Shown piece after piece: positions 1-58,246 of a stretch of DNA of 58,246 nucleotides. How positions within the stretch are numbered: position 1 is the stretch's first letter; the number at the start of each line of letters is the position of its first letter. The translations under genes were made by a program, and so were the position numbers. This DNA is from a virus (lineage: Duplodnaviria; Caudoviricetes): IMG/VR virus record IMGVR_UViG_3300048586_000912, positions 1 through 58,246 of that record. One strand, written 5' to 3'. The notes under the pieces were generated by a model. The model saw only the letters and a list, made by a program, of their open reading frames with translations, did not search any database and was not told where the DNA came from.

Positions 1-561
1 TCATGATGGCGTCCAGATTTGACCAGCGCCTCCTGGAGCACCAAACCGCCGCCACCGGTCCACATCGCCGAAAAATCGTTCGTCCATGGTGTTGACGAGG
101 TCGGCCTCGCAGGCGATCTCGCCGCGCTCGGAGATGTGGCCAGCGGCGCCGGACGAGACCTCGTCGCCAGCCGCCACGATCCGGATCACCCGCCCGCCCA
201 GCCGCCGGATGGCCGCCACCTCGTTGGGAAACCGCACGTCGTCGGCCACCACGCGCGGCTTGCCGGCGACGGCGTGTTCCCAGGCGCGGGTCCACAGATC
301 GGGGGCGATCATGTCGCGGCCCCATTCGGTGCCAAGCCACTGCATCGCCTGGCGCGGGGTGCGGCCGCCGAGCAGGGCGCAGGGCATCTCCTTCAGGGCG
401 CCGTCCACCTCCTCTTCAGTGCAGCCGAGCGCGCGCATCATCGCCTTCAGCGGCCCGGCGAAGCGCACGCGCTCGAAGCCGTGATGGCGCACCAAATGCA
501 GCGCCGCCGTGGTCTTGCCCGCGCCGGCGCGGCCGGCAAACCCGATGACGATCTGGCTCAC
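1..561 (-). CDS. Deoxynucleotide monophosphate kinase
   Basis: P-loop GRAGAGKTT, FAGPLK, TPRQAMQWLGTEWGR and DDVRFPNE motifs; GTG start overlaps the upstream stop (GTGA). Confidence 0.88.
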   Translation of the reverse strand: MSQIVIGFAGRAGAGKTTAALHLVRHHGFERVRFAGPLKAMMRALGCTEEEVDGALKEMPCALLGGRTPRQAMQWLGTEWGRDMIAPDLWTRAWEHAVAGKPRVVADDVRFPNEVAAIRRLGGRVIRIVAAGDEVSSGAAGHISERGEIACEADLVNTMDERFFGDVDRWRRFGAPGGAGQIWTPS

Positions 562-1826
562 GCCGCCTGTCCCTCCATGTCGTGCAGGATGGCCCGGATG
601 GAGCGGCCTTCCTCGCCGCCCTCCCGGTGATAGGTGATGGTCTGCATGGCCGCGCCGGAGAGGAAGCCGGCGCCGAAGTGCCAGGCGTCCTGCGGCGCGG
701 GCGCGCGGTGCACCTCGACGATGGCGCCACCCGCCTCGGAGGCCAGCAGCTCCTTGTGGTGGCGATGGAACGTATGGATGTAGCGGTGCCGGGAGGCGCC
801 CCAATCCTGCGGGCGGCGCGCGGCCATCACCGCCGGCATGTCGCGCGGGCGGATGGTGTGGCCGTGGGTGGCGCCGAGGAAGGTCGAGCCGAAGCGCAGC
901 CACCAGAACAGCGAGGGGTCGGTGTCCACCTCCACCCGCGGCTCGTGGCGATACCAGGCGAGCAGGAAGTGCGCGATGGCCACCGAGGTGTGCTCATCGT
1001 GATTGCCCGCCAGCACGCGCACCAGCACCTGCCCGCTGATGGCGAGAGCCTTGTCGATGGTGCGCACGATCATGCGCGCCGCCGCCTCCACCACCTTGGG
1101 ATAGCGCCCATCCACGTCCAGCGCGTGGCCCGAGCGATTGGTGCGGTTGAGGTTGTTGTCGGCGTGCACCAGGTCGCCGCCGATCAGCACCACCATCTGA
1201 CCGGCCGGCGGCGTGCCGGCGAGCACCTTGTCCACCGTGGCGTCATAGGTGGCCTCGGCGAGGCGCAGATCCCAGTTGCGCTGGGCATCCAGCCGCCACG
1301 AATAGAGCCCGAAATGCAGGTCGCCGAGCGGAAGCAGGTTGAGCAGGTCCGCCGCCACATCGGCCGGTGCCGGCGGCCAGGCGCCGGCCGGCGGGCCCTC
1401 ATAGCCCTCCAGCCCCGCCTTGAGCGCCGCCACTACGTCGAGCGGCTCCATCCCCTCTCGGGTCTTGATCCATTGCCCGACGATGCGCCCGTCCGGGTCC
1501 ACATAGGCCGAGACGCCCTTGACCACGTGGCCGCCGGGCACCTCGAACACCTCGCCCGGGGCGCGCTCCTGCTGCACCCATTCGCGCCGCACGGCGCCGT
1601 CCTCGTCCAGCTCGGCCGAGGTGCGGGTGAGCACGAAGCCCGGCAGCACCGGGCGCGTGCCGAGCAGGCCGAGGGAGGCGGCCGCCTCCAGTCGGCGGCG
1701 GAAGGTGGTGCGCGCCATGCCGAGCGCGCGCGCCGCCGGCCGCAGCTTGCGCCCCGCGGCCTCGTAGGCGGCAACCACGGGGGCGAGATCGTCAGGGGAA
1801 AAGGCCATGAACGCTCCGGCAATCAC
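558..1826 (-). CDS. Calcineurin-like metallophosphoesterase with N-terminal HTH
   Basis: GDLHFG, GGDLVH, GNHDEH, HGH and HRHH metal motifs; N-terminal LRPAARALGMARTTFRRRL; start could alternatively be 1808. Confidence 0.8.
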   Translation of the reverse strand: MIAGAFMAFSPDDLAPVVAAYEAAGRKLRPAARALGMARTTFRRRLEAAASLGLLGTRPVLPGFVLTRTSAELDEDGAVRREWVQQERAPGEVFEVPGGHVVKGVSAYVDPDGRIVGQWIKTREGMEPLDVVAALKAGLEGYEGPPAGAWPPAPADVAADLLNLLPLGDLHFGLYSWRLDAQRNWDLRLAEATYDATVDKVLAGTPPAGQMVVLIGGDLVHADNNLNRTNRSGHALDVDGRYPKVVEAAARMIVRTIDKALAISGQVLVRVLAGNHDEHTSVAIAHFLLAWYRHEPRVEVDTDPSLFWWLRFGSTFLGATHGHTIRPRDMPAVMAARRPQDWGASRHRYIHTFHRHHKELLASEAGGAIVEVHRAPAPQDAWHFGAGFLSGAAMQTITYHREGGEEGRSIRAILHDMEGQAA

Positions 1827-2239
1827 GGAAACAGGCGCTTGAGCGCGAGGCCGATGGCGGCAGCGATGTCGGACCAGAACGTCGTGAGCAGATAGCCCGC
1901 GCCGGCCACCAGCATGCCGGCGGCGGTGCCGGCGAGACCCACCGCGGCGCCGATGCGGGCGCGGAACAGCTTGAGGCCGGCAATGGCGGCCGCATGATCT
2001 TCCGCCGTCTTTTCGGCAGCCGTGTGCCGCTCCGCATGCGCCTTGACTGTCTCGGCCAGCGGCGCGACGCCCACCGCCAGCGCGGTGACACGGCCGTGCA
2101 GATCGTCCATGCGCTCCAGCATCAGGCGGCGGTCCTCGGCCAGCATGTGCTCGATGCGGCCGAGGCGATCATCCTGCGAGTGCTGCAGGGCCTCGATGGC
2201 GGCGAGCGCCGCCGGCGTCTGGGAGGGGCGCGGCGCCAT
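1823..2239 (-). CDS. Coiled-coil protein with C-terminal TM helix (lysis-associated)
   Basis: ATG 2239 coupled to upstream stop; C-terminal hydrophobic helix; lies in the lysis cassette. Confidence 0.6.
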   Translation of the reverse strand: MAPRPSQTPAALAAIEALQHSQDDRLGRIEHMLAEDRRLMLERMDDLHGRVTALAVGVAPLAETVKAHAERHTAAEKTAEDHAAAIAGLKLFRARIGAAVGLAGTAAGMLVAGAGYLLTTFWSDIAAAIGLALKRLFP

Positions 2240-2376
2240 CAGAAGATGAACCGCAGGAATGTGGAGGTCAGCGCGCAGACGGGCACAGCGGCGATCAGCA
2301 CCAGCCAGCCAATCAAACCGAAGGCGAGGAGCGCGAGCACTGCGGCGCCGCAGGCGATCGTGGCGAAGCGGATCAT
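2239..2376 (-). CDS. Small hydrophobic membrane peptide
   Basis: 45-aa MIRFATIACG..., overlaps both neighbours. Confidence 0.5.
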   Translation of the reverse strand: MIRFATIACGAAVLALLAFGLIGWLVLIAAVPVCALTSTFLRFIF

Positions 2377-2669
2377 CGCAGCGCCTCCAGATAGGCCGCG
2401 AGGCGCTCCGCGTCCGCATCGTGCAGGGTAATGACGCGGTCGAGGCAGCCCGATTTGTCCGCTTCGCTGCCCTTGAGCGCGTCGATCAGGCGATAGGCCT
2501 CGCGCTCCGAGAGGCGCCCCTGCCCCTTCGGCGCGGGCACGCGCTTGCGGGCGCAGGCGCGGATGTCGTCCGGGATCTCGGTGAGGGAGATGGAGGGCTT
2601 GGGCTTGGGCGCCGTGGCGCTGCAGCCGGCGAGCGCGAGGGCGACGGCGATGAGGATGAGCGTGCGCAT
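2373..2669 (-). CDS. o-spanin (Rz1-like lipoprotein)
   Basis: Signal peptide with lipobox LAGC, Pro-rich linker, follows the i-spanin. Confidence 0.8.
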   Translation of the reverse strand: MRTLILIAVALALAGCSATAPKPKPSISLTEIPDDIRACARKRVPAPKGQGRLSEREAYRLIDALKGSEADKSGCLDRVITLHDADAERLAAYLEALR

Positions 2670-3115
2670 CACCGGCTCCACAGATCACGGATGGCGGCGC
2701 TCGTGGCGGCGCTGATGGAGGGATCGTCGGGCAGCGAGGCGGCCACTTCCTCGGCCCTGCGGGCGCGCGCCTCGGCCGCAATGGCCTGCTCGGTCGCCTT
2801 GGCCGCGTCGGCGGCGAGGCTCGCCACCTTCTGGCGCTCGCTCTCCACCGTGGCCTCGAGGCCGCGCACCTTGGCGGCCAGCGCCTGGCGCTCGGCGAGC
2901 GCCGCCATGTTGCCGGCGCCGGCGGACCATGCGGAGGCATAGAGCGCAAGGCCGGCACCGATCATCACCGCAGTGCGGTAGGGCATCAGTGGCAGTCGCT
3001 GATAGATCAGCCCGCCGATGCCGGCGACGAGCAGCAGGCCGGAGGCCGCCAGCGTGAAGCCGGACGGCAGCCATGAGATGAGGCCCGCGAACAGGGCGGA
3101 GAATGCGGCGAGCAT
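2669..3115 (-). CDS. i-spanin (Rz-like)
   Basis: N-terminal TM helices followed by an Ala-rich coiled coil. Confidence 0.7.
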   Translation of the reverse strand: MLAAFSALFAGLISWLPSGFTLAASGLLLVAGIGGLIYQRLPLMPYRTAVMIGAGLALYASAWSAGAGNMAALAERQALAAKVRGLEATVESERQKVASLAADAAKATEQAIAAEARARRAEEVAASLPDDPSISAATSAAIRDLWSR

Positions 3116-3127
3116 GGCGGCTTTCCT

Positions 3128-3445
3128 TCAGCCGGCGAAATCGCGCGGCGGCTGGGAGGACGGGGGCGGCTCAAGGGGCGGCGCCGGCGCATAGGGCGTG
3201 CCGGAGCGCGTGGCGAAGATGGCGGCGATGTCCTGCGCCGTGGCGAACCCGAGATAGCCGAGCGCCACGGACGCCACGAGCAGGATCCAGCCCCAGGCGA
3301 TGGTCTCGTTGACCCGCGTGTCGGAGGCCGATTCCAAAGCCACGAGGCGCCAGCAGGCGAATCCGAGCAAAGCCACGGCGACGAGACGCCGCCACAGCCA
3401 GGAAGGTTCCCCAGGCGGGCGGCGCCTGCCGCGCTCAGGCCTCAT
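3128..3445 (-). CDS. Putative holin
   Basis: 105 aa, two TM helices, directly after the endolysin. Confidence 0.6.
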   Translation of the reverse strand: MRPERGRRRPPGEPSWLWRRLVAVALLGFACWRLVALESASDTRVNETIAWGWILLVASVALGYLGFATAQDIAAIFATRSGTPYAPAPPLEPPPSSQPPRDFAG

Positions 3446-3929
3446 TGGCGGAGAGGCGCCCGTCGCTGCGCATCAGCGGCAGGGCGAAGCCGGCAGCGGG
3501 TAGCGGCACGCCAGCCGGCCAGCGATAGCCGAGCACGCGGTCTCGCCCGAAGGGCTTGATGTTGACCGCATCGCCCTGGTTTCCACCGAGCACCATGAGA
3601 TTGCCGCCGCCGTCCACGCCCACGACGAAGCCCACATGGCCCGACCAGCCCGAGGGCGAGCCGCGCCAGAACACGACGACGCAGCCCTCGACCGGACGAT
3701 CAAGCTTGGCACCCCATTTGAGGTAGGAGCGCGCCGCGGCGGAGCGGGTGGACTTGATGCCCACCTCCTCCAGCACGCCGCCCACGAAAGCGGCGCACCA
3801 GGGCGTTTCGTCGTCGCGGAAGTCGGCGAAGATGCGCTGCCACCAGCCCAGGATGGTGGGGTTGTGGCGCGCACCGGGGACTTCGCGCAGCCCGATATAG
3901 GAGCGTGCGCGGTCGATCCATGGTGTCAT
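3435..3929 (-). CDS. Endolysin, TIGR02594 / NlpC-P60-like peptidase
   Basis: DDETPWCAAFV...GHVGFV...VLGGNQ motifs; start MTPWIDRARSYIGLRE. Confidence 0.9.
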   Translation of the reverse strand: MTPWIDRARSYIGLREVPGARHNPTILGWWQRIFADFRDDETPWCAAFVGGVLEEVGIKSTRSAAARSYLKWGAKLDRPVEGCVVVFWRGSPSGWSGHVGFVVGVDGGGNLMVLGGNQGDAVNIKPFGRDRVLGYRWPAGVPLPAAGFALPLMRSDGRLSANEA

Positions 3930-3964
3930 GGCGAACCTCTCAGACTGTCGGGGATGAAAGCCGC

Positions 3965-4330
3965 TCAGGCGGCGGCGAACACGCATTCCGGCGTGACCGG
4001 AAATACCCGAGCCTCCCCGAAGTCGGGGATCGCCGCGGCCGGCCCGTGCCACAGGACGTTGACGTGGAAGCCGGCGACCGGCGCCAGCACCGGCAGGGGG
4101 CCAAGCTCCGGATCGGTCTCGACCGTCTCGCCGGTCGGGCGGAAGATCGTCCCGTCCGCGCCCACCACGGCGATGTCGTAGCGGTGGCCCTGATAGGTGC
4201 CGCAGGACGGCCACGTGGGCACGCCGTCCGGCCCTTCGACGGTGCCGGAGCCGTAGAGCGCGAAGGCCGCCTGTGCGCCCTCGCGGTCGGGAAAGCGCAG
4301 GAAGATCGTGATTGGGACCGCCGTGCTCAT
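3965..4330 (-). CDS. Fibre-associated small protein (possible chaperone)
   Basis: ATGA-coupled to the fibre gene; ends with GFHVNV...PVTPECVFA. Confidence 0.55.
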   Translation of the reverse strand: MSTAVPITIFLRFPDREGAQAAFALYGSGTVEGPDGVPTWPSCGTYQGHRYDIAVVGADGTIFRPTGETVETDPELGPLPVLAPVAGFHVNVLWHGPAAAIPDFGEARVFPVTPECVFAAA

Positions 4331-5640
4331 GCCCACCCCCTCGCCTGTGCGGTGAGCGCGGCGTTGGAGCCGCGCACCGGCCAGACCACCAGTTCGTCAA
4401 GTTCCAGTGCGCGGCCGGTGGCAAGGCCCTGATAGCCGCCAAGCCAGATGCCCGCTCGCGAGCGGTCGAGGGAGGCGCTGTCAAACTTCGCTGCCTCGCC
4501 GCTGACGGCACCCGCTCGCCCCGTACCATCCCATCCGATGGCTGCATAAACCTCACCGGGCAGGGTGACACCGGTAGACAAGATCAAACCCGAAGAACTG
4601 CTTCCGTCGAGCACGATATTGTTGCTGTTCGCCGATGCGCGCAGCAGCGCATATCCGGAGGGCAGACCGACCAGGGGCATGTTGACGGACGACACCAGCA
4701 CCCGCCCTCGCCACGCCAGCGAAGCCGCCGCGCCCTGCAATGTCGCCGCCGCGCCTGCGGAGAGCTGCACCACGTCGGCGATGCGAGAGCCCTGCGAACC
4801 GGCGGACAGGATGCGCGAGGTGGCCCGTGTGCCCACCTCGAACTGCCCCCACCCGACGTAGCCCCACCCCATGGGCGGGCTAGGCGCAGGCGTTCCGGTG
4901 AATGCGGGATCGGGCGATGTGGCAGGAAAATACAGAATGAGAGCGGAGGTGTTGGTGCCGTTGTTGGCGCACACCAGTTCGATCAGGGAAAAATCGCCGT
5001 AGTCCGTCCGGTAGATCGCGACGGGACTGCCGGACGTATCCCCAAGCGCCCCCGTGATGGGGTTGATCGTCAGGCGGAACTCCTGGGTCGTGCCGCCGGT
5101 GAACTGCACACGGAGTTGCGCACTGGAAACCGCCGTGGGGTCGTGCAGCACCAGGATCGACGCCACGTAGGTGGTCGTATCCGCCAACACAGACACCGTC
5201 TGCCGCACCAGAGCGACGCCGGACGTGGTGTTGTCGTTCACGCGGCACCACGGGGTGACGCCGTCAGGCCCGATAGGCCCGTCGGAAATTTCGCCTTGGG
5301 CGAGCACCCACTGGCGCGGATCGCTGTAGGTGAGGAGATTGGTCGCCGGCCCCTCGATCAAGAGGCGTCGTTTCCCGCCGCGCCACGTGAAGGCCGGCGT
5401 GTCGGCCGGGACGGTCGCCAGCGCACCGGAGGCGTCGAACACCCGTTTGGCGCCGGACGAGACGGCGAGGACCGAGGAGAGCGGCACTGGCGCGCCGGCA
5501 AGAGCGAAGCGCCAGCGGGCGAAGTCGGCCGCGAGGGCGGGCGTGACGCCGTCGAGGCGGTAAGCGTCCGCAAGCCACCAGGGCGACGCGCCCCGGCGCC
5601 GCGCGGAGAAGGGGCGCGCGAGCGCGAGCGCGCCGCGCAT
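4327..5640 (-). CDS. Head-spike fibre-like protein (RcGTA GhsB-like)
   Basis: YRLDGVTPALAADF, VPADTP..GKRRLLIEGPATNLL and GQFEVG..SRIADV segments resemble the RcGTA spike fibre as recalled. Confidence 0.65.
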   Translation of the reverse strand: MRGALALARPFSARRRGASPWWLADAYRLDGVTPALAADFARWRFALAGAPVPLSSVLAVSSGAKRVFDASGALATVPADTPAFTWRGGKRRLLIEGPATNLLTYSDPRQWVLAQGEISDGPIGPDGVTPWCRVNDNTTSGVALVRQTVSVLADTTTYVASILVLHDPTAVSSAQLRVQFTGGTTQEFRLTINPITGALGDTSGSPVAIYRTDYGDFSLIELVCANNGTNTSALILYFPATSPDPAFTGTPAPSPPMGWGYVGWGQFEVGTRATSRILSAGSQGSRIADVVQLSAGAAATLQGAAASLAWRGRVLVSSVNMPLVGLPSGYALLRASANSNNIVLDGSSSSGLILSTGVTLPGEVYAAIGWDGTGRAGAVSGEAAKFDSASLDRSRAGIWLGGYQGLATGRALELDELVVWPVRGSNAALTAQARGWA

Positions 5641-5972
5641 CAGCTCCAGAACTCCAGCGTCACGCGCGCCGCCACCTCGCTGATGGCGGCGATGTGGGTG
5701 ACGTCCTCCGGGATCTGCCGCGTCGCCGGGTTGAGCGCGCTGGCCGAGCCGTCCGCCACGTCGCCGGGCACGGCGGCGGCCACGGCCTCGCCGCCGAAGC
5801 GCACATAGACATCGGCGGAGCCGACGATGTTCACGAACCGCGCGCCCGCGGGCACAGCGACGCGCTCGGACACGCCTGGCGTCAGATTGAGCGCGCAGAC
5901 GTGATCCGACGGCAGCGGCGCGAGGCCGGCGCGGGTGGGCATGGCGGCGGTGCGCGAGAGGAAGTCACGCAT
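5640..5972 (-). CDS. Small beta-rich virion protein, possible spike base
   Basis: GGAG SD upstream; coupled to the fibre gene (TGATG). Confidence 0.5.
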   Translation of the reverse strand: MRDFLSRTAAMPTRAGLAPLPSDHVCALNLTPGVSERVAVPAGARFVNIVGSADVYVRFGGEAVAAAVPGDVADGSASALNPATRQIPEDVTHIAAISEVAARVTLEFWS

Positions 5973-5999
5973 GAGTAGCATCTCCGGAAAGAGGTTGGC

Positions 6000-7022
6000 T
6001 CAAGAGGCCTTGCGGGTGTCCGCCCCGGGCGCGGGGCGCTTGAGATCGATGGTGGTGGTGAAGCCCTCGCCGCGCGACAGGCTGTGCCGGATCGAGGCGG
6101 CCTGATAGGTGCCGTCGAGGCCGGGCCGCGTGCCGGAGACGGTCACCGGCGCGCCGGGCTGGGCGGCCACATTGCCGAGGATGGTGACGGAGCCCTCGCC
6201 CTTGTCGCGCGCGCTCTCGGCGGCGCCGCCCTCGGCCCGCTTGTCGGCCGCGTCCTCGTCGTCGGCGGGGCGCAAAGAGAGCACGTCGGAGGATTCCATC
6301 TCCTCCACGTCCTTGTCCTTGTAGGTGTACTTCGCCTTCTTCGGGTCCCACGTGCGCACCCTGACGCGCCGCCAGCGCGGCTTGCCGCGCACCGGCGTGA
6401 GCGACCAGCGTTCCAGGTTCACGCCCGCCGCCGCAAGGATGGGCACCAGCGGCCGGCCGGAGGCGGAGAGCCCACCATTGCGCGGGATCAGCAGCGCCTG
6501 GCGGCCCATGATCTTGAAGGTGGCGCCGAGATCCTCGGCGAGCATGGCGCCGAAGCCCTCGAAGGAGAGGCCATCGAGGGCGAGATAGTCGCGCCGGATG
6601 GAGGCAAGCTGCGGGTGCACGCGCACCGAGAGGCCAGCGGCCTGCGCCGCCTTGCTGAGGGCGTCCTCCACGCTCACATCGTCGAAATGGCGTTCGGCCG
6701 GCTTCTTGGCATCGCCCTGCGGATCGGCGCTTTTCGCCTCCACATGCAGTTCGCGCCCGCCGCCGCGCGAGCCTTCGCCGCGCGGCACGTCGACGAAGCC
6801 GGAGAAGACATGCGCCGCGCCGGTTTCCGTGGTGCCGAGGTCGATCTCCACCGGCGCCCGCTCGGGCGGCATCTGCAGTCGGCCCATGCTGTCTTCCAGC
6901 ACCAGGCGCGCGGTGTCCGCGGACGGGTCGTCGGAGAGGTTGACCTCCAGCGAGAGGAGGAAGGGCGCGACGCGCGAGGATACGTCGATGCCGCCCACGC
7001 GCACGCGGTAGAGCGGGGTCAT
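6000..7022 (-). CDS. Phage late control / baseplate hub protein (P2 gpD family)
   Basis: Starts MTPLYRVRVGGID; ends HSLSRGEGFTTTIDL; follows tail protein X. Confidence 0.85.
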   Translation of the reverse strand: MTPLYRVRVGGIDVSSRVAPFLLSLEVNLSDDPSADTARLVLEDSMGRLQMPPERAPVEIDLGTTETGAAHVFSGFVDVPRGEGSRGGGRELHVEAKSADPQGDAKKPAERHFDDVSVEDALSKAAQAAGLSVRVHPQLASIRRDYLALDGLSFEGFGAMLAEDLGATFKIMGRQALLIPRNGGLSASGRPLVPILAAAGVNLERWSLTPVRGKPRWRRVRVRTWDPKKAKYTYKDKDVEEMESSDVLSLRPADDEDAADKRAEGGAAESARDKGEGSVTILGNVAAQPGAPVTVSGTRPGLDGTYQAASIRHSLSRGEGFTTTIDLKRPAPGADTRKAS

Positions 7023-7030
7023 CGTGCGTG

Positions 7031-7075
7031 GCCTTTCGCGCCGGCGCCGCCGGCCAACCCGCCGGCGCGAAAGGC
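7031..7075. repeat. Conserved-loop hairpin, copy 1
   Basis: Perfect 16-bp stem, loop CCGCCGGCCAACC. Confidence 0.85.
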
Positions 7076-7077
7076 GC

Positions 7078-7299
7078 TCAATCCCACAGCCGCACCACGG
7101 TGGGCGCGGCGGCCGAGGGCTGCGGCCGCGGCAGGCGCACCAATGTGCCCACCGGCAGCAGCGGGCCGTGGGCGGCAAGGCCGGGATTGACGTCCAGCGT
7201 CGCCTCCATCAGCCCCGGCATGGGCCCCTTGTGGCGGCGCCAGATGAGGAGGTCGAGCGCCGTGCCCTCGGCCTTCACCTCGACGATGTCGTAATCCAT
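7078..7299 (-). CDS. Tail protein X (LysM-like)
   Basis: LDLLIWR...NPGLA..GPLLPVGT..LP...VRLWD. Confidence 0.9.
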   Translation of the reverse strand: MDYDIVEVKAEGTALDLLIWRRHKGPMPGLMEATLDVNPGLAAHGPLLPVGTLVRLPRPQPSAAAPTVVRLWD

Positions 7300-7310
7300 G
7301 GCCCCACCCC

Positions 7311-7733
7311 TCACCCGAACAGGCTGACGAGGCTGCCGTACCAGGCGGACGCCGCCGGGCGCGGCGTGAGCGCGAAGGTGGCCTCGAACTCGATCAGCCG
7401 GCCGATGCCGCGCCCGTCGAGATGGGAGCCGCGCTCGCCGAGATTGGCCACCACGCGCCAGCCGAAGGGCGTGCCGTCGCCGCGCATGAGCGGCTGCGGC
7501 TGCTGTGCCTCGGCCATGCGGCGCAGGGCCTCCAGCGCCGAGAGGCCGCCGAGCTTGTGCGGGAAGAGCCGGCCCTCCAGCACGATGCGGTCCTCGCCCG
7601 GCCCCACCGCCTCCAGCGGCTGGCGCGCGCCCACAACGGGATGCGCCGCGAAGTCGTAGGAGGCGTCGCGGTCGATGCCGTGCACGTTGAACGGCCAGAC
7701 GGTGAATTGCAGGCCGCCGAACTGGTAGAGCAT
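7311..7733 (-). CDS. Tail protein, P2 GpU family
   Basis: HPVVGARQPLEAVGPGED and LMRGDG motifs; follows the tape measure gene. Confidence 0.88.
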   Translation of the reverse strand: MLYQFGGLQFTVWPFNVHGIDRDASYDFAAHPVVGARQPLEAVGPGEDRIVLEGRLFPHKLGGLSALEALRRMAEAQQPQPLMRGDGTPFGWRVVANLGERGSHLDGRGIGRLIEFEATFALTPRPAASAWYGSLVSLFG

Positions 7734-9649
7734 CAGGCGAGACCCGTTGACTTGTACATGCGGTCGCCCTCGAAGCGGACGATGCGGCGCGCATCCGAGC
7801 CGGTGAGCGCCCGGCTCTGCTTGCCCGGCGCGCCGCCGCCGGCCGGCGCCCCGCCGCCCGCGGGCGCGACGACGTTCGGGGCGATGGTGGGCGAGGCGGT
7901 GAAGGAGAGCTTGGCCTGAAGCTGCGCCACGAAGCGGTCGGCGAGCGCCAGCGTCTGCGCCATCTGCTGTTCCATGGCGGAGGTGAAGGCCGCCATGGCC
8001 GTGGCACCGGCGTTCGCCGCCTCGCTCTGCATGTTGAGGGCGCCCTTCAGGGGGCCGATGGAGCCGACGCCCACCATGTCCTCGGCCGTGGCGGGGCCCG
8101 GCGCCGCGAACTCGGCCTGGCGCGCGCGGCGGCCGGCTTCCAGATAGGCGTTGACCGCGGCGTCGAGCTCCTCCTGCGCCACGCGCAGATTGCCCAGCAC
8201 CACCATCTCGCCCGTGGTGGCGCGGCGCGGGTCGATCTTGCCGGCGCGGGTGGAGAGCGCGGCCACCGAGCCGCCGAGCTTCTCGTAGCGCTCGCGGGCG
8301 GCGCGCTCGTCCCTGAGCAGCGGGTTGCGGCGCTCCTCGTCCTCGCGGTCGAGGCGCGCCTTCATATCCGCGTCGGTCTCGCCGCCGAAATTACCGAGCT
8401 TGAGGGCCGCCTCGGCCGGCGTCATGCCGGTGTTGCGCTTGAACCAGGCGGCGAGGTCCTCGAGGTGTGCCTGCGCCTGCCGGATTTCCAATTGCAGGCG
8501 ATGCATGAAGCCGGTGGCGGCAGGCGCGGCGGCATCGCCGAGCTGCAATTGCAGATCGTTGAACACGGCGGAGAGACGGTCGAGCTTGTCCTGCGCGTCG
8601 CCGGCCACGCGCGCAAAGTCCTTCATGGTCGAGCCGTCGACATTCTTCAACGCGGCGGAGAACTGGCGCATGAGGTCCGGCATGGTCATGAGCGCACGCA
8701 TGCCGCGGGCAAACTCCATGTCGGTGAACAACTGCGGCAGCTTCGACATGTCGCCCTTCACCGCCTTGTTGGCGAGCGTGATGAAGGTCTCGAACAGGTC
8801 CTTGCCCTCCTTGCGGGCCTTCGCCATCTCCTTGCGCAAATCGATGCCGAACTTCGAGAACTTCTTGGCAGTCTCATCGCTCTCCATCTTGGAGAACACG
8901 TTCATGGCGGAAGCCGCGGCCTCCTCGGCGGTGCCGGTGCCGGCGCGGATGGTCTGGAGCACGGCGACGAAGCGCTTGAGCCCTTCCGCCCCCTTGAAGC
9001 CCACGGCCGCCGCCGCCGGGCCGAGCGAGGGCAGGAATCGCGCCATGTCCTTCAGCTCGAACTTGCCGAGCTTGCCGCCCGCCACCAGCGTGTCGAAGGC
9101 GCCCTGCATCTGCTCGCCGCTGATCTTGAAGTGCGAGGCGAGCGCATCGGCCGAAGTGGCGATGTCGTCCACCGATGCGTTGGCCGCCACCGCGGTGCGC
9201 GTCACCGCCGGCAGGAAGCTCATGGCCTCTGGCAGCGTGCGGCCCGCCGCCACCAGCGATTCCAGGCCTTCCAACGTCTTGTCGAGCCCGGGCGAGCCGG
9301 GCATCTGCGCCATGCGCTTCAGTTCCAACGTGGCGCGACGGGTCTGCTCGGCCGTGGCGTCGGCGGTGAGGCCCACATAGGTCATGCGCCGGTCAAGGGC
9401 GGCGAAGTCGGTCACCGCGTCCTTGACGATCTTGGCGCCGCCCGCCACCGCCGCCCCGGTCAGGAGCGTGCGCCCGCCGAGCGCCGCAAGCCCCCCTGCC
9501 CGCCCGCCGGCGGCCAGAAGGCCGCCCTTGACGCCGGAGGCACGGCGCGCGTCGGCATCAAGTCCTTTGATGGATTTCGCGGCCTTGGCCGCCGGGCCGG
9601 TGACCTGATCGACCAGGCGCAGCGTGAGGACGGAGGTGAGCGACCCCAT
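7733..9649 (-). CDS. Tail tape measure protein
   Basis: 638-aa Ala-rich helical protein with GKLGKFELKDMARFLP; synteny. Confidence 0.9.
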   Translation of the reverse strand: MGSLTSVLTLRLVDQVTGPAAKAAKSIKGLDADARRASGVKGGLLAAGGRAGGLAALGGRTLLTGAAVAGGAKIVKDAVTDFAALDRRMTYVGLTADATAEQTRRATLELKRMAQMPGSPGLDKTLEGLESLVAAGRTLPEAMSFLPAVTRTAVAANASVDDIATSADALASHFKISGEQMQGAFDTLVAGGKLGKFELKDMARFLPSLGPAAAAVGFKGAEGLKRFVAVLQTIRAGTGTAEEAAASAMNVFSKMESDETAKKFSKFGIDLRKEMAKARKEGKDLFETFITLANKAVKGDMSKLPQLFTDMEFARGMRALMTMPDLMRQFSAALKNVDGSTMKDFARVAGDAQDKLDRLSAVFNDLQLQLGDAAAPAATGFMHRLQLEIRQAQAHLEDLAAWFKRNTGMTPAEAALKLGNFGGETDADMKARLDREDEERRNPLLRDERAARERYEKLGGSVAALSTRAGKIDPRRATTGEMVVLGNLRVAQEELDAAVNAYLEAGRRARQAEFAAPGPATAEDMVGVGSIGPLKGALNMQSEAANAGATAMAAFTSAMEQQMAQTLALADRFVAQLQAKLSFTASPTIAPNVVAPAGGGAPAGGGAPGKQSRALTGSDARRIVRFEGDRMYKSTGLA

Positions 9650-10242
9650 CAGCGATAAGCCTTGCGCAGTTCGGACGGCAGGGCATCCACCGCCGCCTTC
9701 AGAACACGCTCGCCATCCTTGCCGCGCAAAGCGCGCAGGAGATCGGCGGGCTCGGCCGTGAGCGCCCAGGCGAGGTCGAAGGCCGAGGGCAGCAGGCCCG
9801 CGACAAGATCGAGCTTGAGCCCGAGATGGGGTTCCGGGATCGCGATGGCGCGCACCTCGCGCGCGCCATAGCGGAACGGATGGTCGAGGATCACCTCGCG
9901 CTTGGGCGGGATGAGATAGGCAATCTCCGGCGCGGGCGGCACCGGCGCCGGGTCTTCGCCGGCATCCTCCGGCGCGGCGGGCACCTCCCCCTCCCCTTCC
10001 ACCGGCGCAGCGCTGGCGAAGCCGGCAGAACGGGCCGCCTCCAGCGCGCGGCCGCGATCCATGGGGAACGGGTGGAGATCGGCCGGATCGACCGGGCCGC
10101 CACCCCAGATGTCGCGGGCGAAGGCCAGATCTTCCTCGGCGCCGTTCGCCACGGCGGGCGTGCCGCCCGCCTGCTCGGGAGTCTTGCTGGCGCCGTTCGC
10201 CACGGCGGGCGTGCCGCCCGCCTGCTCGGGCGCACTAGCCAT
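9649..10242 (-). CDS. Tail assembly chaperone with two in-frame repeat insertions
   Basis: Between tube and tape measure genes; PEQAGGTPAVANGA occurs twice. Confidence 0.7.
   Translation of the reverse strand: MASAPEQAGGTPAVANGASKTPEQAGGTPAVANGAEEDLAFARDIWGGGPVDPADLHPFPMDRGRALEAARSAGFASAAPVEGEGEVPAAPEDAGEDPAPVPPAPEIAYLIPPKREVILDHPFRYGAREVRAIAIPEPHLGLKLDLVAGLLPSAFDLAWALTAEPADLLRALRGKDGERVLKAAVDALPSELRKAYR
10138..10230 (-). repeat. Two copies of the 42-bp CCCGAGCAG-hairpin-GCGAA element (51-bp period)
   Basis: Identical 42-mers at 10138-10179 and 10189-10230. Confidence 0.9.
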
Positions 10243-10780
10243 TGGGGAGCGCCAGCGCGCGGTTGAAGGCGGCGCCCTGGTCGACGCCGCCGACCTTCCA
10301 GCCGCCGGTGAAGAAGTCCCACTCCTTCAGCGGCTCGGTGCGGCCTTCCCACCATTCCTCGAAGTGCATGATCTCATTGAGCGCGTAGTTCGCGCCCATG
10401 GCCGAGCCCTTCTCGAACTGGTCTTCCTCGATGGAGCCGAGGCGCGCCTCGATGATCAGCTTGCGCTGGATGATCTTGCCGGACTGCAGGTCGCGGAAGG
10501 CGTTGTAGCCGGTGTAGATGTGCCGGTCGATGGAGCCGAGGCCGAACAGGCCCACCATGTCCGGATCGGTGCCGAAGAAGGCGAAGGTCGCGCCGAACTT
10601 CTCGATGCCCACCGCGAACTCGGTCGCCACCATGGCGCCGCCTGCCCGGTGATCCACCATGGTCTCGCGGAAGGCTTCGAGCTTGAAGTTCTTGATGACC
10701 AGGTGCTTCGACTTGTCCGGCTCGTGATCCCCGCAATAGAGGTTCACGCCCTCCCAATGATAGATGGTATTGCGCGCCAT
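10235..10780 (-). CDS. Major tail tube protein (FII-like)
   Basis: Follows the sheath; DHRAGG...IEK, and WDFFTGGWKVGGVDQ. Confidence 0.88.
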   Translation of the reverse strand: MARNTIYHWEGVNLYCGDHEPDKSKHLVIKNFKLEAFRETMVDHRAGGAMVATEFAVGIEKFGATFAFFGTDPDMVGLFGLGSIDRHIYTGYNAFRDLQSGKIIQRKLIIEARLGSIEEDQFEKGSAMGANYALNEIMHFEEWWEGRTEPLKEWDFFTGGWKVGGVDQGAAFNRALALPNG

Positions 10781-10811
10781 AGGTTTTCTCCTTTGTCCCG
10801 GTCACTCGACG

Positions 10812-10877
10812 CCGCGGGCGCCAGCCCGCCCCGCGCCGGAGACGGCGGGTTGGCGGGCGGCGCCGTCTCCGGCGCGG
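10812..10877. repeat. Conserved-loop hairpin, copy 2
   Basis: Perfect 17-bp stem over 10831-10877; loop CCGCCCGCCAACC on the minus strand. Confidence 0.85.
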
Positions 10878-10881
10878 AAAA

Positions 10882-12159
10882 TCAAACGCCCAGGCGCGTC
10901 AGCGCCTCGGCGAGGTCTTTCACGAACACCTCGACGGCGGCGCGGTTGGGGGTGGTGCGCAGGTGCGCGCGGCGCCAGACGGAGGGGATTTCGTAGACCG
11001 GATCGAGGGTGATGCGGCCCTCGCGGATCTCGTCGACGCCGTTCTGGTCGGGGTCGAAGCGGATGCGCGAGCCCTTGTAGAGGTGGCTGTCCGCCTCCAG
11101 CATGCGCAGGCGCTTGTTGAGCTGGTTGACGCAGGCCTGCACCGCCTGAAGCGTCACGTTGCTGCGGCCGAGATAGTTGCGGATGGTCTTGAGCTCGGAC
11201 AGCCAGATCCAGTCATTGCCGCGGGTCTGGTGATAGAACGGCCAGGTGAGCGTCGTGTCCGCATGGTCGGTACCGATGAACACGAAGCCGGCATCCGCAA
11301 TGGCATCGTCCACGCCCATCTCGCCGCGCTCGACGATGCCGATGCCGGCGGCGAGCAGGTCCTGCCCCTCATTGGCGCCGTCCACCAGCGAGAAGGAATG
11401 GTCCCAGCCCGGCGCCACGATTCCCGCCACGGGGCGGTTGGCGAAGGAATGGAACGGCATGCCGTCGTGCTCGTGGTCGACGCGCACGCCGAGGCCGAGC
11501 ACGCGCGGCGCCAGGGGGCGCTCCAGCGTCTCGCCCGCGCCGCCGCGCACCTTCACGCCCCCCACCACCGGGATCAGGCGCTTGGAGGAGAAGGTCTCGC
11601 GCCAGGTGATGGCGTCTTCCACCGAGCCCTTCGGCCCTTCCACCACGGAGACGGCAAACAAGTGGTCGAGCACGCTCGGCAGCTCGGCCACCACCACATT
11701 GGCCTCGTCCTCGCCGAGCAGCTGGTGGGTATAGCCCGGCACGCACACCATGCGCGGCGTGTAGCCGATCTGCGAGGCGGCGCCCTTGAGCGCGTGCAGC
11801 CCGGTCATGGCGGTGCTGTCGCCGGCGATGGCGAGCAAATCGGCCTCCAGCCGGTCCTGCGCGTCCTCTTCGGTCGAGTGCGGCGTGCGCACGATGCAGA
11901 CCTTGGCCGCGCGCTGGAACTCGCCGAGCTGGTCGTTGATGCCCTCCACCGCGTCGCGCAGCCAACCCTGGGTGCCGAGATTGGCGAGGGTGTTGGCGTC
12001 ATTGGAATAGACGGCCACCGGCTCGTTGGCCGGGAACGCCGCCGCGTCCGCGGCCGGCGCGGGGCCGACGAGGGCGATGGTGGAGAAGTCGCCACCGGCG
12101 ACGGAGCGGTATTCGTCGTTGCGCTGCTCGAACGTGACGCCGAAGGTCGGTTCGGTCAT
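10882..12159 (-). CDS. Tail sheath protein (FI-like)
   Basis: TGLHAL...GYTPRMVCVPGY and PFHSFANRPVAGIV motifs. Confidence 0.92.
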   Translation of the reverse strand: MTEPTFGVTFEQRNDEYRSVAGGDFSTIALVGPAPAADAAAFPANEPVAVYSNDANTLANLGTQGWLRDAVEGINDQLGEFQRAAKVCIVRTPHSTEEDAQDRLEADLLAIAGDSTAMTGLHALKGAASQIGYTPRMVCVPGYTHQLLGEDEANVVVAELPSVLDHLFAVSVVEGPKGSVEDAITWRETFSSKRLIPVVGGVKVRGGAGETLERPLAPRVLGLGVRVDHEHDGMPFHSFANRPVAGIVAPGWDHSFSLVDGANEGQDLLAAGIGIVERGEMGVDDAIADAGFVFIGTDHADTTLTWPFYHQTRGNDWIWLSELKTIRNYLGRSNVTLQAVQACVNQLNKRLRMLEADSHLYKGSRIRFDPDQNGVDEIREGRITLDPVYEIPSVWRRAHLRTTPNRAAVEVFVKDLAEALTRLGV

Positions 12160-12235
12160 GTCAGCCTCCAGGGAAGATGTGGGCGCCGGCGGCGCCGAGA
12201 GAGGGAATTCCGCCTAGGCGGGGATTCTTGTGGGC

Positions 12236-12377
12236 GCCATTCGCTACGGCAGCGCTGCGCGCCGCCTGCTCGGGCATGTTGCCGGAGCCATTCGCTACGG
12301 CAGCGCTGCGCGCCGCCTGCTCGGGCATGTTGCCGGAGCCATTCGCTACGGCAGCGCTGCGCGCCGCCTGCTCGGGC
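12236..12377 (-). repeat. Tandem array, ~2.8 x 51 bp, of the CCCGAGCAG-hairpin-GCGAA element
   Basis: Identical units start at 12236, 12287 and 12338. Confidence 0.92.
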
Positions 12378-12387
12378 TCACTCGGGC

Positions 12388-12723
12388 TCAGAGCGTTGCC
12401 GCCAGCCGGAAGAGGTCGTCGATCTCGCCCGGCGCGAGGCCGAAGGCGGCGCCGATCTCGGCCACGAAGGGGTCGGCGCGCCGCCAGACGGGATTGGCGC
12501 TGAGGATGCGGGCGCGCTCGCGCGCCAGCGGGTCCTCCATGGCGTCGATGGCGGCGCCGATCTGCGCCTCGGTGATGGGCGTCTCGCCGCCTTCGAGGAG
12601 CGCGAGCAGAGCCTGCGTGCGCGTGACCTGCACGGGCACCAGTCCCGCTGCGCTCTCGGCATTCCAGGCGGCCTGCTCGGCGTCGGAGAGGTCCGTCAGG
12701 ACGCCATTGATGAGGGCCTGCAT
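12388..12723 (-). CDS. Tail fibre assembly-like protein
   Basis: Starts MQALING; VPVQVTRTQALLAL, ends EIDDLFRLAATL; coupled to the fibre gene. Confidence 0.7.
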   Translation of the reverse strand: MQALINGVLTDLSDAEQAAWNAESAAGLVPVQVTRTQALLALLEGGETPITEAQIGAAIDAMEDPLARERARILSANPVWRRADPFVAEIGAAFGLAPGEIDDLFRLAATL

Positions 12724-14033
12724 CAGAACTTCACCCCATAGGTGGTGATCCGGCCGGCATCGATGAAGCTGGAGCCGGCGAACGCGATGCGGATGCGGTC
12801 CACATCGGCGAAGCTGCGCTGCGCAAGGGCGTTGACGGCGTGGAGCCCCCTTTTGGTCCACTGCACCGTGCCGGAGACGATGTCGGAAGCCGCGTAGGCG
12901 CCGGCATCCGCGAGGGTTTCGCGGGAGGTGGAGGGAGACCGTAGCGTGACGTTGATGGCGGCCGTCGTGGCGCCGAAGCGCGAGACCCCCTCCAGCACCG
13001 TCACGGCATAGCAATAGGTCGAAAAGTCCACGGCCTGCTCGACATAGCCCACATTGCTGGTGACCACGTCGTCATGCAGCTTCACGACGGTTGGGCCGCC
13101 GGGGTTGACCTCCACCCACGCACCCCACGTGCCGCTGAGCAAGGACCGCACATATTCGCGGCCATCGGTGAAGCTGATGGCCCGCTGGGTGCGCCAGTCC
13201 CCGGGATTGGCGCTGTGGGCCTGGCACTGCACCCAGAACCAGCCGGCGCCGGGGCCGTTGACGGGGTTCGAGACGTCATACCAGCCGCTGTCCACCAAGG
13301 CGTCGAGATCGGCCTCGGCGCCGAGGGCGAAAGACTTCTGGAACCGCAGCGTCTCGAACTGCGGGCTGCCGCCGGTGAGCGGCGCCTTCTGCGCCACGAT
13401 GGCCGTGAGCGCGTCGAGCGCCGCCGCGGACGCCGCCGCGAGGGTGGTGCGCGCCGCCGCCGCGTCGGTGAGGTCGGAAAGGTTGGCGGACTTCGAGAGC
13501 TTGCCGGCGATGGACGCGGTCAGCGCCGCCACGGTGCCGGCATTGTTGCCCAAGGCCGCGGCGAGCTCGGCGATGGTGTCGAGCGTGCCGGGCGCGCCGC
13601 CCACCAGATCGTCGATGGCGGCGCCGATCATGGTGCCGACGGACGCCGCGTCGGGCTTGGCGTTCCACGCCGCCTGCTCGGCGGGGGTGAGGAACAGGCG
13701 GCTGCCGGTCTCGCTCACCACGTCGGCGGAGATGCCCTCGGCCGCAAGGGTCGCGAGGATACCGGCGATCTGGACCGCGAGGGCCTCGGCCTCCGCCTTG
13801 AGATTGGCGATCTCGGCCTGCTTTGCGTGGGCGTCGGCGATCGCCGGGCCGATGCCCTCGTCGATCAAGGTGAGCGAGCGCTGCAGCGCCTGGTCGGCCA
13901 CGCGGTCGAGCGCGCCGATCCGGCCCTGCATGTCCGCCAGCTCGCCGCCGAGGTGGCGCACGAAGGCGTCCCATTTCTCCGGCGAGAGCGCGCGCATGCG
14001 CGCCGCCAGGAAGCGGTCGATGGCGCCGGACAT
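12723..14033 (-). CDS. Tail fibre protein
   Basis: APGTLDTIAELAAALGNN and NLSDLTDAAAART fibre motifs; knob-like DLDALVDSGWY segment. Confidence 0.8.
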   Translation of the reverse strand: MSGAIDRFLAARMRALSPEKWDAFVRHLGGELADMQGRIGALDRVADQALQRSLTLIDEGIGPAIADAHAKQAEIANLKAEAEALAVQIAGILATLAAEGISADVVSETGSRLFLTPAEQAAWNAKPDAASVGTMIGAAIDDLVGGAPGTLDTIAELAAALGNNAGTVAALTASIAGKLSKSANLSDLTDAAAARTTLAAASAAALDALTAIVAQKAPLTGGSPQFETLRFQKSFALGAEADLDALVDSGWYDVSNPVNGPGAGWFWVQCQAHSANPGDWRTQRAISFTDGREYVRSLLSGTWGAWVEVNPGGPTVVKLHDDVVTSNVGYVEQAVDFSTYCYAVTVLEGVSRFGATTAAINVTLRSPSTSRETLADAGAYAASDIVSGTVQWTKRGLHAVNALAQRSFADVDRIRIAFAGSSFIDAGRITTYGVKF

Positions 14034-14034
14034 G

Positions 14035-14253
14035 TCAGACGGCGATCCGCTCGAAGGCCGTAACCGCGCCGGGCGCGTCGGCGGCGAGGCGCTGGATTAC
14101 GTCGCCGCGCAGGCGCACCGGCGCGCCGGGCCGCACGAGAGTGCGGCCGACGGGCACGGCGCGCGAAAGCGTCACGTCATAGAGCGCCGCGGGATCGATG
14201 TCGGCGGTCGCGGCGGCGCGCGCGGGCGCCGCCTTGGGGCTACGGGGAGGCAT
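14035..14253 (-). CDS. Hypothetical tail-module protein
   Basis: 72-aa ORF with SD, packed between tail genes. Confidence 0.6.
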   Translation of the reverse strand: MPPRSPKAAPARAAATADIDPAALYDVTLSRAVPVGRTLVRPGAPVRLRGDVIQRLAADAPGAVTAFERIAV

Positions 14254-14265
14254 CAGCGCTGCTCC

Positions 14266-16539
14266 TCAGCTCGGGAAGGCGATGTCGGTGGCCTCGGCCA
14301 CATGGAAGACGGAGAGCGCCGACGCCGTGGTGAGCGTGATCTTGCGCTTGTAGGTGTCGTCGGGCGTGAGGCCCGAGAAGGTCCAGGTGCGGCGCGTGGT
14401 GCCGCCCGGCAGCACCTTGTCCACGGTCGCCGTGGGCGAGACCGGCGTCGCATAGCCGGCGCCGGTGAGCAGCTGCGCGCCGCAATCGTGCACGGCGTCG
14501 TCGAAATGCTCCAGCAGCGCCACCACGTGCACCTCGTCCACATCCACCGGGGTCGTCCGGGCGGCGGAGATGTGCGTGCCCGTGGTGCGCGGGCGCGTGA
14601 GCGTGACCTTGGAGGGGCCGAGCCAGATGCCGGGCATCACGTCCGTGGTGCCCACCAGCACCATGCGCGCCTGCACCTGCGCCGGCAGGCCATAGAGCGG
14701 ATGGTTGCCGGCGCCCACCTCGCCGATGGGGTACCAGGTGCCCGAGTGGCGCACCTCGAAGATGATGCCGGCAGGGTCGCGCGCCACCATGTCGAGGTTC
14801 ATGTCCACCGCCTCGATGCCGCCGGAGAGGTTCCAGGGATCGAGGGAGATTTCCAGGCGCGGGGCATCGAACTGCGCCATCAGCACCTGCATGCAGGCAT
14901 CGCGCGTGATGTCGCCCTGGAACCAGGCGCCGTCGGTGGAGGCGAAGAAGGAGCCCTGGCCGTACTTGTTGCCCTCGGTCATGGCGAGCCAGTGATTGCC
15001 GCCGGTGACCACGTGCACCGCCACGCGCTCGCCCGCCTCCACATAGGTGGGCGGCAGCGCGATGTCGGTGATCTCCGGATAGAGCTTGAGGCTCGCGCGC
15101 GGCACCAGCACGGTGGCGAGCGCGTTCTTCGGGTCCGGCGCCGCATTGGCGGTGCAGCGGGAAAGGATGATGCGCACGTCGCCGGCGCTGTCGAGGCGCG
15201 AGAAGCCGAGCCGCACCTTGGTCATCCAGCCCGCGCGCGGGGCGAGGAAGGTCTGCGCGTTCACCGTGCCCACATAGGAGGCATCGGTGGTGACCGCGTC
15301 CCAATAGACCTCCTCGTAATCGTCCTTCCAGAAGCGCTCCACCCGCACGAAGCCGAGCCGCAGCATGAAGGCGTCGGGTGCGGAGACCTCCCAGGTCTCG
15401 CCCGCGCGGCGGAAGATGTGGGTGGCGGGGTCGTAGCGGCCGGTGCGCCACCAGATGGAGTTGATGGAGACGAGGAAGGACTGGCCCCAGCGGATGCGGG
15501 TGCGGGCCACCGTGCGCTGCGTGTATTCGGTGGTCTGCGAGCCGGCATTGGAGAGCGCCACCTCGCTGTCCTTGCCGAGGTTGGAGATCACCGGCACCTC
15601 GGCATAGGCCGGCAGCAGCAGGCCGCCGGGATGGATCACGAAGCGCGTGTCGGCCGGGTTGGCGAGCACCGGCGAGAAGGTAGACGCGTTCTCGTCGGAG
15701 AAGCGCAGGCCCTCCTCCACCTTGGCCTGATAGGTGAGGTGCGCGGTGTCGCTGTCATCCTCGGTGAGGAAGAAGTCGGTGACCGAGAAGGCCGCGTCGG
15801 GGGCGATGCCCTCGGCCTCGTTGAGGCGCGCGGTCTGCTCCAGCAGATAGGAGATGACGCCGCGGTCGGCCTTGCCGCGCCCCTCGGCCATGAGCTTGGC
15901 GACGTCGGACTTGAGGCCGTCGATCACCGGCGCGGTGCGCGCCTGCCACTCCTCCAGCAGCACCAGGCGGCCGTTGACCTCGATGAGCTGCGGCAGGCGG
16001 TTGGCGCTCACCTGGCTGACGCTCTCGATGCCGGTGGGGGTCAGCACCACATGGGCGATGATGGTGTGCTCGGCCGGCACCGCGGGCGGCGCCGGATCCA
16101 CCGCCGCCGCGCCGGCGATGGCGTTGACCTGCGCATAGCGGTTGGAGCGGGTGGCCGTGGGCTGCGCCTCGGTGGCGCGGGTCACCGGATTGGTCAGGAA
16201 GTCGCGCTCGGCCACCTGGTCGGAGATTTCCGAGCCGGTGAGCGAGAGCGCCACCACGCGCTTGAAGCCCGAGGCCGGCAGCGAGCCGAGCAGGTCCATC
16301 TCCACGCCGTCATCGGTGCGGTTCACGTACCAGCGGCCGTCGCGGATGAGGAAGACGGGCGTATCCACCAGCACCTTGGTGGTGGAGAGGATGGAGACGC
16401 CGCCGCCGGAATATTTCGCCGCCGAGCCGATGGCGTGCTCGGTCAGCGCGTCGAAGCTGGCGCGCGGATAGAGGCCGAGATTGTTGAAGTCCTCCGCCGT
16501 GACCTTCTGGCGGGAGGCGATCTTGACGGCGTCGAGCAT
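14266..16539 (-). CDS. Large baseplate/tail structural protein
   Basis: 757-aa beta-rich protein after the gpI-like gene. Confidence 0.7.
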   Translation of the reverse strand: MLDAVKIASRQKVTAEDFNNLGLYPRASFDALTEHAIGSAAKYSGGGVSILSTTKVLVDTPVFLIRDGRWYVNRTDDGVEMDLLGSLPASGFKRVVALSLTGSEISDQVAERDFLTNPVTRATEAQPTATRSNRYAQVNAIAGAAAVDPAPPAVPAEHTIIAHVVLTPTGIESVSQVSANRLPQLIEVNGRLVLLEEWQARTAPVIDGLKSDVAKLMAEGRGKADRGVISYLLEQTARLNEAEGIAPDAAFSVTDFFLTEDDSDTAHLTYQAKVEEGLRFSDENASTFSPVLANPADTRFVIHPGGLLLPAYAEVPVISNLGKDSEVALSNAGSQTTEYTQRTVARTRIRWGQSFLVSINSIWWRTGRYDPATHIFRRAGETWEVSAPDAFMLRLGFVRVERFWKDDYEEVYWDAVTTDASYVGTVNAQTFLAPRAGWMTKVRLGFSRLDSAGDVRIILSRCTANAAPDPKNALATVLVPRASLKLYPEITDIALPPTYVEAGERVAVHVVTGGNHWLAMTEGNKYGQGSFFASTDGAWFQGDITRDACMQVLMAQFDAPRLEISLDPWNLSGGIEAVDMNLDMVARDPAGIIFEVRHSGTWYPIGEVGAGNHPLYGLPAQVQARMVLVGTTDVMPGIWLGPSKVTLTRPRTTGTHISAARTTPVDVDEVHVVALLEHFDDAVHDCGAQLLTGAGYATPVSPTATVDKVLPGGTTRRTWTFSGLTPDDTYKRKITLTTASALSVFHVAEATDIAFPS

Positions 16540-16548
16540 GGGGTGGCC

Positions 16549-17805
16549 TCAGTCGTAGATGGGCACGAGCGTGCCGAGGGCCAGGCCGGCACCGAAGGCC
16601 GGCGCGTCCTGGAACTCGACCTCGCGCAGGGTGCGGGTGGTGAAGCGCAGGTCGTCGCGATGGGATTTCGCCACCGTGATGGCCTCGGCGATGCGGTCCA
16701 TGGTGCCGAGGATGGGCAGCGCCGCCATGTCGTCGGCGAAGGCGCCGCCGGCAAAAGCGGAAAGCGGGGTGTCCTCGCCCGGCGCGCGGATGCGCAGTTC
16801 GGCATAGAAGGGCGGCAGGTCCACCACCGTGAAGTCGGCGAAGGCGCCGTCGTCCTGGCCCGCCACCGCGCGCGTGCGGGTGGGATCGAACAGGTGATAG
16901 CGGTCGAACAGGCGCAGCGACGCGTCCTTGTGGTCGGCGAAGCCGAAATCCGCGAAGGCGTCATCCGCATGGATCACGTCGAGGCCGGCGATGCCGCCGG
17001 TCGAGACGCGTTCCGGCACCACGGAGATGAGGTCCAGCGGCACGCCGTCGGCGACTACCACCGGCTGCGGCGAGAGCGGCACAAAGGAGCGGTCGGCGGC
17101 GATGGTCAGCAGGCGCGAGGTGATGCGCGCGGCGCTCGCGAAGGCCGCGTCCGCCGCTGCGTCGCCGGCAAAGGCGCCGCCATCGTCCTCGCCGGGGATC
17201 ACCACGCCGATGAGGTCGGCATTGATGGCGTCGGCCCCGGCCCATGTGACCGGCAGGAGGCTCACAGGCGTCACCGTGCCGCCGTCATGGATCTCGCCGC
17301 GCCGGCCATAGCGCTCATGGGCGGTCGAGACGGTGGCGAAGCCGTCGTCGGCGAAACCGTCGTCGGCATAGAGGTCGGCATCGGCGGTGCCGGGCTCGGA
17401 GCGCAGATAGATGCGCAGTTCCGGAAACAGCGCCACGAAGGCGGCCCGCTCCTCCGCCGTGCGATCGGGCGCCGCGAACGCGCCCACCGGCGGGATCACA
17501 TAGGACTGGATCTCACCATCCACCAGCGAGAGCGTCAGCTCGATCGCCCGCAGCGTGCCGAGGCTGGCGCAGATTTCCGGCGCGAGGCGGGCGGCGGCGC
17601 GCTTCTTGTGCTCGGGCCAGTCGCGCACCCACAATTTGAGCCCGCGCTCCCAGGCGAGGAAGGGCACGAATTCGGAGGGCGCATCGTCCGGGCGCTTCAC
17701 GGCGTCGATGGGCACGGGCACGTCGGACAGGCGCGCCACCGCCTGCGAGAGCGTCGCCTCGAGGCTGGTGGTGGAGCGCGGCGGCAGCAGGTGGGGCGCG
17801 TTCAT
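16549..17805 (-). CDS. Tail protein I (P2 gpI family, extended)
   Basis: HLLPP...LE, PFLAWERGL..W...W, GTLRAI. Confidence 0.85.
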   Translation of the reverse strand: MNAPHLLPPRSTTSLEATLSQAVARLSDVPVPIDAVKRPDDAPSEFVPFLAWERGLKLWVRDWPEHKKRAAARLAPEICASLGTLRAIELTLSLVDGEIQSYVIPPVGAFAAPDRTAEERAAFVALFPELRIYLRSEPGTADADLYADDGFADDGFATVSTAHERYGRRGEIHDGGTVTPVSLLPVTWAGADAINADLIGVVIPGEDDGGAFAGDAAADAAFASAARITSRLLTIAADRSFVPLSPQPVVVADGVPLDLISVVPERVSTGGIAGLDVIHADDAFADFGFADHKDASLRLFDRYHLFDPTRTRAVAGQDDGAFADFTVVDLPPFYAELRIRAPGEDTPLSAFAGGAFADDMAALPILGTMDRIAEAITVAKSHRDDLRFTTRTLREVEFQDAPAFGAGLALGTLVPIYD

Positions 17806-18728
17806 GCCGGGATCGCCTGACCGGGCTGCACCATTTCGATCTCGATGGCGCTCACATGCACCGCGCCGAACGCGCCGGGATCGAGGTCGGCGGCGGGCTC
17901 CAGCACGGTGACCTTTTCCACGTCGCCCACCCGGGCGGCGGCGATGATCGCGTCGGTGCGCAGCACGCGGCCGATGGCGTGGATGGTGGACGCCAGCGCG
18001 GCGAGATTCGCGCGCGCCCTCGCTTCCACCGCGTCCGGGTCAGGCCCGCGTGGGATGTCGAGCCGCACCCGCATTGCCTGCGGCACGATGGTGGCGGAGC
18101 GCACGCGCACGTCGTCGGTGAGCGGGCGGCAGGTCTTCGGCGAGAGCGCCTCATAGACCGCGACGATGGCCGCGTTATCGGCCGTGCCGTCGCCGTCGCG
18201 GCCGAGCAGCACCACGTCCACCCGGCCCGGCGCCACGTTGAGCGCCGCGGCATCCTTGACCGAGGGGTCGGACGAGAGCGCCCAATATTCATAGGCGCCC
18301 TGCGCGCCGGCCGTGGACCAGGCATCAAGGGCGAGGTGGATGCGGCGGCGATAGGGCTCGTCCGCCTCCATGACGGCCGGCGCGGACGACGTGGCGGGGC
18401 TGAGCTCCAGGCGGGGCGTGAGCACGGCGGCGCCGAGATGGTCGAGGTCGGCGCCAGTGGCGAGCGCCAGCATGACGGCGCGGGCCTTGTCGTTGACGAG
18501 GCCGCGCAGCAGCGTCTCGCGCGTGGCCGCCACCTCCAGGATGATGACGATGGGGTCGGTCTCAAGCTCGAGGATGTCGAGCTCCGGCAGTTCCGGCCGC
18601 AAGGCGCGCAGCGCGTCCCAGCGCGCGCGCACGTCGGCCTTCATGTCGGCCAGCACCTGCTCGAAATCCAGCGCCTCGATGGCGTCCGGCGGCGGCAGGC
18701 GGGAGAGGTCGGCGGCGATGAAGCGCAT
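17802..18728 (-). CDS. Baseplate J protein
   Basis: DLSRLPPPDAIEALDFE, ATGADLDHLG, STAG..GAY, RPLTD. Confidence 0.93.
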   Translation of the reverse strand: MRFIAADLSRLPPPDAIEALDFEQVLADMKADVRARWDALRALRPELPELDILELETDPIVIILEVAATRETLLRGLVNDKARAVMLALATGADLDHLGAAVLTPRLELSPATSSAPAVMEADEPYRRRIHLALDAWSTAGAQGAYEYWALSSDPSVKDAAALNVAPGRVDVVLLGRDGDGTADNAAIVAVYEALSPKTCRPLTDDVRVRSATIVPQAMRVRLDIPRGPDPDAVEARARANLAALASTIHAIGRVLRTDAIIAAARVGDVEKVTVLEPAADLDPGAFGAVHVSAIEIEMVQPGQAIPA

Positions 18729-19126
18729 CAGGACCCCGTGACGGTGATGGTGCCGGACGCCGCCTCGGCGGCGATGGTGCGCCGGCCGGCGGGCGTCGTG
18801 TCGCCCAGATGGCCGCGCGGCAGATAGACGGCGTCGATCTCGAAACGGCCGGTGCCTTCGCGCACCTCGTCGGCATTGCCGGCGAAGCGGATGCGGGCGA
18901 TGCGCAGGCGCGGCTCCCAGAGGTCCAGCGCCGTCCAGATGGCGGTGAAGAAGCGCAGCACGCTGCGCTCGACCGCCAGTTCGCCGAGCAGCGCCGGCAC
19001 GAAGGAGCCGAACCAGCGCCGGCCCATGCGCTCGCCGAAGCCGGTGAGCAGGATCTTCTCCACGCTCTGGAGCACATGGGCCCAGCCGGCGAGCAGCTTG
19101 CCGGTGCGTGCGTCAATCCCTGCCAT
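18728..19126 (-). CDS. Baseplate W / gp25-like protein
   Basis: GIDARTGK...HVLQSV..IL.T..GER..RR.FGS, WEPR. Confidence 0.92.
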   Translation of the reverse strand: MAGIDARTGKLLAGWAHVLQSVEKILLTGFGERMGRRWFGSFVPALLGELAVERSVLRFFTAIWTALDLWEPRLRIARIRFAGNADEVREGTGRFEIDAVYLPRGHLGDTTPAGRRTIAAEAASGTITVTGS

Positions 19127-19134
19127 TTTCGTCT

Positions 19135-19197
19135 CCCGACGCGCCCGCGCGCCGCCGGCCAACCCGCGCGGGCGCGTCGGGGGCGGCTGCGCCGCGG
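19135..19197. repeat. Conserved-loop hairpin, copy 3
   Basis: Perfect 17-bp stem over 19135-19181, loop CCGCCGGCCAACC, then a small GC hairpin. Confidence 0.85.
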
Positions 19198-19204
19198 GTG
19201 AAAA

Positions 19205-19738
19205 CTAGAAACCGTAGACGTTCTGTGCGGGCGTGAAGTCTTCCAGCAGCACGCGCTTGGCCGCGTCGGGCTTGCCGAGGCGGGTCTCGCCGTCCGTGCG
19301 CACGATGCCCTTCAGGCTGTGCGCGCCGGCTTCATAAGCGAGGGCATCGCCGGAGAAGGTGATGCGCGTGGCGCCGAAGCGGAACACGCGCTCGTCCGCC
19401 GAGGCCGACGGCGGCGGCAGATCGTCCGAGAAGCCGAACGGCAGGATCAGCGACTGGCCGAGCACGCCCGTGGGCGAGAAGAGGAGCACCTGCTGGCCCG
19501 CCTCCGGCACCGTCCAGTCCTGCGCGCTGGCGCCGGCGATGGCCGACCAGGGCCGCCAGGGCGAGAGGAAAACCTCGCCCGAGGCGTCGGAGAGCTTCAC
19601 CCGGGCGCGGTATTCGCCCGCTTTGACCTCGGAAACCGTGCCGGGCCGGAACATGTTGGCCTGGCGGTGCCGCAGCACGGCCACCTCGCCGCGCAGCAGG
19701 GCGATCTCCTGCGCCAAGGCGCGGACGATGTCCTCCAT
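19205..19738 (-). CDS. Baseplate assembly / spike protein V
   Basis: RPGTV...ARVK...SPW.PW...W..P..GQQVLLFSP.G. Confidence 0.88.
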   Translation of the reverse strand: MEDIVRALAQEIALLRGEVAVLRHRQANMFRPGTVSEVKAGEYRARVKLSDASGEVFLSPWRPWSAIAGASAQDWTVPEAGQQVLLFSPTGVLGQSLILPFGFSDDLPPPSASADERVFRFGATRITFSGDALAYEAGAHSLKGIVRTDGETRLGKPDAAKRVLLEDFTPAQNVYGF

Positions 19739-19741
19739 GGC

Positions 19742-20512
19742 TCACTCCCGCGCGTCGTCGGGCGCCACCACGCCGCCCACGGCGATGCGGGTGAGCGTCA
19801 CCGGCGCGCCGGCCTCGTCGGCGGCGAGCGGCGAGAGGCCGAGCGCCTTGGCGCCGGCCGCATCGAGGAACATGCGGGCCTGCTCGCGGAAGGCGGCGCC
19901 GGGGCCGCTGCCGGCGAGGAAGGCGGACAGCATGCCGTGCACGGCGCCATATTCGCCGTCATCCTCGATCAGATCGAGGAAGCGCTCCAGCCAGTCGCAC
20001 GGCTCGCCGCGGACCGGATCGAGCAGCGTGTCGGCGGTCAAGAGGATCTGACGCGCCGCGAGGCGCTGGCCCGCCGCGCCGACGCCGCGGATGGAGGAAT
20101 AGTCCGAACCGGGCGAGTTGACGGCCTCGCCGCCGCACAGCGTGCGGAACAGGTCCGCCGCCGCGCTGTCGGGCCGCGCGAGGGCATCGAGCGTCTCGCG
20201 CTCGAACAGATCGAGCATCAGATCGAGGTCGGCGTCGGTCTCGGCAAAGCCGATGACGATTTCGTCGGTCTCCTCGTCCGGCCGCGGCTTGGCGGTGAGC
20301 GCCAGTTCCAGCACCAGGCTGGTCTGCTGCATCTGCGCGCCGCGCTTGCGCTCGGTGGCCTCGGTGGACACGGTGATGACCGGCGCGCGGTCGTGTTCCA
20401 CGAGGGCGTCGAGCTGCGAAAGCGCGCTGTCGCGCACGCGGTCCTGCGCCATGGTGGCATCGCGCAGGGCAATGACGGCGCAGATGCGCAGGGCCATGCG
20501 GGCGAGGCTCAT
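19742..20512 (-). CDS. Tail completion / terminator-like protein
   Basis: MSLARMALR...T.A.DRV.DS; synteny. Confidence 0.6.
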   Translation of the reverse strand: MSLARMALRICAVIALRDATMAQDRVRDSALSQLDALVEHDRAPVITVSTEATERKRGAQMQQTSLVLELALTAKPRPDEETDEIVIGFAETDADLDLMLDLFERETLDALARPDSAAADLFRTLCGGEAVNSPGSDYSSIRGVGAAGQRLAARQILLTADTLLDPVRGEPCDWLERFLDLIEDDGEYGAVHGMLSAFLAGSGPGAAFREQARMFLDAAGAKALGLSPLAADEAGAPVTLTRIAVGGVVAPDDARE

Positions 20513-20522
20513 GACCGGACGC

Positions 20523-20930
20523 TCACGGCAGTTCGCTCTCCAGGATCAGGATGAGGCGGGTCGGGTCGTCCCGGTCCACCCGCGCGATGGCGAAAACGGG
20601 CACGCCCGGGCGATCAAGCAGGCTCACGCGGTCGCCGCGGCGCACCTCCAGCGCACCGATGACGGCGCGGGTGAGCGACACCTGGCGGGCGACGGCGGCG
20701 GCAATGGTGCCGACGCGGTCTTCGCGGGCGGTGCCGCGGGCATCGAGCGGCCGCACCGTCTCCGGCGCCTCGCCGACGGGCGCGATGCCTTCCCAGGCGG
20801 CGCGGGCGGGGTCTTGAGACGGGCGGCCATTGGGGCTGCCCGCCATGGGCGTGATGCGCACGCGGTCGCCGAACGTGCCGTCGAACGCGGAATCGGCCGC
20901 GGCGAGCGCGGCCGCGAACGGCGAGGGCAT
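20523..20930 (-). CDS. Head-tail joining protein
   Basis: Start MPSPFAAA is coupled to the capsid stop; synteny. Confidence 0.65.
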   Translation of the reverse strand: MPSPFAAALAAADSAFDGTFGDRVRITPMAGSPNGRPSQDPARAAWEGIAPVGEAPETVRPLDARGTAREDRVGTIAAAVARQVSLTRAVIGALEVRRGDRVSLLDRPGVPVFAIARVDRDDPTRLILILESELP

Positions 20931-21967
20931 CAGCCCTCGACCGTGCCCTTGCGCAGCGCGGACGGCATGGTGCAGACGAACAACGGCCGGGCATAGGCCT
21001 CGACGTCCGCCCACATGTTGCGATCCTTGTCGCGCACGATCATGGAGTAGAACTCCTTGCCGACCGTGTTCACGAGGTCGAACGTCTCCAGCGGCGAGTT
21101 GGTCTGCTGGAAGATGCCGGCGCCGATGGGGAAGAAGCTCGCCTCGTCGGCGGCAACGCCCACCTCGCCGTCGTCCGAGCCGCGGTAATTGTGCCAGGTG
21201 ACGTTGCCATAGCGGAACGTCTCCCAGGCCCCGCCATGGCCCTCGCGCAGCTGGTTGGCCGCCTGCTGGTTCTCGTAGGTGCGGATGACCTCCGAGTGGT
21301 TGACGAACTCGTCCCAGAAGTCGTCGCCGACGACGGCGTGGATGGTGATGCCTGCGCCGGTGCCGCCCACGCCCTTGAGGTTCTTGACCATGGTGCGGCG
21401 CAGGTCGTTGCACTTCTTGCGGATGGCTCCGGTCTCGGGGTCGGCCGCGGTGAGGTCGAAGTTGATCGCCGCGGGAATGGCCTGGCCGAACTCGGACGCC
21501 CAGTCGTAGAGCACCGTGCCGTCGGCATCGAGCATCTTGGCCTGGCAGACGACGCCGAGCCGGTAGTGCTCATAGGTGAAGTCGGCGTCGGCCTTGAGGG
21601 CGGACTGGCGCTGGACGACCTCGGCTTCCACCTGGGAAAGCTCGGTCTCGCTGCCGAAGGCGCGGATGCCCTGCACCTCGGAAGCGTTGATGCGCCGGCC
21701 CTTAGCGAAGCGCACGGTCTTGTAGGAGCGCAGGCCGCGCCGGCCGCGCGGCGCGGCGGCCTCCGGAGCGGTGCCGGGCGCGGAGGTGTGGATCAGCGCC
21801 GGCGCGTTGGAGCGCTCCTCGATGAAAACGTCTTCGGTGCGCACGCCGGTCTTGGTGAAGATGCCGAGCTCGCCGAGATAATTGGGGGCGTAGTCCACCT
21901 TCTCGATGGCGCCGATCATGGACACCAGCGAGAAGGCGTCGTCGTTGAAGATGTCCATGCTGGCCAT
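20930..21967 (-). CDS. Major capsid protein (lambda gpE-like)
   Basis: MDIFNDDAFSLVSM, VQGIRAFGSETE, VNTVGKEFYS. Confidence 0.92.
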   Translation of the reverse strand: MASMDIFNDDAFSLVSMIGAIEKVDYAPNYLGELGIFTKTGVRTEDVFIEERSNAPALIHTSAPGTAPEAAAPRGRRGLRSYKTVRFAKGRRINASEVQGIRAFGSETELSQVEAEVVQRQSALKADADFTYEHYRLGVVCQAKMLDADGTVLYDWASEFGQAIPAAINFDLTAADPETGAIRKKCNDLRRTMVKNLKGVGGTGAGITIHAVVGDDFWDEFVNHSEVIRTYENQQAANQLREGHGGAWETFRYGNVTWHNYRGSDDGEVGVAADEASFFPIGAGIFQQTNSPLETFDLVNTVGKEFYSMIVRDKDRNMWADVEAYARPLFVCTMPSALRKGTVEG

Positions 21968-21980
21968 GGAAGGGTCTCCG

Positions 21981-22006
21981 AAAGAAAGAGCCGCCCGAAG
22001 GCGGCC
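21981..22006 (-). terminator. Intrinsic terminator-like hairpin
   Basis: GCCGCC-TTCG-GGCGGC followed by TCTTTCTTT on the minus strand. Confidence 0.6.
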
Positions 22007-22030
22007 GCGATGGTTGAGGGGAGAGCGCGA

Positions 22031-22699
22031 TCAGCGCGTGGTGATGCCGGCGTCGATGAGCTGGGCGATGGCGAGGGCCTTCTCCTCCGGCGTGATGCCG
22101 GCCTTGAAGGTGAGGTCACCCGCCCGCCAGGTGCAGTGGCGCACCAGCAGCAGAACCGCCGCGGTGCCGTCCGCCGGCGCCGCGGCCTTGTCGTAGGCGA
22201 CGGCGCGGGCCACCTGCGAGCCGTCGGTGGCGTCGGGGTCCCACGCGCGCCACTGGCCGAAATTGGCGGGCGCTGCGATGGCCACATGGACCTGCGCCTG
22301 CTCGCCCGGCAGGAAGTCCGTGGCGCCGTCGGCGATGGTGAACTTCACCGCGGCGTCGAAGGCGACGCCCACGGTGCCGCGGCCGACCACGATGCCGTCG
22401 GGATCCTCCACCACGAAGGTGCCCGCGTCGGCCGCGGGTTCGACGAACACCACGCGGTAGGTGCCGGCCTTCACGCCGGCGCCGTGCGCGGGATTGGCGA
22501 GGGTGAGGACGCCCTTGTTGGCGCCCGCCACGTCGGTCTTGGTGACGGTGACGGCGCCGCCGCCGGAGATGCGGCCGAGCACGCCGGCCACATCCACCTC
22601 CTCGCTCGCCGCAAGCACGCCGGCCTCGCGGGAATAGTAGTTCTCGGCCTCGTAAAGGAGGCCCTCGCCGGCGTGCCGGCCCTCGATCAGGTGAGCCAT
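22031..22699 (-). CDS. Head decoration protein (gpD-like, with insertion)
   Basis: YSRE...GVLGRI and WDPDATDGSQVARAV...GI..R. Confidence 0.82.
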   Translation of the reverse strand: MAHLIEGRHAGEGLLYEAENYYSREAGVLAASEEVDVAGVLGRISGGGAVTVTKTDVAGANKGVLTLANPAHGAGVKAGTYRVVFVEPAADAGTFVVEDPDGIVVGRGTVGVAFDAAVKFTIADGATDFLPGEQAQVHVAIAAPANFGQWRAWDPDATDGSQVARAVAYDKAAAPADGTAAVLLLVRHCTWRAGDLTFKAGITPEEKALAIAQLIDAGITTR

Positions 22700-22748
22700 G
22701 GTTCAGTACCTTGTTCCGGGCCTGCGGCCCGCCGATGGGTGAATAGGA

Positions 22749-23807
22749 TCAGCGACGCTTGAAGGCGGCGTTGAAGCGGTCGACGGCGCTGTCCAGCGTG
22801 CGCGGCTTGCCGTCTTCGCTCTTGGTCTCGCCCTTCGCATCGCCGCCGATGACGACCTTGGGGGCGCTCTCGCGCAGGGCGCCGAGGCCGTCCGCGGCGG
22901 GGGCGGACTTCTCGGCCTTGGCGAGAATCTTGACCGCCTCCTCGGCCGACATGTCGTGGGCGAGCGCGAGATGACGCGCGAGGCCCTCGCGGCCCGCGGC
23001 CTCAGGATGGTCGAGGATGGCCGAGATGCGCTCCCGCTCGTTCTTCGCGGGGGCATTGTCGTTGGCGGGCGCGGCGGGGGCCGTCCCGGTCTGGGTCTCG
23101 TTGGGCATGGGAGGCTCCGAAGTGGCGGCGGGCTGCGCCGGGGTCTTGCGCCGCGCGATGGCGGCGTTGAGCGGAACGCCCCATTCGCCCACCGGGCGCG
23201 GGGCCTTCAGCTTGCGGGCCGAAGCCACGAGGGGCTTGGGCGCATGGGCATAGAGGCGATAGTCGAAGGCGCTCGCCTTGGCGGCCTTCTCCTCGCCGGC
23301 GGCCGTGGCGAAGCCCTTCTCGACGGCCTCTGTGCCGTCCATCCAGGTCTCCGCGTCCATGAGGCCGGTGATTTCGGACAGATCGAGGCCGGTGCGGGCG
23401 GCATAGACGGCGGCGAGCTGGCCATCGAGCTTGCCGAGCAGGGCCGCCGACTTCTCGTGATCCTCCGCCGTGCCCCAGGTGATGGTGGAGGCGTCGTGGA
23501 TCATCATCAGCGCGCCGGTGCGCATGACGATGTCGTCGCCACCCATGGCGATGACGGAGGCGGCGGAGGCCGCGATGCCGTCGATCACCACCGTCACCTT
23601 CGAGGTGCGGGCGTGCAGCGCGTTGTAGATGGCGATGCCGTCCCAGGCGATGCCGCCGCCGGAATTGAGGCGGACGGTGATGTCGCCTTCCATCTCGGCG
23701 AGGGCCTGGAGCACTTCGGTGGCGGTGAAGCCGCCGTCGTCCCACCAGGAGCCGCCGACCGGGCCATAGAGCATCAGCTCGCCGTCGACGATGAGGTCAG
23801 AGGGCAT
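22749..23807 (-). CDS. Prohead protease (ClpP-like) with scaffold tail
   Basis: LNSGGG, GIAASAAS, MIHDAS, MDAETWM. Confidence 0.93.
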   Translation of the reverse strand: MPSDLIVDGELMLYGPVGGSWWDDGGFTATEVLQALAEMEGDITVRLNSGGGIAWDGIAIYNALHARTSKVTVVIDGIAASAASVIAMGGDDIVMRTGALMMIHDASTITWGTAEDHEKSAALLGKLDGQLAAVYAARTGLDLSEITGLMDAETWMDGTEAVEKGFATAAGEEKAAKASAFDYRLYAHAPKPLVASARKLKAPRPVGEWGVPLNAAIARRKTPAQPAATSEPPMPNETQTGTAPAAPANDNAPAKNERERISAILDHPEAAGREGLARHLALAHDMSAEEAVKILAKAEKSAPAADGLGALRESAPKVVIGGDAKGETKSEDGKPRTLDSAVDRFNAAFKRR

Positions 23808-25449
23808 TGCGCGCATCCTCGTTCTGTTCGTCGGGCCCACCGTTGGGACCGGGCACCGCCGCGGGGTTGAGCAGCGCGCCCTCGGGCAGGCCGTAGGACG
23901 CCTCCAGCTCGCGCACGCGCTTCAATTCCCGCGCGCGCTGCTCGAGGTTCTCTTCCCAATCGAGCCCCTGCTCGGCGGCCTCGCGCTCCAGGGTCGAGAT
24001 GCCGAGGCGCACGCGCAGGTCCGCCGCCTGCGCCTCCTTGAGCGGGTCCACCCAGCCGCGGCCCGGCATGCGCCAGCGGGCGCGGGTCCAGGCGGCGCGG
24101 GCCTCCTCGAATGAGGGCGAGGTGCGCGGCAGGACGATGCGCCGGCGCGCCACCGCCTCCTCGAACCAGCGCACATAGATGGGCTGGACGAACTGGTGGG
24201 CGAAGTGGCCGGCGCGGGCGGTGAAGCCGCGCCACACCTCCAGCAGCGCGGCGCGGGCCGAGGAATAATTGACCTGGCCCCAATCGGCCGAAAGCTGCTC
24301 GTAGGTGATGCCGAGGGCCGAGGCGATGTTGCGCAGCGAGGCGCGGGTGAAGCTCTCGAACACCGAGTTCGGGTGGTGCGGGTTGGAGAGCTTGATCTCC
24401 TCGCCCGGCGCCAGGAAGTTGATGGCGGCGCCCGGCAGCGTCATGGGCGGCGCCTCGGCCCAATGCTTCTCGCGCGCCGCGCTCATGGCGTCGAGAATGT
24501 CCTCGGTCTTCGAGCCGCCGGCCATGGCTTCCGCCATGGCGTCGGGATCGTAGGGCGTGGTCACGAAGGCCGCGAGCACGGCATTGATGACCGCCGCCTG
24601 CAGCTCCGCCTCGTCGTAGCGGCCGAGCATGCGCAGCTTCTTAACCACGCTGGCGAGCGCCGGCACGCCGCGAATCTGGCCCGCGCGGGTGGGCTCGAAG
24701 GCGTGCACCACGAGGCGCCGGCCGCCCATGAAGCGCGGCACGCGCAAATGCTCGGCATCGCGCCAGGTGAAGGCTTCGCCGGGATGGGCGCGGCGGATGT
24801 GATAGGCGAGCGGCTCGGTGCTCGGACCAAGCTCGATGCCCTGGCGGAAACGGTCGGTCTCGGGCGCCGCCTGCGGCTGGGACAGCCGGTCGGGGTCCAC
24901 CACCTGGATCGCGGTCGCCCAGGGGCCGCCGCGCTCGTCGAAGGAGATGACGGCGAGCGCCTCGCCATCCATGGCGCGGTGCCGGTAGGCGAGCGCCAGC
25001 AGTCCGCCGAAGCCGTTGCGCATCTCCGTGTCGCACCAGCAATCGGGATCGGTGGCCCAATCCTCGAACTCCGCCTCGATCTGCGCGGCGATGTCGGTGG
25101 CGGCGGCGTCGTCGAGCCTGAGGCGGCGCCGGTTGAGCAGCGCATTGAGGCCCCAGCCGCCGCCGATGACGTTGTCCACCAGGCGATCGAGCCCGGCGGA
25201 GGCCCAGCCGTCATTGCGCGCCAGATCGTGGATGCGCGAGGTGAGCAGGTTGCGATCAGGCGAGAGCGCCGACTGCGCCGAGAAGGCGCGCGGCAGCCAG
25301 GACGCGAGGTCCTGGTGGGTGCGCGAGGCGCCCTGATAGCCGGCGTCCGCGCGGGGAATGGCACGCTCGCCCGCCCCGGGCGCGCCGGGTTGGCCTGCGG
25401 CGGCGCGCCCGGGGCGGAAAAGCTCAGCCAACGCGCTGCGCAGGCCCAT
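23797..25449 (-). CDS. Portal protein, lambda family
   Basis: DLARNDGWA, GQIRGVP, VNYSSARAALLE, GWVDPLKE. Confidence 0.95.
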   Translation of the reverse strand: MGLRSALAELFRPGRAAAGQPGAPGAGERAIPRADAGYQGASRTHQDLASWLPRAFSAQSALSPDRNLLTSRIHDLARNDGWASAGLDRLVDNVIGGGWGLNALLNRRRLRLDDAAATDIAAQIEAEFEDWATDPDCWCDTEMRNGFGGLLALAYRHRAMDGEALAVISFDERGGPWATAIQVVDPDRLSQPQAAPETDRFRQGIELGPSTEPLAYHIRRAHPGEAFTWRDAEHLRVPRFMGGRRLVVHAFEPTRAGQIRGVPALASVVKKLRMLGRYDEAELQAAVINAVLAAFVTTPYDPDAMAEAMAGGSKTEDILDAMSAAREKHWAEAPPMTLPGAAINFLAPGEEIKLSNPHHPNSVFESFTRASLRNIASALGITYEQLSADWGQVNYSSARAALLEVWRGFTARAGHFAHQFVQPIYVRWFEEAVARRRIVLPRTSPSFEEARAAWTRARWRMPGRGWVDPLKEAQAADLRVRLGISTLEREAAEQGLDWEENLEQRARELKRVRELEASYGLPEGALLNPAAVPGPNGGPDEQNEDARNAL

Positions 25450-25664
25450 CAGAAGACCACCAGGCGGCGGCGGGCGCGGCGCGGGCCGCCGGAAAGCTGC
25501 GCCTTCAGCTCGTCGATGCGGCGGCGCAGGGCGATCTTGTCCACCTCGCTGTTCTCGATCTCGCGCTCGCCCATGCGGATCTTGCGGGCACGGGCGCCGC
25601 TCTCCGCCTCCACGAGGATGCCCTCGAGGCGCGCAATCTCGGCGGCGATCTCGGAGGGCGTCAT
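25449..25664 (-). CDS. Head-tail joining protein gpW-like
   Basis: 71 aa between terminase and portal. Confidence 0.75.
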   Translation of the reverse strand: MTPSEIAAEIARLEGILVEAESGARARKIRMGEREIENSEVDKIALRRRIDELKAQLSGGPRRARRRLVVF

Positions 25665-25674
25665 GGATGGGGTC

Positions 25675-27756
25675 CTATCTGGTGTGGCTCATGGCGCGGC
25701 GCAGCGCGGCGCCGAGAGCGGAGGACTTCGCCCGCGCCGGCCGGGCCGGACTGGCGAGCGGCGGCGATGCCGGCGCGGAATCGGACTGTTGCGAAGACCT
25801 CGCGGGCGCCAGCCCGCCCCGCGCCGGAGACGACGGGTTGGACGGCGGCGGCGTCTCCGGCGCGGTGAACAAATCAGCTTGCGCCTGCGCAAGCTGATGT
25901 CGCTCCATGAGGAGCGCGCCCCATTGGGCGCGGGTGACGTTTTCCAGCCCGAGGCCGCCGCGCGGCACGCCGAGCGCCAGCGCGCGGGCATAGACCGCGA
26001 GGTCGAGGCCCTCGTTGCGGATGCCGCGGCGGGGCACCCACACATCCTCGGTGCGGCCGTCGCGTCGTTCGCGGGCCACCAGCACCTCGCCGAGGAGCTG
26101 ATCGGCCATGCCGAGATCGACGATCTCGCGCGGCAGATGGATGGCCGAGCCGCGCGGCTGGCGCTGGGCGAAGGCCGAGAGCGCGCCGGCGAGCCAGAGC
26201 TTGAGGTCGTGCGAGCCGACCGGATAAAGGTCCACCCGGAACTTGATGCGCCCGTATGCGTCCTTCGCCGCGGCCTTGGTGGGCGTGCCGAGCGGCAGCG
26301 CCTTGCGCACATCGCCGGCCTTGGGCGGGCGGCCATCGAGGGCGCGCACGTCCGGCTTGCCGCGGGCGAGCTTGTAGATCTCGTAGGTGCCGAAGCCGGT
26401 ATCGAGGCCGACGCGATCGGCCCGGTAGGCGCCGCCGCCGGCATAGGGCCATTCGCGCTCGAACAGCGCCTCGAGCGCGAGGCCGAGCTCGGCATCGCCG
26501 GGCCGGCCGGGGCAGGTGCCGTGCTCCACCAGCCATTGGTCGACGCCGTCGCCCGCCACCGAGGGGCCGAATGCCCATAGCGCCCATTCGGCCCAGGTGG
26601 AGTTGAAGTCCACCGCCAGCACCGTGCGGCCGGCGCGGATGGGGACGATGCCGCGGGGATAGTCCTCCGTGGCAGCCACCAGTTCCTGCGCCGTGACCTC
26701 GGAGAGCTCCTCCTCGTAGGGCAAACCGAGGGTGAGGTTGAAGAAGGTCTTCAACTTCGCGGAATCGTCGCCGGCCTCGACGAAGCGCTTGGCGATCACG
26801 TCCCACGGCACGAAGGGCGAGGACATGCCGCCGAAATGGTAGGACGGATGCCGGCCCGAGCCGGGCGCGGTGGCGATCCAGCGGCCCTTGCGCACCAGCG
26901 CATTCTTCTCGTGGGCGCCGATGACGCGGTCGCAGCAGGGCGCCAGATAGTGCGCCTCATAGGGATAGGTGCGGTTGAAACGGAAGCGCGGGCCGTGCTC
27001 GAACACGAACTCGGTGCCGCAGCCGGGGCACGGGACGTGCCATTTGCGCTGGTCGCCGCGGGCGTGGGACGCCTCGATGCGCGAGCCGTTCTTGATGGTG
27101 GGGGTCGAGATCTTGACCCGCTTCCACTCCCCCGATTCCAGGAAGGATTCCTGGCGGGCGGTGGCCATGTCCACCGGGTCGCCCTGGCCGTTCACGTCGT
27201 TCGGGTATTCGTCGACCTCGTCGAGGAACACCTTCTGCTTGGTCTTCGAGCGCAGGTCCGAAGTGGACGTGGCGATGGCCAGCGTCAGCGTGTAGGCGCC
27301 GAATTTCTTGGCATAGGTGGTCGAGCCGGCGCCCGAGCGGGACGTCTGCGGCTTCACCTTGGCGGCGAGCGCCTCGGTGGCCTCGATCATGGGGCCGAGC
27401 TTGAGGCCGTTGAAGTCGGTGAGCGCGCCGTCGGTGGGCTGCACCAGGAGCGTGTCGGACGGCTCGCGGTCGATGGTGTGGCCGACGGCGGCGAGCAGCA
27501 GCGTGGTGAAGCCGGTCTGCGCCGACTTCATGACGTCGATTTCGTTCACCGGGGAGGCGAGCGAGCACATGTCGAGCGGCTCCCGGATGTACGGGGTCAG
27601 CTCCGGGTCCCAGGCCTCCAGCTTGCGCGGGCCGTCCGGCACGATGAGGTGCTCGGCCGCCCACTGCGACGGCGCGATGGGCGGCGCGAGGCGCAGCGCC
27701 CTGCCCCAGGCCCGCGCCACCACCTCGCCGAGGGTGCTGGCGAAGGCGAAGCTCAT
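25675..27756 (-). CDS. Terminase large subunit (gpA family)
   Basis: KSAQTGFT Walker A, FLDEVD, ISTPT, CPGC, NEGLDLAVYA. Confidence 0.95.
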   Translation of the reverse strand: MSFAFASTLGEVVARAWGRALRLAPPIAPSQWAAEHLIVPDGPRKLEAWDPELTPYIREPLDMCSLASPVNEIDVMKSAQTGFTTLLLAAVGHTIDREPSDTLLVQPTDGALTDFNGLKLGPMIEATEALAAKVKPQTSRSGAGSTTYAKKFGAYTLTLAIATSTSDLRSKTKQKVFLDEVDEYPNDVNGQGDPVDMATARQESFLESGEWKRVKISTPTIKNGSRIEASHARGDQRKWHVPCPGCGTEFVFEHGPRFRFNRTYPYEAHYLAPCCDRVIGAHEKNALVRKGRWIATAPGSGRHPSYHFGGMSSPFVPWDVIAKRFVEAGDDSAKLKTFFNLTLGLPYEEELSEVTAQELVAATEDYPRGIVPIRAGRTVLAVDFNSTWAEWALWAFGPSVAGDGVDQWLVEHGTCPGRPGDAELGLALEALFEREWPYAGGGAYRADRVGLDTGFGTYEIYKLARGKPDVRALDGRPPKAGDVRKALPLGTPTKAAAKDAYGRIKFRVDLYPVGSHDLKLWLAGALSAFAQRQPRGSAIHLPREIVDLGMADQLLGEVLVARERRDGRTEDVWVPRRGIRNEGLDLAVYARALALGVPRGGLGLENVTRAQWGALLMERHQLAQAQADLFTAPETPPPSNPSSPARGGLAPARSSQQSDSAPASPPLASPARPARAKSSALGAALRRAMSHTR
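25801..25865. repeat. Conserved-loop hairpin, copy 4, in-frame in the terL C-terminus
   Basis: Near-identical to 10813-10877; encodes TAPETPPPSNPSSPARGGLAPA. Confidence 0.85.
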
Positions 27757-28424
27757 GACGGTGCGTCGGTTGGCGCGAGGTCCGGGTCGGCGTCCGGGTT
27801 CGGGTTCGGGTCGAAGTCCTCGATGGGGCGGCGCGGCTCGGCGGAGAGCGCGGCGGCGAGTTCCGCCAGCGCCCGGGCCGCGTCGTTGCGCAGGGTCGCG
27901 ACGAGGCCCTTGAGATAGGTGCGCACGCCCTGCTGGCCGCTCTCATTGTGGGCGGCGACGATGGCCTCGGCGTGCGAGGGCAGCCGGTCGAGCGCCTTGA
28001 CGATGGGCTCGACGAGGCGGGCGGCCTCCTCCTCGACGCGGTCCACCGGCACGAGGCGGCGGGTGCGCTCGCCGAGATCGAGGCGGGCGATGTCGGCCTG
28101 GTAGGCGACGCGGCGGGCCTGTTCGCGCGAGAGCACGGGGTCGGAGCTTGCGGCCTCGCCGCGATTGGCCGCGGCGGTGTGGGCGGCCAGCTCCTTTGTG
28201 GCGTCGAGATGCTCGCCGGCGACGCGCTCATAGGCGGCGACGTTGACGAGCTTGGCGCCGCGCGGGCCGGGGCGGGTCGAGAGCAGGCCCTCGGCCTCGA
28301 AGCGGGCGATGCGCCGCGACATGGCCGCCTTGTCGATGGACTTCTGCCGGGCGAGCTCCGAGACGGCAACCCAAAGGCCGTCGGCGGCGGCACCGTTGTT
28401 GTCCGTTGTCGCCACCGTTGTCAC
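27753..28424 (-). CDS. Terminase small subunit
   Basis: N-terminal wHTH and a YQADIARLDLGER..LV coiled coil; overlaps terL. Confidence 0.8.
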   Translation of the reverse strand: MTTVATTDNNGAAADGLWVAVSELARQKSIDKAAMSRRIARFEAEGLLSTRPGPRGAKLVNVAAYERVAGEHLDATKELAAHTAAANRGEAASSDPVLSREQARRVAYQADIARLDLGERTRRLVPVDRVEEEAARLVEPIVKALDRLPSHAEAIVAAHNESGQQGVRTYLKGLVATLRNDAARALAELAAALSAEPRRPIEDFDPNPNPDADPDLAPTDAPS

Positions 28425-28510
28425 CGTTGACCCAGGTTTCAGAAGGTCCGGCTAGCGTTTTTCCGGGCTGCGGCGGCCGCGTGGGGGGGTGGGCCCGGGG
28501 GGAAGGACCC
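28393..28510 (-). other. Lambda-like cos site (cosQ GGGTCCT, predicted cosN ~28468-28479, four CAACGG repeats)
   Basis: Aligns with the lambda cos as recalled; immediately upstream of terS. Confidence 0.7.
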
Positions 28511-28536
28511 GTGGTATACCAGAGACCACCCCGCCC

Positions 28537-29064
28537 TCAGGGCATCAGGCGCCCGACGCGGCGGGGCAGGATGCGGGCGACCTCGGCCGCGCCCGTGCTC
28601 TCGAACGTCTCGGCCGACTGGTCCTTGATCAATTCCTTCGGCATGCTCGGCCCGAACAGCCGGCGCACCGGGAAGCGGGCCGAGCCGAGGCGCGCCCGAT
28701 ACCCGCCGTTCGCGAACGAGCGCTTGAAGGTGCGCGGCGAATTCCACGGCGCCGCCGAAACACCCCTGCGGGTGACCCTCAGCCCCTTGAATTCCTCGAT
28801 CGGCAGACCCTTACCCTTGGCCTCGATCCGATATTCGAGCACGGCCGGCAGGATGTAGGAGCGCGTCGCCGCGACGATGGTGCCGTACTTCTTCGCCGCC
28901 GTCTGGCGCCAGAGCGCACGCCGCACCGCGGTGCGGGTCTTGTCGCCGGCCTGGCCGAGCGTCTCGACCATGGCCCGCTGCACCGCCGGGCTCGCGAGCT
29001 TGCGCGCGCCGACCAGGAAACGCTGCGTGCCCGAGCCGTCATAGCTGACGACGAATGCGGCCAC
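28537..29064 (-). CDS. Minor tail protein Z-like (neck) protein
   Basis: GTG start with GGAGG SD; RFPVRRLFGPSMPKEL motif. Confidence 0.65.
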   Translation of the reverse strand: MAAFVVSYDGSGTQRFLVGARKLASPAVQRAMVETLGQAGDKTRTAVRRALWRQTAAKKYGTIVAATRSYILPAVLEYRIEAKGKGLPIEEFKGLRVTRRGVSAAPWNSPRTFKRSFANGGYRARLGSARFPVRRLFGPSMPKELIKDQSAETFESTGAAEVARILPRRVGRLMP

Positions 29065-29076
29065 GGCGCCCTCCAA

Positions 29077-29112
29077 TGAAAAACCCCGGTCGCGAGGCCG
29101 CGCCGGGGTTCT
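29077..29112 (-). terminator. Intrinsic terminator (tR'-like)
   Basis: AACCCCGG...CCGGGGTT stem followed by a T-run on the minus strand. Confidence 0.75.
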
Positions 29113-29127
29113 TCTTATCCGTGGCAA

Positions 29128-29157
29128 GTGATGCACCAAACTTATGTCGAAAGTCAA
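29128..29157 (-). promoter_or_regulatory. Putative late promoter (pR'-like)
   Basis: TTGACT at 29157-29152 overlapping the regulator stop; weak -10. Confidence 0.5.
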
Positions 29158-30038
29158 GCGGCCTCTTGCTTCTTCTTTTGCCGCCCCGCACGCGTCACGC
29201 GCTCGGGGACGGGCGGCACGAGGAGCGAGGGCAGAATTCGCCGCTCCGGATCGGGCCGCTCCCACGGCCGCGCCGAGCGCGCGCTCGGCCTCACGTCGTG
29301 CGCGTCCAGCGCACCGTCGAGATCCTCGGCCAGGATGTCGAGCGCGGCGCGCCACAGCTCATATTCCGCGCGGCCCTGCACCACGGGTTCCGGGTCGGGG
29401 TCGAGAATGGTCTTGGTGTAGGCGTCGGGAAAGGGCTCGCGCCGCTTGGGGTCGAAGCCGTCCAGCTCCACCTCCTCGCACACCGGCCCGAATGCGCCCT
29501 CCACAGTCACCAGCACGCGCCGAAACCATCGCACCTTGCCACCCTGCGCGGTCACCAGCCGGCGCGCCGGCACATCGCCCTCCCACGCGGGACAGCCGCC
29601 GAGGATCGCATGGCGGATAACCAGCCGCGAAACCGACCGGCGCAGCACCGCATCCCCCTTTTCGGTGATGAGGGTCAACCCGGCCAAGGCCCGCGCCACG
29701 GCTGCCGGCCCCTCCGGCCCAAGGTCGCCCATGTCGGCGATCGGGTTCCAGCCCTCGGGCATCGCCATCTCGCAGCTTTGCAGCGCCATCACCGCATCAT
29801 GCACGCGCACGGCATCATCGTGCGGCTCGCCGTCGGCGAAGCGGTCGGGAAAAAGGCCGAAGCGGTTGCGCACGTCCGGCTCGTCGATCACCGCCAACAG
29901 CTCGCCATAGCGCTCGACGCCGCCCCAGCCGGTCTTGAACCCAACCGCCAGCCGCCCCGGCGTCGCCGCCGCCTTCGGCAGTTCATCCCGATAGGCCCAG
30001 CGCACAAGTGCTTCAATATCAACGGTTTTCTTCGCCAT
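29154..30038 (-). CDS. Putative late-gene regulator (Q position)
   Basis: IEALVRWAYRDELPK, PHDDA..VHDAV, RAEY..WR.AL; last gene before the late promoter and terminator. Confidence 0.6.
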   Translation of the reverse strand: MAKKTVDIEALVRWAYRDELPKAAATPGRLAVGFKTGWGGVERYGELLAVIDEPDVRNRFGLFPDRFADGEPHDDAVRVHDAVMALQSCEMAMPEGWNPIADMGDLGPEGPAAVARALAGLTLITEKGDAVLRRSVSRLVIRHAILGGCPAWEGDVPARRLVTAQGGKVRWFRRVLVTVEGAFGPVCEEVELDGFDPKRREPFPDAYTKTILDPDPEPVVQGRAEYELWRAALDILAEDLDGALDAHDVRPSARSARPWERPDPERRILPSLLVPPVPERVTRAGRQKKKQEAA

Positions 30039-30062
30039 AACCGCTCCTCAACCCCGCTGTCA

Positions 30063-30390
30063 GGGAGGCTAGGGAGGATAGGGAGGCAAGCCCTTTCGCC
30101 AGCCGCCCGAAATCGACCATCGCCAACCCATTGAAACACATAAACTTCTCTATCCTCATGGGAGGCTAGGGAGGCTAGGGAGGATAATTCTCACGTACAC
30201 ATAGAGAGAGGGCTCAATGCATTCGCTGTCCTCGGCGAAAACGAAACACATCACCTCTCTACGCGTACACGCGGATTATCCTCCCCAGCCTCCCCAGCCT
30301 CCCAAAACGACCGCTAACCCATTGATCCCCCGCACCCCCGCAAGCCGAAACCCGCCGGGGCGCTTGCCTCCCTTGCCTCCCTAGCCTCCC
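30063..30390. repeat. Putative replication origin: four triplets of 9-bp-period GGGAGG iterons in inverted arrangement
   Basis: GGGAGG at 30063/72/81 and 30160/69/78; CCTCCC at 30280/89/98 and 30367/76/85. Confidence 0.75.
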
Positions 30391-30411
30391 GCGACATCGC
30401 GCGCGCGAGGT

Positions 30412-32373
30412 TCAGTCCCCCGCCGCGCCATAGCCGAAGGGGGTGTGAGAGGGGCCGAATTCGGCCCGGATGCGCACGCCGCTGTAATAGGAGACCGAGG
30501 CCTTGCCCTTCTCGATGCCGAACTGGTCGGCCGCCTTGGGCATGCGCCGGTTGAAGGTGGACTTGCCGAGCGGCGTCAGGCCGCTGCGCTCGCAATACTT
30601 GGCGAAGGCGGCATAGAGTTCGCCCGCCTCCACCGTGTCGTGCGGGTTGCGGGTCAGCTCCAGCGCCGCGCGCACGAAGGCGCCCACCACGTCGCTCTCG
30701 TCGCGATATTCCTGCGTCGCCGCCAGGATCTTCTCCGGCGGGTCGAGCGCGCCGCGCCCGAGATAGTCGAGCGCGCCGTCGATCATCCAGTTGAGGATGC
30801 CCGGCATCTCGGCCTGCAATTTCTTCGGCAGCGCCTTGTCGCGCTCGCCTTCAGGAATCTGCACCTCGAACGGCACCAGGATCACACGGCGCCAGATGCC
30901 GTCGTCATTGCCATAGATGCGGGGCTTGCGGTTGCACGAGATCACCAGCTTGAAGAACGGATAGACCTCGATGAATTCGTGGTGCAGCCGGCGCACATTG
31001 ATGGGCTCGGAGCCGGTCACGTCCTTGATGAAGCTTTCGTCCAGCGGCAGCCCCTCCTTCGGCTCGGCCGAGCGCACGAAGCGCGCCGCCGGCAGGCGGA
31101 TGAGGTCGGGCGTCGCCTCCGAGCCCTTTCGGTTCTGGTCGGAAACGATGCTCATCACCGGCACGGTGGTGGCATAGTCGCCCATGACGCGGGCGATGAT
31201 GTCCACCAGCGTGGATTTCCCGTTCTTCCCTTCGCCATAGAAAATGCAGAAGGCCTGCTCGCCCGTGAGCGCGGTGAGGCAATAGCCGAACCAGCGCTGG
31301 AGGAAGGCCCGCACCTCCGGATCGGGCACGCAGCGCTCCAGGAAGGCCATGAACCGCGGCGCCTTCGCCTCTGGGCAGTGGAAGGCCGGCGCGCGCTTCG
31401 TCATCAGGTCGCCGCGCGCATGGGGGCGGATGGAATAGCGCCACACCGTGCGCAGCCGCACCGCCTCTGGGTCGGGGCATTCCGGGTCCGGCTCCTCGCT
31501 CTTCTCGAAGCGCAGCGTGCCGTTGGCGAGACCGAGGGCCAGAGGGTCGGCATCGAGCGCCGAAAGCGGCTGGGCGAGATAGGGCCGCGCCTCGCCCAAC
31601 ATGCCGTCGAGCTTGCCGGAATTGCCGGAAGAGGTGGCGAAGCGCCGCCGCTGCGCCTGGCGCGCCTGCAGGGCCTTCATGGCCAGAGCGCCGCGCGAGG
31701 TCACCTCCTTCAGTCGCGCCGCCTCGGTCTTGAGCACGTGCGCGCGCCGCCGGCGTTCGGTCTTGCTGATGTCCTCGTCATCGAGGGCGATGATGTCGTG
31801 CGGGATCTCGCGCAGCCGTGCCAACGCCTCCTCCGCGTCGCCCACCGCCTCCCGCTCGCGCGGGGTCAGTTCCAGCACATAGGCCTCGAGGGCGATCGCC
31901 TCAGCGGTCGGGTGGGCGAAGCGGCGCACCACGTCCTCGTCATTGTCCGGCCGGAACCAGCGCGTGGCGTCCCAATAGTGCCAACCGAGGTTGGGCACGA
32001 AGAGAATGTCGGCGCCGTGGCGCAGCCGCAGCCGGCGCGAATTGCCGATGTCGTTCATGGGCTCGCGCGCGCAGGCGGCCAGCGTGCCATCGCCCGGGTC
32101 GAAGCCCTCCGGCGGCGGCTCCAGATCTTCCAGCGGCGCATCATCCGGCGGTTCATCATCGCCGCCACGCTCCATGCTCCCCTCCGGCGGATCCTCGCGC
32201 GCGGGGGAAGCCGGGGGCCGAAGGTCGCTCTCCCAATCGTCGTCATTCGCCGCGGCCGGCGGAAACGCGGCAGCCGGAGGCGCGGCCGCGCCCTCCCCGC
32301 GCACCAGAGCGGCGATGCGCTCCTCGGGCGAGAGGTCGGGCGGGGCGGCCGGCTTTTCGGCGGGGTCGGTCAC
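30412..32373 (-). CDS. P4-family / D5-like SF3 helicase
   Basis: NDIGNSRRL, GEGKNGKST, NRKPRIYGNDDGIWRR. Confidence 0.93.
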   Translation of the reverse strand: MTDPAEKPAAPPDLSPEERIAALVRGEGAAAPPAAAFPPAAANDDDWESDLRPPASPAREDPPEGSMERGGDDEPPDDAPLEDLEPPPEGFDPGDGTLAACAREPMNDIGNSRRLRLRHGADILFVPNLGWHYWDATRWFRPDNDEDVVRRFAHPTAEAIALEAYVLELTPREREAVGDAEEALARLREIPHDIIALDDEDISKTERRRRAHVLKTEAARLKEVTSRGALAMKALQARQAQRRRFATSSGNSGKLDGMLGEARPYLAQPLSALDADPLALGLANGTLRFEKSEEPDPECPDPEAVRLRTVWRYSIRPHARGDLMTKRAPAFHCPEAKAPRFMAFLERCVPDPEVRAFLQRWFGYCLTALTGEQAFCIFYGEGKNGKSTLVDIIARVMGDYATTVPVMSIVSDQNRKGSEATPDLIRLPAARFVRSAEPKEGLPLDESFIKDVTGSEPINVRRLHHEFIEVYPFFKLVISCNRKPRIYGNDDGIWRRVILVPFEVQIPEGERDKALPKKLQAEMPGILNWMIDGALDYLGRGALDPPEKILAATQEYRDESDVVGAFVRAALELTRNPHDTVEAGELYAAFAKYCERSGLTPLGKSTFNRRMPKAADQFGIEKGKASVSYYSGVRIRAEFGPSHTPFGYGAAGD

Positions 32374-34220
32374 TCGGCGGCCTCCCTGAATTCCCCGGCC
32401 GCGCGGCGCCTGGGCGCGGCATCGGCCATCAGCGCGCCGACGCAGGCGCGCATCTTCGCCACCGAGACGGCATTGCCGATCTGCTTGATCTGCTCCGTCT
32501 TCGTGCCCGCGAACTCGTAGGTGGCCTCCTCGCTGTTGAAGCCCATGGCCGCCGCCAGCTCGTGCGGCTCCAGCATGCGGAAGAGGATGTCGAACTGCCG
32601 CCCCTCTACCGCCACGGGCTCCACCAGGTTGACGCGGCCGGTGGCGCAGATGGTGGGCGCCGGCTCGGCGATATCGTGCACGCGCGGCGCCTGGCCTTCG
32701 CGCTCGCCGAACTGCGCGGCGATGAAGGCGAGCTCGCCGCGATTGGCTCCGGTCACGGTCGGCAACGGCTCGCCGGCATCGCGCACGCGGTCGCTGCCGT
32801 CATGGTGCGTCACCGGCATGACAATGGCGAATTCCCCGCCCTTAGCCGTGGTGAGGGTCGGGATCGGCTCGGCCACGTCGCGCGGGCCCGGGCCGCCGCC
32901 GGATTGCGTCACCGGCACCACCATGCCGAACCGCGCCTTTGCGGTGCAGGTGGGCAGCGGCTCCTGGGCCGAGACACAGGTCTCGCCGGAGCCGGAGCCG
33001 TAATAAGGCGAGATGAGCGCGTGCGCCGCGCCGTTGCCGCCCGTGGTCGCCGTGGGGATCGGGTCCGCGACGGAACGCGGCGCGCCGCCGGAGGCCTGGG
33101 AAAGCACGAAGGGCTGCACCAGCAGCCGGGCGCAGCCGGGGTGAACCTCGGTTGCAGCGCCGCCCGTCGTGATGGTGGGCAAAGGCTCCCGCGCCGAGCG
33201 CGCCGCCCCACTGTTATGCTGGGAAAGCACCAGCGGCTCGGCACAATACAGGTGCGGTGCATGCGCGGTCTGCGTGGGTAAAGGCTCCAAAGCGCTGGAA
33301 GCGGTGGACTGCCCCTTCATGTTGACAATGACCGGCTCGGCCAGCCCGATATGCTGCCCGCCGGCCGCGATGGTCGGCAGCGGCGCGTCGAGGCCTTGTG
33401 CCGCCATGTGGTTGCGCAGCACGACCAGGAACGGCTCTGGCCAGCCGAACTTGACGGCGCCGGCATGGATGCGCGCCAGCGTCTTCGGCGCTAAGGGCTT
33501 CGGCCGGTCGAAGATGGAGCGCCCCTTGATGGACCAGTCGATGATCTCCCGCGCCGGCCGCCAGGGCTGCGCGCCCGCAAAGAGGTCGCCAGCGATCGCC
33601 TCACGCTTCCTGTGCGTCGGCATGGGCCAGCGCACCTTGCGCCCATCCGAGCGCGCCATGAGGATGAAGCGCGAGCGCGTGGTCGCGTCGCCATAGTCGG
33701 CGGCGTTGAGCTTGCGCCATTCCGGCTCGAAGCCGAGGCGCTTCAGGGTCTCGATCCAGGCGTGGAAGTACTCCCCCTTGCGCGAGGCGATGGGCCGCCC
33801 GCTCCTCGGGTCCACCGGCCCCCAGCCGATGAATTCCCAAACATTTTCAATGATCAGCCGCTTCACCCGCAGCTCGGTGAGCCAGGTGATGATGTGCCAC
33901 GGGTCGGAGCGCTGCTGGTCGCTGGTCGGCTTGCCGCCCCGCGCCACCGAATGGTGGGTGCAGGTGGGCGAGGCCATGAGCAGGTCCAGATAGCCCTCCG
34001 GCACCAGCAGATGCGGGCGCACGGTGGCGATGTCCTGGACATAATGCCGGGCCGCGGGATGGTTGCGGCTGTGCGTATCGATCGCCACCGGCCAATGGTT
34101 CACGCAGGTGAGCACGATGTCGGCGGGCGCGAACCCGAGCCCCACCAGCGCCTTGATGGCGCCCGTGCTCGAGCCCCCGGCCCCGCAGAGCAGGTCGGCG
34201 ATGAGGATCTTGCGGCTCAT
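32370..34220 (-). CDS. DNA cytosine-C5 methyltransferase
   Basis: DLLCGAGG, ASPTC, IENV, R.RF, RML...EL, QIGNAV. Confidence 0.93.
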   Translation of the reverse strand: MSRKILIADLLCGAGGSSTGAIKALVGLGFAPADIVLTCVNHWPVAIDTHSRNHPAARHYVQDIATVRPHLLVPEGYLDLLMASPTCTHHSVARGGKPTSDQQRSDPWHIITWLTELRVKRLIIENVWEFIGWGPVDPRSGRPIASRKGEYFHAWIETLKRLGFEPEWRKLNAADYGDATTRSRFILMARSDGRKVRWPMPTHRKREAIAGDLFAGAQPWRPAREIIDWSIKGRSIFDRPKPLAPKTLARIHAGAVKFGWPEPFLVVLRNHMAAQGLDAPLPTIAAGGQHIGLAEPVIVNMKGQSTASSALEPLPTQTAHAPHLYCAEPLVLSQHNSGAARSAREPLPTITTGGAATEVHPGCARLLVQPFVLSQASGGAPRSVADPIPTATTGGNGAAHALISPYYGSGSGETCVSAQEPLPTCTAKARFGMVVPVTQSGGGPGPRDVAEPIPTLTTAKGGEFAIVMPVTHHDGSDRVRDAGEPLPTVTGANRGELAFIAAQFGEREGQAPRVHDIAEPAPTICATGRVNLVEPVAVEGRQFDILFRMLEPHELAAAMGFNSEEATYEFAGTKTEQIKQIGNAVSVAKMRACVGALMADAAPRRRAAGEFREAAE

Positions 34221-35005
34221 GCCACCCTCTCGACAACTTGAGCGCGAGCAGGCAGGCTCGAAGAACGATGGCACGACGATATGAGATACTGCTGGCGGTC
34301 GCGGTGGGAGCAGCCGGAGGCATTTCGGCGTCTGCCGCTGTTATTTGGACAAGCCGCGTACACGACGCGGCCTGGGTATCCCTCATGGGTTCGATTTTTG
34401 GTGGCTTCGTAGGGGGTGTTACGACCCTCGTTGCCGCGTGGATTGCGTGGCGCGGCATCAAAGCTCAGATGCTCGAACAAAAGAGAGCAATGGCATTTCC
34501 GTTTCGCGTACGGGAGTATGAAGCAATCTGCGAACGCCTCCCAGGAACGCAGAACATCATGCTTTTTTCGAACGTAATACTCAATTTGTTTGGAGATGAA
34601 ACGAAAACACATAATGAAATTCGTCAAACTATTTTCTCCTTTTTCGCAAAGAAAAAATTGTCCGAGAGCGAAATTCGATCGTTTCAGATACGGAAATTCA
34701 TCGAAGATCGATGCAGAAACACAAATGTCCTTTTGCAGAATCAATTCATATCCGCACTGGAATTTGTTCAACAAACTGCTGAGATACCGGTTGAGTATGC
34801 GCGCAGCATCCATGCAGATGACGTGATAAAGGAGCAAATTGAAAGTCGCATTTCGAACAATACTGAACAATGCCAATTCGCTATGAAGCGGCTCAGGTCG
34901 GCATGCACTCACATTGCCGAAAGTGCGGATCGTGACGAGCGCCGAAGTCGTGCGCTCAAAAATGAGATCGATGCCGTCCTCGGCGACCCCGCCATAGATT
35001 AACAT
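34217..35005 (-). CDS. Bridging ORF antisense to 34268-35002, coupled to both MTase genes
   Basis: Start overlaps the N6/N4-MTase stop (TGATG); stop overlaps the C5-MTase start (ATGA). Confidence 0.4.
   Translation of the reverse strand: MLIYGGVAEDGIDLIFERTTSALVTIRTFGNVSACRPEPLHSELALFSIVRNATFNLLLYHVICMDAARILNRYLSSLLNKFQCGYELILQKDICVSASIFDEFPYLKRSNFALGQFFLCEKGENSLTNFIMCFRFISKQIEYYVRKKHDVLRSWEAFADCFILPYAKRKCHCSLLFEHLSFDAAPRNPRGNEGRNTPYEATKNRTHEGYPGRVVYAACPNNSGRRRNASGCSHRDRQQYLISSCHRSSSLPARAQVVERVA
34268..35002 (+). CDS. AT-richer antisense accessory membrane protein (moron)
   Basis: 244 aa, two N-terminal TM helices, composition differs from flanks. Confidence 0.75.
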   Translation: MARRYEILLAVAVGAAGGISASAAVIWTSRVHDAAWVSLMGSIFGGFVGGVTTLVAAWIAWRGIKAQMLEQKRAMAFPFRVREYEAICERLPGTQNIMLFSNVILNLFGDETKTHNEIRQTIFSFFAKKKLSESEIRSFQIRKFIEDRCRNTNVLLQNQFISALEFVQQTAEIPVEYARSIHADDVIKEQIESRISNNTEQCQFAMKRLRSACTHIAESADRDERRSRALKNEIDAVLGDPAID

Positions 35006-36516
35006 CACTCCGCCGCCTCCCCTGCTTCGTCTGCGCCGAACAGCGGCAGCGGTGCGGTCTGAGCGCCGCGCGCCTTCGCTGCCTCTCGCTTGCGGGTGGC
35101 GGGGCCGGCGAGGCACAGGTCCATGCGGCGGCGAATGTCCGCCTGATACTCGGCCTCGCGCTCGATCAGCACGGCCGAGAACCCCTCGCGCCACGCCGCC
35201 TCGCCCGTAGTGCCGGTGCCCGCGAACGGGTCCAGCACCGTGCCGCCGGGCGGCGTCACAAGGCGGCAGAGCCACTGCATCAGATCCACCGGCTTGACAG
35301 TGGGGTGCTTGGAGCCGAGGCGGTCTTCCGCATCGGCTTTGGACGAATAGAAGAAGCGGGCGGCGGAGCCGCCGGAATCGGCATGGCCGCGCGAGACCCA
35401 ATCGCCTGCGGATTTCCCCATGGACGAGCTGGCATTATGTGCCGCAGCCGAATTGCGACGCTCCCCGCCCGATGAGGCCGCGGCTTCAGGAAACGCCCCC
35501 ACCACCTCCGGCGAGCCGTCGTGCAGCACGTTCGCAGGCCAGCGACCGAGGCCGGTGTCTCCAACGGCGCGGGAGCCGCCGAGGCCGGAACCAAACGTGT
35601 TGCGGTTTTGGTCGACGGAGGGGTTGGCCCGAGACACGCGCCGTGGCCGGGCGCCTTCGGTTTCAACCCGGCACCCATCGATATTGAGTGCCCCCGTCCC
35701 ATGCGCGAGCACATTGGCCGCCACGGTGCCGTCCAGCGGCTTGCGCGCGAGAATGATCGGCTCCCAAGCTGGTTTGACTGCCGTTCCCCAGCCCTGCCAA
35801 GTGGCGGCTTCAGGCGAGCCGGGCACATAGTCCCCCGGCTGATACTTGCGGTCGGCCAGCTTTTCCCATGAGCCATCCTTGTGCTGGTCGGCACCGGGCC
35901 GGATGCGCCGAACGGGTGCGCCGGTCGGCACCACTTCGCCTTCGACACCGAGGGCCTTGTCGATCCCCTTCGCCAGGTCGTGGCTCTTGGGGAAGCCCGA
36001 GCCGTAGACCCACGCCAGCAGCCCCTCGAAGCCGAGCAGGTCCATCACCCGCAGGAAGGCGGAAAGCTGGGCATCCGAAAGCGAGTTGACGAAATCGCGG
36101 ATGATGGGGTCGCGGCTCATCAGCTCCAGCAGCGTGTCGCGCACCTCGAAGCCGGCATCCTCGATCGCGGATTTCAGCCGATGGTCGGTGCGCGTGCCGC
36201 CGAAAGCCACGACGTGGCCGCCCGGCTTGAGCACCCGCAGCACCTCGGCCCAAAACTCGGCCGCGAACGCGGTCTCGCCGGTGTCCCACTGCTTCCCCAT
36301 GAAACCCGCCGAGGCGCGGGCATAGAGCCCGTCGCGCCCGTGCTGCGCCGGCGCCGCATCGGCCGCGCCGAAGCGCTTGCGGATGGAGACGAGCGCATAG
36401 GGCGGGTCCGTGACGACCGCATGGATGCTCGCGTCCGGCAGCGCGCGCAGCACCTCGCGGCTGTCGCCGCAATGGAGTGCCACCCGCCCGCCGAGGAATA
36501 GTTCGGGCGCGCTCAT
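35005..36516 (-). CDS. DNA N6-adenine/N4-cytosine methyltransferase (beta class)
   Basis: TDPPY precedes HPTVKP and DPFAGTGTT. Confidence 0.93.
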   Translation of the reverse strand: MSAPELFLGGRVALHCGDSREVLRALPDASIHAVVTDPPYALVSIRKRFGAADAAPAQHGRDGLYARASAGFMGKQWDTGETAFAAEFWAEVLRVLKPGGHVVAFGGTRTDHRLKSAIEDAGFEVRDTLLELMSRDPIIRDFVNSLSDAQLSAFLRVMDLLGFEGLLAWVYGSGFPKSHDLAKGIDKALGVEGEVVPTGAPVRRIRPGADQHKDGSWEKLADRKYQPGDYVPGSPEAATWQGWGTAVKPAWEPIILARKPLDGTVAANVLAHGTGALNIDGCRVETEGARPRRVSRANPSVDQNRNTFGSGLGGSRAVGDTGLGRWPANVLHDGSPEVVGAFPEAAASSGGERRNSAAAHNASSSMGKSAGDWVSRGHADSGGSAARFFYSSKADAEDRLGSKHPTVKPVDLMQWLCRLVTPPGGTVLDPFAGTGTTGEAAWREGFSAVLIEREAEYQADIRRRMDLCLAGPATRKREAAKARGAQTAPLPLFGADEAGEAAE

Positions 36517-37067
36517 GCCGCCCGCGCCTCGGCCTGCGCCCCGTTTGAATTCAGCGTGTTACACTCGATGTTTCCCGTGGAACCTGCCGCGCCCGCGCGC
36601 GTGCCCGCCTCGGGTGCCGTGAAGTCGGTGGGGTGGCGGCCCATGAGGGCGCAGATGCGCAGGGTGCTGGTCACGTCCACCGCGTCGCCGTGCTCGGCCC
36701 GGCACCAGGTGGCCACCGAAACGCCCGCCGCCCGCGCCGCATCCCGCATGGCCTGCTCGGCTGCCGAGCGGTAGAGCATCATCGCCGCCGCGAAGAACCA
36801 CCACAGGAATGGCCCGCGCGGGGAAAGCGGCAGGCGCCCCGGCAGCGGCGCGGAGAGCGGGCGCAGCGTCACGGCATCGAGGCCGCGCACCGCGCAGGTG
36901 GCGAGCCAGCAATCGAGCCGCACCGGCCGGCCCGCCCGCAGGGCCCCGAAGATGCGCCCGGCCGTGAGCGGCGCGATACCCGCCATGGCCTTGATGCGGT
37001 CCATCTCCGGATGGGTGAGCGGCTGCGCCGCCAGAACAGCGCCGAGGCGCTCATGGATAGTGCGCAT
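36513..37067 (-). CDS. XRE-like HTH protein
   Basis: MRDAARAAGVSVATWCRAEHG; start MRTIHER coupled via TGATG. Confidence 0.65.
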   Translation of the reverse strand: MRTIHERLGAVLAAQPLTHPEMDRIKAMAGIAPLTAGRIFGALRAGRPVRLDCWLATCAVRGLDAVTLRPLSAPLPGRLPLSPRGPFLWWFFAAAMMLYRSAAEQAMRDAARAAGVSVATWCRAEHGDAVDVTSTLRICALMGRHPTDFTAPEAGTRAGAAGSTGNIECNTLNSNGAQAEARAA

Positions 37068-37716
37068 CACGCGGCCTCCCCGATCTCGTCCAGCATGTCG
37101 CCGGTGCGTTCGGCCCGTGCCTCGTCCGGGCGGCGGGCGCGGCGCGCCACCTCGTGCGGCGCCCGCACGGGGCGCAGCGCCCGCGGCTCGTAGGCGAGCC
37201 GGCAGCAAGCGGGGCAATAGGAGAGCCCCGGCGCGGCCGGCGCGCCGCAGACCCTGAGCGCCAGCCCCCCCCCGCCACCGGCCACCGGCAGGCATCGCGG
37301 CCAACGGCGGTGAAGAGCACGCCTCCGGCCGGCCCGGCGGGCGGTGCCTTTTCCACCCCGTCATGCTCCGGCTTGACCGGAGCATCCATGCCCGCTCCCG
37401 GCATTGCGCCCGGCCGCAGGATGGGCCCTCCGGTCAAGCCGGAGGGCGACGGCGGGGAAGCGTCAGCGGCGCGCGCGAGTCCCGAACCGCCGTCATGCTC
37501 CGGCTTGGCCGGGGCGCTCGCGCGGACGGCCGCATAGCGCGTCTCGTTGCCGCGCAATTGCAGGCCTATGCGCATGCACTTGCCGATCACGGCATTGCGG
37601 CTCGCGAAATGCCCGGCCGCGCACATGGCGGCGGCGATCGCGGACGCGGGTTGCCCGTCCTCGGCCAGCCGGCGCAGCATCTTCTCGGCCTTCGGATCGT
37701 CCCACACGCTGCTCAT
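37067..37716 (-). pseudogene. gcrA: GcrA-like regulator frameshifted at a G9 tract
   Basis: SRNAVIGK..RIG N-terminus; CRWP and CG...SYC..C..LAY fall in different frames, joined at C9 (37265-37273). Confidence 0.8.
37360..37516. repeat. Three REP-like palindromes (GTC..CCGGCTTG.CCGG) in-frame in the GcrA linker
   Basis: 37360-37388, inverted copy 37422-37450, and 37492-37516. Confidence 0.8.
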
Positions 37717-38969
37717 GCCGCCGCTCCCATGGGATGGCTCGCGCGCGCGGGCGGCGCGAGCATATCGTTGAAGTCCTTGCCAGCCGGCGCCCAGATGGTG
37801 CGCACCAGGCGGCCGGGGGCGGCGTGGCGGGCCTCGGCGCGCCGCATTGCCATCTGCGTCAGGAACGGTTCCGAATCCCCGTCGCCGAGCAGCAGCAGCT
37901 CGCGCACGCTGTCCTCCACCGGCATGGCGAGGCTCTCGAAATCGGGCGTCGGGCCGGGCACGCGCACCTGCATCAGGCGGCCGGCCTTGTCCGGGCGGCG
38001 CAGGGTCGGGTGCACGATGGTCTCGGCCGCCTTGCCGGCGAGATTGCCCAGGTCGATGCCGGCGGCGAACACGTCGCCGGGCTCATCGGCGCCGAGGCGC
38101 CGCAGCGCCGTCCACACCGAGAGCACGGTCTCGATGCCCTCGCCGGCCACCATCCGCGCCGGGCCGGCCTCTGCGGGTTGGCCGGCGGCGCAGAGCCCGG
38201 CCCGCACGAGCAGGATCCGGCCGCCCTGCTTGGAACCGCGCGCCTTGCGCGCCGGCAGCACTTCGCCGGTCTCGGGATCGGCCAGCACCGCCTTGCCGTC
38301 CGCGGCGGCGAGGTCGAGCCAGGTGAAATGCAGGCCGCGGAAATGCCCGTCCGCGCCGGTGATGGCCGCGAGCATGGCCGGCCCGCGATGGATGATGCGC
38401 GGGCGCGTCTCGCCGCGCCCGTCTGCCTCGCGGCCGTGGAAATAGGGCGCGGCAGGCAGGAAGCGCAGCGCCGTGCCGGGCGGCAGCGCGAGCCCGTTGC
38501 GCCGGTCCAGATAGGCCGCGACCATGGGATGGCGCGGCATGGCCTGCCGCCACATGGCATAGAGCGCGCGGCGCTCCTTCTCGCGGAAGAAGGAGGCGGA
38601 CTTCTCGCTCTTCTCCTGCTCTGCCGTGCGCTGCGCCGCGCGCGCGGCGAGCTCCTCCGGCGAGAGGCGGTGCCCCTCCCCCTTCGGCGGCGGCGCTCCG
38701 GTCAGCGTCTCGCAGGCGGCGAGGAAATCGGCGCCGTCGAGATGCATGACGAGGCCGATCACGTCGCCGCCCACGCCGCAGTGCCGGCAGTTCCACAAAT
38801 TCTTGCGCGTGTTAAGCCCGAACCGATCGCTGCCGCCGCACACCGGGCACGGCCCCACCATCTCGGAGCCCGCCTTGCGCAGCCGAATGCCGCGCCGCCC
38901 CACCTCCTGCGCCACGGAGTTGGCGCGGGCCTCGGACACCCAATCGGCGAAGGCGAGGTCGCGGGTCAT
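37713..38969 (-). CDS. DNA primase (Zn-binding + Toprim)
   Basis: GPCPVCGGSDRF..WNCRHC, GEGIET, GDGD, DFND. Confidence 0.88.
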   Translation of the reverse strand: MTRDLAFADWVSEARANSVAQEVGRRGIRLRKAGSEMVGPCPVCGGSDRFGLNTRKNLWNCRHCGVGGDVIGLVMHLDGADFLAACETLTGAPPPKGEGHRLSPEELAARAAQRTAEQEKSEKSASFFREKERRALYAMWRQAMPRHPMVAAYLDRRNGLALPPGTALRFLPAAPYFHGREADGRGETRPRIIHRGPAMLAAITGADGHFRGLHFTWLDLAAADGKAVLADPETGEVLPARKARGSKQGGRILLVRAGLCAAGQPAEAGPARMVAGEGIETVLSVWTALRRLGADEPGDVFAAGIDLGNLAGKAAETIVHPTLRRPDKAGRLMQVRVPGPTPDFESLAMPVEDSVRELLLLGDGDSEPFLTQMAMRRAEARHAAPGRLVRTIWAPAGKDFNDMLAPPARASHPMGAAA

Positions 38970-39376
38970 GGCACCGCCTCGCAGACCGGCCGGTTGGCAA
39001 TCTCCAGCAGCACGTCGGCATGGCAGGGCGCGCCGCGGGCGCACCAGCAGGCAAGGTTCTTGCCAGCGAGGAAGCGACGGATGCTGCGCTGGTTGACGTG
39101 GATGAGATCGTCGTAGCCGCCCGAGACTTCGATCACGTCATCATTGGTGCACAGGTAAGTAGTCCGGTTGGGGTCCCAATCAACAGCATTGCGGAACGCC
39201 TCAACGCAGTCTTCAGCAGTCAGGCAGGGCCTATACTCATTTGTTGACCGATCCAGCATCTTTTCGCCGACGCGCCAAGAATTGCCCCAACGGGTCGACC
39301 GGTCGACCTTCACCGTGTTCTCCGGCATGCGCCAGCCCTTGGCGCGGGAAAGCTGGATGCGGCGGGGGGCGTCCAT
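38966..39376 (-). CDS. DUF4326-like protein
   Basis: RIQLSRAKGWRMP, RWGN, KNLACWC, CHADVL. Confidence 0.85.
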   Translation of the reverse strand: MDAPRRIQLSRAKGWRMPENTVKVDRSTRWGNSWRVGEKMLDRSTNEYRPCLTAEDCVEAFRNAVDWDPNRTTYLCTNDDVIEVSGGYDDLIHVNQRSIRRFLAGKNLACWCARGAPCHADVLLEIANRPVCEAVP

Positions 39377-39379
39377 GGC

Positions 39380-40072
39380 TCAGGCGGCCTTGTCGCCGGC
39401 GGGCGCCAGCAGGCGCGCGGCGAGGCGGCGGGCGTCGGCCAGCGCCTTTCCGGCGTCGTCCAGCCGCTCAACGGCTTCGACGACGTCGCGGGTCGCCTCC
39501 TTCACCGCCGCCTTGGCGCGGCCAAGCTCCGCCTCCAGCACGCCGAGGGTCTGCGCCAGATCCTCCCGCGTGGTGTCCACCACCAGCGGGCCGAAATCAC
39601 GCTCGCGGCGCTCGCGCACCACGGCGAGCGCGAGGCCCGTTTCCTTCGCCAGGCGCTCGTCGCTCCAGCCCTCGCGATAGCGCCTGGCGGCGCGGTCATA
39701 GGCATCATCGAGCCGCATATAGAGGTCGACGATGGCGCTGGAGGCCGGGGCGCTGGGCGCCTGGTTTTCATTGGCAGCCGCGACCTTCGGGGCGGGCTTC
39801 GCCTTCGTCTCTTCTTTCATCGGCGGCTCCTTCGGCGGGCGGGCCTTGCGTGAATCAGCCAGGGTGCAGGCGGGGCACAGATGCTTGCCCACCCCGCGCA
39901 CGCTCCAGCCGCGCTGGGCGAACTTGAGGGCCGCGGTGTGCGGCGGCAGGCGGCCGTCATGGGCGGAGATGGCGTCGGTCGCCGGGCAGCGGCTGCAGGC
40001 GATCTCCTGCACCGGGCGCGGCGGCAGCCTCTTGCCGGCGGCCCGGCTGACGACCGGGAATTCGTCCTGCAT
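39380..40072 (-). CDS. Hypothetical Zn-finger protein
   Basis: CSRC and CPAC; WSDERLA...RERDFG. Confidence 0.7.
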   Translation of the reverse strand: MQDEFPVVSRAAGKRLPPRPVQEIACSRCPATDAISAHDGRLPPHTAALKFAQRGWSVRGVGKHLCPACTLADSRKARPPKEPPMKEETKAKPAPKVAAANENQAPSAPASSAIVDLYMRLDDAYDRAARRYREGWSDERLAKETGLALAVVRERRERDFGPLVVDTTREDLAQTLGVLEAELGRAKAAVKEATRDVVEAVERLDDAGKALADARRLAARLLAPAGDKAA

Positions 40073-40293
40073 CAGCCCGGCTCCCGTTCCGCGCCGCGCA
40101 CGTCCGGCGGCGGGGCGCCGTGGGCGCGCACCAGGGCCACCAGAAGCGCGGCGCTGCCCTTCACGGCGGCGCGGGCATGGTGCCGGTCGGCCCCCTCGAC
40201 GACGCCGGGGCGCGCCTCGCGCACCTCCAGCGTGCGCCGTCCCGGCTCGCGCCGGCCGAGCTGGCGGTGCATGGGGGCGGACACCTTGCCCAT
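40072..40293 (-). CDS. Hypothetical protein
   Basis: Tightly packed, coupled ORF. Confidence 0.5.
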   Translation of the reverse strand: MGKVSAPMHRQLGRREPGRRTLEVREARPGVVEGADRHHARAAVKGSAALLVALVRAHGAPPPDVRGAEREPG

Positions 40294-40296
40294 GGC

Positions 40297-40800
40297 TCAG
40301 ACCACGCGCAGCGGCTTGGCGGCGCAGGAAGGGCCGGCGGCGCGCACCGCGGCGAGGCCGGCGCGGAAGCCGCGCACGCCCTCCTCCATGGTGGACGCCG
40401 CGCGGTCGAGCGCCTCCGCCTCGGCGGGCGTGATGGTGCCGTCCTCCAGCGCCGAGGCCATGTGGATGGAAAGCTCGCCCTGCGCCCGCAGCAGAGCCGA
40501 ATGGCGCGCATTGATGGAAGCGGCCGAATTCATGGCCGCCTCATCGGTCAGGCGGCGCCCGTGCGCCTCGGCCATCACGGTGGTGACCAGCGGCAGGCCG
40601 CAGTCCGCCTCCAGCGCATAAGCGGAGGCGAGGTCGATCACCTCCGGGTGGCTCGCGTGCTGCCAGCGCGAGACCTCGGTCTTCGAATGGGCGCAGATCT
40701 CGCCGGCGCGCACCACGCCGCCGCAATGGCGCACGAGGTCGCGCGTCACGGCCTTGATGCGCAGAAGGAACGGATCGGAAAGGGCGTTCGGCTCGCTCAT
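40297..40800 (-). CDS. Phage regulatory CII-like protein
   Basis: IKAVTRDLV..CGG, LEADCG.P.VT, ALEDG.ITPAEA. Confidence 0.75.
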   Translation of the reverse strand: MSEPNALSDPFLLRIKAVTRDLVRHCGGVVRAGEICAHSKTEVSRWQHASHPEVIDLASAYALEADCGLPLVTTVMAEAHGRRLTDEAAMNSAASINARHSALLRAQGELSIHMASALEDGTITPAEAEALDRAASTMEEGVRGFRAGLAAVRAAGPSCAAKPLRVV

Positions 40801-40830
40801 GGCTGCTGCCTCGTGGTGTCAAGCGAAAAC

Positions 40831-40869
40831 GCGTTTCCCGGTCCGGGAAAACGCAGTGCGTTTTCCCGG
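40831..40869. promoter_or_regulatory. Overlapping palindromes upstream of the cII-like gene
   Basis: CCGGGAAAACGC-AGT-GCGTTTTCCCGG (40843-40869) plus an alternative arm GCGTTTCCCGG. Confidence 0.55.
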
Positions 40870-40911
40870 TGTGGGAAGGCTTCGAAGGTGGTTCAGTGGT
40901 GCGCGTTCAGG

Positions 40912-41487
40912 TCACGGCGGCGGGCGTTCCCTCCGCGGCACGATCGGTTCGGGATGCAAGCTGGACGGGAGGTCGGGATGGTCGAGCGGGTGGGGCTCAA
41001 CGTGGGGCAGGCCGGCTACCAGGCCTGCCTCCTGGTGGTGATCGCCAAGATGGCCCGGCGCATCGCCACCCACGATTCCGGCGGCCACGCCTTCCTCGGC
41101 TTCGTGCGGCACCACCTCATCGCCGGCGCCGCCGCCCAGCACCAGGCGGATGCGCCCATCCAGGCCGAGTTCCAGCTTCTCGCCGACCTCGTCCGCGACG
41201 CGGCGCGCGAGCCAGGGCCCGAGCGCCTCCGACGGCAAGGTGGCGGCGCCGATCAGAAGGGCGCGCGTGTGCAGCCGCGCCGCCGTGACGATGTCGAGAA
41301 GCAGTGAGGCGTCCACATGCTCCAGCATGAGATCGAGCGGCACGTGCAGCACCAAGGCGCCCTCGCGCACCTCGAAGCGGGCGACGGCGGCAAGGTCCGC
41401 CAATTCGACGAGCGCGAAGTCGCGCTCCGCCTGCGAGAGGGAGGTGCCGAGCCGCGGCCGCTCCGAGATGTTGCGCACCGCGCTCAT
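40912..41487 (-). CDS. Hypothetical protein, 3' part overlapping a plus-strand ORF
   Basis: GAGGA SD and ATGA coupling. Confidence 0.5.
   Translation of the reverse strand: MSAVRNISERPRLGTSLSQAERDFALVELADLAAVARFEVREGALVLHVPLDLMLEHVDASLLLDIVTAARLHTRALLIGAATLPSEALGPWLARRVADEVGEKLELGLDGRIRLVLGGGAGDEVVPHEAEEGVAAGIVGGDAPGHLGDHHQEAGLVAGLPHVEPHPLDHPDLPSSLHPEPIVPRRERPPP
40978..41307 (+). CDS. Antisense hypothetical protein
   Basis: GGAGG SD before ATG 40978. Confidence 0.4.
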   Translation: MVERVGLNVGQAGYQACLLVVIAKMARRIATHDSGGHAFLGFVRHHLIAGAAAQHQADAPIQAEFQLLADLVRDAAREPGPERLRRQGGGADQKGARVQPRRRDDVEKQ

Positions 41488-41840
41488 GCCGATTCCTCGC
41501 AAGGCAGGCCAACCTTGAACACCGGCTGGAAGGAGAAGAACCCATGACCAAGGCGACGGACGACGAATTGCGGGGGCGGCTCATGGCCCTCGAGACCATC
41601 GTGGTGACGCTGGCGGCGCACATGGCCGCCCACACCTCCGATCCCGTGCTCTTCACCGCACAGGTGATGGACGATGTGGAACGCGCGCTGCGCAACGCCG
41701 AGGAGACGGCGCCGAAAGGAATGGAGAAGACGGCGCGCTACGCCGTCGCCAGCTTCGAGGCGCTCTCCGCCGGGATGCTGGCCCACCTGAACCGCTACGC
41801 GGTCCCGCAAGGCAAGGGCTGACCAGAGAAATCGGCTCAT
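41484..41840 (-). CDS. Bridging ORF antisense to 41544-41822
   Basis: GGAGG SD; ATGA overlaps at both ends. Confidence 0.35.
   Translation of the reverse strand: MSRFLWSALALRDRVAVQVGQHPGGERLEAGDGVARRLLHSFRRRLLGVAQRAFHIVHHLCGEEHGIGGVGGHVRRQRHHDGLEGHEPPPQFVVRRLGHGFFSFQPVFKVGLPCEESA
41544..41822 (+). CDS. Antisense small helical protein
   Basis: AGGAG SD; normal codon usage; protein-like sequence. Confidence 0.75.
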   Translation: MTKATDDELRGRLMALETIVVTLAAHMAAHTSDPVLFTAQVMDDVERALRNAEETAPKGMEKTARYAVASFEALSAGMLAHLNRYAVPQGKG

Positions 41841-42253
41841 GCCGCCTCCTCCCGCGCGGCCGCGGCGAAGTCCGCGAGCCAGCGTTTGACGAAGCGGCGG
41901 ACGTACCAATCTTCGGGCGACATGCCCCCGAGATCGTGAAGGGACAGATCATGAAGACCGGTCAGACGCTTGAGGACCTCGAAATCAAGCTGCAGGGCAA
42001 GCTCCTCGCCCTTGAGCTGGTGCTCATCCAGATCCTGCGCACCGTGCCCGAAGCCGACAAAAGGCTCGGCATGGCGCTGCGCGCGCTGGGCGAAAACAGC
42101 GAGGATGTCACGGCGCTCCAGGCGGCGCATGACCACGAAAAGCTTGCGCCCCATATCCGCGAAGCGGCGTTCTGGCACATCGAGGAGATGGCCCGCGCCT
42201 TCGACGACATGGACGACCTCGATCCCGGGCTCGATGACGTTTGACGCGCTCAT
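41837..42253 (-). CDS. Bridging ORF antisense to 41951-42244
   Basis: Coupled to the cro stop (GGAGGCTGCATGA); ends EEAA with an ATGA overlap. Confidence 0.4.
   Translation of the reverse strand: MSASNVIEPGIEVVHVVEGAGHLLDVPERRFADMGRKLFVVMRRLERRDILAVFAQRAQRHAEPFVGFGHGAQDLDEHQLKGEELALQLDFEVLKRLTGLHDLSLHDLGGMSPEDWYVRRFVKRWLADFAAAAREEAA
41951..42244 (+). CDS. Antisense small acidic helical protein
   Basis: MKTGQTLEDLEIKLQG...; protein-like sequence. Confidence 0.7.
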   Translation: MKTGQTLEDLEIKLQGKLLALELVLIQILRTVPEADKRLGMALRALGENSEDVTALQAAHDHEKLAPHIREAAFWHIEEMARAFDDMDDLDPGLDDV

Positions 42254-42540
42254 GCAGCCTCCTCTCGCGCCGTCGGGGCGTCGTCATTGGCGGGCTTGGG
42301 CGGCAAAGGGCGCGGTTCGGGGCGGGGAATGTCGCCGGGCCAGTCGGCGCCGTCAGGCCAATTGGCAGAGAACCATTCCAGGGCGCGGCCGAGCCGCCGG
42401 GCGCCGATCTCGCTGCCACCCCGCAAGGCGGCCAGCCGCTTCCCATCGGTGAAGCAACGCGACGAAACGGTCGCCTCGGCGAGGCCGGTGGCGGCGCAAT
42501 AGCGCTCTGCGAGACGCAGGAGTTGGGCAATGGCATCCAT
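42250..42540 (-). CDS. Cro-like protein
   Basis: Divergent from cI; TVSSRCFTDGKRL, WFSANWP....WP. Confidence 0.8.
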   Translation of the reverse strand: MDAIAQLLRLAERYCAATGLAEATVSSRCFTDGKRLAALRGGSEIGARRLGRALEWFSANWPDGADWPGDIPRPEPRPLPPKPANDDAPTAREEAA

Positions 42541-42549
42541 GACGATGGC

Positions 42550-42609
42550 ACAATGCGGTACATATACCGCACCTGTCAAGCACCCGGACTACGACGGTAC
42601 ATTTACCGC
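42550..42609. promoter_or_regulatory. OR-like operators and pR promoter
   Basis: GCGGTACATATACCGC 42555-42570 and ACGGTACATTTACCGC 42594-42609; minus-strand TTGACA-18-CATTGT. Confidence 0.85.
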
Positions 42610-42646
42610 TAAAGCCCCCGCTCTGGCGCGGTCATATTCCCACGCC

Positions 42647-43408
42647 ATGAATGCCGCCGACCTCCTGTCCCGCATTGATCGCCGCCTGCTGGCGCTCGGG
42701 TTGTCCGAGCGCGCGGCGAGCCTGAAGGCGCGCAACAAGCCGGACATCATCCGCAACATCCGGCGCGCGGTCGAGAAGTCCGAGCCTTATGACCCCCGCT
42801 CCGGCACCATCGAGGCGCTGGCCCCGGTGCTCCGCACCACCACGGAGTGGCTCGTGCACGGGACGGGGCCGGAGGAGATTTCCGGCGCCGAGGCCGCAAG
42901 GGGCGTGCTCCAGATCGCCGAGCGCCGCGCCCGCAAGGCAGCGCGCGGCGCGGCAGATGCTCATGCAATTCGCGAGATCGAGATCCACGCCGGCATGGGC
43001 GGCGGCGGCGTGCCCGCGCGCGAGATGGCGCAGATCGTCGGCCGCGAAAGCTACGCGGCCGACGCCGTCCGCGGCTATTGGGTGTTTCCCGACCACGCGT
43101 TGCGCGCGCTCGGCCTTGATCCGAGCTTTGCGGATATCGTGCCGGGTGTCGGCGATTCCATGGAGCCGGACATCCGCAGCGGCGACTGGTGCGTGATTGA
43201 TCGGCGCCATCGCGTGCCCTCGCCGGATGGCATCTATGCGCTTTGGGATGGCTTCAGCGTCGTGTTCAAGTCGCTGCAACTGATCCCCAACAGCGACCCA
43301 GTGAGCGTACGGATCATCTCCAAAAACACCGCCTATGAGAGCTACGAGCGCGCGCTTGAAGAGGTGGCCGTGATCGGCCGCGTGGTCAGCCTGGTTCGGG
43401 CGCTCTAG
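42647..43408 (+). CDS. CI-like repressor (HTH + S24 peptidase)
   Basis: HAGMG cleavage site, GDSMEP catalytic Ser, VFKSL Lys. Confidence 0.92.
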   Translation: MNAADLLSRIDRRLLALGLSERAASLKARNKPDIIRNIRRAVEKSEPYDPRSGTIEALAPVLRTTTEWLVHGTGPEEISGAEAARGVLQIAERRARKAARGAADAHAIREIEIHAGMGGGGVPAREMAQIVGRESYAADAVRGYWVFPDHALRALGLDPSFADIVPGVGDSMEPDIRSGDWCVIDRRHRVPSPDGIYALWDGFSVVFKSLQLIPNSDPVSVRIISKNTAYESYERALEEVAVIGRVVSLVRAL

Positions 43409-44255
43409 GCGGCAGGCAGGCGCGCAGCCGCGCCGCCCTTCCTTCCTCCAGGCGCGTCTTGGCGCCATCCGCCAGCATCAGCGCATCCATTGTGGCGATG
43501 AACCGCGCCGCCTCCGCACGCCCCATGCGGCCGATGGCCGTGCGCGTGTCGGCGAAGATCGGCCTTTCATTGCGAATCCATATCCGCGCCGCCTCTCGGC
43601 TCCAGGCCTGCGGCCCCTGCCGGCCGGCAGCTGCACGAAACGCCACCCAATCCAGCAGGACCTCGATCTCGCTTTCTGACATCTCGCCATCGGCGGCCGC
43701 CAGCCAGATGAGCCCGCGCAGGCCGCCGCGCGCGCGTTCCATCACCCGTTCGTGCGTCTTGGGTATCGAAAGGCCGGCATAAGGATCGGGCGGCGCGGGC
43801 CAGCCTAAAATTTCGTCCCGCCGCGCCACTGAAACTCCTGGATAGGCCGCGAAATATGCCGCTGCCGCAGCGACGGCGCGGCCGGAGGGCAGTTCGGAGA
43901 GCCTCAACATTCGGTCGGCGCGAAACGTTCTTTCCTCATGCCGCAAGCCGCAATAGGCCGTCACATAGAGGATGCCGGTATAGGCTTCTCTCTGCACGGA
44001 CAGGACACGGATGCTGCGCGAGGTTACTTCGCCGAGAGCGTCGGCATACTCGATCCAGTGCGTAAACCCCGCGCGCGGCGGCGGGCGGGCCGGCGATACC
44101 ATTCGGGCGTCTTGCCGCGGTTCGCGCCGCTCCTCTCGCCGGGGCCGCTCGGGCTCGAACGGCAGCGCCTCGTGTGATCGCGCACGCTTTGGCCGCCATC
44201 GCCATGCGGCGACCGCGACGCCGACGACGATAGCCGCGAAGAGCAGAAACTCCAT
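43386..44255 (-). CDS. Membrane-anchored WYL-like + TerB-like protein
   Basis: N-terminal TM; IEYADALGEVTSR...AYCGLRHEERTFRADRM; LAAADGEMSESE and LADG. Confidence 0.75.
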   Translation of the reverse strand: MEFLLFAAIVVGVAVAAWRWRPKRARSHEALPFEPERPRREERREPRQDARMVSPARPPPRAGFTHWIEYADALGEVTSRSIRVLSVQREAYTGILYVTAYCGLRHEERTFRADRMLRLSELPSGRAVAAAAAYFAAYPGVSVARRDEILGWPAPPDPYAGLSIPKTHERVMERARGGLRGLIWLAAADGEMSESEIEVLLDWVAFRAAAGRQGPQAWSREAARIWIRNERPIFADTRTAIGRMGRAEAARFIATMDALMLADGAKTRLEEGRAARLRACLPPRAPEPG

Positions 44256-44257
44256 GA

Positions 44258-44674
44258 TCAGCGCCGCCGGGACGGAACCTCGGATTTGATCTTCGCCCAG
44301 TCCGAATCGGCTGGAGTATCCACCGCTCGCGCAGGAGGTGGCGGCGGCGGCGCTGGGCTGGCGATGGGGGCCTTGACGCTGGCATTCACCCGCGCGACGG
44401 CGGAAGCCACGTCCTTCAAGCCGCACTCGATATTGAACCCGACATAGATGATGGACGCGGAAACCAGCGCCGCCAGATAGAGAACCGCGCTCAGGATCTG
44501 ATGGATGACCGTCGGGCCGAAGAAGGTCAGGCCTGCGGCGACCAGCAGCACGATGGACACCGCTATCGAAATGGCGCTGCGCGCCATGATCGAGAGGATG
44601 AACGGCGCAGCGGCGGCGAGAGCCGCGATGACAAAGAGAAGCTGCCCAAAAACCGCCGCGCCGGGTGTTCCCAT
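44258..44674 (-). CDS. Three-TM membrane protein
   Basis: Hydrophobic helices and Pro-rich tail; 2 bp from the WYL-TerB start. Confidence 0.7.
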   Translation of the reverse strand: MGTPGAAVFGQLLFVIAALAAAAPFILSIMARSAISIAVSIVLLVAAGLTFFGPTVIHQILSAVLYLAALVSASIIYVGFNIECGLKDVASAVARVNASVKAPIASPAPPPPPPARAVDTPADSDWAKIKSEVPSRRR

Positions 44675-44748
44675 CTGCCCCTCCAGATGATGGACGACAT
44701 GAAGACACGCAGCGATTGCGCGCGCAACTGAGGAACGCCGCTCGATAT

Positions 44749-44802
44749 GCGGTATTTGTCCCGCATATTGACTTGACGCGGTACATATACCGCGTCTAAG
44801 GT
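44749..44802 (+). promoter_or_regulatory. OL-like operators and pL promoter
   Basis: GCGGTATTTGTCCCGC 44749-44764 and GCGGTACATATACCGC 44778-44793; TTGACG-18-TAAGGT. Confidence 0.85.
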
Positions 44803-44830
44803 TCGCCCATCACACCCGATGGGGACACCA

Positions 44831-45229
44831 ATGCAGCTTCCCAACCAGATCACCGACGCCGAGGCCGCCGGCCTCATGGCGATCCTCGCGCCGCTCAAGC
44901 CCCGGCTCGCCGATCTTGAAGGCAACATCGACAACATCGAGGACGCGGCCCGCGTGCTGGCGGACCTCACCGCCGCATCGAACCAGGCGGAGACGCTGCG
45001 CGACGCCATCGACGCCGACACGCACGGCGCCGAGCACGCGCAGGCCGAGGACCTTGCGGCGCACCAGGAGGGGCTCCTTTCCGAGGAGCAGACCGCAGCC
45101 GCCCTCCACGCTTTGCATGCGCTGCGCGCGCTGGAGGCGCTGAAGACCGAGGTGGACGCCGCCCTTGCCGCCTTCCGCGCCGCGCTCGCCGCCGCCGCGG
45201 CTGCCGAGCAGACCAAGGACGCCGCGTGA
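44831..45229 (+). CDS. Hypothetical helical protein
   Basis: First ORF after pL. Confidence 0.7.
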   Translation: MQLPNQITDAEAAGLMAILAPLKPRLADLEGNIDNIEDAARVLADLTAASNQAETLRDAIDADTHGAEHAQAEDLAAHQEGLLSEEQTAAALHALHALRALEALKTEVDAALAAFRAALAAAAAAEQTKDAA

Positions 45230-45630
45230 TGGCGCCGGTCTATCCCACCTTCGCGGCGCGGGACGTGGTGCGCTGCATCCACCCCACGGGGTTGCTGGTG
45301 AAGGGCCAGATCTACCTCGTCTCGGGCGTGGAGCCGGCCGAGGATGCCCTGGCTGCCGCGCGCGGCGAGGGGCCCTATGTGCACCTCGACCGCATCAGCG
45401 GCAGCTTCATCGCCCAGCGCTTCGTGCTGGTGGCGCGCGGCCCCGCGAACGACGACGAGGCCGTCGACATCCCCCGCCGCATGGCGGACGTGATGCGCGA
45501 GCGCGTGGCCCTGGCGGGCTCCTGCGACGCGCACGATTTGGCCCGCGCCGGATTCACCGCCGCGCAGATCCTCGAATATGCCGACGAGGCCCGCGGCATC
45601 GCCGGCCCGCCTCCCGCCGAGGTGGCGTGA
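45229..45630 (+). CDS. Hypothetical protein
   Basis: TGATG-coupled. Confidence 0.7.
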   Translation: MAPVYPTFAARDVVRCIHPTGLLVKGQIYLVSGVEPAEDALAAARGEGPYVHLDRISGSFIAQRFVLVARGPANDDEAVDIPRRMADVMRERVALAGSCDAHDLARAGFTAAQILEYADEARGIAGPPPAEVA

Positions 45631-45947
45631 TGCAGCGGGTGTCGTTCCCCCTCATCGGCCACGCGCTCGCAGCGATGGCGGCCGGCGCCGTCCGCGCCAT
45701 GGGCACGCCCGAACTCAAGGCCAAGGCGGAGGCGCTCGCCGCCGCCCAGGCCCGCCTCGCGCTCCAGGTGCCGCGCGGCCGCAAGGGCACCGTCCTGCGC
45801 CGCGCGGCGTACCGCGACCGCTCCCGCTACAGCGGCGCCATTCTCCGCGCCATCCGCGCCGAGCGCGGATGCGGTCGCCCGCCCAAGGTGCTTGCTGCCC
45901 GCCGGGCCAAGATCGCGGCGGCGCGCCAGATGACCGAGGCGGCGTGA
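45630..45947 (+). CDS. Hypothetical basic protein
   Basis: TGATG-coupled; MQRVSFPLIG... Confidence 0.6.
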   Translation: MQRVSFPLIGHALAAMAAGAVRAMGTPELKAKAEALAAAQARLALQVPRGRKGTVLRRAAYRDRSRYSGAILRAIRAERGCGRPPKVLAARRAKIAAARQMTEAA

Positions 45948-46249
45948 TGGTCCGCACCCTTGGCCTCCGCCTCACCAACCCCTTCCGGCGCTACTGCCCC
46001 CCGGCGCCGGGACATGCGGAGCCGCGGATGCCGCGCGCGCCCGAGCAGGTCGCGCGGCGCGCGGCCGTTGCGAACGGCGCCACGAACATCTGCGGCTCCG
46101 CGCCTTCCCCCTACCCCACCGATCCGGCGGCGGCCTTCGTGCAGCAGTGCGCCCTTGGGGCCGTGCACATCGGCGCCGGTGTCGGCCTGCTGTGGCTCGC
46201 CGGCGCCGCCGCCCTATTCCAGGCCACGCGCGAGATGATGGAGGTGTGA
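45947..46249 (+). CDS. Hypothetical protein containing an in-frame repeat element
   Basis: TGATG-coupled; APEQVARRAAVANGA. Confidence 0.55.
   Translation: MVRTLGLRLTNPFRRYCPPAPGHAEPRMPRAPEQVARRAAVANGATNICGSAPSPYPTDPAAAFVQQCALGAVHIGAGVGLLWLAGAAALFQATREMMEV
46040..46081 (+). repeat. CCCGAGCAG-hairpin-GCGAA element
   Basis: CCCGAGCA GGTCGCGC GGC GCGCGGCC GTTGCGAACGGCGCC. Confidence 0.85.
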
Positions 46250-46252
46250 CCC

Positions 46253-46531
46253 ATGGCGCTCATCACCTATTCGCCGTCCGGCACCGGGCCCGGCGCCATC
46301 GCCAAGCTGGTGTGGGCCGCGAGCCAGGCGCTGCTGCAGGCGGCGCGCGACGGCCAGCGCGAGGCCGCCGAGCAGATCGGCATGTGGCTCGCCAACACGC
46401 GGCCCGACCCGCGCTGCACGCCCCGCGTCCAGCGCACCATCGACCGCAGCCTGGAAATCGCCCGCGCCCGCCTCGGCGGCGCCGGGCCGGATTTCCAACC
46501 CATCCAGCCCGACGACGGAGAGGCGGCATGA
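46253..46531 (+). CDS. Hypothetical protein
   Basis: GGAGG SD; in operon. Confidence 0.6.
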   Translation: MALITYSPSGTGPGAIAKLVWAASQALLQAARDGQREAAEQIGMWLANTRPDPRCTPRVQRTIDRSLEIARARLGGAGPDFQPIQPDDGEAA

Positions 46532-46884
46532 GCGCGCCGGACAAATTTCTCACCGACGCGGCCATGGCGATCCCCAAGGAAGCCGCCGCTGCTCTCGGGG
46601 CGTCCGTGCGGCGGGCGTCAGACCTGCTGAATGAGGCGGCCCAAGGCCTCGGCCTCGTGCTCGATGCGCATAATTGCCCTTTGGTCCAGGCCCTTACCGC
46701 CAATGTCTTGGCCGAGATGTCCGGCGGGATGTACGCCCGGGCCGCATGGGTCGCGGCGGCCACCGGCGCCGAGCGGAAGGACGCCATGGAGCTGATCCAG
46801 TCCGCTTTCCTGAAGGGCAAGGAAGAGGCCCTCGACACCATGATGGCCGCCCGGCGCGCCGCTCAAGGGGAAACCATCCAATGA
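46528..46884 (+). CDS. Hypothetical protein
   Basis: ATGA-coupled at both ends. Confidence 0.6.
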   Translation: MSAPDKFLTDAAMAIPKEAAAALGASVRRASDLLNEAAQGLGLVLDAHNCPLVQALTANVLAEMSGGMYARAAWVAAATGAERKDAMELIQSAFLKGKEEALDTMMAARRAAQGETIQ

Positions 46885-47585
46885 GCGCCCGCACCGAAAA
46901 CCCCTGGATCCAGACCGGCACCGGCCGGGCGCTCGACCTCATGGCGCCGACGGCGGCCATGATCGACCTCGACACGGACGTGGCCGAGGCGCTCGCCCGC
47001 GAGCCGCGCTTCGGCGGGCACGTGCGCGGCGGCCCCTACAGCGTGGCGCAGCACATGGTGCTCGGCGCCGACGCCATCGTCGAGCAGACCGGCAGCATCG
47101 AGACCGCGCGGGCGTTCATCCTGCACGACGCGCACGAATATGCCTGCAAGGACATCATGACGCCGCTCGCCAAGGCGCTCGACTTGCGCGTGCGTACCAT
47201 CGCATCGGCGCGGGTGCGGCGGGTGCTGCCGACCTCATCGCAGGACGAGGTGGACCGCATCAGCGTGGGGCTCTTCCACGGCGCCCTTCACGCCCTGAAG
47301 GCCGACCTCGACCGCGCCATCCACGCCGCCGCCGGCCACCCCTGGCCGCTGGCGCCGGAGATCGCCAAGCGCGTGGCCGAATGGGACCTCGCCATGCTGG
47401 CGGCCGAGCGCCGCCATCTGCTCGCGCCTTCGCCGCAGCCGTGGGACCCCGCGGTGGAGGATTGGGCGCCCGCGAAGCTCAAGGGCCGCATCCAGGTCTG
47501 GCCCTGGCCCAAGGCCGCCGACGAATGGCGCGCGCGGCTCCACAGCTACTTCCCCCACCTCGCCGCCGCCAAGCGGGCGGCGTGA
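46881..47585 (+). CDS. HD-domain 5'-deoxynucleotidase (YfdR/YfbR-like)
   Basis: WIQT.TG, RFGGH, YSVAQH, LHDAHE, D..ML..ERR. Confidence 0.85.
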   Translation: MSARTENPWIQTGTGRALDLMAPTAAMIDLDTDVAEALAREPRFGGHVRGGPYSVAQHMVLGADAIVEQTGSIETARAFILHDAHEYACKDIMTPLAKALDLRVRTIASARVRRVLPTSSQDEVDRISVGLFHGALHALKADLDRAIHAAAGHPWPLAPEIAKRVAEWDLAMLAAERRHLLAPSPQPWDPAVEDWAPAKLKGRIQVWPWPKAADEWRARLHSYFPHLAAAKRAA

Positions 47586-47607
47586 CGTGCCCGCCGTCGC
47601 GAACGGC
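47569..47607 (+). repeat. Degenerate copy of the CCCGAGCAG element
   Basis: 3' half GCCCGCCGTCGCGAACGGC conserved. Confidence 0.6.
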
Positions 47608-47627
47608 ACAAACCAAAGGAGAATTCC

Positions 47628-47966
47628 ATGGCCCCGCGCCTCATCCGCAGCTTCTTCCAGGCTGCCGGCCTCATGCACCGCGGCAAGGTGGACGAGCGCC
47701 TCAATGCCGAGATGGGCAAGCTGCTCGAAGCCATCGAGCAGCACCCGGACGAAAAGGTGAGCGGCACGCTCTCGCTCTCCGTCACCGTGACCAAGGTCGG
47801 CGACCGGCTCTCCGTCCTGCCAAAGGTCGAGACCAAGCTGCCGAAGGAGAAGGGCTTCTCCGAGACCACCTTCTGGCTGGTCGACGGCGCGCTCTCGCTC
47901 GAGCACCCCGACCAGGCCGACATGTTCACGCCCCGCGACACCGCCCGCGCGCCCGCCGCCGGCTGA
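47628..47966 (+). CDS. YfdP-like hypothetical protein
   Basis: GTLSLSV...KLPK...FW...G.L..EHP.Q; precedes DUF2303. Confidence 0.7.
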   Translation: MAPRLIRSFFQAAGLMHRGKVDERLNAEMGKLLEAIEQHPDEKVSGTLSLSVTVTKVGDRLSVLPKVETKLPKEKGFSETTFWLVDGALSLEHPDQADMFTPRDTARAPAAG

Positions 47967-48009
47967 ACGCCCCCTCCCCGCGCTCCAGCGCCAACCCGAA
48001 GGACCGACC

Positions 48010-49056
48010 ATGACCGAAGAGACCAACAATCCGGACGCCGAAACGGCCGCTCCGGAGCGGGACGATCGCCCGCATCTTTCCATCGGCACGCTCATCGCCG
48101 AGCGGATCGACCAGAAGTACACGCCCTATTCCGGCGAGCTGCGCGGCGACGCCATCGACCGCATCAAGGCACTGGCGGCCGAGGGCACCGAGCCCAAGCT
48201 GGTGATGATCCCCACCGCCGGCTTCGGCCCCGATCTGCCCTCGCAGGTGCCCGTTTTGTGGGACCGAGCGGCGCAGGAGCCGATCCCCGTCATCGATATC
48301 ATCGAGGACGCCCGCCAGGCGCCTCGGCGCCGCGGCACCGCCAAGGCGACGACCCTCGCCTCGTTCGTGGATCTCGTGAACCGCCACAAGGATTCGGACT
48401 CGGCGATCTTCGCCGCGACCTCCTGGCCCGGGCCGAAGCTGACCGCGGTGATCGACTATCACACGCGCGACGGCGAGGCCCGGCGCGCGGCGCACCGCAT
48501 CGTCTACGACTTCCCCATCACCAAGGAGTTCAACGCCTGGATCCAGGGCGATGGCAAGCCCATGAGCCAGGTGGCGTTCGCCGCCTTCCTCGAGGACCAC
48601 GCGGCCGAGTTGGCGGCGCCCTATGATGCCGAGAAGTCCGAGATCGAGCCGCGCTTCAAGGAGCGCTTCGCGACGCCGGCCGAGCTGCTCGACCTCTCGC
48701 GCGAACTGGAGGTCCACGAGGGCTCGAAGGTCAAGCAGGGCGTGCGCCTGCAGACCGGAGAGCGGGTGGTGGAGTTCACCACCGAGCACACCAACAGCAA
48801 GGGCGAGAAGGTCAACATTCCCGGCATCTTCATCGTGTCGATCAAGCCCTTCCTGGAGGGCGACCGGCCGGTGGAGCCGGTGCGGCTTGTGGCGCGCCTG
48901 CGCTACCGCATCAGCGAAGGTGCGCTGCTCTGGTTCTACTCGCTCTATCGCTGGGAAGAGGTGCTGCGCGAGCGCATCCAGCTCGACCTCCTGCGCACCG
49001 CGAAGGAAACCGGACTGCCCTGCTTCGAGGGCACCCCGGAGATGGCGGCGGCCTGA
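48010..49056 (+). CDS. DUF2303 (YfdQ-like) protein
   Basis: TLASFVDLVNRH, LTAVIDYH, QVAFAAFLED, ARLRYR. Confidence 0.88.
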   Translation: MTEETNNPDAETAAPERDDRPHLSIGTLIAERIDQKYTPYSGELRGDAIDRIKALAAEGTEPKLVMIPTAGFGPDLPSQVPVLWDRAAQEPIPVIDIIEDARQAPRRRGTAKATTLASFVDLVNRHKDSDSAIFAATSWPGPKLTAVIDYHTRDGEARRAAHRIVYDFPITKEFNAWIQGDGKPMSQVAFAAFLEDHAAELAAPYDAEKSEIEPRFKERFATPAELLDLSRELEVHEGSKVKQGVRLQTGERVVEFTTEHTNSKGEKVNIPGIFIVSIKPFLEGDRPVEPVRLVARLRYRISEGALLWFYSLYRWEEVLRERIQLDLLRTAKETGLPCFEGTPEMAAA

Positions 49057-49060
49057 CGCG

Positions 49061-49103
49061 CCCGAGCAGGCGGGCGGCAACGCCCGCCGTCGCAAACGGC
49101 GCC
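49061..49103 (+). repeat. CCCGAGCAG-hairpin element (GCAA tetraloop)
   Basis: CCCGAGCA GGCGGGCG GCAA CGCCCGCC GTCGCAAACGGCGCC, intergenic. Confidence 0.85.
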
Positions 49104-49122
49104 ACGAAAAGGACAGCACACC

Positions 49123-49371
49123 ATGACCTCCGCCGCCACTCCCAGCGCCCGCGCCGAGCACCTCGAGCGCCGCCGCCGCGACGTGGCGGCGGACTATGCC
49201 AAGGCCGCGCGCCGGCATGCCCCGCGCGCGGCCCTCGCCACTCGGCTGGTGCGCGCCACCTGCGACGTGCTGCGCGAGGAAATCCGCGCCGCCAGGCGCA
49301 AGGCCCAAGCCCGCCGCATCGACCGCGAGGCCGAGGCCATCACCGCCGATCTGTTCGGAGAGCGGCCATGA
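49123..49371 (+). CDS. Hypothetical protein
   Basis: AGGA SD; in operon. Confidence 0.6.
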   Translation: MTSAATPSARAEHLERRRRDVAADYAKAARRHAPRAALATRLVRATCDVLREEIRAARRKAQARRIDREAEAITADLFGERP

Positions 49372-49682
49372 CCGACGACCGCGCGCTCTGCGCCGCCCGC
49401 ATCGCGGCGCTGCAGGATGTCTCCTTCCAGCTGGGCGCGCGGCACAAGTCGTTTGCCCGCTCGGTGAAGCACAAGGCGCCGGCCGAGCTCTCCCCAGCCC
49501 AATACGCCCACGTCGCCCGCCTTTGCTGGCGCTACCGGCGGCAACTGCCGGCGCACCTGGTGCCGCCAGCCGATCCGGACGCCGGCCAGCGCGCGCCGCT
49601 GCGGGCCGCCTCACCGCTGGTGGTGGTCTCCAATCCGCCGCCGCCCGACGACCTCTTCACCCTCATGGGGACAAGAAAATGA
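49368..49682 (+). CDS. Hypothetical protein
   Basis: ATGA-coupled; WRYRRQ. Confidence 0.65.
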   Translation: MTDDRALCAARIAALQDVSFQLGARHKSFARSVKHKAPAELSPAQYAHVARLCWRYRRQLPAHLVPPADPDAGQRAPLRAASPLVVVSNPPPPDDLFTLMGTRK

Positions 49683-50794
49683 AGCTCACCGCCGAGCGCG
49701 ACGCGCTCCTCTCCGCCGTCGAGCGGGCCGCCCGCGTGATCGAGCGGCGCAACACCATCCCCGTGCTTGCCACCATGAAGGTGGTGGCGGAGAAGGGCCG
49801 CCTGGTGCTCACGGGCACGGACCTCGACATGGAGGTGACCACCACCTGCCCGGCCGAGGTGGCGCAGGCCGGCGGCGCCGCGATGCCGCTCACCGCCGTG
49901 GAGTTCCTGAAAAAGCTGCCGGCCGGCGCGCAGGTGGAGATCACGTCCGAGAAGGGCCGCGCCACGCTCAAGGCGGGCCGCAGCCGCGCCACGCTCAACA
50001 CGCTGGACGTGGAGGATTTCCCGGAACTGCCCGCCGTGGCCGGCGAGGCGGCCGAATTCCCGCTCGCGGCCTCCAGCCTCGCCGCCATGATCGACCGAGT
50101 GAGCTTCGCCATCTCCACCGAGGAGACGCGCTATTACCTCAACGGCATCTATCTGCATGGCGCCGCCTGCGAGGACGGCCCGCTGCTGCGCGCCGTGGCG
50201 ACGGACGGCCACCGCCTGGCGCTGCACAACATCCTCGCACCCGAGGGCGCTTCGCCCATGCCGGGCGTGATCGTGCCGCGCAAGGCGGTCGCCGAGATCG
50301 CCCGCCTCATCAAGCCGTTGGGCGACGAAAAGGTGACGCTGCGCGTGAGCCCGACGCGGCTCTCGCTGACCGCAGGCGTCACCACGCTGGCCACCAAGCT
50401 CATCGACGGCACCTTCCCGGACTATGACCGCGTCATCCCCAAGGACGGCGAGTGCCGCGCCCTCGTGGACGCGGCGGCGCTGGACGCAGCCGTTGCGCGG
50501 GTCTCCACCGTCTCCGGCGAGCGCGGGCGGGCGGTGAAGTTCGCCTTTGCCGCTGGCCTCCTCACCCTCTCCGTCACCAACCCCGACACGGGCGAGGCGC
50601 GCGACGAGGTGGAGGCCGAGTGGTCCGCCCCGCCGCTGGAGATCGGCTTCAATGCCGGATACGTGGCCGACATCCTCGGCGCTTTGCCCGGCAAGGCCGC
50701 GCGGCTCGCCATGAAGGATCCCGGCTCCCCCTGCCTCATCACCGCCGAGGGCGACACCGCGTCGCTCTTCGTGCTCATGCCGATGCGGGTGTGA
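49679..50794 (+). CDS. dnaN: DNA polymerase III beta sliding clamp (phage copy)
   Basis: ERRNTIPVL, TDLD, STEETRYYLNG, ATDGHRL, LIDGTFPDY, VLMPMRV. Confidence 0.96.
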   Translation: MKLTAERDALLSAVERAARVIERRNTIPVLATMKVVAEKGRLVLTGTDLDMEVTTTCPAEVAQAGGAAMPLTAVEFLKKLPAGAQVEITSEKGRATLKAGRSRATLNTLDVEDFPELPAVAGEAAEFPLAASSLAAMIDRVSFAISTEETRYYLNGIYLHGAACEDGPLLRAVATDGHRLALHNILAPEGASPMPGVIVPRKAVAEIARLIKPLGDEKVTLRVSPTRLSLTAGVTTLATKLIDGTFPDYDRVIPKDGECRALVDAAALDAAVARVSTVSGERGRAVKFAFAAGLLTLSVTNPDTGEARDEVEAEWSAPPLEIGFNAGYVADILGALPGKAARLAMKDPGSPCLITAEGDTASLFVLMPMRV

Positions 50795-50796
50795 CC

Positions 50797-51222
50797 ATGA
50801 AAATCAATCGAACGATGTCCCTCGCATCCGAACCGTTCCTCCTTGAGAACGTGATGATCGGCCTAAGGACAGGACAGTGCGACGGCGAATTCCCGCGCCA
50901 CCGCCCCGACCCAGACGGCCACGAGGTGGTCGCCTATGTGGGTCAATCCATCGCTCCGTTGGGCTTTGTGACCATGTATCCGGTCTCGGACACCCGCCTT
51001 TGGGTAGACCTCCTCTATGTTCTCCCGCCCGTTCGGCGAAGAGGGATCGGCCGGGCGTTGCTGGCGGAGGTCCGGCGGTTCGCCGCGGAGCAAGGGCTGT
51101 CGCGGATCGAGTTCGGCACGCTCACCTCCAATAAGCCGATGCTGGCGCTGGGGCGCGCCGCAGGCTTCGCCATCGAAGGCCACATTCTCGCGGCCGCACT
51201 TGGCCAGTCAGAGGCGGCCTGA
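50797..51222 (+). CDS. GNAT acetyltransferase
   Basis: LYVLPPVRRRGIGRALL acetyl-CoA motif; N..M......GF. Confidence 0.85.
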   Translation: MKINRTMSLASEPFLLENVMIGLRTGQCDGEFPRHRPDPDGHEVVAYVGQSIAPLGFVTMYPVSDTRLWVDLLYVLPPVRRRGIGRALLAEVRRFAAEQGLSRIEFGTLTSNKPMLALGRAAGFAIEGHILAAALGQSEAA

Positions 51223-51225
51223 GCC

Positions 51226-51615
51226 ATGGAACATATCTCCTTCCTCATCGGCGCCTGCGCGCTCGCTCTGTTCCTCGGCATCCTCGTCGGCATCGCCATC
51301 GGCGCGAACGTGCGGCCCGACACCGAATACCAGCAGTGGCTTCGCGGCTATTGCGACGGCTTCCGCCACGCGCTCACGTCCGTCGAGACGGGCCTCGACG
51401 AGATCCCCGCCGCCATGGTCGCCGGGCGCGAGGTGGTGAAGGCCTCGGGCTCCTATGGCGGCCCGGGCATCGTGCGCGGCGCGGCCCTCACCGTCTCCGG
51501 CGAACCGCGCCTCGTGGTCGGCCACAAGCTGGCGGACGGCTTCGGCGAGCTCCTCCACATCTACCGCCCGCAGGACATCACGCCGGCGGAAGCAAAAGAG
51601 GAGGCGGCAGCGTGA
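51226..51615 (+). CDS. Hypothetical protein with N-terminal TM
   Basis: In operon; hydrophobic N-terminus. Confidence 0.6.
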   Translation: MEHISFLIGACALALFLGILVGIAIGANVRPDTEYQQWLRGYCDGFRHALTSVETGLDEIPAAMVAGREVVKASGSYGGPGIVRGAALTVSGEPRLVVGHKLADGFGELLHIYRPQDITPAEAKEEAAA

Positions 51616-51959
51616 ACCACTTTACAGCGATCAACGATCTGTTTGGCGAAGCGCCGACCCGCCGAATTCTCAGGGGTGACAAGAAAAAGAAGGCGGAACC
51701 CGCACAACATATTATCGAATTTCCCGGCGGTGCCATCGAATTGTCTCGCCTGGATGATGGGTCCTATTGGGCTCATATCATCATCAACCGTGGCCAAGCA
51801 CTTTCGTGCCTGAATGGTCTCAACAGCGCACAGGGCCGTGTCGTCGACAGTCGGATTGATTGGGCAGAACGCAGGATGGAGGCCATTCCGGGTCTGCCAG
51901 ACGGGGCGCATCTGACGCAAATCGCAGTCCGGATCATGCCGGAGATCCCCCATGGCTGA
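51612..51959 (+). CDS. Hypothetical protein (AT-richer)
   Basis: GTGA-coupled; IEFPGGAIELSR. Confidence 0.6.
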   Translation: MNHFTAINDLFGEAPTRRILRGDKKKKAEPAQHIIEFPGGAIELSRLDDGSYWAHIIINRGQALSCLNGLNSAQGRVVDSRIDWAERRMEAIPGLPDGAHLTQIAVRIMPEIPHG

Positions 51960-52929
51960 CCGCACCGCCATCGAATGGGCGCAGGCGACCTGGAATCCCG
52001 TCGTCGGCTGCTCGCTGGTCTCGCCCGGCTGCACGAATTGCTATGCCATGCGCATGGCGGCGCGGCTCGAGGTCATGGGCCTGCCGGCCTATGAGGGCAC
52101 GACGCAGCCGAGCGCCGCCGGGCCGGTGTGGACGGGCAAGGTGCGCCTCGACCGGCGAGCGCTTTTCAAGCCGGCCGACTGGAAGAAGCCGCGGCGAATC
52201 TTCGTCAATTCCATGAGTGACCTGTTCCACCCGGCCGTCCGCGCCGAGGACATCCTCGATGTGTTCACCGTGATGGCGGCGGAGGGCCGGCACGAGTTCA
52301 TGGTGCTCACCAAGCGCGGCGACCGCATGCGCGACTTCGTCACCGGCCGCGAGCTGGTGTGGGACATCTACGCCAATTGGTCCACCTTCAGCGGCGGCCC
52401 GGTCGAGGTCTCTTCCTGGCCGCTGCACAATGTGCTGCTCGGCGTCTCGGTGGAAGACCAGCGCCGCGCCGATGAACGGCGCGGGGATCTCGCGCACCTC
52501 GCCGCGCTCGGCTGGCGCACCTTCGTGAGCTACGAGCCCGCGCTTGGCCCGGTGGACTGGACGGGCTGGGATTTCCTCGCCGGCCTCATCTCCGGCGGCG
52601 AGAGCGGCCCGCGCGCCCGCCCCTCGCACCCCGACTGGCACCGCGCCGCCCGCGACTTCTGCGCCGCCCACGGCATCCCCTATTTCTTCAAGCAGTGGGG
52701 GGAGTTCCTGACACCAGACCAGCGCCACGGGATCACCTTTGGCACCGACGCCGAAGGTAAGCCGATAGACATCGGAACCGCGCTTCGTCGAGGGCAAGCC
52801 GTCGCAATAGATGGCTTTTGGGCTTACCGCGTCGGCAAGGCCAAGGCCGGCCGCCTCCTCGACGGCCGCGAGCACAACGCCCTGCCGCTCTCCCGCGAAG
52901 ACCTCAAGAGCCTGAGGATGGCAGCATGA
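51952..52929 (+). CDS. Gp37/Gp68 (DUF5131) three-Cys radical-SAM-like protein
   Basis: TWNPVVGCSLVSPGCTNCYA, FVNSMSDLFH, GGESG, FFKQWG. Confidence 0.92.
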   Translation: MADRTAIEWAQATWNPVVGCSLVSPGCTNCYAMRMAARLEVMGLPAYEGTTQPSAAGPVWTGKVRLDRRALFKPADWKKPRRIFVNSMSDLFHPAVRAEDILDVFTVMAAEGRHEFMVLTKRGDRMRDFVTGRELVWDIYANWSTFSGGPVEVSSWPLHNVLLGVSVEDQRRADERRGDLAHLAALGWRTFVSYEPALGPVDWTGWDFLAGLISGGESGPRARPSHPDWHRAARDFCAAHGIPYFFKQWGEFLTPDQRHGITFGTDAEGKPIDIGTALRRGQAVAIDGFWAYRVGKAKAGRLLDGREHNALPLSREDLKSLRMAA

Positions 52930-53225
52930 GCATCGCAACATGCAAACGCATCGCCAAGCAGGATGACCGCCAAGCCGTCGTGCTCATCACCGTGGCGCGC
53001 GACGGAACCGTGACCGTGTCGAGCTATGGCGAGAACAGGGCAAAGTGCCACGCCATCGGCATCTGGGCGCAGGGCCTGTGGGACCACGCCGTCAGCACCG
53101 TGCCGTTCCGCACCATATTCGGGTGGGGCAACGACGGAACGCCCCTTCCTCTCACCCCCGAAGAGCGCGCCGGCCTCTCGCCTGCCGGGCGCGCCTATGA
53201 CGATTCCATGAGGCTCAAGCCATGA
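52926..53225 (+). CDS. Hypothetical protein
   Basis: ATGA-coupled at both ends. Confidence 0.6.
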   Translation: MSIATCKRIAKQDDRQAVVLITVARDGTVTVSSYGENRAKCHAIGIWAQGLWDHAVSTVPFRTIFGWGNDGTPLPLTPEERAGLSPAGRAYDDSMRLKP

Positions 53226-54235
53226 CCGCGCTCGCCACCGCCCTCTCCGAGGCCCGTCCGGAAGACATCATCGCCCAGGTCGCCCGCCTGCAGGCGGAGC
53301 GCGACGCGCTCCAAGAGGAAAACGCCGCGCTTCGCGAGATCCTCGATCTGAAGAAAAGCCACGAGACCGACCTCATCCTCGCCAATAACCGGGAGGTGGA
53401 ACGCCGCCGCCAGGCCGAGCGCGCGCTGGATGCCTCCTCCTTCCAGCACCGCGTCGGAAAGTGGATGCAGGCCTGCTTCGGCGCGGACATCTCGGCCGAC
53501 CGGCTGGAGCGCGGCGACCGCCTCGTCGAGGAGGTGCTGGAGCTGCTGCAATCGGTCGGATACCCGCCCGAGCGCGTGGTGGCGCTGCTGGCCTATGTGT
53601 GGGACCGGCCGGCGGGCGACCCGCAGCAGGAGGTGGGCGGCGTCATGGTCACGCTCGCCGCCTTCTGCGCCGCCCATGACCTCGGCATGCACACGGACGG
53701 CGAGGCCGAGCTCGACCGCATCTGGGGCAAGATCGAGCAGATCCGCGCGAAGCAAGCGGCAAAGCCCACCGGCTCCGCCCTGCCGAAGGCGGAGCCAGAG
53801 CAATTTGCGTGGCCGCATGCAGACAAGTGGGGCGGCCCATCCCTGCTTAAGCAGGCGCGCGCGCTTTGCGAAGCAATCGAGCGCCTTCCGGGATGTATCG
53901 ACCAGAGTAACCTGATCTCCCTGGCATCTGGTGCGGCGCATGCGCTGCAGGGGCTCCAGATGAAGGATCATTATTTCTGGCACTACCCCGGCTTGAGCGG
54001 GGCCACCCCACCCATGCCCGCGCAGGGATGGAGCCCCACGCACCGGCACGTCAAGCGCGGCTCGACCTATCGGCTGCTGGGCAAGGTGCAGGTGCAGGCG
54101 CCCTCCGACGATCCCCTGACCGACTATGAGCTCGCCTATCTCTACCAGTCTGCGGACGGTCAACTATGGGTGCGGCGGTGCTCCGAATTCGATGACGGCC
54201 GCTTCGAGGCCATCCCTACCCGCAAGGAGGCCTGA
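53222..54235 (+). CDS. Mosaic protein: coiled coil + MazG-like NTP pyrophosphatase + DUF1653-like domain
   Basis: RLVEEVLEL...QEVGGV; HRHVKRGSTY...LWVR...EF.DGRF. Confidence 0.65.
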   Translation: MTALATALSEARPEDIIAQVARLQAERDALQEENAALREILDLKKSHETDLILANNREVERRRQAERALDASSFQHRVGKWMQACFGADISADRLERGDRLVEEVLELLQSVGYPPERVVALLAYVWDRPAGDPQQEVGGVMVTLAAFCAAHDLGMHTDGEAELDRIWGKIEQIRAKQAAKPTGSALPKAEPEQFAWPHADKWGGPSLLKQARALCEAIERLPGCIDQSNLISLASGAAHALQGLQMKDHYFWHYPGLSGATPPMPAQGWSPTHRHVKRGSTYRLLGKVQVQAPSDDPLTDYELAYLYQSADGQLWVRRCSEFDDGRFEAIPTRKEA

Positions 54236-54238
54236 GCC

Positions 54239-54718
54239 ATGGCCCGAATCTATGCCGCTTCCTCGTGGCGCAACCCGCACCAGCCGGAGGTCGTGAAGGC
54301 CCTTCGCGCCGCCGGCCACGAGGTCTACGATTTCCGCGCCCCCTTCAACGGCGTGCCGGGGTTCCAGTGGTCGGAGATCGATCCCGGCTGGCAATCCTGG
54401 CGCGCCGAGGAATACCGGCGCCTGCTCACCACGCACCCGATTGCGGCGCGCGGATTCGTCTCCGATCTGCGCGCCATGCAGTGGGCCGACACCTGCCTCC
54501 TCATCCTGCCGTGCGGGCGCAGCGCCCACCTGGAGGCCGGCTGGTTCTGCGGCCAGGGCAAGCGCTGCCTCATCCTGACGCGCGACGGCGAAGAGCCGGA
54601 GCTGATGGCGCTGCTGGCCACCGACATCTGCGTGAGCATGGAGGAGGTGATCGCCGCCCTTGACCAAGGCGGGCCGATGAACCGCCGGTTGTACGAAACC
54701 CGTTTGCTGGAGGTCTGA
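54239..54718 (+). CDS. Nucleoside 2-deoxyribosyltransferase-like protein
   Basis: IYAASSWRN, DLRAMQWAD, GRSAHLEAGW. Confidence 0.75.
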   Translation: MARIYAASSWRNPHQPEVVKALRAAGHEVYDFRAPFNGVPGFQWSEIDPGWQSWRAEEYRRLLTTHPIAARGFVSDLRAMQWADTCLLILPCGRSAHLEAGWFCGQGKRCLILTRDGEEPELMALLATDICVSMEEVIAALDQGGPMNRRLYETRLLEV

Positions 54719-54721
54719 CCC

Positions 54722-55189
54722 ATGGCCAGCAGCGTCAACAAGGTCATCCTCATCGGCAATCTTGGCCGCGATCCGGAGATCCGCGCCTTCCAGGATGGGC
54801 GGCGCGTGTGCAACATGCGCATCGCCACCTCGGAAAGCTGGCGCGACAAGGCCACCGGCGAGCGCAAGGACCGCACCGAGTGGCACTCCATCGTCATCTA
54901 CAACGACAACCTCGTGGGGGTGGCCGAGAAGTTCCTCAAGAAGGGCTCGAAGGTCTACATTGAGGGCCAGTTGGAGACGCGCAAATACGAGAAGGACGGT
55001 CGCGAGGTCTACACCACCGAGGTGACGCTGCGCCCCTATCGCGGCGAGCTGACGCTGCTCGACAGCCAATCGAGCCGCCCGCCCGGCCCTACCGAGGAAG
55101 ACATGGACCGCGGCCCCTCCGCATCCGCCAGCGCCCGCCCCGCCGGCCAGGCCCCCAGCCAGGACATGGACGATGAAATCCCGTTCTGA
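54722..55189 (+). CDS. ssb: Single-stranded DNA-binding protein
   Basis: SVNKVILIGNLGRDPE...DDEIPF. Confidence 0.97.
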   Translation: MASSVNKVILIGNLGRDPEIRAFQDGRRVCNMRIATSESWRDKATGERKDRTEWHSIVIYNDNLVGVAEKFLKKGSKVYIEGQLETRKYEKDGREVYTTEVTLRPYRGELTLLDSQSSRPPGPTEEDMDRGPSASASARPAGQAPSQDMDDEIPF

Positions 55190-55673
55190 CCGCGCCCGCG
55201 CCTGGCGGGCCGTCATTATCGCCGCGATGATCGTCTATGGCGGCGTGTTCCTCATCACCGCGCTCATCGTGTGGGCGCGAACCGCCCGCGCCGAGCCGAT
55301 CGCGCCCGGCGCCATCCACGTAATCGACGGCGACACCATCGCCGTCGGGCGGGAGCATTACCGCCTCGTGGGTTTCGACACGCCCGAGGCAGCCTCGCGC
55401 GCCCGCTGCCCGGCCGAGCGCGCGCTCGCCGCCCAGGCGACGCAGCGCCTGCGGCGCCTGGTGGCCGCCGGCGGGCTCGACCTCACCGAGGTGGACTGCC
55501 GATGCCGCCCGGGCACCGCCGGCACACCGCGCTGCAACCACGGCCGCCGCTGCGCCCGCCTCACCGCCGCCGGCCGCGACGTGGGCGAACTGCTGATCGC
55601 CGAGAGCCTGGCGCAGCCTTATGTCTACGACCCGGCCCACCCGGCGCCGCCGGCCGACTGGTGCGGGAGGTGA
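55173..55673 (+). CDS. Thermonuclease (SNase-like), membrane/secreted
   Basis: VIDGDT, RLVGFDTPE; N-terminal hydrophobic segment; start uncertain. Confidence 0.85.
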   Translation: MKSRSDRARAWRAVIIAAMIVYGGVFLITALIVWARTARAEPIAPGAIHVIDGDTIAVGREHYRLVGFDTPEAASRARCPAERALAAQATQRLRRLVAAGGLDLTEVDCRCRPGTAGTPRCNHGRRCARLTAAGRDVGELLIAESLAQPYVYDPAHPAPPADWCGR

Positions 55674-55675
55674 GG

Positions 55676-55960
55676 ATGGCGCCCCGCTCCAACGCGCCGG
55701 CGCGCTTTCCCCCGGGCGGTTCCTGGCCCGCCGTGCTGCGGGCGGACATGGCTGCCGCGTATCTCGACTATCCAGACACACAGGCGCTCTCCCGCGCCGT
55801 GGTCGCAGGCGAGGCGCCGCCGCCCTCCTGCATGCGCAAGGCAGGCGCCAAGCGCGAGCCGGTCTGGGCGAAGGAGGTGCTCACGCAGTTTGTTGCGCGC
55901 GTGCACGCCGTGGCCAATGATAATGCCCCCGAAACCGAGAGCATCCGGGATCTCGTGTGA
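55676..55960 (+). CDS. Putative excisionase
   Basis: WP..LRADMAAAYLD wHTH, overlapping the int start. Confidence 0.7.
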   Translation: MAPRSNAPARFPPGGSWPAVLRADMAAAYLDYPDTQALSRAVVAGEAPPPSCMRKAGAKREPVWAKEVLTQFVARVHAVANDNAPETESIRDLV

Positions 55961-57204
55961 AGCCGCCGCGCACCACAATGCCTCTGCCCCGCTATGTGCG
56001 GCGCAAGCCCCTGCGCTCGGGCCAATGGGCCTATTTCTTCGAGGTCCCCACATGGGCGCGCAAGGCGGGCTGCCAGCTCGCCAACGAGGCGCTCGGCACC
56101 GACTATGCCGCCGCCGTGCGCCGGGCCGAGGACGTGTTGCTGCCACAGCTGGATTCCTGGCGCACCGGCGGGCTCTCGGATCTGCGGCCCATGGGCCCGA
56201 CGCTGGGCACGCTCGACTGGCTGATCGCCGAATACAAGGCGCACCGCACCTATTCCGAGCTCGGCCGGTGGACGAAGATGCGCCACGAGATCGGCTTCGA
56301 CCTGGTGGCGGGGCATGTGCTGAAGGACGGGCGCACGCTCGGCAGCGTGCCGCTCGCGGCGATCGAGACCGACATCGCCGACCGCGTCTATGACCGCCTC
56401 CTCCATGTGGAGGAAAGGGACGAGGCCACCGGCACGATTGTTCGCCGCGAGCGCCGTGCCACCGCCAACCACGCCATGAAATCCTGCCGCCGCGCATGGT
56501 TCGTGGTGGCGCGGCTGCACCCGAAGACCGTGCCGGCGCGCAACCCCTTTTCCAAGATGGGCCTCAAGGCGCAGGAGACAGCGACGCCCACCGCCACGCT
56601 GGACGAATTACGCGCCTTCGTGGCGGCCGCCGACCGCATGGGCCGGGCCTCGCTCGGCACCGCGGCCTGGATGGCCTGGGAATGGGCGCCGCGCGAGGAG
56701 GACGTGTTCGGCACCTTCGAGGCCGGGCACTACCGGCCGAAGGAACGGCCCGGTGCCGTCCGCGTCATCCACGAAAAAACGCGTGAGGAGGCGTGGATAC
56801 CGCTGTTCGACGACGACGGATCGGCGCTTTACCCCGAGCTGACGTCGCGCCTTGATGCGCTGCGCGCCGGCCGAATCGCCGGGCTCATGATCGTGCGCGA
56901 CTGGAAAGAGAAGGACCGCGAGGCGCCTGCCGCCTGGGTCACCGAAAGCGGCGACCTCACCTATATGCGTCACGAGGTGAAGCGCATCATCCGCGCCGCC
57001 GGCCTGCGCGACGAACTGAGCTTCCGCAGCTTCCGCCATGGCGGGATCACCGAGGCCGCCGACGCCGACGCCACCGACCGCGAGATCCAGGCCGTGACCC
57101 GCCACCGCTCGGCAAAGGTGCTGCCGCGCTACGCCAAGCGCACCATGACGCAGGTCTCGAACGTGGCCAGGAAGCGGCGGGCAAGCCGGGAGAAACTGGC
57201 GTGA
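55957..57204 (+). CDS. int: Tyrosine recombinase / integrase
   Basis: Catalytic R (APRE), K (HEKT), SFRH, TRH and Y (PRY). Confidence 0.9.
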   Translation: MKPPRTTMPLPRYVRRKPLRSGQWAYFFEVPTWARKAGCQLANEALGTDYAAAVRRAEDVLLPQLDSWRTGGLSDLRPMGPTLGTLDWLIAEYKAHRTYSELGRWTKMRHEIGFDLVAGHVLKDGRTLGSVPLAAIETDIADRVYDRLLHVEERDEATGTIVRRERRATANHAMKSCRRAWFVVARLHPKTVPARNPFSKMGLKAQETATPTATLDELRAFVAAADRMGRASLGTAAWMAWEWAPREEDVFGTFEAGHYRPKERPGAVRVIHEKTREEAWIPLFDDDGSALYPELTSRLDALRAGRIAGLMIVRDWKEKDREAPAAWVTESGDLTYMRHEVKRIIRAAGLRDELSFRSFRHGGITEAADADATDREIQAVTRHRSAKVLPRYAKRTMTQVSNVARKRRASREKLA

Positions 57205-57737
57205 ATAAAATCAAGTATTATCGAATCAAGAACGGTAACGGCTTTTGGGAACCGAACCGCGTCATGAAGCAGCTCGGCTTTTCGAGTGTTGCGTGCGGTC
57301 CAGATGGTCCTTCTGCACATCGCATTGCTGAGGAATGGAACATGCGATGGAAGGCTCACCGCGCCAAAACGAAGAGCGAGTCCGCCGTCATTACCAACCC
57401 TAAACACGGCTACATCTACTACCTCAAAGTTGGGGATCGCATAAAGATTGGGTGGAGTGGCGACCCCTTCACGCGAGTCGCACGTATGAAAACTGCCCTG
57501 ACCGCGCGCCCCTCCACGGTTGCGGTCGTCAGGGGCACCAAGCGTGACGAGCAGCTACTTCACCATAGGCTAAGGGCCTATCAAACGTCGGGCGAGTGGT
57601 TCGTCGCTAGCCCAGCGGTTGTGAGAAACATGCTGCGCAGCATCGCGATGGGCCGTCCCGATCATGGACAAGAGAGGGACGAACAGGTTTCTTTGTCGGA
57701 ACAGCTTGTCGGAACGGAGGCTCAATCCTGTCCGTAA
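57201..57737 (+). CDS. GIY-YIG (T5orf172/MUG113-like) protein
   Basis: GYIYY...IKIGWS...R, E..LH, GEWF. Confidence 0.8.
   Translation: MNKIKYYRIKNGNGFWEPNRVMKQLGFSSVACGPDGPSAHRIAEEWNMRWKAHRAKTKSESAVITNPKHGYIYYLKVGDRIKIGWSGDPFTRVARMKTALTARPSTVAVVRGTKRDEQLLHHRLRAYQTSGEWFVASPAVVRNMLRSIAMGRPDHGQERDEQVSLSEQLVGTEAQSCP
57693..57715 (+). repeat. Direct repeat TTGTCGGAAC x2, probable integrase arm sites
   Basis: 57693-57702 and 57706-57715, about 45 bp from the tRNA 3' end. Confidence 0.6.
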
Positions 57738-57760
57738 ATCCTTTAAGCCATTGAAACCGC

Positions 57761-57837
57761 TGGCGACCCCGGCAGGGCTCGAACCTGCGACCTAGTGCTT
57801 AGAAGGCACTTGCTCTATCCAGCTGAGCTACGGGGCC
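57761..57837 (-). tRNA. tRNA-Arg (anticodon TCT), integration target
   Basis: GGCCCCG TAGCTCAGCTGGATAGAGC A AGTGC CTTCTAA GCACT ... GGTTCGAGCC ... GCCA; 77 nt. Confidence 0.96.
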
Positions 57838-57940
57838 GGCGCGAGTGGTTTTAATCGCGCCGCGGCGCCGATGGAAGCGCCGCGAGGCCGGCCTCCCGCC
57901 CGCTCCTCGCCAGTTCGGCGGCACGGCCTCGCGAGGCGGT

Positions 57941-58246
57941 TCAGTGGGTCCACTGGCCCATGCGCTTGAAGGCGAAATTGTCGGAATAGGAAATCTTCTT
58001 GCGCTCGGCCTCATGCGGCTCGAACACGCGGAACGGGATGCCGCGCTTCTCCGCATAGGCCACGGCCTCTTCCTTGGTGGCGAAGGTCAGGCGGATCTGG
58101 CTGCGCATGTCGGCGGAAGAGGTGTAGCCCATGAGCGGCTCCACCATGCGCGCGTGCTCGGGCTCGTAGTCGAGAACCCAGTTCTTGGTCTTCGCCACGC
58201 CCGATTGCATCGCATTGCGCGACGGCTTGTAGATGCGTGCCACCAT
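57941..58246 (-). CDS. ETC complex I subunit (NDUFS4-like), host gene
   Basis: ARIYKP..NAMQSG, EPLMGYTSS.D, SYSDNF. Confidence 0.92.
   Translation of the reverse strand: MVARIYKPSRNAMQSGVAKTKNWVLDYEPEHARMVEPLMGYTSSADMRSQIRLTFATKEEAVAYAEKRGIPFRVFEPHEAERKKISYSDNFAFKRMGQWTH

Follow-up and report, generated by a model that had tools for sequence, protein, structure and literature searches.

A hairpin repeat in temperate phages that looks like a phage-borne relative of bacterial small palindromic repeats

What is a short hairpin with nearly fixed flanks doing at five places in one phage genome, always on the coding strand? The window (the whole stretch of phage DNA that was analysed, 58,246 nt) carries eight copies in 58 kb of a repeat of the form CCCGAGCA-hairpin-GTNGCRAAYGGC, seven of them exact and one truncated, and a first-pass annotation had proposed that they are an RNA signal for antitermination, processing or stability. 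I find that the element is indeed a strand-specific hairpin with conserved flanks, present in both operons, and that it seems to be a new relative, carried by phages, of bacterial small palindromic repeats and not an RNA with a dedicated regulatory role. Its main home is temperate phages of Xanthobacter-like bacteria; related soil Alphaproteobacteria carry a second form of it in few copies. In its behaviour it is like insertion-and-duplication elements such as REP, RPE or MIRU. The explanation I favour, with modest confidence, is a small palindromic insertion element of that kind, neutral to reading frame and with possible side effects on mRNA.

The pattern CCCGAGCAGGN{13,18}CCGTNGCRAAYGGC has seven exact matches in the window and none in 100 dinucleotide-preserving shuffles. 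Five lie on the minus strand (10141-10179, 10192-10230, 12236-12274, 12287-12325 and 12338-12376) and two on the plus strand (46040-46078 and 49061-49100). Searched alone, the 3' motif of the repeat matches eight times against 0.23 expected, the eighth match being 47596-47607, and a covariance model run with filters off recovers the same eight copies and nothing else above 16 bits in the window. The eight oriented copies that the first pass had listed, including a degenerate one near 47569, are therefore real, its 10138 and 10189 being copies 10141 and 10192 counted 3 nt further out. The strand of all eight is that of the surrounding genes, and it follows the genome arm, minus to the left of about 41.5 kb and plus to the right; the same holds in the related phage G006.

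The repeat unit is about 48-51 nt long and has four parts. The outer helix pairs GCG-CCCG with CGG-CGC; the asymmetric junction, which is conserved, has AGCA on one strand and GUNGCGAA on the other; the hairpin is variable, with 5-8 bp; and the tail is short and A-rich. The conserved ends of the repeat are CCCGAGCA and GTNGCGAAYGG. The stems covary, as had been claimed: in a set of 39 distinct copies drawn from host genomes as well as from the window and related phages, a 14-pair structure is 87.7% paired, nine of the 14 pairs have changed on both sides, and none of five measures was reached by any of 500 shuffles. Taken singly, copies show no gain in folding over shuffled sequence (z between -2.2 and +0.7), so that support for the hairpin comes from the conservation of pairing and not from stability. 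The three stems quoted by the first pass are correct, the two pairs in them that are not Watson-Crick being G-T when read on the coding strand, and one loop is GCAA (the 49061 copy). The distance between the conserved flanks takes values of 13, 15, 16, 18, 19 or 20 nt, so the two flanks could be read together only in a folded strand; the arms differ between copies too. Within the GTNG that follows the stem, N is T in 3, C in 8, A in 5 and G in 15 of 31 phage copies, and host copies mostly have CCGTCG at this tag position.

The minus-strand copies form two head-to-tail arrays, both with a period of 51 nt, a size similar to that of MIRU units. Array A (10136-10183 and 10187-10234, 56.9 and 65.4 bits by the model) begins 4 nt past the TAG stop of the tail tube gene and is in frame with ORF 9649-10242 (minus strand), reading PEQAGGTPAVANGA twice. 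The ATG of this ORF overlaps the stop of the tube gene (ATGGCTAG). The ORF occupies the tail-chaperone position between the tube and tape measure genes, and its first 36 codons are array A; the tblastn match to it in the related phage G008 covers only residues 37-197. Array B, also on the minus strand, comprises three identical copies (12231-12278, 12282-12329 and 12333-12380) located in the gap from a small tail gene (stop 12388-12390) to the sheath gene (start 12159), and its frame, which reads PEQ, is open across the array and ends at a TGA one base before the sheath ATG.

The plus-strand copies are single. One (46036-46083, 63.3 bits) lies in frame inside ORF 45578-46249 (plus strand), a small conserved membrane-protein gene with a C-terminal hydrophobic stretch, whose conserved part runs from about 45946 (VMVRTLGL...) and which matches G008 by tblastn with 74.8% identity over the C-terminal 103 residues. 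The copy adds about 15 residues (APEQVARRAAVANGATNI) that are absent from the G008 orthologue in both protein and DNA alignments. A second copy (47564-47612, 25.1 bits by the covariance model) is truncated at its 5' end and overlaps the TGA of gene 46674-47585; nothing of it is left but the 3' stem arm and GTCGCGAACGGC, after which come an A-rich linker, GGAG and an ATG at 47628, whereas G008 carries an intact copy at this site, 12 nt past the same stop. The third (49057-49105, 61.4 bits), intergenic, with the GCAA loop and the only 40-nt copy in the window, starts 4 nt past the TGA of a DUF2303 gene (48010-49056), and 22 nt separate its end from the ATG at 49123; in G006 the orthologues that flank this locus are 7 nt apart (tblastn), with no copy between them by the model. 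The observation that two copies sit about 20 nt before start codons holds, the distances from their ends to ATG being 20 and 22 nt.

Copies appear and disappear among near-identical phages. Ahead of the sheath gene the window has three, against one in G008, one in each of runs X2 and X3 and none in run X5, where the empty site is a clean joint from 12207 to 12388. After the tube gene the window has two copies against none in G008 and in runs X1, X2 and X3. G006 and the window have many genes in common at 50-80% identity, and all five window loci are unoccupied in G006 just as the seven G006 loci are unoccupied in the window. The stem variant GGCCGC-GCAA-GCGGCC recurs at unrelated loci, namely the G006 clamp, the primase tail of L306 and the methyltransferase end of L335.

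Three of the eight window copies (46040, 10141 and 10192) are in frame inside ORFs and read PEQ…VANG. Relatives have in-frame copies in the beta clamp, primases, an O-like replication initiator and a ParB-methyltransferase, the last two in G007, and the primase-helicase of L304 has two. In the G006 beta clamp the repeat inserts 16 residues in a turn and is absent from the solved clamp 5wce and from the window's clamp. C-terminal arrays in the CHC2 primases of G006, L306 and L317 preserve the ATGA overlap with the next gene, and at window 10242 and 49123 (ATGA) the open frame of the repeat likewise overlaps the start or stop codon of a neighbour; no such overlap is found at G006 25873, G006 34979 and window 47564. 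In 29 of 32 phage-type copies, belonging to three stem/loop classes, the core measures 33, 36 or 39 nt, and these lengths, together with a bland peptide (PEQ, small residues, VANG), explain why copies are tolerated in genes. Variation in the 3' flank falls mostly at third positions of this frame, with 27 variant cells at 4 third-codon positions against 3 at the other 8.

The repeat also occurs in host chromosomes. Five host genomes have 1 to 7 pattern matches each, and the covariance model matched five of 151 genomes of the family of G001, with at most 8 per genome among 40 candidates scored in each. Host genes on both sides run along the direction of the repeat in 13 cases and opposite in 2, by a crude gene caller and with many orthologous loci among them; abundant and randomly oriented host copies, which the first pass had taken as the mark of an ordinary REP, are thus not what is seen, the count being 1-8 per genome. 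Host copies often begin 2-4 nt past a stop codon or sit within another repeat. A separate repeat, CCTCATSSTGAGGAG, has 63, 79 and 17 exact matches in G001, G003 and G005, with the hairpin element nested in a minority of them. The suggested resemblance to CCTGAGGAG palindromes is real, then, but indirect, the element often being nested inside that more abundant host repeat.

What kind of element would produce this distribution? Placement just past stops, before ribosome-binding sites, within other repeats and in frame in genes, at loci that differ between related phages and change between near-identical ones, points to a small insertion element. Copies may be made by a copy-and-paste or templated process on one folded strand, which would give a single orientation; the conserved junction would then be the target recognised by the copying process or by a binding factor. 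Most copies are probably passengers. Enterobacterial REPs affect mRNA stability, processing or coupling near stop codons, and an effect of the phage repeat at the RNA level would at most be of that sort. Several observations run against insertion. The nearly invariant flanks beside strongly differing stems suit a recognised structure better than they suit recent copies of one master element, and CCCGAGCA is invariant even at synonymous positions, so that constraint at the nucleic-acid level persists inside genes. In hosts the copies are few and, in several genomes, occupy orthologous positions; comparison of filled with empty sites shows neither a target-site duplication nor a clean insertion boundary. 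A scan of 46 ORFs of the window with PHROGs, Pfam or NCBIfam gave no match to any mobilising enzyme, transposases included. Finally, neutral insertion does not explain the sense bias, which over 17 distinct phage loci is 16 to 1 (the antisense copy is in G006), and 8 to 1 among the intergenic ones.

This bias speaks for a selected cis-acting RNA module, in which a conserved host factor, for instance an RNase or an RNA-binding protein, would bind or cut hairpin and junction, a reading I regard as possible but doubtful. Lying after stops and before the A-rich linker and Shine-Dalgarno sequence, such a module might, on an equally tentative footing, provide segmental mRNA stability, processing or translational insulation, and the in-frame copies would be, no more probably, a tolerated by-product. 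Besides the sense orientation in phages and mostly in hosts, it would account for the invariant flanks around a covarying stem, the variable distance between them and the bias of wobble pairs to the coding strand (18 G-U to 8 A-C pairs in the whole model, 7 to 2 in the hairpin). It also fits the stop codon of a real ORF 2-4 nt upstream of the repeat at eight independent loci, the regular tail CGCCACGAA...GGAG...ATG in many copies, and the presence of some host copies in a 5' UTR, downstream of a TATAAT-like box, a setting conserved in three genomes. However, ribosomes would repeatedly unfold the ORF-internal copies, near-identical phages dispense with copies, phage copy lengths are multiples of three, the folding energy is no better than that of shuffles, and the flanking host genes seen have no obvious shared function. 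A search of Rfam 15, a check the first pass had proposed, reached the gathering score for tRNA only and gave no relevant match at E <= 5 around the copies, so no known Rfam family matches. The one RNA run listed contains 0.05 of the sampled words, in contigs only. What stands of the original RNA-signal reading is the oriented, covarying hairpin; a dedicated antitermination or processing signal is unsupported in the form proposed and leaves unexplained the in-gene copies, the lengths in threes and the gain and loss between near-identical phages. In a crude consensus scan, moreover, terminator-like sites after copies were not above shuffle expectation (2 against 1.6 and 4 against 1.7), with none on the sense strand downstream of plus-strand copies. 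Processive antitermination RNAs of the nut, put or EAR type, which lie in non-coding sequence between a promoter and the terminators to be read through, do not fit, given three of eight copies inside ORFs and no excess of terminators in that scan.

A signal in single-stranded DNA, in which the hairpin folds on the lagging-strand template and serves phage replication or recombination, seems improbable. Replication from the divergent region would account for the strand switch with genome arm as well as transcription does; two primase-like proteins, a beta clamp and an SSB are encoded by the phage, and G-T wobbles are tolerated in DNA hairpins too. Two forms can be imagined, each a poor prospect: a loading site for primase or primosome, or a structure-specific recombination site like integron attC, in which structure is conserved and stem sequence is free, as here. 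Host copies adjoin housekeeping genes outside prophages, G006 has its antisense copy and copies are dispensable, all of which count against such a signal. The attC consensus core sites are RYYYAAC and GTTRRRY, and the different conserved ends of the repeat reject attC itself.

Selection for a PEQ-x-VANG peptide linker, with the hairpin secondary, is very unlikely: it would suit the use of one frame in every ORF-internal and in-frame terminal case but one, the lengths in threes and the concentration of 3' flank variation at synonymous third positions, but double changes that keep the stem paired alter the peptide, the 5' flank has no synonymous variation, several copies are out of frame or clearly untranslated (window 49061 and 47564, G006 22491, which uses a different frame, and 40-nt host copies, part of which have stops in frame), and the data suggest that intergenic copies are untranslated yet equally conserved.

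How does the favoured insertion element compare with known systems? Phage T7 RNase III sites are sense-oriented hairpins with an internal loop, intercistronic in long operons, and the phage repeat, known from sequence, resembles them in these respects. The repeat differs in lying also in frame inside genes and in host chromosomes, where T7 sites are not known to occur. A double-stranded operator or stoperator is ruled out by the variable flank gap and arms. Cluster A stoperators occur in many copies, mostly at gene boundaries and oriented with transcription. The 17-bp repeat of Cluster O phages is similar in its many short-motif copies across the phage genome, mostly at gene boundaries (PMC4351075). 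Both kinds of motif have invariant arms and fixed spacing, as double-stranded sites for protein binding should, whereas the arms of the phage hairpin covary and the distance between its flanks changes.

Against REPs, the hairpin repeat stands at 1-8 copies per host genome and not tens to hundreds, is much denser in phages, has both flanks conserved and non-palindromic, and forms head-to-tail arrays throughout, not the inverted dimers of REPINs and BIMEs. Its would-be tag, GTNG, contains the variable base and lies 3' of the stem, the opposite side from the tag of E. coli REPs. In contrast to REP/RAYT systems, where the repeat flanks such a gene, no Y1 (IS200-like) transposase (PF01797) was found in the window, G006, G001, G003 or G005, in a search that matched 6 of 14 control genomes. 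There is likeness as well: REPs too, as surveyed in PMC3733652, are short GC-rich imperfect palindromes that lie near ORF 3' ends and within replication and repair genes, occasionally in frame (notably in replication genes), in clusters that are plausibly transcribed, with sub-families of differing stem and loop that include GTAG- and CGTC-tagged ones. RPEs, which likewise insert in frame, share a palindromic form and the addition of peptide at permissive sites of unrelated genes whose orthologues lack it, and are set apart (PMC10969869) by a length of about 100-150 bp and occurrence in Rickettsia, where the phage repeat is 33-51 nt, phage-carried and of one orientation and frame. MIRUs are mycobacterial and not described as covarying hairpins, and the phage repeat couples frames at some loci only; still, its ~51-nt head-to-tail units in intercistronic operon gaps, co-oriented with the genes and variable in number, are like those of MIRUs, and at those loci its open frame overlaps the start or stop codon next to it. 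Insertion of a MIRU couples an internal ORF to the neighbouring gene through a 4-nt overlap (PMC12548453).

The window is a complete provirus record (58,246 bp, 70% G+C) in which the pattern CCCGAGCAGG-N13-18-CCGTNGCRAAYGGC finds seven matches, against none in shuffled sequence. A covariance model returned those seven copies and one weak copy at 47564-47612, with no further match even with its filters off, so the eight copies of a short hairpin repeat proposed in the first-pass annotation are upheld. They occupy five loci and always share the strand of the genes around them: a two-copy array (10136-10234) and a three-copy array (12231-12380) on the minus strand, both with a period of 51, and single copies on the plus strand at 46036-46083, 47564-47612 and 49057-49105. 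Minus-strand genes extend from about 558 to 41502 and include an exonuclease, two primase-like genes, a CII-like gene, the tape measure (7733-9649), tube (10235-10780) and sheath (10882-12159) genes and two DNA methyltransferase genes (32370-34274 and 35005-36516). Plus-strand genes extend from 41544 to 57204 and include a CI-like repressor, a DUF2303 gene, a beta clamp, SSB and an integrase (55957-57204). Beyond the integrase gene, on the opposite strand, lies a tRNA gene (57764-57837), and the two together (55957-57837) resemble the attachment-site end of a provirus.

Megablast against GenBank phages gave only a 55-nt match in the tape measure gene and, with a second query, nothing; a search of both the genome and the viral collections with the tube protein matched the Xanthobacter tagetidis prophage (G008) alone. 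A nucleotide-metabolism-like cluster, with a dNMP phosphatase-like gene (46674-47585), the DUF2303 gene (48010-49056), a DUF5131 gene (51952-52929; its radical-SAM mobile-pair match is weak and far under the cut-off) and a nucleoside deoxyribosyltransferase gene (54239-54718), is located beside the two methyltransferase genes and may be a DNA-modification module. A conserved phrog_9306 protein is common to all four phages compared (window 29154-30038, G006 24908-25786, G007 8802-9605) and has no notable match among PDB sequences (best E 0.55) or in NCBIfam; hairpin copies adjoin its gene, after it in the related phage G006 and before it in the related phage G007. Tandem Repeats Finder also reports an 18-nt unit repeated 2.4 times inside the tape measure gene (7825-7868) and a 25-nt unit repeated twice (3488-3538), both unrelated to the hairpin element.

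Alignment of 39 distinct copies from the window, the three related phages and host genomes shows nearly invariant flanks, CCCGAGCA and GTNGCGAAYGG, around a hairpin that varies. The proposed 14-pair structure is 87.7% paired across these copies and nine of its pairs carry double changes; none of 500 shuffles equalled it on any measure, and sliding the 3' partners by one to three columns lowered pairing to 25-50%. The stem covariation claimed at first pass is therefore real. RNAalifold independently drew an outer helix, a 2-bp helix and a hairpin, the outer helix running 3 nt per side past the consensus first proposed (GCG with CGC), an extension backed by a few compensatory changes such as GAG with CTC at 12333-12380. 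Among wobble pairs, G-U outnumbers A-C by 18 to 8 over all model pairs and by 7 to 2 in the hairpin alone, a moderate preference for the coding strand. Folding energy does not distinguish the copies, being no better than that of shuffles. The gap between the flanks is 13, 16, 19 or 20 nt; because it varies, only the folding of a single strand can bring the flanks together, which speaks against a double-stranded operator. Comparison of the junction, by eye, with a kink-turn, a sarcin-ricin/loop E motif, a hammerhead core and ops-like or attC-like sites produced no fit.

The decisive finding of this analysis is that copies lie inside genes, and in a single frame. The tail proteins of G008 are about 95% identical to those of the window, and G008 has neither of the copies that follow the tube gene. 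Those two copies are in frame, in the window, within an ORF (9649-10242) that starts at an ATG overlapping the stop codon of the tube gene. The copy at 46040 lies within a small gene conserved in G008, to which it adds about 15 residues. In the G006 beta clamp, a copy adds 16 residues (RPPEQAAQAAVANGGTSN) in a turn, an insert missing from both the window's clamp and the solved clamp 5wce. Arrays of two to four copies lengthen the C-terminus of the CHC2 primase in frame in G006 and at two matched loci (L306 and L317), and leave intact the ATGA at which the primase gene overlaps the one that follows. One database entry annotates a primase array as protein sequence, and when the translated G006 array was compared with longer proteins, its own primase alone matched among the 8000 candidates scored, a result of little weight as to how common the peptide is in proteins. 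In G007, an O-like replication initiator and a ParB-methyltransferase have copies in their C-terminal parts, and a primase-helicase on the matched locus L304 has two in its N-terminal region. All of the gene-internal copies read in the frame CCC GAG CAG ... GTN GCG AAY GGC, or PEQ...VANG; the G006 copy at 22491 (also at L335) runs across the end of an ORF in a different frame. Of 32 phage-type copies, 29 have a core of 33, 36 or 39 nt, spread over three stem-and-loop length classes, and ORF-borne arrays have unit-to-unit distances of 45, 51, 57 and 66 nt. The sole array off a multiple-of-three period is a two-copy array of G006 (25873-25960, period 46 nt), directly before which stands a terminator-like hairpin with a T run (25850-25875; about 5850-5875 in L043).

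Orientation is similarly regular. Sixteen of 17 distinct phage loci are sense (five in the window, seven in G006, three in G007 and two in L304), the antisense exception being G006 40817-40864, between the tape measure and baseplate-hub genes; among intergenic phage loci alone the ratio is 8 to 1. At eight independent loci a long ORF with high GC3 ends in a stop codon 2-4 nt before CCCGAG, and downstream of many phage copies come an A-rich tail of similar form, GGAG and a start codon. The strand of the element flips where gene direction flips, in the window and in G006 alike, so orientation relative to transcription and orientation relative to a hypothetical bidirectional origin are inseparable here. 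Both neighbours point in the direction of the element at 13 host loci and in the opposite direction at two, and nine loci lie between convergent genes, by gene calls from a crude GC3-based heuristic and with many loci orthologous, so that the independent number is smaller. The antitermination suggested at first pass found no support: terminator-like sites are not above shuffles, and ORFs contain three of the copies. The element matches no ribozyme family in Rfam. It may have a role in processing or stabilisation; among RNA runs, none with raw reads contains the stretch, and the single run listed has 0.05 of the sampled words, in contigs alone.

Copies also come and go; copy counts are not counts of independent events. 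On contigs of relatives from public runs, compared over window positions 9600-12600, the tube-side array is absent from three (X1, X2 and X3). Before the sheath gene, X2 and X3 have one copy and a further relative, X5, has none, with a clean joint from 12207 to 12388. The window copy at 47564 is a 5'-truncated remnant with an intact counterpart in G008. The window and G006 have many genes in common and zero shared occupied loci, and identical stem variants recur in different phages at unrelated loci. Where filled and empty sites were compared, no target-site duplication was visible. A Y1 transposase was found in none of five genomes or records, and neither a transposase nor a reverse transcriptase was matched by any of the 46 window ORFs scanned. 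Between the three-copy array and the ribosome-binding site of the sheath gene lies a stretch (minus strand, 12198-12235) with a perfect palindrome of 12 nt, CCGCCTAGGCGG, and some 24 nt of surrounding sequence, flagged by a terminator scan on the plus strand; the stretch is missing in G008 and in X2 and X3, and may be a second small insertion.

Scanning by exact pattern alone, which misses divergent copies, found 36 stretches in the genome collection and five in the viral collection. The genome stretches come mostly from MAGs of uncultured Alphaproteobacteria, Xanthobacteraceae and Bradyrhizobium, with one Xanthobacter tagetidis contig; about four (Streptomyces, Dechloromonas and one MAG) were taken as chance matches. 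A second pattern and the model add Xanthobacter aminoxidans, Propylenella and more viral contigs. The loose pattern CCGAGCAN{12,24}GTNGCRAAYGG matched at least 119 viral and at least 120 genome stretches, nearly all by chance, because a 5-bp stem is present in just one of 238 matches in new loci. Five host genomes have one to seven pattern matches each, and the model matches 5 of 151 sampled genomes from the family of one of them (G001), with at most eight matches in any one genome among the 40 candidates scored per genome. By the same model the window has eight copies, G006 twelve, G007 three and G008 two, far denser than in hosts.

Host copies are of a second type, 40 nt long in 27 of 29, with tandem G-A/A-G in the stem, and many of them sit within the loop region of a separate repeat, CCTCATSSTGAGGAG, with 63 exact matches in G001, 79 in G003, 17 in G005 and none in G002. 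The Rhizobiales palindrome to which the element had been likened is indeed this repeat, which often encloses the element in hosts; the two are neighbours and not relatives. As CCTCATSSTGAGGAG...CCTCAT..., it is an abundant palindromic repeat of host MAGs, mostly in inverted pairs 80-95 nt apart, or 130-195 nt apart where a pair holds the hairpin element; the X. tagetidis genome has no exact match to it. Orthologous host loci, about 97% similar overall, are too close to separate conservation of the element from that of its surroundings.

The simplest account, and on balance the probable one, is that this is a small palindrome which spreads by insertion and duplication, leaves the reading frame undisturbed and is carried as a passenger. 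That it is a selected RNA module, its folded junction recognised on RNA by some factor, is a serious possibility yet an unlikely one, and recognition of the same junction on single-stranded DNA is improbable. Both draw on the differences from the repetitive extragenic palindrome (REP), the Rickettsia palindromic element (RPE) and the mycobacterial interspersed repetitive unit (MIRU), above all on the invariant junction and the orientation bias. Core lengths, array spacings and the 3' flank, with 27 variant cells on its four third-codon positions against three on the other eight, fit translation of the gene-internal copies; a module selected at the protein level is nevertheless very hard to credit. 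A purely coding reading is opposed by the 5' flank, which shows no variation at synonymous sites either, and by stem pairing kept through changes that alter the peptide. The passenger element and the selected RNA module are not mutually exclusive. Tentatively, and with more doubt than confidence, I suggest that the junction (AGCA opposite GUNGCGAA, between the outer helix and the free hairpin) could be a portable structure recognised by a putative host or phage factor on one folded strand, of RNA or single-stranded DNA, and the element a phage-spread, coding-neutral cis signal instead of junk. Phages would then disperse the junction through their operons and even into genes, its length and frame keeping it invisible to translation.

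A family concentrated in temperate phages, with a single orientation and with lengths and a frame that permit residence in essential replication genes, matters in practice as well. It is an annotation trap that lengthens proteins at either terminus, creates spurious small ORFs and puts insertions in a beta clamp, and a natural marker for very recent prophage divergence, one site having 0, 1 or 3 copies. It also offers a compact test case for the spread of a hairpin repeat with no visible transposase and for its possible action on mRNA.

Small palindromic repeats are well known from bacterial chromosomes, and the MIRU has a unit size that matches the 51 nt of the present element. A literal-sequence search of papers and a search of Rfam found no earlier description of it, though the supplementary lists of Bradyrhizobium repeat families and intragenic REPs that accompany PMC3733652 may include the host type. 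According to that paper, REPs lie near the 3' ends of ORFs and are also inserted into replication genes, and the element likewise adjoins ORF 3' ends and enters replication genes. Its in-frame insertion is like that of the RPE (PMC10969869), and its units, co-oriented, in tandem between cistrons and coupled through an internal frame to the neighbouring genes, are like those of the MIRU (PMC12548453). Unlike all three, it has no visible transposase, is oriented one way and head-to-tail, has a free stem between two flanks that are conserved but not palindromic, and is enriched in phages and rare in their hosts.

Follow-up and report, generated by a model that had tools for sequence, protein, structure and literature searches.

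Organization of the Locus

The window, by which we mean the whole stretch of 58,246 nt that was analysed, belongs to a tailed phage that carries a long array of minus-strand genes and whose temperate lifestyle is supported by an integrase match. Replication and modification genes of this array are chained through 4-nt [A/G]TGA stop/start overlaps, and at each overlap the Shine-Dalgarno (SD) sequence lies in the final codons of the gene upstream. A plus-strand gene (the cargo) sits antisense between the two methyltransferase genes of the chain, N6 and C5, and is covered on the minus strand by an open reading frame with the orientation of the operon (the bridge). The features, in the direction of the operon, are as follows.

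37713..39044, minus strand: DNA primase gene, the first operon gene examined (Pfam DUF7146, Zn_ribbon_DnaG and Toprim_3; PHROG 510 at 1.5e-70)
37051..37716, minus strand: GcrA-like regulator gene (Pfam GcrA at 1.6e-7)
36513..37054, minus strand: operon gene of unknown function, with junctions GTGA upstream and ATGA downstream
35005..36516, minus strand: N6/N4 DNA methyltransferase gene P0003, upstream of the cargo (Pfam N6_N4_Mtase, 2.1e-23; PHROG 67, 2.6e-64)
35003..35020, minus strand: upstream junction GGAGGCGGCGGAGTGATG, with SD-like GGAGG, the N6 methyltransferase TGA and the bridge GTG/ATG starts, read from the sequence
34217..35008, minus strand: bridge ORF P0002, 262 codons from ATG 35005 (263 from GTG 35008) to TGA 34219-34217
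34268..35002, plus strand: cargo gene P0001, 244 aa, ATG to TAA (translation, GC profile, family alignments A1 and A2, phmmer)
34229..34236, plus strand: box CTCGACAA, 32 nt upstream of the cargo ATG, its complement just upstream of the C5 methyltransferase SD
34217..34229, minus strand: downstream junction GAGGGTGGCATGA, with SD-like GAGGG and the C5 methyltransferase ATG (34220-34218) overlapping the bridge TGA
32370..34220, minus strand: C5 cytosine DNA methyltransferase gene P0004, downstream of the cargo (Pfam DNA_methylase, 2.2e-23; PHROG 116, 1.4e-62)
30412..32373, minus strand: D5-like primase/helicase gene, next in the coupled chain (Pfam D5_N, DUF5906 and Pox_D5; PHROG 1156, 1.2e-120)

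Apart from the two junctions of the bridge, [A/G]TGA overlaps are present at 6/6 operon junctions examined. The primase stop overlaps the following start as ATGA, and the stop of the GcrA-like gene is overlapped as GTGA by the GTG of the next gene (36513..37054), which has no Pfam or PHROGs family and whose start was set by this junction rather than by the longest ORF. Both methyltransferases end in ...EAAE*, and the stop of P0004 is overlapped by the GTG of the gene that follows.

The bridge is joined to the chain in the same manner. At its upstream end the layout GGAGG-N8-GTGATG (35020-35003) follows the grammar of all other operon junctions, the N6 methyltransferase TGA (35007-35005) being overlapped by GTG over 4 nt and by ATG over 1 nt, both in the bridge frame; at its downstream end the bridge TGA and the C5 methyltransferase ATG together form ATGA (34220-34217). 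The cargo TAA abuts the bridge ATG with no spacer. The initial annotation had described a 262-aa minus-strand frame spanning exactly from the stop of one methyltransferase to the start of the other, and its coordinates agree with ours except that the C5 methyltransferase ATG lies at 34220-34218, not at 34221.

Like the same annotation, we take the plus-strand gene for a foreign one; 34268-35002 is an ATG-to-TAA ORF of low GC and belongs to a real family of two-transmembrane (2-TM) proteins recognized by phmmer and HMM. In 300-nt windows starting at 34350-34650 the GC content is 0.40-0.49, compared to 0.66-0.75 in the flanks, and low GC of the cargo relative to the surrounding phage genes recurs in relatives. 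As had also been claimed, the minus-strand frame runs through this AT-richer DNA for 262 codons without a stop. That the cargo frame itself is real is indicated by family members in other contexts, whose antisense frames each contain 7-16 stops. Which start codon the cargo uses is uncertain, since TTG 34238 is likewise in frame.

The cargo protein consists of an N-terminal two-TM hairpin followed by a helical C-terminal part, and alignment A1 of the family displays the hydrophobic stretches and a conserved TM2 motif. Its AlphaFold model is all-helical, and the confident part, the first 100 residues, comprises helices 2-28 and 34-90 (pLDDT 73-93). There is no Pfam match at E≤0.01 and none in PADLOC or NCBIfam; when Pfam is taken to E≤1, Phage_holin_3_6 matches 4/19 family members (best E 1.3e-3) and SLATT appears at E 0.05-0.09, both below the curated threshold. 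These matches, like atlas scores of 0.79-0.81, are weak leads towards 2-TM effectors or holins. A consensus sigma-70 scan gave no promoter for the cargo and no terminator was found after its stop. With at most one mismatch allowed, 20/55 family-type genes, embedded and non-embedded, have the CTCGACAA box 9-49 nt ahead of their called start, and the box is possibly the cargo's own promoter element.

Codon Avoidance in the Cargo Gene

The bridge frame is codon-for-codon in register with the cargo gene, and for this reason it closes only where the cargo carries TTA, CTA or TCA. Synonyms exist for each of these codons, and all three are absent from the 16 Leu and 17 Ser codons of the cargo. Other A-ending codons are present, namely ATA (7/23 Ile), GTA (5/15 Val) and GCA (9/29 Ala). 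About 7.5 antisense stops would be expected in the cargo, and when third bases were exchanged among synonymous boxes (50,000 shuffles per scheme), the frame was open in 4e-5 to 1e-4 of shuffles (P about 1e-4). The remaining four non-coding frames of the stretch contain 6, 12, 7 and 12 stops.

Antisense Embedding in Related Prophages

The layout is repeated in about 20 related prophages. In L072, the nearest relative that lacks the cargo, nothing lies between the N6 methyltransferase gene and the next gene, whose ATG is overlapped by the methyltransferase stop (ATGA), and L073 carries a different member of the cargo family at the same place. We called a family gene embedded when it is flanked on both sides by opposite-strand genes (n=19; identity 48% for the nearest pair and at most 33% otherwise). 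The in-register frame is at least 98% open in 17/19 embedded genes and in 1/11 family genes from resolved other contexts with at least 3.5 expected stops (Fisher P 2.2e-5), a comparison in which GC3 periodicity of the flanks was the only basis for calling embedding outside the window and cargo start codons are approximate. The bridge frame ends in a 4-nt overlap on the downstream start in 18/19 embedded genes, and also in L080 and L160, 2-TM cargos missed by the HMM which have 0/6.4 and 0/7.7 observed/expected stops and overlaps at both ends. At the upstream junction, a stop/start overlap of the same kind, mostly in other letters, is found in 16/21 embedded relatives. In a held-out set for which the rule was stated beforehand, 6/6 embedded genes proved open, with 4-nt overlaps at both ends.

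Depletion of TTA, CTA and TCA relative to homologs outside operons had been predicted from the window, and this is what the family displays, the observed/expected ratio being 15/131.8 in embedded genes against 63/91.4 in non-embedded ones. In a codon tally of the first 13 embedded genes minus L207 (n=12), TTA/CTA account for 2/326 Leu and TCA for 0/167 Ser codons, with 20% A-ending codons in the other four-fold boxes, compared to 31/441 Leu, 21/186 Ser and 13% in non-embedded genes. Over 21 embedded genes, the in-register frame holds 15 stops against 137, 225, 213 and 212 in the other four frames.

There are exceptions on both sides. L207 is an embedded family member that has 12 antisense stops and is separated from the next gene by about 225 nt, and in L114 an antisense-embedded low-GC gene for a signal-peptide protein has a closed frame with 5/6.8 stops. 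Conversely, L233, L209, L227, L244, L211a and L208 are stop-free or depleted without a resolved operon around them, so the signal may in part be a matter of inheritance and not of present selection.

Why the Antisense Frame Stays Open

NTGA overlaps give translational coupling between adjacent genes, and Rho-dependent polarity acts on untranslated RNA. Against this background we consider it probable that a translatable bridge ORF is maintained by selection, the advantage being that ribosomes and coupling can pass over the antisense cargo. Ribosomes leaving the N6 methyltransferase gene would carry on across the antisense RNA and terminate on the start of the C5 methyltransferase, and this passage would preserve termination-reinitiation coupling while keeping a stretch of about 790 nt from being naked RNA open to Rho-dependent polarity; the bridge polypeptide would be a by-product. 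The initial annotation had likewise proposed that the phage keeps ribosomes running across the cargo, and had suggested that the cargo may also be silenced during lysis. What stands as an observation is that the open, coupled frame follows antisense embedding (17/19 against 1/11), from which we infer that ribosomes translate the bridge frame and that its loss would be paid for in lost coupling, Rho polarity or RNA decay. The downstream genes each have their own SD-like sequence, and their initiation may therefore not need the bridge. A 262-aa junk polypeptide with much Cys and Phe is costly to make, a point against the bridge model.

One alternative is a true antisense overlapping pair, in which the operon-sense ORF encodes a functional protein and two proteins are made from opposite strands. 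The canonical coupled start and stop signals of the bridge, like those of all other operon genes, and the avoidance of stop codons across relatives would suit such a pair, and there is a precedent in Pseudomonas phage Fc02, as outlined in the abstract of that work (PMC9936078). We nevertheless regard it as unlikely. In an overlapping gene pair the proteins of both frames should be conserved and under purifying selection, and here only the cargo frame is conserved: cargo-frame proteins give 78 BLAST pairs (2530 bits) and bridge-frame proteins 36 pairs (800 bits). P0002 has no family in Pfam, PHROGs, PADLOC or NCBIfam and no tblastn match among 151 related loci, and no gene occupies this site in L072, which lacks the cargo. 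The make-up of the polypeptide, with many Cys arising from antisense GCA and with a low-complexity tail opposite the TM hairpin, is that of a shadow frame. Judged by these sequence comparisons, the bridge-frame protein is not conserved beyond the cargo's shadow.

Another alternative, which we find improbable, is that the arrangement is a relic of hitch-hiking, the cassette having spread via recombination at conserved junctions, with the overlaps left over and the lack of codons due to ancestry or host bias. Junction sequences ...GAGGCGGCGGAGTGA (codons EAAE*) do recur at unrelated genes and loci, and recombination at such recurring sites could supply the start/stop overlaps for free; any in-frame indel in the cargo leaves the register unchanged, and some non-embedded members are likewise depleted. 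However, 17/19 embedded genes have at most one stop where 4-10 are expected, despite synonymous sites that are saturated because the embedded members are at most 48% identical. A-ending codons are also commoner in the embedded genes while the three critical codons vanish, and in eight other low-GC genes from the same loci 52 stops are observed against 70.1 expected. In 20/21 embedded cases, moreover, an A comes directly after the downstream start ([A/G]TGA), in the bridge frame.

Chance combined with selection by the reader is very unlikely as an explanation. Open in-register antisense frames are common, and an example had to be expected among the many windows of the very large scan from which the finding was picked; long shadow ORFs fill the whole window, and even non-embedded members have fewest stops in the in-register frame (66, compared to 100-181 in the others). 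Still, the shuffles in the window, the exact overlaps at both bridge ends and above all the replication in 17/19 independent embedded relatives and in all of the held-out genes contradict it. Finally, it is scarcely credible that the 2-TM frame is a shadow of the operon-sense ORF, with the latter as the sole real gene. This ORF does fit the operon grammar, and the cargo has an uncertain start and neither a recognisable consensus promoter nor a terminator; but only the 2-TM frame is open in, for example, L206, L207, L226, L228, L246, L251 and L257 (10-16 antisense stops), the TM2 motif is conserved, the TM hairpin is modelled with confidence, and GC3 phase in L208 and L039 supports the cargo frame.

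Returning to selection for a translatable bridge, a broader version of it is quite possible, if short of probable: that the cargos are portable two-TM cassettes, borne by prophages of one alphaproteobacterial family, which have become adapted to insert in reverse orientation at any [A/G]TGA junction of a translationally coupled phage operon, their codon dialect (no TTA, CTA or TCA) and their junctions together offering its ribosomes a doubly coupled decoy ORF without interruption.

Comparison with Known Systems

Morons, known from the HK97/HK022 literature, are phage accessory genes inserted between conserved phage genes. The cargo resembles them in being an accessory gene of deviant base composition in a temperate phage, present in some relatives and missing (L072) or replaced (L073) in others. 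Unlike morons, it is nested backwards without spacer and with no terminator found, an operon-sense ORF spans all of it and leaves the coupling chain unbroken, and the opposite strand shapes the codons it uses. With SLATT domains, the retron Ec48 effector and Phage_holin_3_6 the cargo shares an N-terminal two-helix membrane hairpin, a variable helical domain and carriage by prophages, but in contrast to holin- or SLATT-type effectors it has no match above curated threshold.

With respect to classical coupling, the [A/G]TGA overlaps with an SD in the end of the upstream gene are familiar and the proposed benefit is the classical one; what differs is that the coupled "gene" is apparently kept for the passage of ribosomes over foreign antisense DNA and not for its product. 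Published work on antisense ORFs has described stop avoidance in 2,898 cases, with frame -1 closing only at TTA, CTA or TCA as here, and has speculated that translating some such ORFs may matter without essential proteins being encoded. That work gives no role or context, and the word "operon" is absent from its text, whereas avoidance here goes together with stop/start overlaps at both ends and with an antisense position inside a coupled operon.

A further parallel is the temperate phage Fc02 of Pseudomonas aeruginosa, in which, according to the abstract, an exclusion gene expressed in the lysogen (olg1/olg2) is overlapped antisense by gene 10 of the lytic operon, and products of both strands are reported to exclude phages (PMC9936078). 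Both cases have a lysogen-side gene overlapped on the other strand by a lytic-operon gene, as far as that abstract describes Fc02 (PMC9936078). In the present locus the operon-sense product is not conserved, and what is seen among relatives suggests that translation as such is what counts; the abstract describes neither 4-nt coupling at both ends nor codon depletion (PMC9936078). No such bridge was found in the literature searched.

Implications

If the broader cassette hypothesis is true, the synonymous codons of a gene would be shaped by the need of the opposite strand for translation and not by the gene's own expression. If it is general, antisense nesting in coupled operons would follow a predictable rule, and "shadow ORFs" with coupled ends would mark translated bridges.

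The Coupled Minus-Strand Array of the Phage

The window is a complete-looking record of a temperate tailed phage with a GC content of about 70%, in which the tape measure, tail, portal, and large terminase genes are on the minus strand and an integrase-like gene is located at 55957-57204. Upstream of the structural genes, and also on the minus strand, Pfam and PHROGs matches define a replication and modification array:

37713-39044, minus strand, primase
37051-37716, minus strand, GcrA-like gene (Pfam GcrA, 1.6e-7)
36513-37054, minus strand, gene without assigned function
35005-36516, minus strand, N6/N4 methyltransferase
32370-34220, minus strand, C5 methyltransferase
30412-32373, minus strand, D5-like primase/helicase

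Throughout this array (30412-39044), stop and start codons overlap by 4 nt as [A/G]TGA at all junctions examined, and a GGAGG-like sequence lies ahead of the overlap in the last codons of the upstream gene. Several unrelated genes of the array share the C-terminal ending ...EAAE* or ...EAA*, the DNA of the EAAE* ending being ...GAGGCGGCGGAGTGA, and the EAAE* ending is also carried by different genes in four related phage or prophage loci (L160, L205, L222, and L261; such loci are designated by L-numbers hereafter). These junction sequences, common to unrelated genes, could provide sites at which modules are exchanged by recombination. GcrA and CcrM form a cell-cycle pair in alphaproteobacteria, and the gene arrangement of the phage, with the GcrA-like gene two genes upstream of the N6/N4 methyltransferase gene, is reminiscent of it. 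The C5 methyltransferase gene is matched with about 70% DNA identity over 39% of the query by two Microcystis-named phage records (58,068 and 41,316 bp), and at the same level by Bradyrhizobium prophages; the cyanophage label is odd for DNA of such high GC.

An Antisense Cargo Gene Opposite an Open Frame

Between the N6 and C5 methyltransferase genes the GC content drops to 0.40-0.49, and two opposing frames occupy this stretch:

34268-35002, plus strand, cargo ORF (P0001) of 244 aa with two N-terminal hydrophobic helices
35008 (GTG) or 35005 (ATG) to 34219-34217 (TGA), minus strand, bridge frame (P0002) of 262 aa

The two are codon-for-codon in register. The start codons of the bridge frame overlap the TGA of the N6 methyltransferase gene (GGAGGCGGCGGAGTGATG), and its own TGA overlaps the ATG of the C5 methyltransferase gene (GAGGGTGGCATGA). 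The initial annotation had described this antisense cargo bridged by an opposite-strand frame, and its anatomy is confirmed here with all coordinates right except that of the C5 methyltransferase ATG, which is actually at 34220. In an in-register antisense frame, stops arise solely opposite the sense codons TTA, CTA, and TCA, none of which occurs among the 16 Leu and 17 Ser codons of the cargo, against 7.5 expected when third bases are shuffled within synonymous boxes; the bridge frame is open in 4e-5 to 1e-4 of such shuffles. Other A-ending codons are freely used by the cargo (ATA 7/23 Ile, GTA 5/15 Val, GCA 9/29 Ala), and the other four non-coding frames of the same stretch contain 6, 12, 7, and 12 stops.

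Which Strand Encodes the Protein

P0001 matched itself alone among 968 candidates in a word-indexed protein search, and a pattern search of viral contigs gave 40 pattern matches with none confirmed. A phmmer search against 1.84 billion representatives retrieved six further proteins (E 1e-7 to 8e-4) that have in common a motif in the second transmembrane (TM) helix, with W, G, GG, T, AW, and Q invariant in the family protein alignment (A1). A family profile (hmmsearch) found members in related phage loci and bacterial genomes. Among genomes sampled around a host genome, the family was found in 8/401 at the level of order, 44/401 at that of family, and 14/42 at that of genus, while the class-level yield was 2/401, namely bacterial genome G001 itself and one other. 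In many members the two-TM frame alone is open, the antisense frame containing 7-16 stops, and the GC3 phase in L208 and L039 agrees with the two-TM frame. The two-TM proteins of the first 14 genes give 78 BLAST pairs and 2530 bits among themselves, and their in-register antisense translations 36 pairs and 800 bits. Because of these family members, the frames open only in the two-TM sense, the GC3 phase, and the BLAST pairs, the cargo on the plus strand is a real gene. Substitutions by codon position also favour the cargo frame, with little weight since the alignment was built on the cargo protein and is thereby biased. For P0002, there was no match in Pfam, PHROGs, PADLOC, or NCBIfam, and tblastn gave 0 matches across 151 loci; the minus-strand frame does not look like a conserved protein. 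Tandem pairs of family genes are present in two genomes, at L211 (1000-1731 and 1993-2730) and L225 (383-1066 and 1063-1806); only one copy of each pair has an antisense frame free of stops.

Relatives at the Same Place

Two phages, L072 and L073, carry an N6 methyltransferase 73% identical to that of the window. In L072, ATGA joins this gene straight to the next one, and in L073 the same spot holds a different family member (29% identical, antisense, GC 0.37-0.47), whose in-register operon-sense ORF starts with GTGA on the methyltransferase stop and spans 94% of the cargo. The L073 frame terminates 39 nt within the cargo and has no overlap downstream. To judge by GC3 phase, a further minus-strand gene (6206-6500) lies upstream of the L073 cargo, which may thus come second in an antisense unit of two genes. 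The layout is repeated beside other genes in L043, L205, L002, and L039, where the bridge start overlaps the upstream TGA by 4 nt, the frame is open, and GCATGA is found at the downstream start.

Open Frames and Genomic Context Across the Family

We delimited 53 non-duplicate family genes, leaving out four matches (two duplicates, one spurious match in a 1678-aa frame, and one truncated gene). Context was called from GC3 periodicity in the 720 nt flanking each gene on either side, a criterion independent of the frame tested, and 19 genes embedded between opposite-strand genes were compared with 11 genes in resolved other contexts having at least 3.5 expected stops. The in-register frame is at least 98% open in 17/19 embedded genes versus 1/11 in other contexts (Fisher's exact test, P 2.2e-5), and its end overlaps a downstream ORF of at least 80 codons by 4 nt in 18/19 versus 2/11. 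Depletion of TTA, CTA, and TCA relative to homologs outside operons, proposed as a check in the initial annotation, was borne out, with 15 observed to 131.8 expected in the embedded genes versus 63 to 91.4 in the others; a single locus, L207, contributes 12 of the 15. The embedded genes are themselves divergent, the nearest pair being 48% identical and the others at most 33%. A held-out set of 15 more genes from genus- and class-level searches was added once the rule was stated; in all six of its embedded genes the frame is open and has a 4-nt overlap at each end, and the observed to expected stops are 13/13.4 and 5/9.8 in the two non-embedded genes that were informative.

At the codon level, 12 of the first 13 embedded genes (L207 left out) use TTA or CTA for 2/326 Leu and TCA for 0/167 Ser, with 20% A-ending codons in the other four-fold boxes, versus 31/441, 21/186, and 13% in the non-embedded genes. 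The clearing of stops is restricted to the in-register frame, which in 21 embedded genes contains 15 stops, the other four frames having 137-225 each. In the same 21 genes, the bridge start overlaps the upstream stop in 16 (by 4 nt, once by 1 nt), lies at most 12 nt away in two, and is absent in three.

As controls we took ten other low-GC ORFs from the same loci. Eight have 52 antisense stops against 70.1 expected, and the two depleted outliers are further antisense two-TM cargos missed by the profile:

3231-3983, minus strand, embedded two-TM cargo of L080, 0/6.4 stops, [A/G]TGA at both ends
2767-3768, minus strand, embedded two-TM cargo of L160, 0/7.7 stops, [A/G]TGA at both ends

The C-terminal domain of the L160 cargo is different and longer. 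L191, a related prophage locus, has a gene of low GC (0.47; 7038-8141, minus strand) that shows no stop depletion (17/16.4); by eye alone, the start of the gene product resembles a TIR or DUF4062-type domain.

Two embedded genes are unbridged:

1339-2127, plus strand, family member of L207, GC 0.41, 12 stops
1067-1687, plus strand, low-GC signal-peptide protein of L114, 5/6.8 stops

Both are exceptions that speak against the bridge reading. The next gene in L207 lies about 225 nt from the cargo and may have a promoter of its own. Stop-free or depleted members with flanks unresolved or not opposite-strand (L233, L209, L227, L244, L211a, and L208) also count against it.

The Cargo Protein and Its Upstream Box

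The AlphaFold model of the cargo is all-helical, with a confident membrane hairpin and a poor remainder (pLDDT 70, pTM 0.34). No family was found for it in Pfam, PHROGs, PADLOC, or NCBIfam, family searches gave matches below threshold that hint at two-TM domains of the holin or SLATT type, and in the atlas DUF4760 and the retron Ec48 effector scored 0.79-0.81, no named family reaching 0.9 or more. At most, it may reasonably be guessed that the prophage expresses the cargo as a membrane-acting protein for exclusion or abortive infection. In 20/55 such genes, in any context, the called start is preceded at 9-49 nt by a CTCGACAA box, which in the window is at 34229-34236 and may be the cargo promoter. 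The complement of the box adjoins the Shine-Dalgarno sequence of the downstream gene, and a consensus promoter and terminator scan at the cargo gave nothing informative.

A Proposed Bridge for Ribosomes

On the most likely reading, the data fit selection for an operon-sense bridge ORF. The in-register frame is the cheapest to keep open because only three sense codons have to be avoided, all of which have synonyms. Under such selection, the ORF would pick up ribosomes at the upstream stop, carry them over about 790 nt of antisense RNA, and release them at the next start, leaving the coupled chain unbroken and the stretch neither untranslated nor exposed to Rho-dependent termination. The main proposal of the initial annotation, that the phage keeps ribosomes running across antisense cargo to avoid polarity and preserve coupling, gains comparative support from the association of open frames with embedding. 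The sequences establish the anatomy, the codon depletion, its tie to embedding, and the absence of conservation in the bridge product; we infer that the bridge frame is translated and that the cost it avoids is of this kind; operon transcription may also silence the cargo during lysis, as had been suggested.

Morons, NTGA coupling, and Rho polarity are textbook concepts, and we rate the bridged cargo as a variant on translational coupling, antisense overlap, and morons. The full-text literature library searched yielded no account of an open frame maintained for carrying ribosomes over antisense cargo. Stop avoidance in antiparallel ORFs has been reported, with the speculation that their translation may matter, although it is given there without context (Moshensky and Alexeevski, 2019). 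In phage Fc02, a lysogen-side exclusion gene is overlapped in antisense by a gene of the lytic operon, and both products are reported to be active (Ramirez-Sanchez et al., 2023; PMC9936078), whereas the bridge product of the window is without conservation.

For annotation, the rule would be not to dismiss as noise a shadow ORF that is in register and has an NTGA overlap at each end. A new family of two-TM proteins of prophages also emerges, present in 44/401 genomes of one bacterial family. If the bridge reading is true, this would be a clear case of translation on the opposite strand determining the synonymous codons of one gene, and of an ORF retained for the passage of ribosomes and not for its product, and a single synonymous change in the cargo is predicted to be polar on the downstream genes. 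The bridge would then explain how lysogeny-side cargo can be carried backwards in tightly coupled lytic operons without polar damage.

Follow-up and report, generated by a model that had tools for sequence, protein, structure and literature searches.

Comparative data sorted the six ORFs of the 1.4 kb cro-cII interval, in the switch region of a Caudoviricetes prophage, differently; on this basis the interval appears to be a genuine mosaic of genes on two strands, in part with antisense dual coding, and not three equal nested pairs. The best explanation, which we consider moderately probable, is a mosaic of cassettes on both strands in which minus-strand bridges would keep the early mRNA translatable. 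The DNA analysed was record IMGVR_UViG_3300048586_000912, positions 1-58,246 (the window, 58,246 nt), and the region studied was 40,912-42,253. Minus-strand ORFs are designated m1-m3 and plus-strand ORFs p1-p3. The layout is as follows:

42530-43408, plus strand: cI-type repressor with S24 peptidase (PF00717, 8e-11; phrog_4, 3e-25)
42579-42250, minus strand: cro-position gene (phrog_7669, 1e-24)
42253-41837, minus strand: ORF m1, 138 aa
41951-42244, plus strand: ORF p1 (ATG at 41951; GTG at 41936)
41840-41484, minus strand: ORF m2, 118 aa
41544-41822, plus strand: ORF p2, 92 aa
41487-40912, minus strand: ORF m3, 191 aa
40978-41307, plus strand: ORF p3
40830-40869, minus strand: hairpins between the last stop of the ORF chain and cII
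40800-40297, minus strand: cII-like activator (phrog_101, 8e-18), the first gene beyond the hairpin

The repressor and the cro-position gene are divergent with their 5' ends facing, and the same layout was found in the related loci L009, L010, L012, L013, L014, L016 and L018. Because the longest cI ORF overlaps the 5' end of the cro ORF by 50 nt, the true start of cI is probably internal to it. Family searches with the cro-position protein gave no Pfam match and no HTH family match; the cro-position proteins of relatives gave HTH, Cox and YdaS matches, all sub-threshold. The CII-type activator (phrog_101) lies downstream of cro on the same strand, and its gene opens a second coupled chain extending to 30412. 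Searches of Pfam, PHROGs, PADLOC and NCBIfam returned nothing above threshold for any of the six ORFs, blastn of 40800-42600 against the phage collection returned no match, and the cro relatives L001-L006 contained none of the six ORFs. GC content was 0.64-0.73 across p1-p3, the same as in the surroundings.

The six ORFs and three SD+ATGA junctions lay exactly where the initial annotation had placed them, with p1, p2 and p3 each wholly inside m1, m2 and m3. At least two of the plus ORFs have a clear SD, as had been noted (p2, GGAAGGAGAA; p3, GGGAGG); that of p1, AAGGGA, is weaker. All three pairs are in register, codon position 2 opposite position 2 (coordinates modulo 3), and GC2 is identical within p2/m2 and p3/m3. 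At 70% GC, nesting within these coordinates carries no statistical weight. The in-register antisense frame was stop-free in 32 of the 46 GC3-defined genes of the window and open in 17 of 19 control genes of 80-200 codons; TTA, CTA and TCA together made up 20 of 13749 codons in window genes. For p1-p3 of the window, the probability of an open antisense frame, P(0), was 0.44-1 and thus uninformative within these coordinates. Nested antisense ORFs as such are not beyond chance at 70% GC.

Shadow ORFs are the default expectation at this GC, which favors a reading in which one strand codes (all minus or all plus) and the frames on the other are shadows. The gene caller of the source pointed the same way for two pairs: it called m1 and m3 and not p1 or p3, and it also called p2. 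The substitution patterns of p2 and p3 described below refute all-minus coding, and all-plus coding is refuted by the m1 invariants and tail, the m3 head and its residue W92. We regard one-strand coding as hardly tenable.

p2 appears to be a real 92-aa gene on the cI strand and the selected frame of its pair, which m2 does not appear to be. The GC1/2/3 values of p2 were.68/.46/.90; in m2, GC1 was above GC3. Codons conserved in the sense (p2) frame only versus the antisense (m2) frame only numbered 26/7, 24/4 and 24/4 in three comparisons. Relatives of p2 are also 92 aa long (74 and 60% identity), further ones occur in L009 and L012, and p2 falls in an unnamed atlas cluster of 93 members. Its SD was present in 4/4 loci. 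The putative bridge ORF m2 (41484-41840, minus strand) is antisense to p2 and ATGA-coupled at both ends. Its equivalents in L009, L010 and L012 begin at or near the upstream stop, and the bridge ATG was in register with p2 in all four loci, with spacers of 15, 18, 6 and 135 nt.

The m3 ORF was divided by the comparisons into two parts:

41137-41487, minus strand: m3 head, predicted alpha/beta domain, residues ~18-117
40912-41136, minus strand: m3 tail, apparent antisense read-through of the p3 core, unconstrained and modelled as disordered

m3 appears to be a real protein in its first ~115 residues only. Its relatives (6 database proteins and 3 loci) shared E42, G43, L45, V49, P50, H57, V58, W92, D99 and G111 in 9/9 cases. 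In the AF2 model, pLDDT was 84-93 for residues 21-90 and 31-47 for residues 118-170, which were disordered; a fold search of the model against PDB gave no match at E 0.001 or better. Residues 61-117 of the head overlap the 3' half of p3. The W92 codon was TGG in 6/6 loci, and under a p3-only model this requires the Pro codon CCA, which accounts for 9% of Pro codons. In the tail, radical replacements separated the window from its close relative L013, and the last 21 codons fall in a conserved DNA element. Between the window and L014, the same codon was used at 21 of 22 conserved m3 residues in the stretch 116-170 versus 19 of 28 for p3; this 'same-codon share' test is poorly calibrated, with controls also exceeding expectation, and was not relied on.

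On the cI strand, p3 appears to be a real gene, with purifying selection acting along its entire length. The window and L013 align here without gaps and differ by 20 substitutions, 16 at position 3, 1 at position 1 and 3 at position 2 (cII control, 5/21/5). Conserved codons in this comparison were plus-only in 11 cases and minus-only in 0, and identity was 95.4% for p3 and 84.1% for m3. The p3 ATG and SD were present in 5/5 loci. Alignments made on the m3 frame alone favored m3 at long range, an effect mostly removed by symmetric codon alignments. p3 had no detectable relation to p1 or p2 and low recognition in the atlas. Both ORFs were intact in the window, L013, L014, L009 and L016, which is weak evidence at this GC. 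Over ~55 codons m3 and p3 showed constraint in both frames, and, whatever becomes of the bridge idea, the pair makes a compact case on which antisense dual coding can be tested.

m1 appears to be a real early protein, predicted to be helical. Its 8 database relatives (33-93% identity) all retain D33, M34, G67, G69, D107, L108 and G110. The tail (residues 102-138) lies outside p1, and there minus-only conserved codons numbered 7 v 2 and 4 v 3. The AF2 model had a pLDDT of 73.6, with helices at 84-95, and its fold search against PDB gave no match at E 0.001 or better. A p1-only model of M34, G67 and G69 needs CAT, GCC and CCC each time, codons with shares of 48%, 45% and 31% within their respective families across 25 control genes. 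A profile search with m1 found 2 matches in 401 genomes of the family and 0 in 401 genomes of the order.

p1 is a possible antisense dual-coding gene inside m1. Its ATG with an SD-like stretch was found in 3/3 loci, plus-only conserved codons numbered 10 v 6 and 14 v 9, and its N-terminal 25 columns resembled p2 (hhalign 74.8%, E 2.6e-5). A search among predicted proteins gave no match, not even p1 itself, and a scan of viral contigs with p1 or p2 as a single protein found none. GC1 equalled GC3 for p1 in L016 and L018, and GC3 failed to separate m1 from p1. Both ORFs were intact in the window, L016 and L018, again weak evidence at this GC. Selection per frame was purifying for m1; the p1 signals were ambiguous.

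These results agree with the proposal that both strands carry genes (the cI strand p2 and p3, the cro strand m1 and the m3 head) and contradict the picture of three alike nested pairs, since m2 is without amino-acid constraint and the last ~75 m3 residues are unconstrained. They also bear on a reading in which all six ORFs are functional as three full antisense dual-coding pairs. Parts of m3/p3 were constrained in both frames (W92, D99 and G111; p3 wobble), and m1/p1 is perhaps constrained in both. In P. aeruginosa, two pairs of long antisense overlapping genes have been reported to be translated and under purifying selection (PMC8850804). The pairs studied here resemble those, as far as that report describes them, in having opposite-strand ORFs in GC-rich DNA with purifying signs in both frames (m3/p3, and possibly m1/p1); they differ in lying in a phage early operon, where two small genes overlap convergently at their 3' ends, and in being known from sequence, beside an unconstrained m2 frame, whereas translation was reported for P. 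aeruginosa. Against six functional ORFs stand the conserved codons of m2 (7/4/4 against 26/24/24 for p2) and its GC1 above GC3, the radical replacements between close relatives and pLDDT of 31-47 at m3 residues 116-170, and the lack of a relative of p1 among predicted proteins together with its ambiguous frame signals. We consider this reading quite improbable.

The three junctions of the minus-strand chain are:

42248-42270, minus strand: J1 (cro|m1), SD GGAGG and ATGA, a copy of a 23-nt linker, mosaic breakpoint
41835-41857, minus strand: J2 (m1|m2), exact copy of the 23-nt linker
41484-41505, minus strand: J3 (m2|m3), GAGGAATCGGCATGA, mosaic breakpoint

The junction strings GGAGGCTGCATGA, GGAGGCGGCATGA and GAGGAATCGGCATGA read as previously annotated, and all three junctions of the window have a stop/start overlap with an upstream SD. 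The 23-nt linker core GCGCGGGAGGAGGCGGCATGAGC was present twice (0 and 2 mismatches) versus 0.01 expected. The SD+ATGA junctions are beyond chance. The last ~20 codons of cro (..IPRP..PLPP..ANDDAPTAREEAA, then stop) belong to a common junction module: the C-terminal 13 residues and 44-69 nt are common to the unrelated cro genes of L013 and L014, and the same end, ANDDAPxAREEAA with stop and ATGA, stands behind non-homologous cro genes in both. The junctions were thus kept in relatives with different cargo, the test suggested in the initial annotation. In L013, cro is joined directly to m3 and similarity to the window stops at 41498. In a co-occurring variant, a DNA contig of run X1, 42275 is joined to 41498. 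The m1/p1 and p2 cassettes are absent from both. One DNA contig of run X3 matches 41482-41852 only, that is, the p2 cassette alone between unlike flanks, and another matches 42248-42600 only. Cassette gain and loss appears to break exactly at the junction motif. A promoter/terminator scan found no promoter-like site belonging to the p1-p3 cassettes, and the sole terminator-like site fell outside them.

In 7/7 complete loci, the ORFs between cro and the final stop ahead of the hairpin each begin within the stop region of their predecessor; the coupled chain across opposite-strand genes, first described for the window, was found in every complete related locus. ATGA was present at 15 of 18 chain junctions in the seven loci versus 14 of 56 links elsewhere in the window. 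The chain of L009 includes a 31-aa linker ORF, and that of L010 a TAGATG. In L014, an unrelated opposite-strand 186-aa gene is crossed by two bridge ORFs (ATGA-ATGA-ATGA), and the chain shifts frame via ATGA exactly at the block of the in-register frame. Bridges coupled at both ends were found in three loci, namely the window, L010 and L014. The tracing rule was permissive (-16 to +12 nt, GTG and TTG allowed, ORF of at least 20 aa), with only 12 of 42 control start points ending at once, and tight coupling is genome-wide in this phage; some chain links could therefore be chance.

The commonness of coupled chains genome-wide under this rule favors a reading in which the two-strand genes and the linker mosaic are real and the bridges are a by-product that is not selected. 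The cassettes would each bring an SD+ATGA end, the first stop met would be the TGA of the next ATGA, and translation of m2 and the m3 tail would be without consequence. The usual openness of in-register antisense frames in GC-rich DNA (17/19 controls), the P(0) of 0.44-1 for p1-p3 and the lack of amino-acid constraint on m2 also fit such a by-product. The L014 frame change at the blocked in-register frame, the coupling of bridges at both ends in three loci and the bridge ATG in register with p2 in 4/4 loci argue against it.

Codon usage in the plus genes bears on both readings. TTA, CTA and TCA, the bridge-breaking codons, were absent from 11 plus-gene instances (1099 codons), few in number and partly related by descent; the codon model expected 14.3. 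That model overshoots (45 observed versus 63.7 in controls), and calibration on 26 control genes gave an expectation of 10.1 against 0 seen (P 4e-5). For some loci the query had been m1 or m3, a choice that already assumes an open frame; the 5 plus-gene instances reached by way of another gene gave 0 versus 5.9 expected (P 0.003). Bridge-breaking codons were missing from 7/7 instances v 4/10 controls of similar expectation (Fisher's test, p 0.017). p2 alone gave P 0.025. The 4 of 10 comparable controls without an antisense stop support the by-product reading, as does a real chain gene of L004 with 0 antisense stops versus 4.6 expected, whose antisense frame looks like junk. The L014 moron as a whole showed no avoidance (3 versus 4.9 expected).

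A second site of the same architecture lies outside the interval:

34217-35005, minus strand: second putative bridge ORF, 262 aa, flanked by two DNA methyltransferase genes

This ORF is antisense to a plus ORF at 34238-35002 and has TGATG at its start and ATGA at its end. The insert 34238-35002 has a GC content of 50%, deviant from its surroundings, and contains 0 TTA/CTA/TCA versus 7.9-9.6 expected (P 2e-5 by permutation, 1e-3 calibrated). Both in-register frames are open over 254 codons; the other four hold 6-12 stops. No relatives of 34217-35005 were found in viral contigs or the phage collection, and its ORFs were absent from the protein collection under the starts tried. This insert and the pooled avoidance (0 versus ~10 expected) stand against the by-product reading, which we regard as rather doubtful. 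The frames thus bear a statistical sign of having been kept open, as had been proposed. The idea of a coupled bridge on the lytic strand gains from the unbroken chains, the junctions and the codon avoidance, and draws nothing from the uninformative coordinates of the window's own pairs; it is the best reading, and we lean modestly toward it.

In the bridge reading, the cro-cII interval would be built as a mosaic, with small accessory cassettes placed on either strand. The minus strand would be the early cro-side operon, on which ribosomes would pass from cro to m1, m2 and m3, handed over by stop/start overlap at an ATGA behind GGAGG; the chain would stop 42 nt ahead of the conserved hairpin preceding cII. 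On the plus strand, p3, p2 and perhaps p1 would be real small genes directed to cI. A plus gene that interrupts the early operon would be spanned on the minus strand by a bridge (m2; the last ~75 residues of m3) whose amino acids are immaterial and whose open frame and coupled ends would be kept. Rho has been reported to target nascent RNA that is not under translation (PMC11551753, PMC5909445). A bridge may keep the early mRNA covered by ribosomes, so that neither Rho-dependent termination nor decay is invited, and may deliver ribosomes to the real gene that follows. In its repeated copies, the SD+ATGA linker would serve both as coupling signal and as homology for cassette exchange between phages. 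We infer that the bridges are translated, that Rho is involved, and when and from which promoter the plus genes are expressed.

Somewhat more tentatively, bridge ORFs may be productless frames selected to be open and coupled, the linker a portable docking site, and inserts constrained against TTA, CTA and TCA. A linker of ~20-70 nt carrying SD+ATGA would in that case allow recombinational cassette exchange and restore ribosome hand-over. A keyword literature search found no printed description of bridge ORFs, which does not prove absence. If bridges are selected, they would form a new class of reading frame, translated yet not a usual gene, which annotation cannot name; they would explain how phages tolerate opposite-strand accessory genes in continuously translated operons, and would place a measurable constraint of three forbidden codons on inserts.

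Lambda-type immunity regions comprise cI, PRM/PR, cro, nutR, tR1 and cII, and lambda PRE fires back through cro into cI. Lambda is not known to have cI-strand genes between cro and cII, nor a coupled ORF chain there. The region studied here resembles lambda in its divergent S24 repressor and cro-position gene, the cII-like activator downstream and the conserved hairpin just before it. It differs in having p1-p3 on the cI strand and a coupled ORF chain in the cro-cII interval, and its cro-position protein belongs to phrog_7669 and is not recognised as an HTH Cro. Because p1-p3 lie between cII and cro and are directed at cI, a transcript initiated close to cII would cross cro in antisense and enter cI, as from PRE. 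The label 'lysogeny genes' given to p1-p3 found no support beyond their orientation, and no promoter or family was found for them.

Translational coupling by overlapping stop and start codons (ATGA, TGATG) is known from phage and bacterial operons. As there, the stop here overlaps the next ATG and the SD lies inside the upstream ORF; unlike in usual coupling, m2, the insert-crossing ORFs of L014 and the 34217-35005 ORF appear to encode nothing conserved. Coupling of bridges would serve passage, not product.

Morons and modular exchange through linkers are known from temperate phages, and the modular theory of phage evolution is reportedly due to Botstein. Like morons, the genes studied here are small, accessory and present or absent between similar phages, with breakpoints at gene boundaries in short common sequence. 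Unlike morons, p1-p3 have the GC content of their surroundings and no promoter or terminator of their own was detected for them; they run counter to the operon into which they are inserted, and the linker doubles as a ribosome hand-over signal. It offers a concrete case, at sequence level, of the 'linker' that has been postulated in modular phage evolution, with an apparent second job in translation. Phage mosaicism is the subject of published papers (PMC9836094, PMC3945230). Related prophages in cultured Xanthobacter (L009) and Ancylobacter (L010) strains make m3/p3 dual coding testable. With regard to annotation, the gene caller of the source missed p3.

A promoter scan of 40200-42800 returned 0 sigma-70-like sites, and the switch region yielded no nut site, N-like gene, PRE-like promoter or CII box. 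Rfam gave two sub-threshold chance matches only. One further element adjoins p3:

40904-40977: conserved ~70-nt element covering the end of the m3 ORF and the upstream region and SD of p3

It had blastn matches to L014 and L015, and differed between the window and L014 at 2 positions in 63 nt; the flanks were ~50% identical as protein. No recognisable boxes were seen in it. The element is a candidate promoter or leader of p3, or a further linker. The hairpin before cII, at a tR1-like position, has a conserved form at 40869-40843 and an overlapping alternative at 40855-40830 with a T-rich tail, TTTTCGCTTG. RNAalifold analysis of 5 loci revealed three stem pairs in which L014 and L015 have AU in place of GC, both partners being changed.

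The initial annotation's six ORFs and three junction strings were found exactly as first described, in a 58-kb provirus record with a GC content of ~70%. The observation was confirmed; its reading as nested two-strand cassettes was supported in part. The decision region contains the following features:

42530-43408, plus strand: CI-type S24 repressor
42579-42250, minus strand: cro-position gene (phrog_7669), divergent from the repressor
42253-41837, minus strand: m1, enclosing p1 (41951-42244, plus strand)
41840-41484, minus strand: m2, enclosing p2 (41544-41822, plus strand)
41487-40912, minus strand: m3, enclosing p3 (40978-41307, plus strand)
40800-40297, minus strand: cII-like gene (phrog_101), farther along the minus strand than the cro-position gene

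At their 5′ ends, the cI and cro ORFs overlap by 50 nt (42530-42579) when each is taken at its longest. The true starts are probably internal (e.g., cro ATG at 42540), leaving ~100 nt for divergent promoters.

Each plus ORF is in the in-register antisense phase of its enclosing minus ORF. Because this frame is stop-free in most window genes (32 of 46 GC3-defined genes; 17 of the 19 having 80-200 codons), the nesting is not beyond chance. Relatives were collected through p2 (L009, Xanthobacter; L010, Ancylobacter; L012, metagenome), m3 (viral contigs L013-L015) and m1 (L016, Azorhizobium MAG; L018). Since both frames share codons, we counted codons whose amino acid was conserved in one frame only.

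For p2 and m2, three comparisons gave 26, 24 and 24 p2-only conserved codons vs. 7, 4 and 4 m2-only codons. p2 has a GC3 of 0.90, relatives of 92 aa with 74% and 60% identity, and a preceding SD in 4/4 loci. m2 does not encode a protein under selection.

Over p3 (330 nt; DNA 92% identical to L013, ungapped), 20 substitutions separated the window from L013: 16 at third, 1 at first and 3 at second p3 codon positions. Conserved codons were p3-only in 11 cases and m3-only in none; the neighbouring cII, used as control, showed the mirror substitution pattern (5/21/5). The p3 ATG and SD were conserved in 5/5 loci. Judged from the substitution pattern and the one-frame-only codons, p3 is a real gene along its full length. 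In the first 60 codons of m3, outside p3, the minus frame was favoured (29 v 15, four comparisons), and ten m3 residues were invariant in nine sequences (E42, G43, L45, V49, P50, H57, V58, W92, D99 and G111). The W92 codon was TGG in 6/6 loci; selection on p3 only would require CCA each time, a rare codon that accounts for 9% of Pro. An AF2 model of m3 gave high confidence at residues 21-90 and showed 118-170 as disordered. m3 is a real protein in part only: its last 75 residues are unconstrained read-through, and both frames are constrained over ~55 codons. The two genes converge, and the ORF of each continues through the other. The m3 tail and the few m2-only codons make it very unlikely that all six ORFs are functional proteins. 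A ~70-nt element upstream of p3 (40904-40977), which also holds the final 21 m3 codons (..LHPxPIVPRRERPPP*), differed from L014 at 2 positions in 63 nt, a conservation far above that of its flanks. PPP* also ends the last chain ORF in L010.

Among predicted proteins, eight are related to m1, which has invariant residues (D33, M34, G67, G69, D107, L108 and G110), a tail outside p1 (SPEDWYV, with W/F/Y exchanges) and a helical, fairly confident predicted structure. p1 was open in 3/3 loci with an ATG and SD-like stretch, and had no fewer conserved codons of its own than m1 (10 v 6, 14 v 9). The p1 and p2 N-termini share a 25-column motif (hhalign 74.8%, E 2.6e-5). A search among predicted proteins found no p1 relative, and in L016 and L018 composition was symmetric for the two frames, which counts against p1. 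p1 is possibly a real gene, the case being about evenly balanced. Coding on one strand only is a most improbable explanation, given selection on p2 and p3 on the plus strand and on m1 and part of m3 on the minus strand. P0015, an m1-related protein, is encoded by an ORF of 225 aa. The first half of this ORF reads antisense to a p2-like gene and continues in frame into an m1-like part; therefore, the same cassettes exist in reverse order without an intervening stop.

The junctions are beyond chance. A 23-nt core at the m1/m2 ATGA is repeated at cro/m1 with two mismatches (0.01 matches expected). The SD+ATGA junction is kept behind unrelated cro genes: the window cro end (..ANDDAPTAREEAA*, then ATGA) also follows the cro genes of L013 and L014, which are otherwise unrelated to the window cro (HTH/Cox matches sub-threshold only). 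L013 joins cro directly to m3. Sequencing run X1 contains both the window sequence and another contig that connects 41498 with 42275, the joint having 7 other letters; this is the same cro-m3 form, with the m1/p1 and p2 cassettes absent. In run X3, one contig matched 41482-41852 only (the p2 cassette) and another 42248-42600 only. Each of the three breakpoints coincides with one of the junctions, which are mosaic joints. The L009 junctions form a separate family among themselves (cggaggtcgcggcATGA).

We traced ORFs from cro onward under a permissive rule. In 7/7 complete loci, every ORF started within the stop region of the preceding ORF, and the last stop came shortly before a conserved hairpin and cII. 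Across these loci, ATGA occurred at 15/18 chain junctions between cro and the hairpin vs. 14/56 links elsewhere in the window. The coupled chain crosses opposite-strand genes, unbroken, in related loci as well. Stretches with no minus-strand gene are spanned by ORFs lacking a conserved product, termed bridges:

Window, L009, L010 and L012, minus strand: bridge over p2
L009, minus strand: bridge, 31-aa ORF
L014, minus strand: two bridges (58 and 145 aa) that differ in frame and meet at an ATGA, over an unrelated opposite-strand gene of 186 aa

In L010, a small plus ORF (4120-4500, ..MAKRTGNSLQAHLAAMDMVLLALVARG..) crossed by the last minus-chain ORF (4509-4180) may be another case of this arrangement. 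The architecture is repeated at a second site, where a coupled minus ORF crosses an opposite-strand ORF between two DNA methyltransferase genes:

34217-35005, minus strand: 262-aa ORF; TGATG on the N6/N4 methyltransferase stop, ATGA on the C-5 methyltransferase start
34238-35002, plus strand: 254-aa ORF predicted to contain two membrane helices; lies in a 50% GC insert

These two frames are in register and stop-free; the other four have 6-12 stops. A search of viral contigs and a phage collection found no relatives of this site.

The in-register antisense frame of a gene is interrupted only where that gene uses TTA, CTA or TCA. A model based on how often each gene uses A-ending codons predicted a total of 14.3 such codons for 11 instances of plus genes; 26 neighbouring control genes showed that the model overshoots by 1/0.71, giving a calibrated expectation of 10.1. 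None was seen (P 4e-5). In the five instances that had been located with a different gene as the query, 5.9 were expected (P 0.003). Like-for-like Fisher comparisons with controls gave 7/7 v 4/10 (p 0.017) and, for 5/5, p 0.042. The 50% GC insert had 0 vs. 7.9-9.6 expected (P 2e-5 by permutation, 1e-3 calibrated). We consider it somewhat probable that the bridges are selected. That they are an unselected by-product is less probable but a serious alternative: an ordinary L004 gene had 0 antisense stops vs. 4.6 expected, and tight coupling is common genome-wide in the window under the permissive rule; the absence of all ~10 expected codons argues against it. As further counter-weights to selection, p2 by itself gave only P 0.025, and the whole L014 insert had 3 such codons vs. 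4.9 expected. In the relative L004 (57% GC), an ATGA couples cro to a gene of 264 aa (4246-5040, plus); the in-register antisense frame of this gene stays open over 355 codons (3976-5043, minus) and reads like junk, a warning that long shadow ORFs arise here without an opposite-strand gene. Nearly all of the provirus consists of long ORF runs with overlapping or abutting stops and starts under this rule, including eleven consecutive ORFs from cII with gaps of ≤6 nt:

40800-30412, minus strand: long coupled ORF run
44819-49056, plus strand: long coupled ORF run
49196-57737, plus strand: long coupled ORF run

A mechanism can be proposed for selected bridges, given the selected frames, linker, breakpoints, unbroken chains and codon avoidance observed. 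The cro-side early transcript would be translated continuously through termination-reinitiation at each ATGA. Where genes lie on the opposite strand, bridges would hold ribosomes on the transcript and hand them on to the next gene, avoiding the Rho-dependent termination to which untranslated RNA is subject (PMC11551753, PMC5909445). The plus genes are oriented towards cI; a scan of the region found no promoter for them. A transcript from near cII would traverse cro antisense and reach cI, as the lambda PRE transcript runs antisense through cro into cI. Known elements are the lambda-like layout, ATGA coupling, morons with modular exchange and, in GC-rich bacteria, overlapping genes on opposite strands (PMC8850804). 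Coupled ORFs apparently serving passage rather than product, and a single short linker for recombination and ribosome hand-over, are new in use; a keyword literature search found no printed description of bridge ORFs or a dual-use linker.

The conserved hairpin (40830-40869, minus strand) lies between the last chain stop and cII, a place like that of lambda tR1. In L014 and L015, three stem pairs changed from GC to AU on both sides (compensatory changes). An alternative terminator-like hairpin followed by TTTTCGCTTG overlaps it; therefore, the two folds are mutually exclusive.
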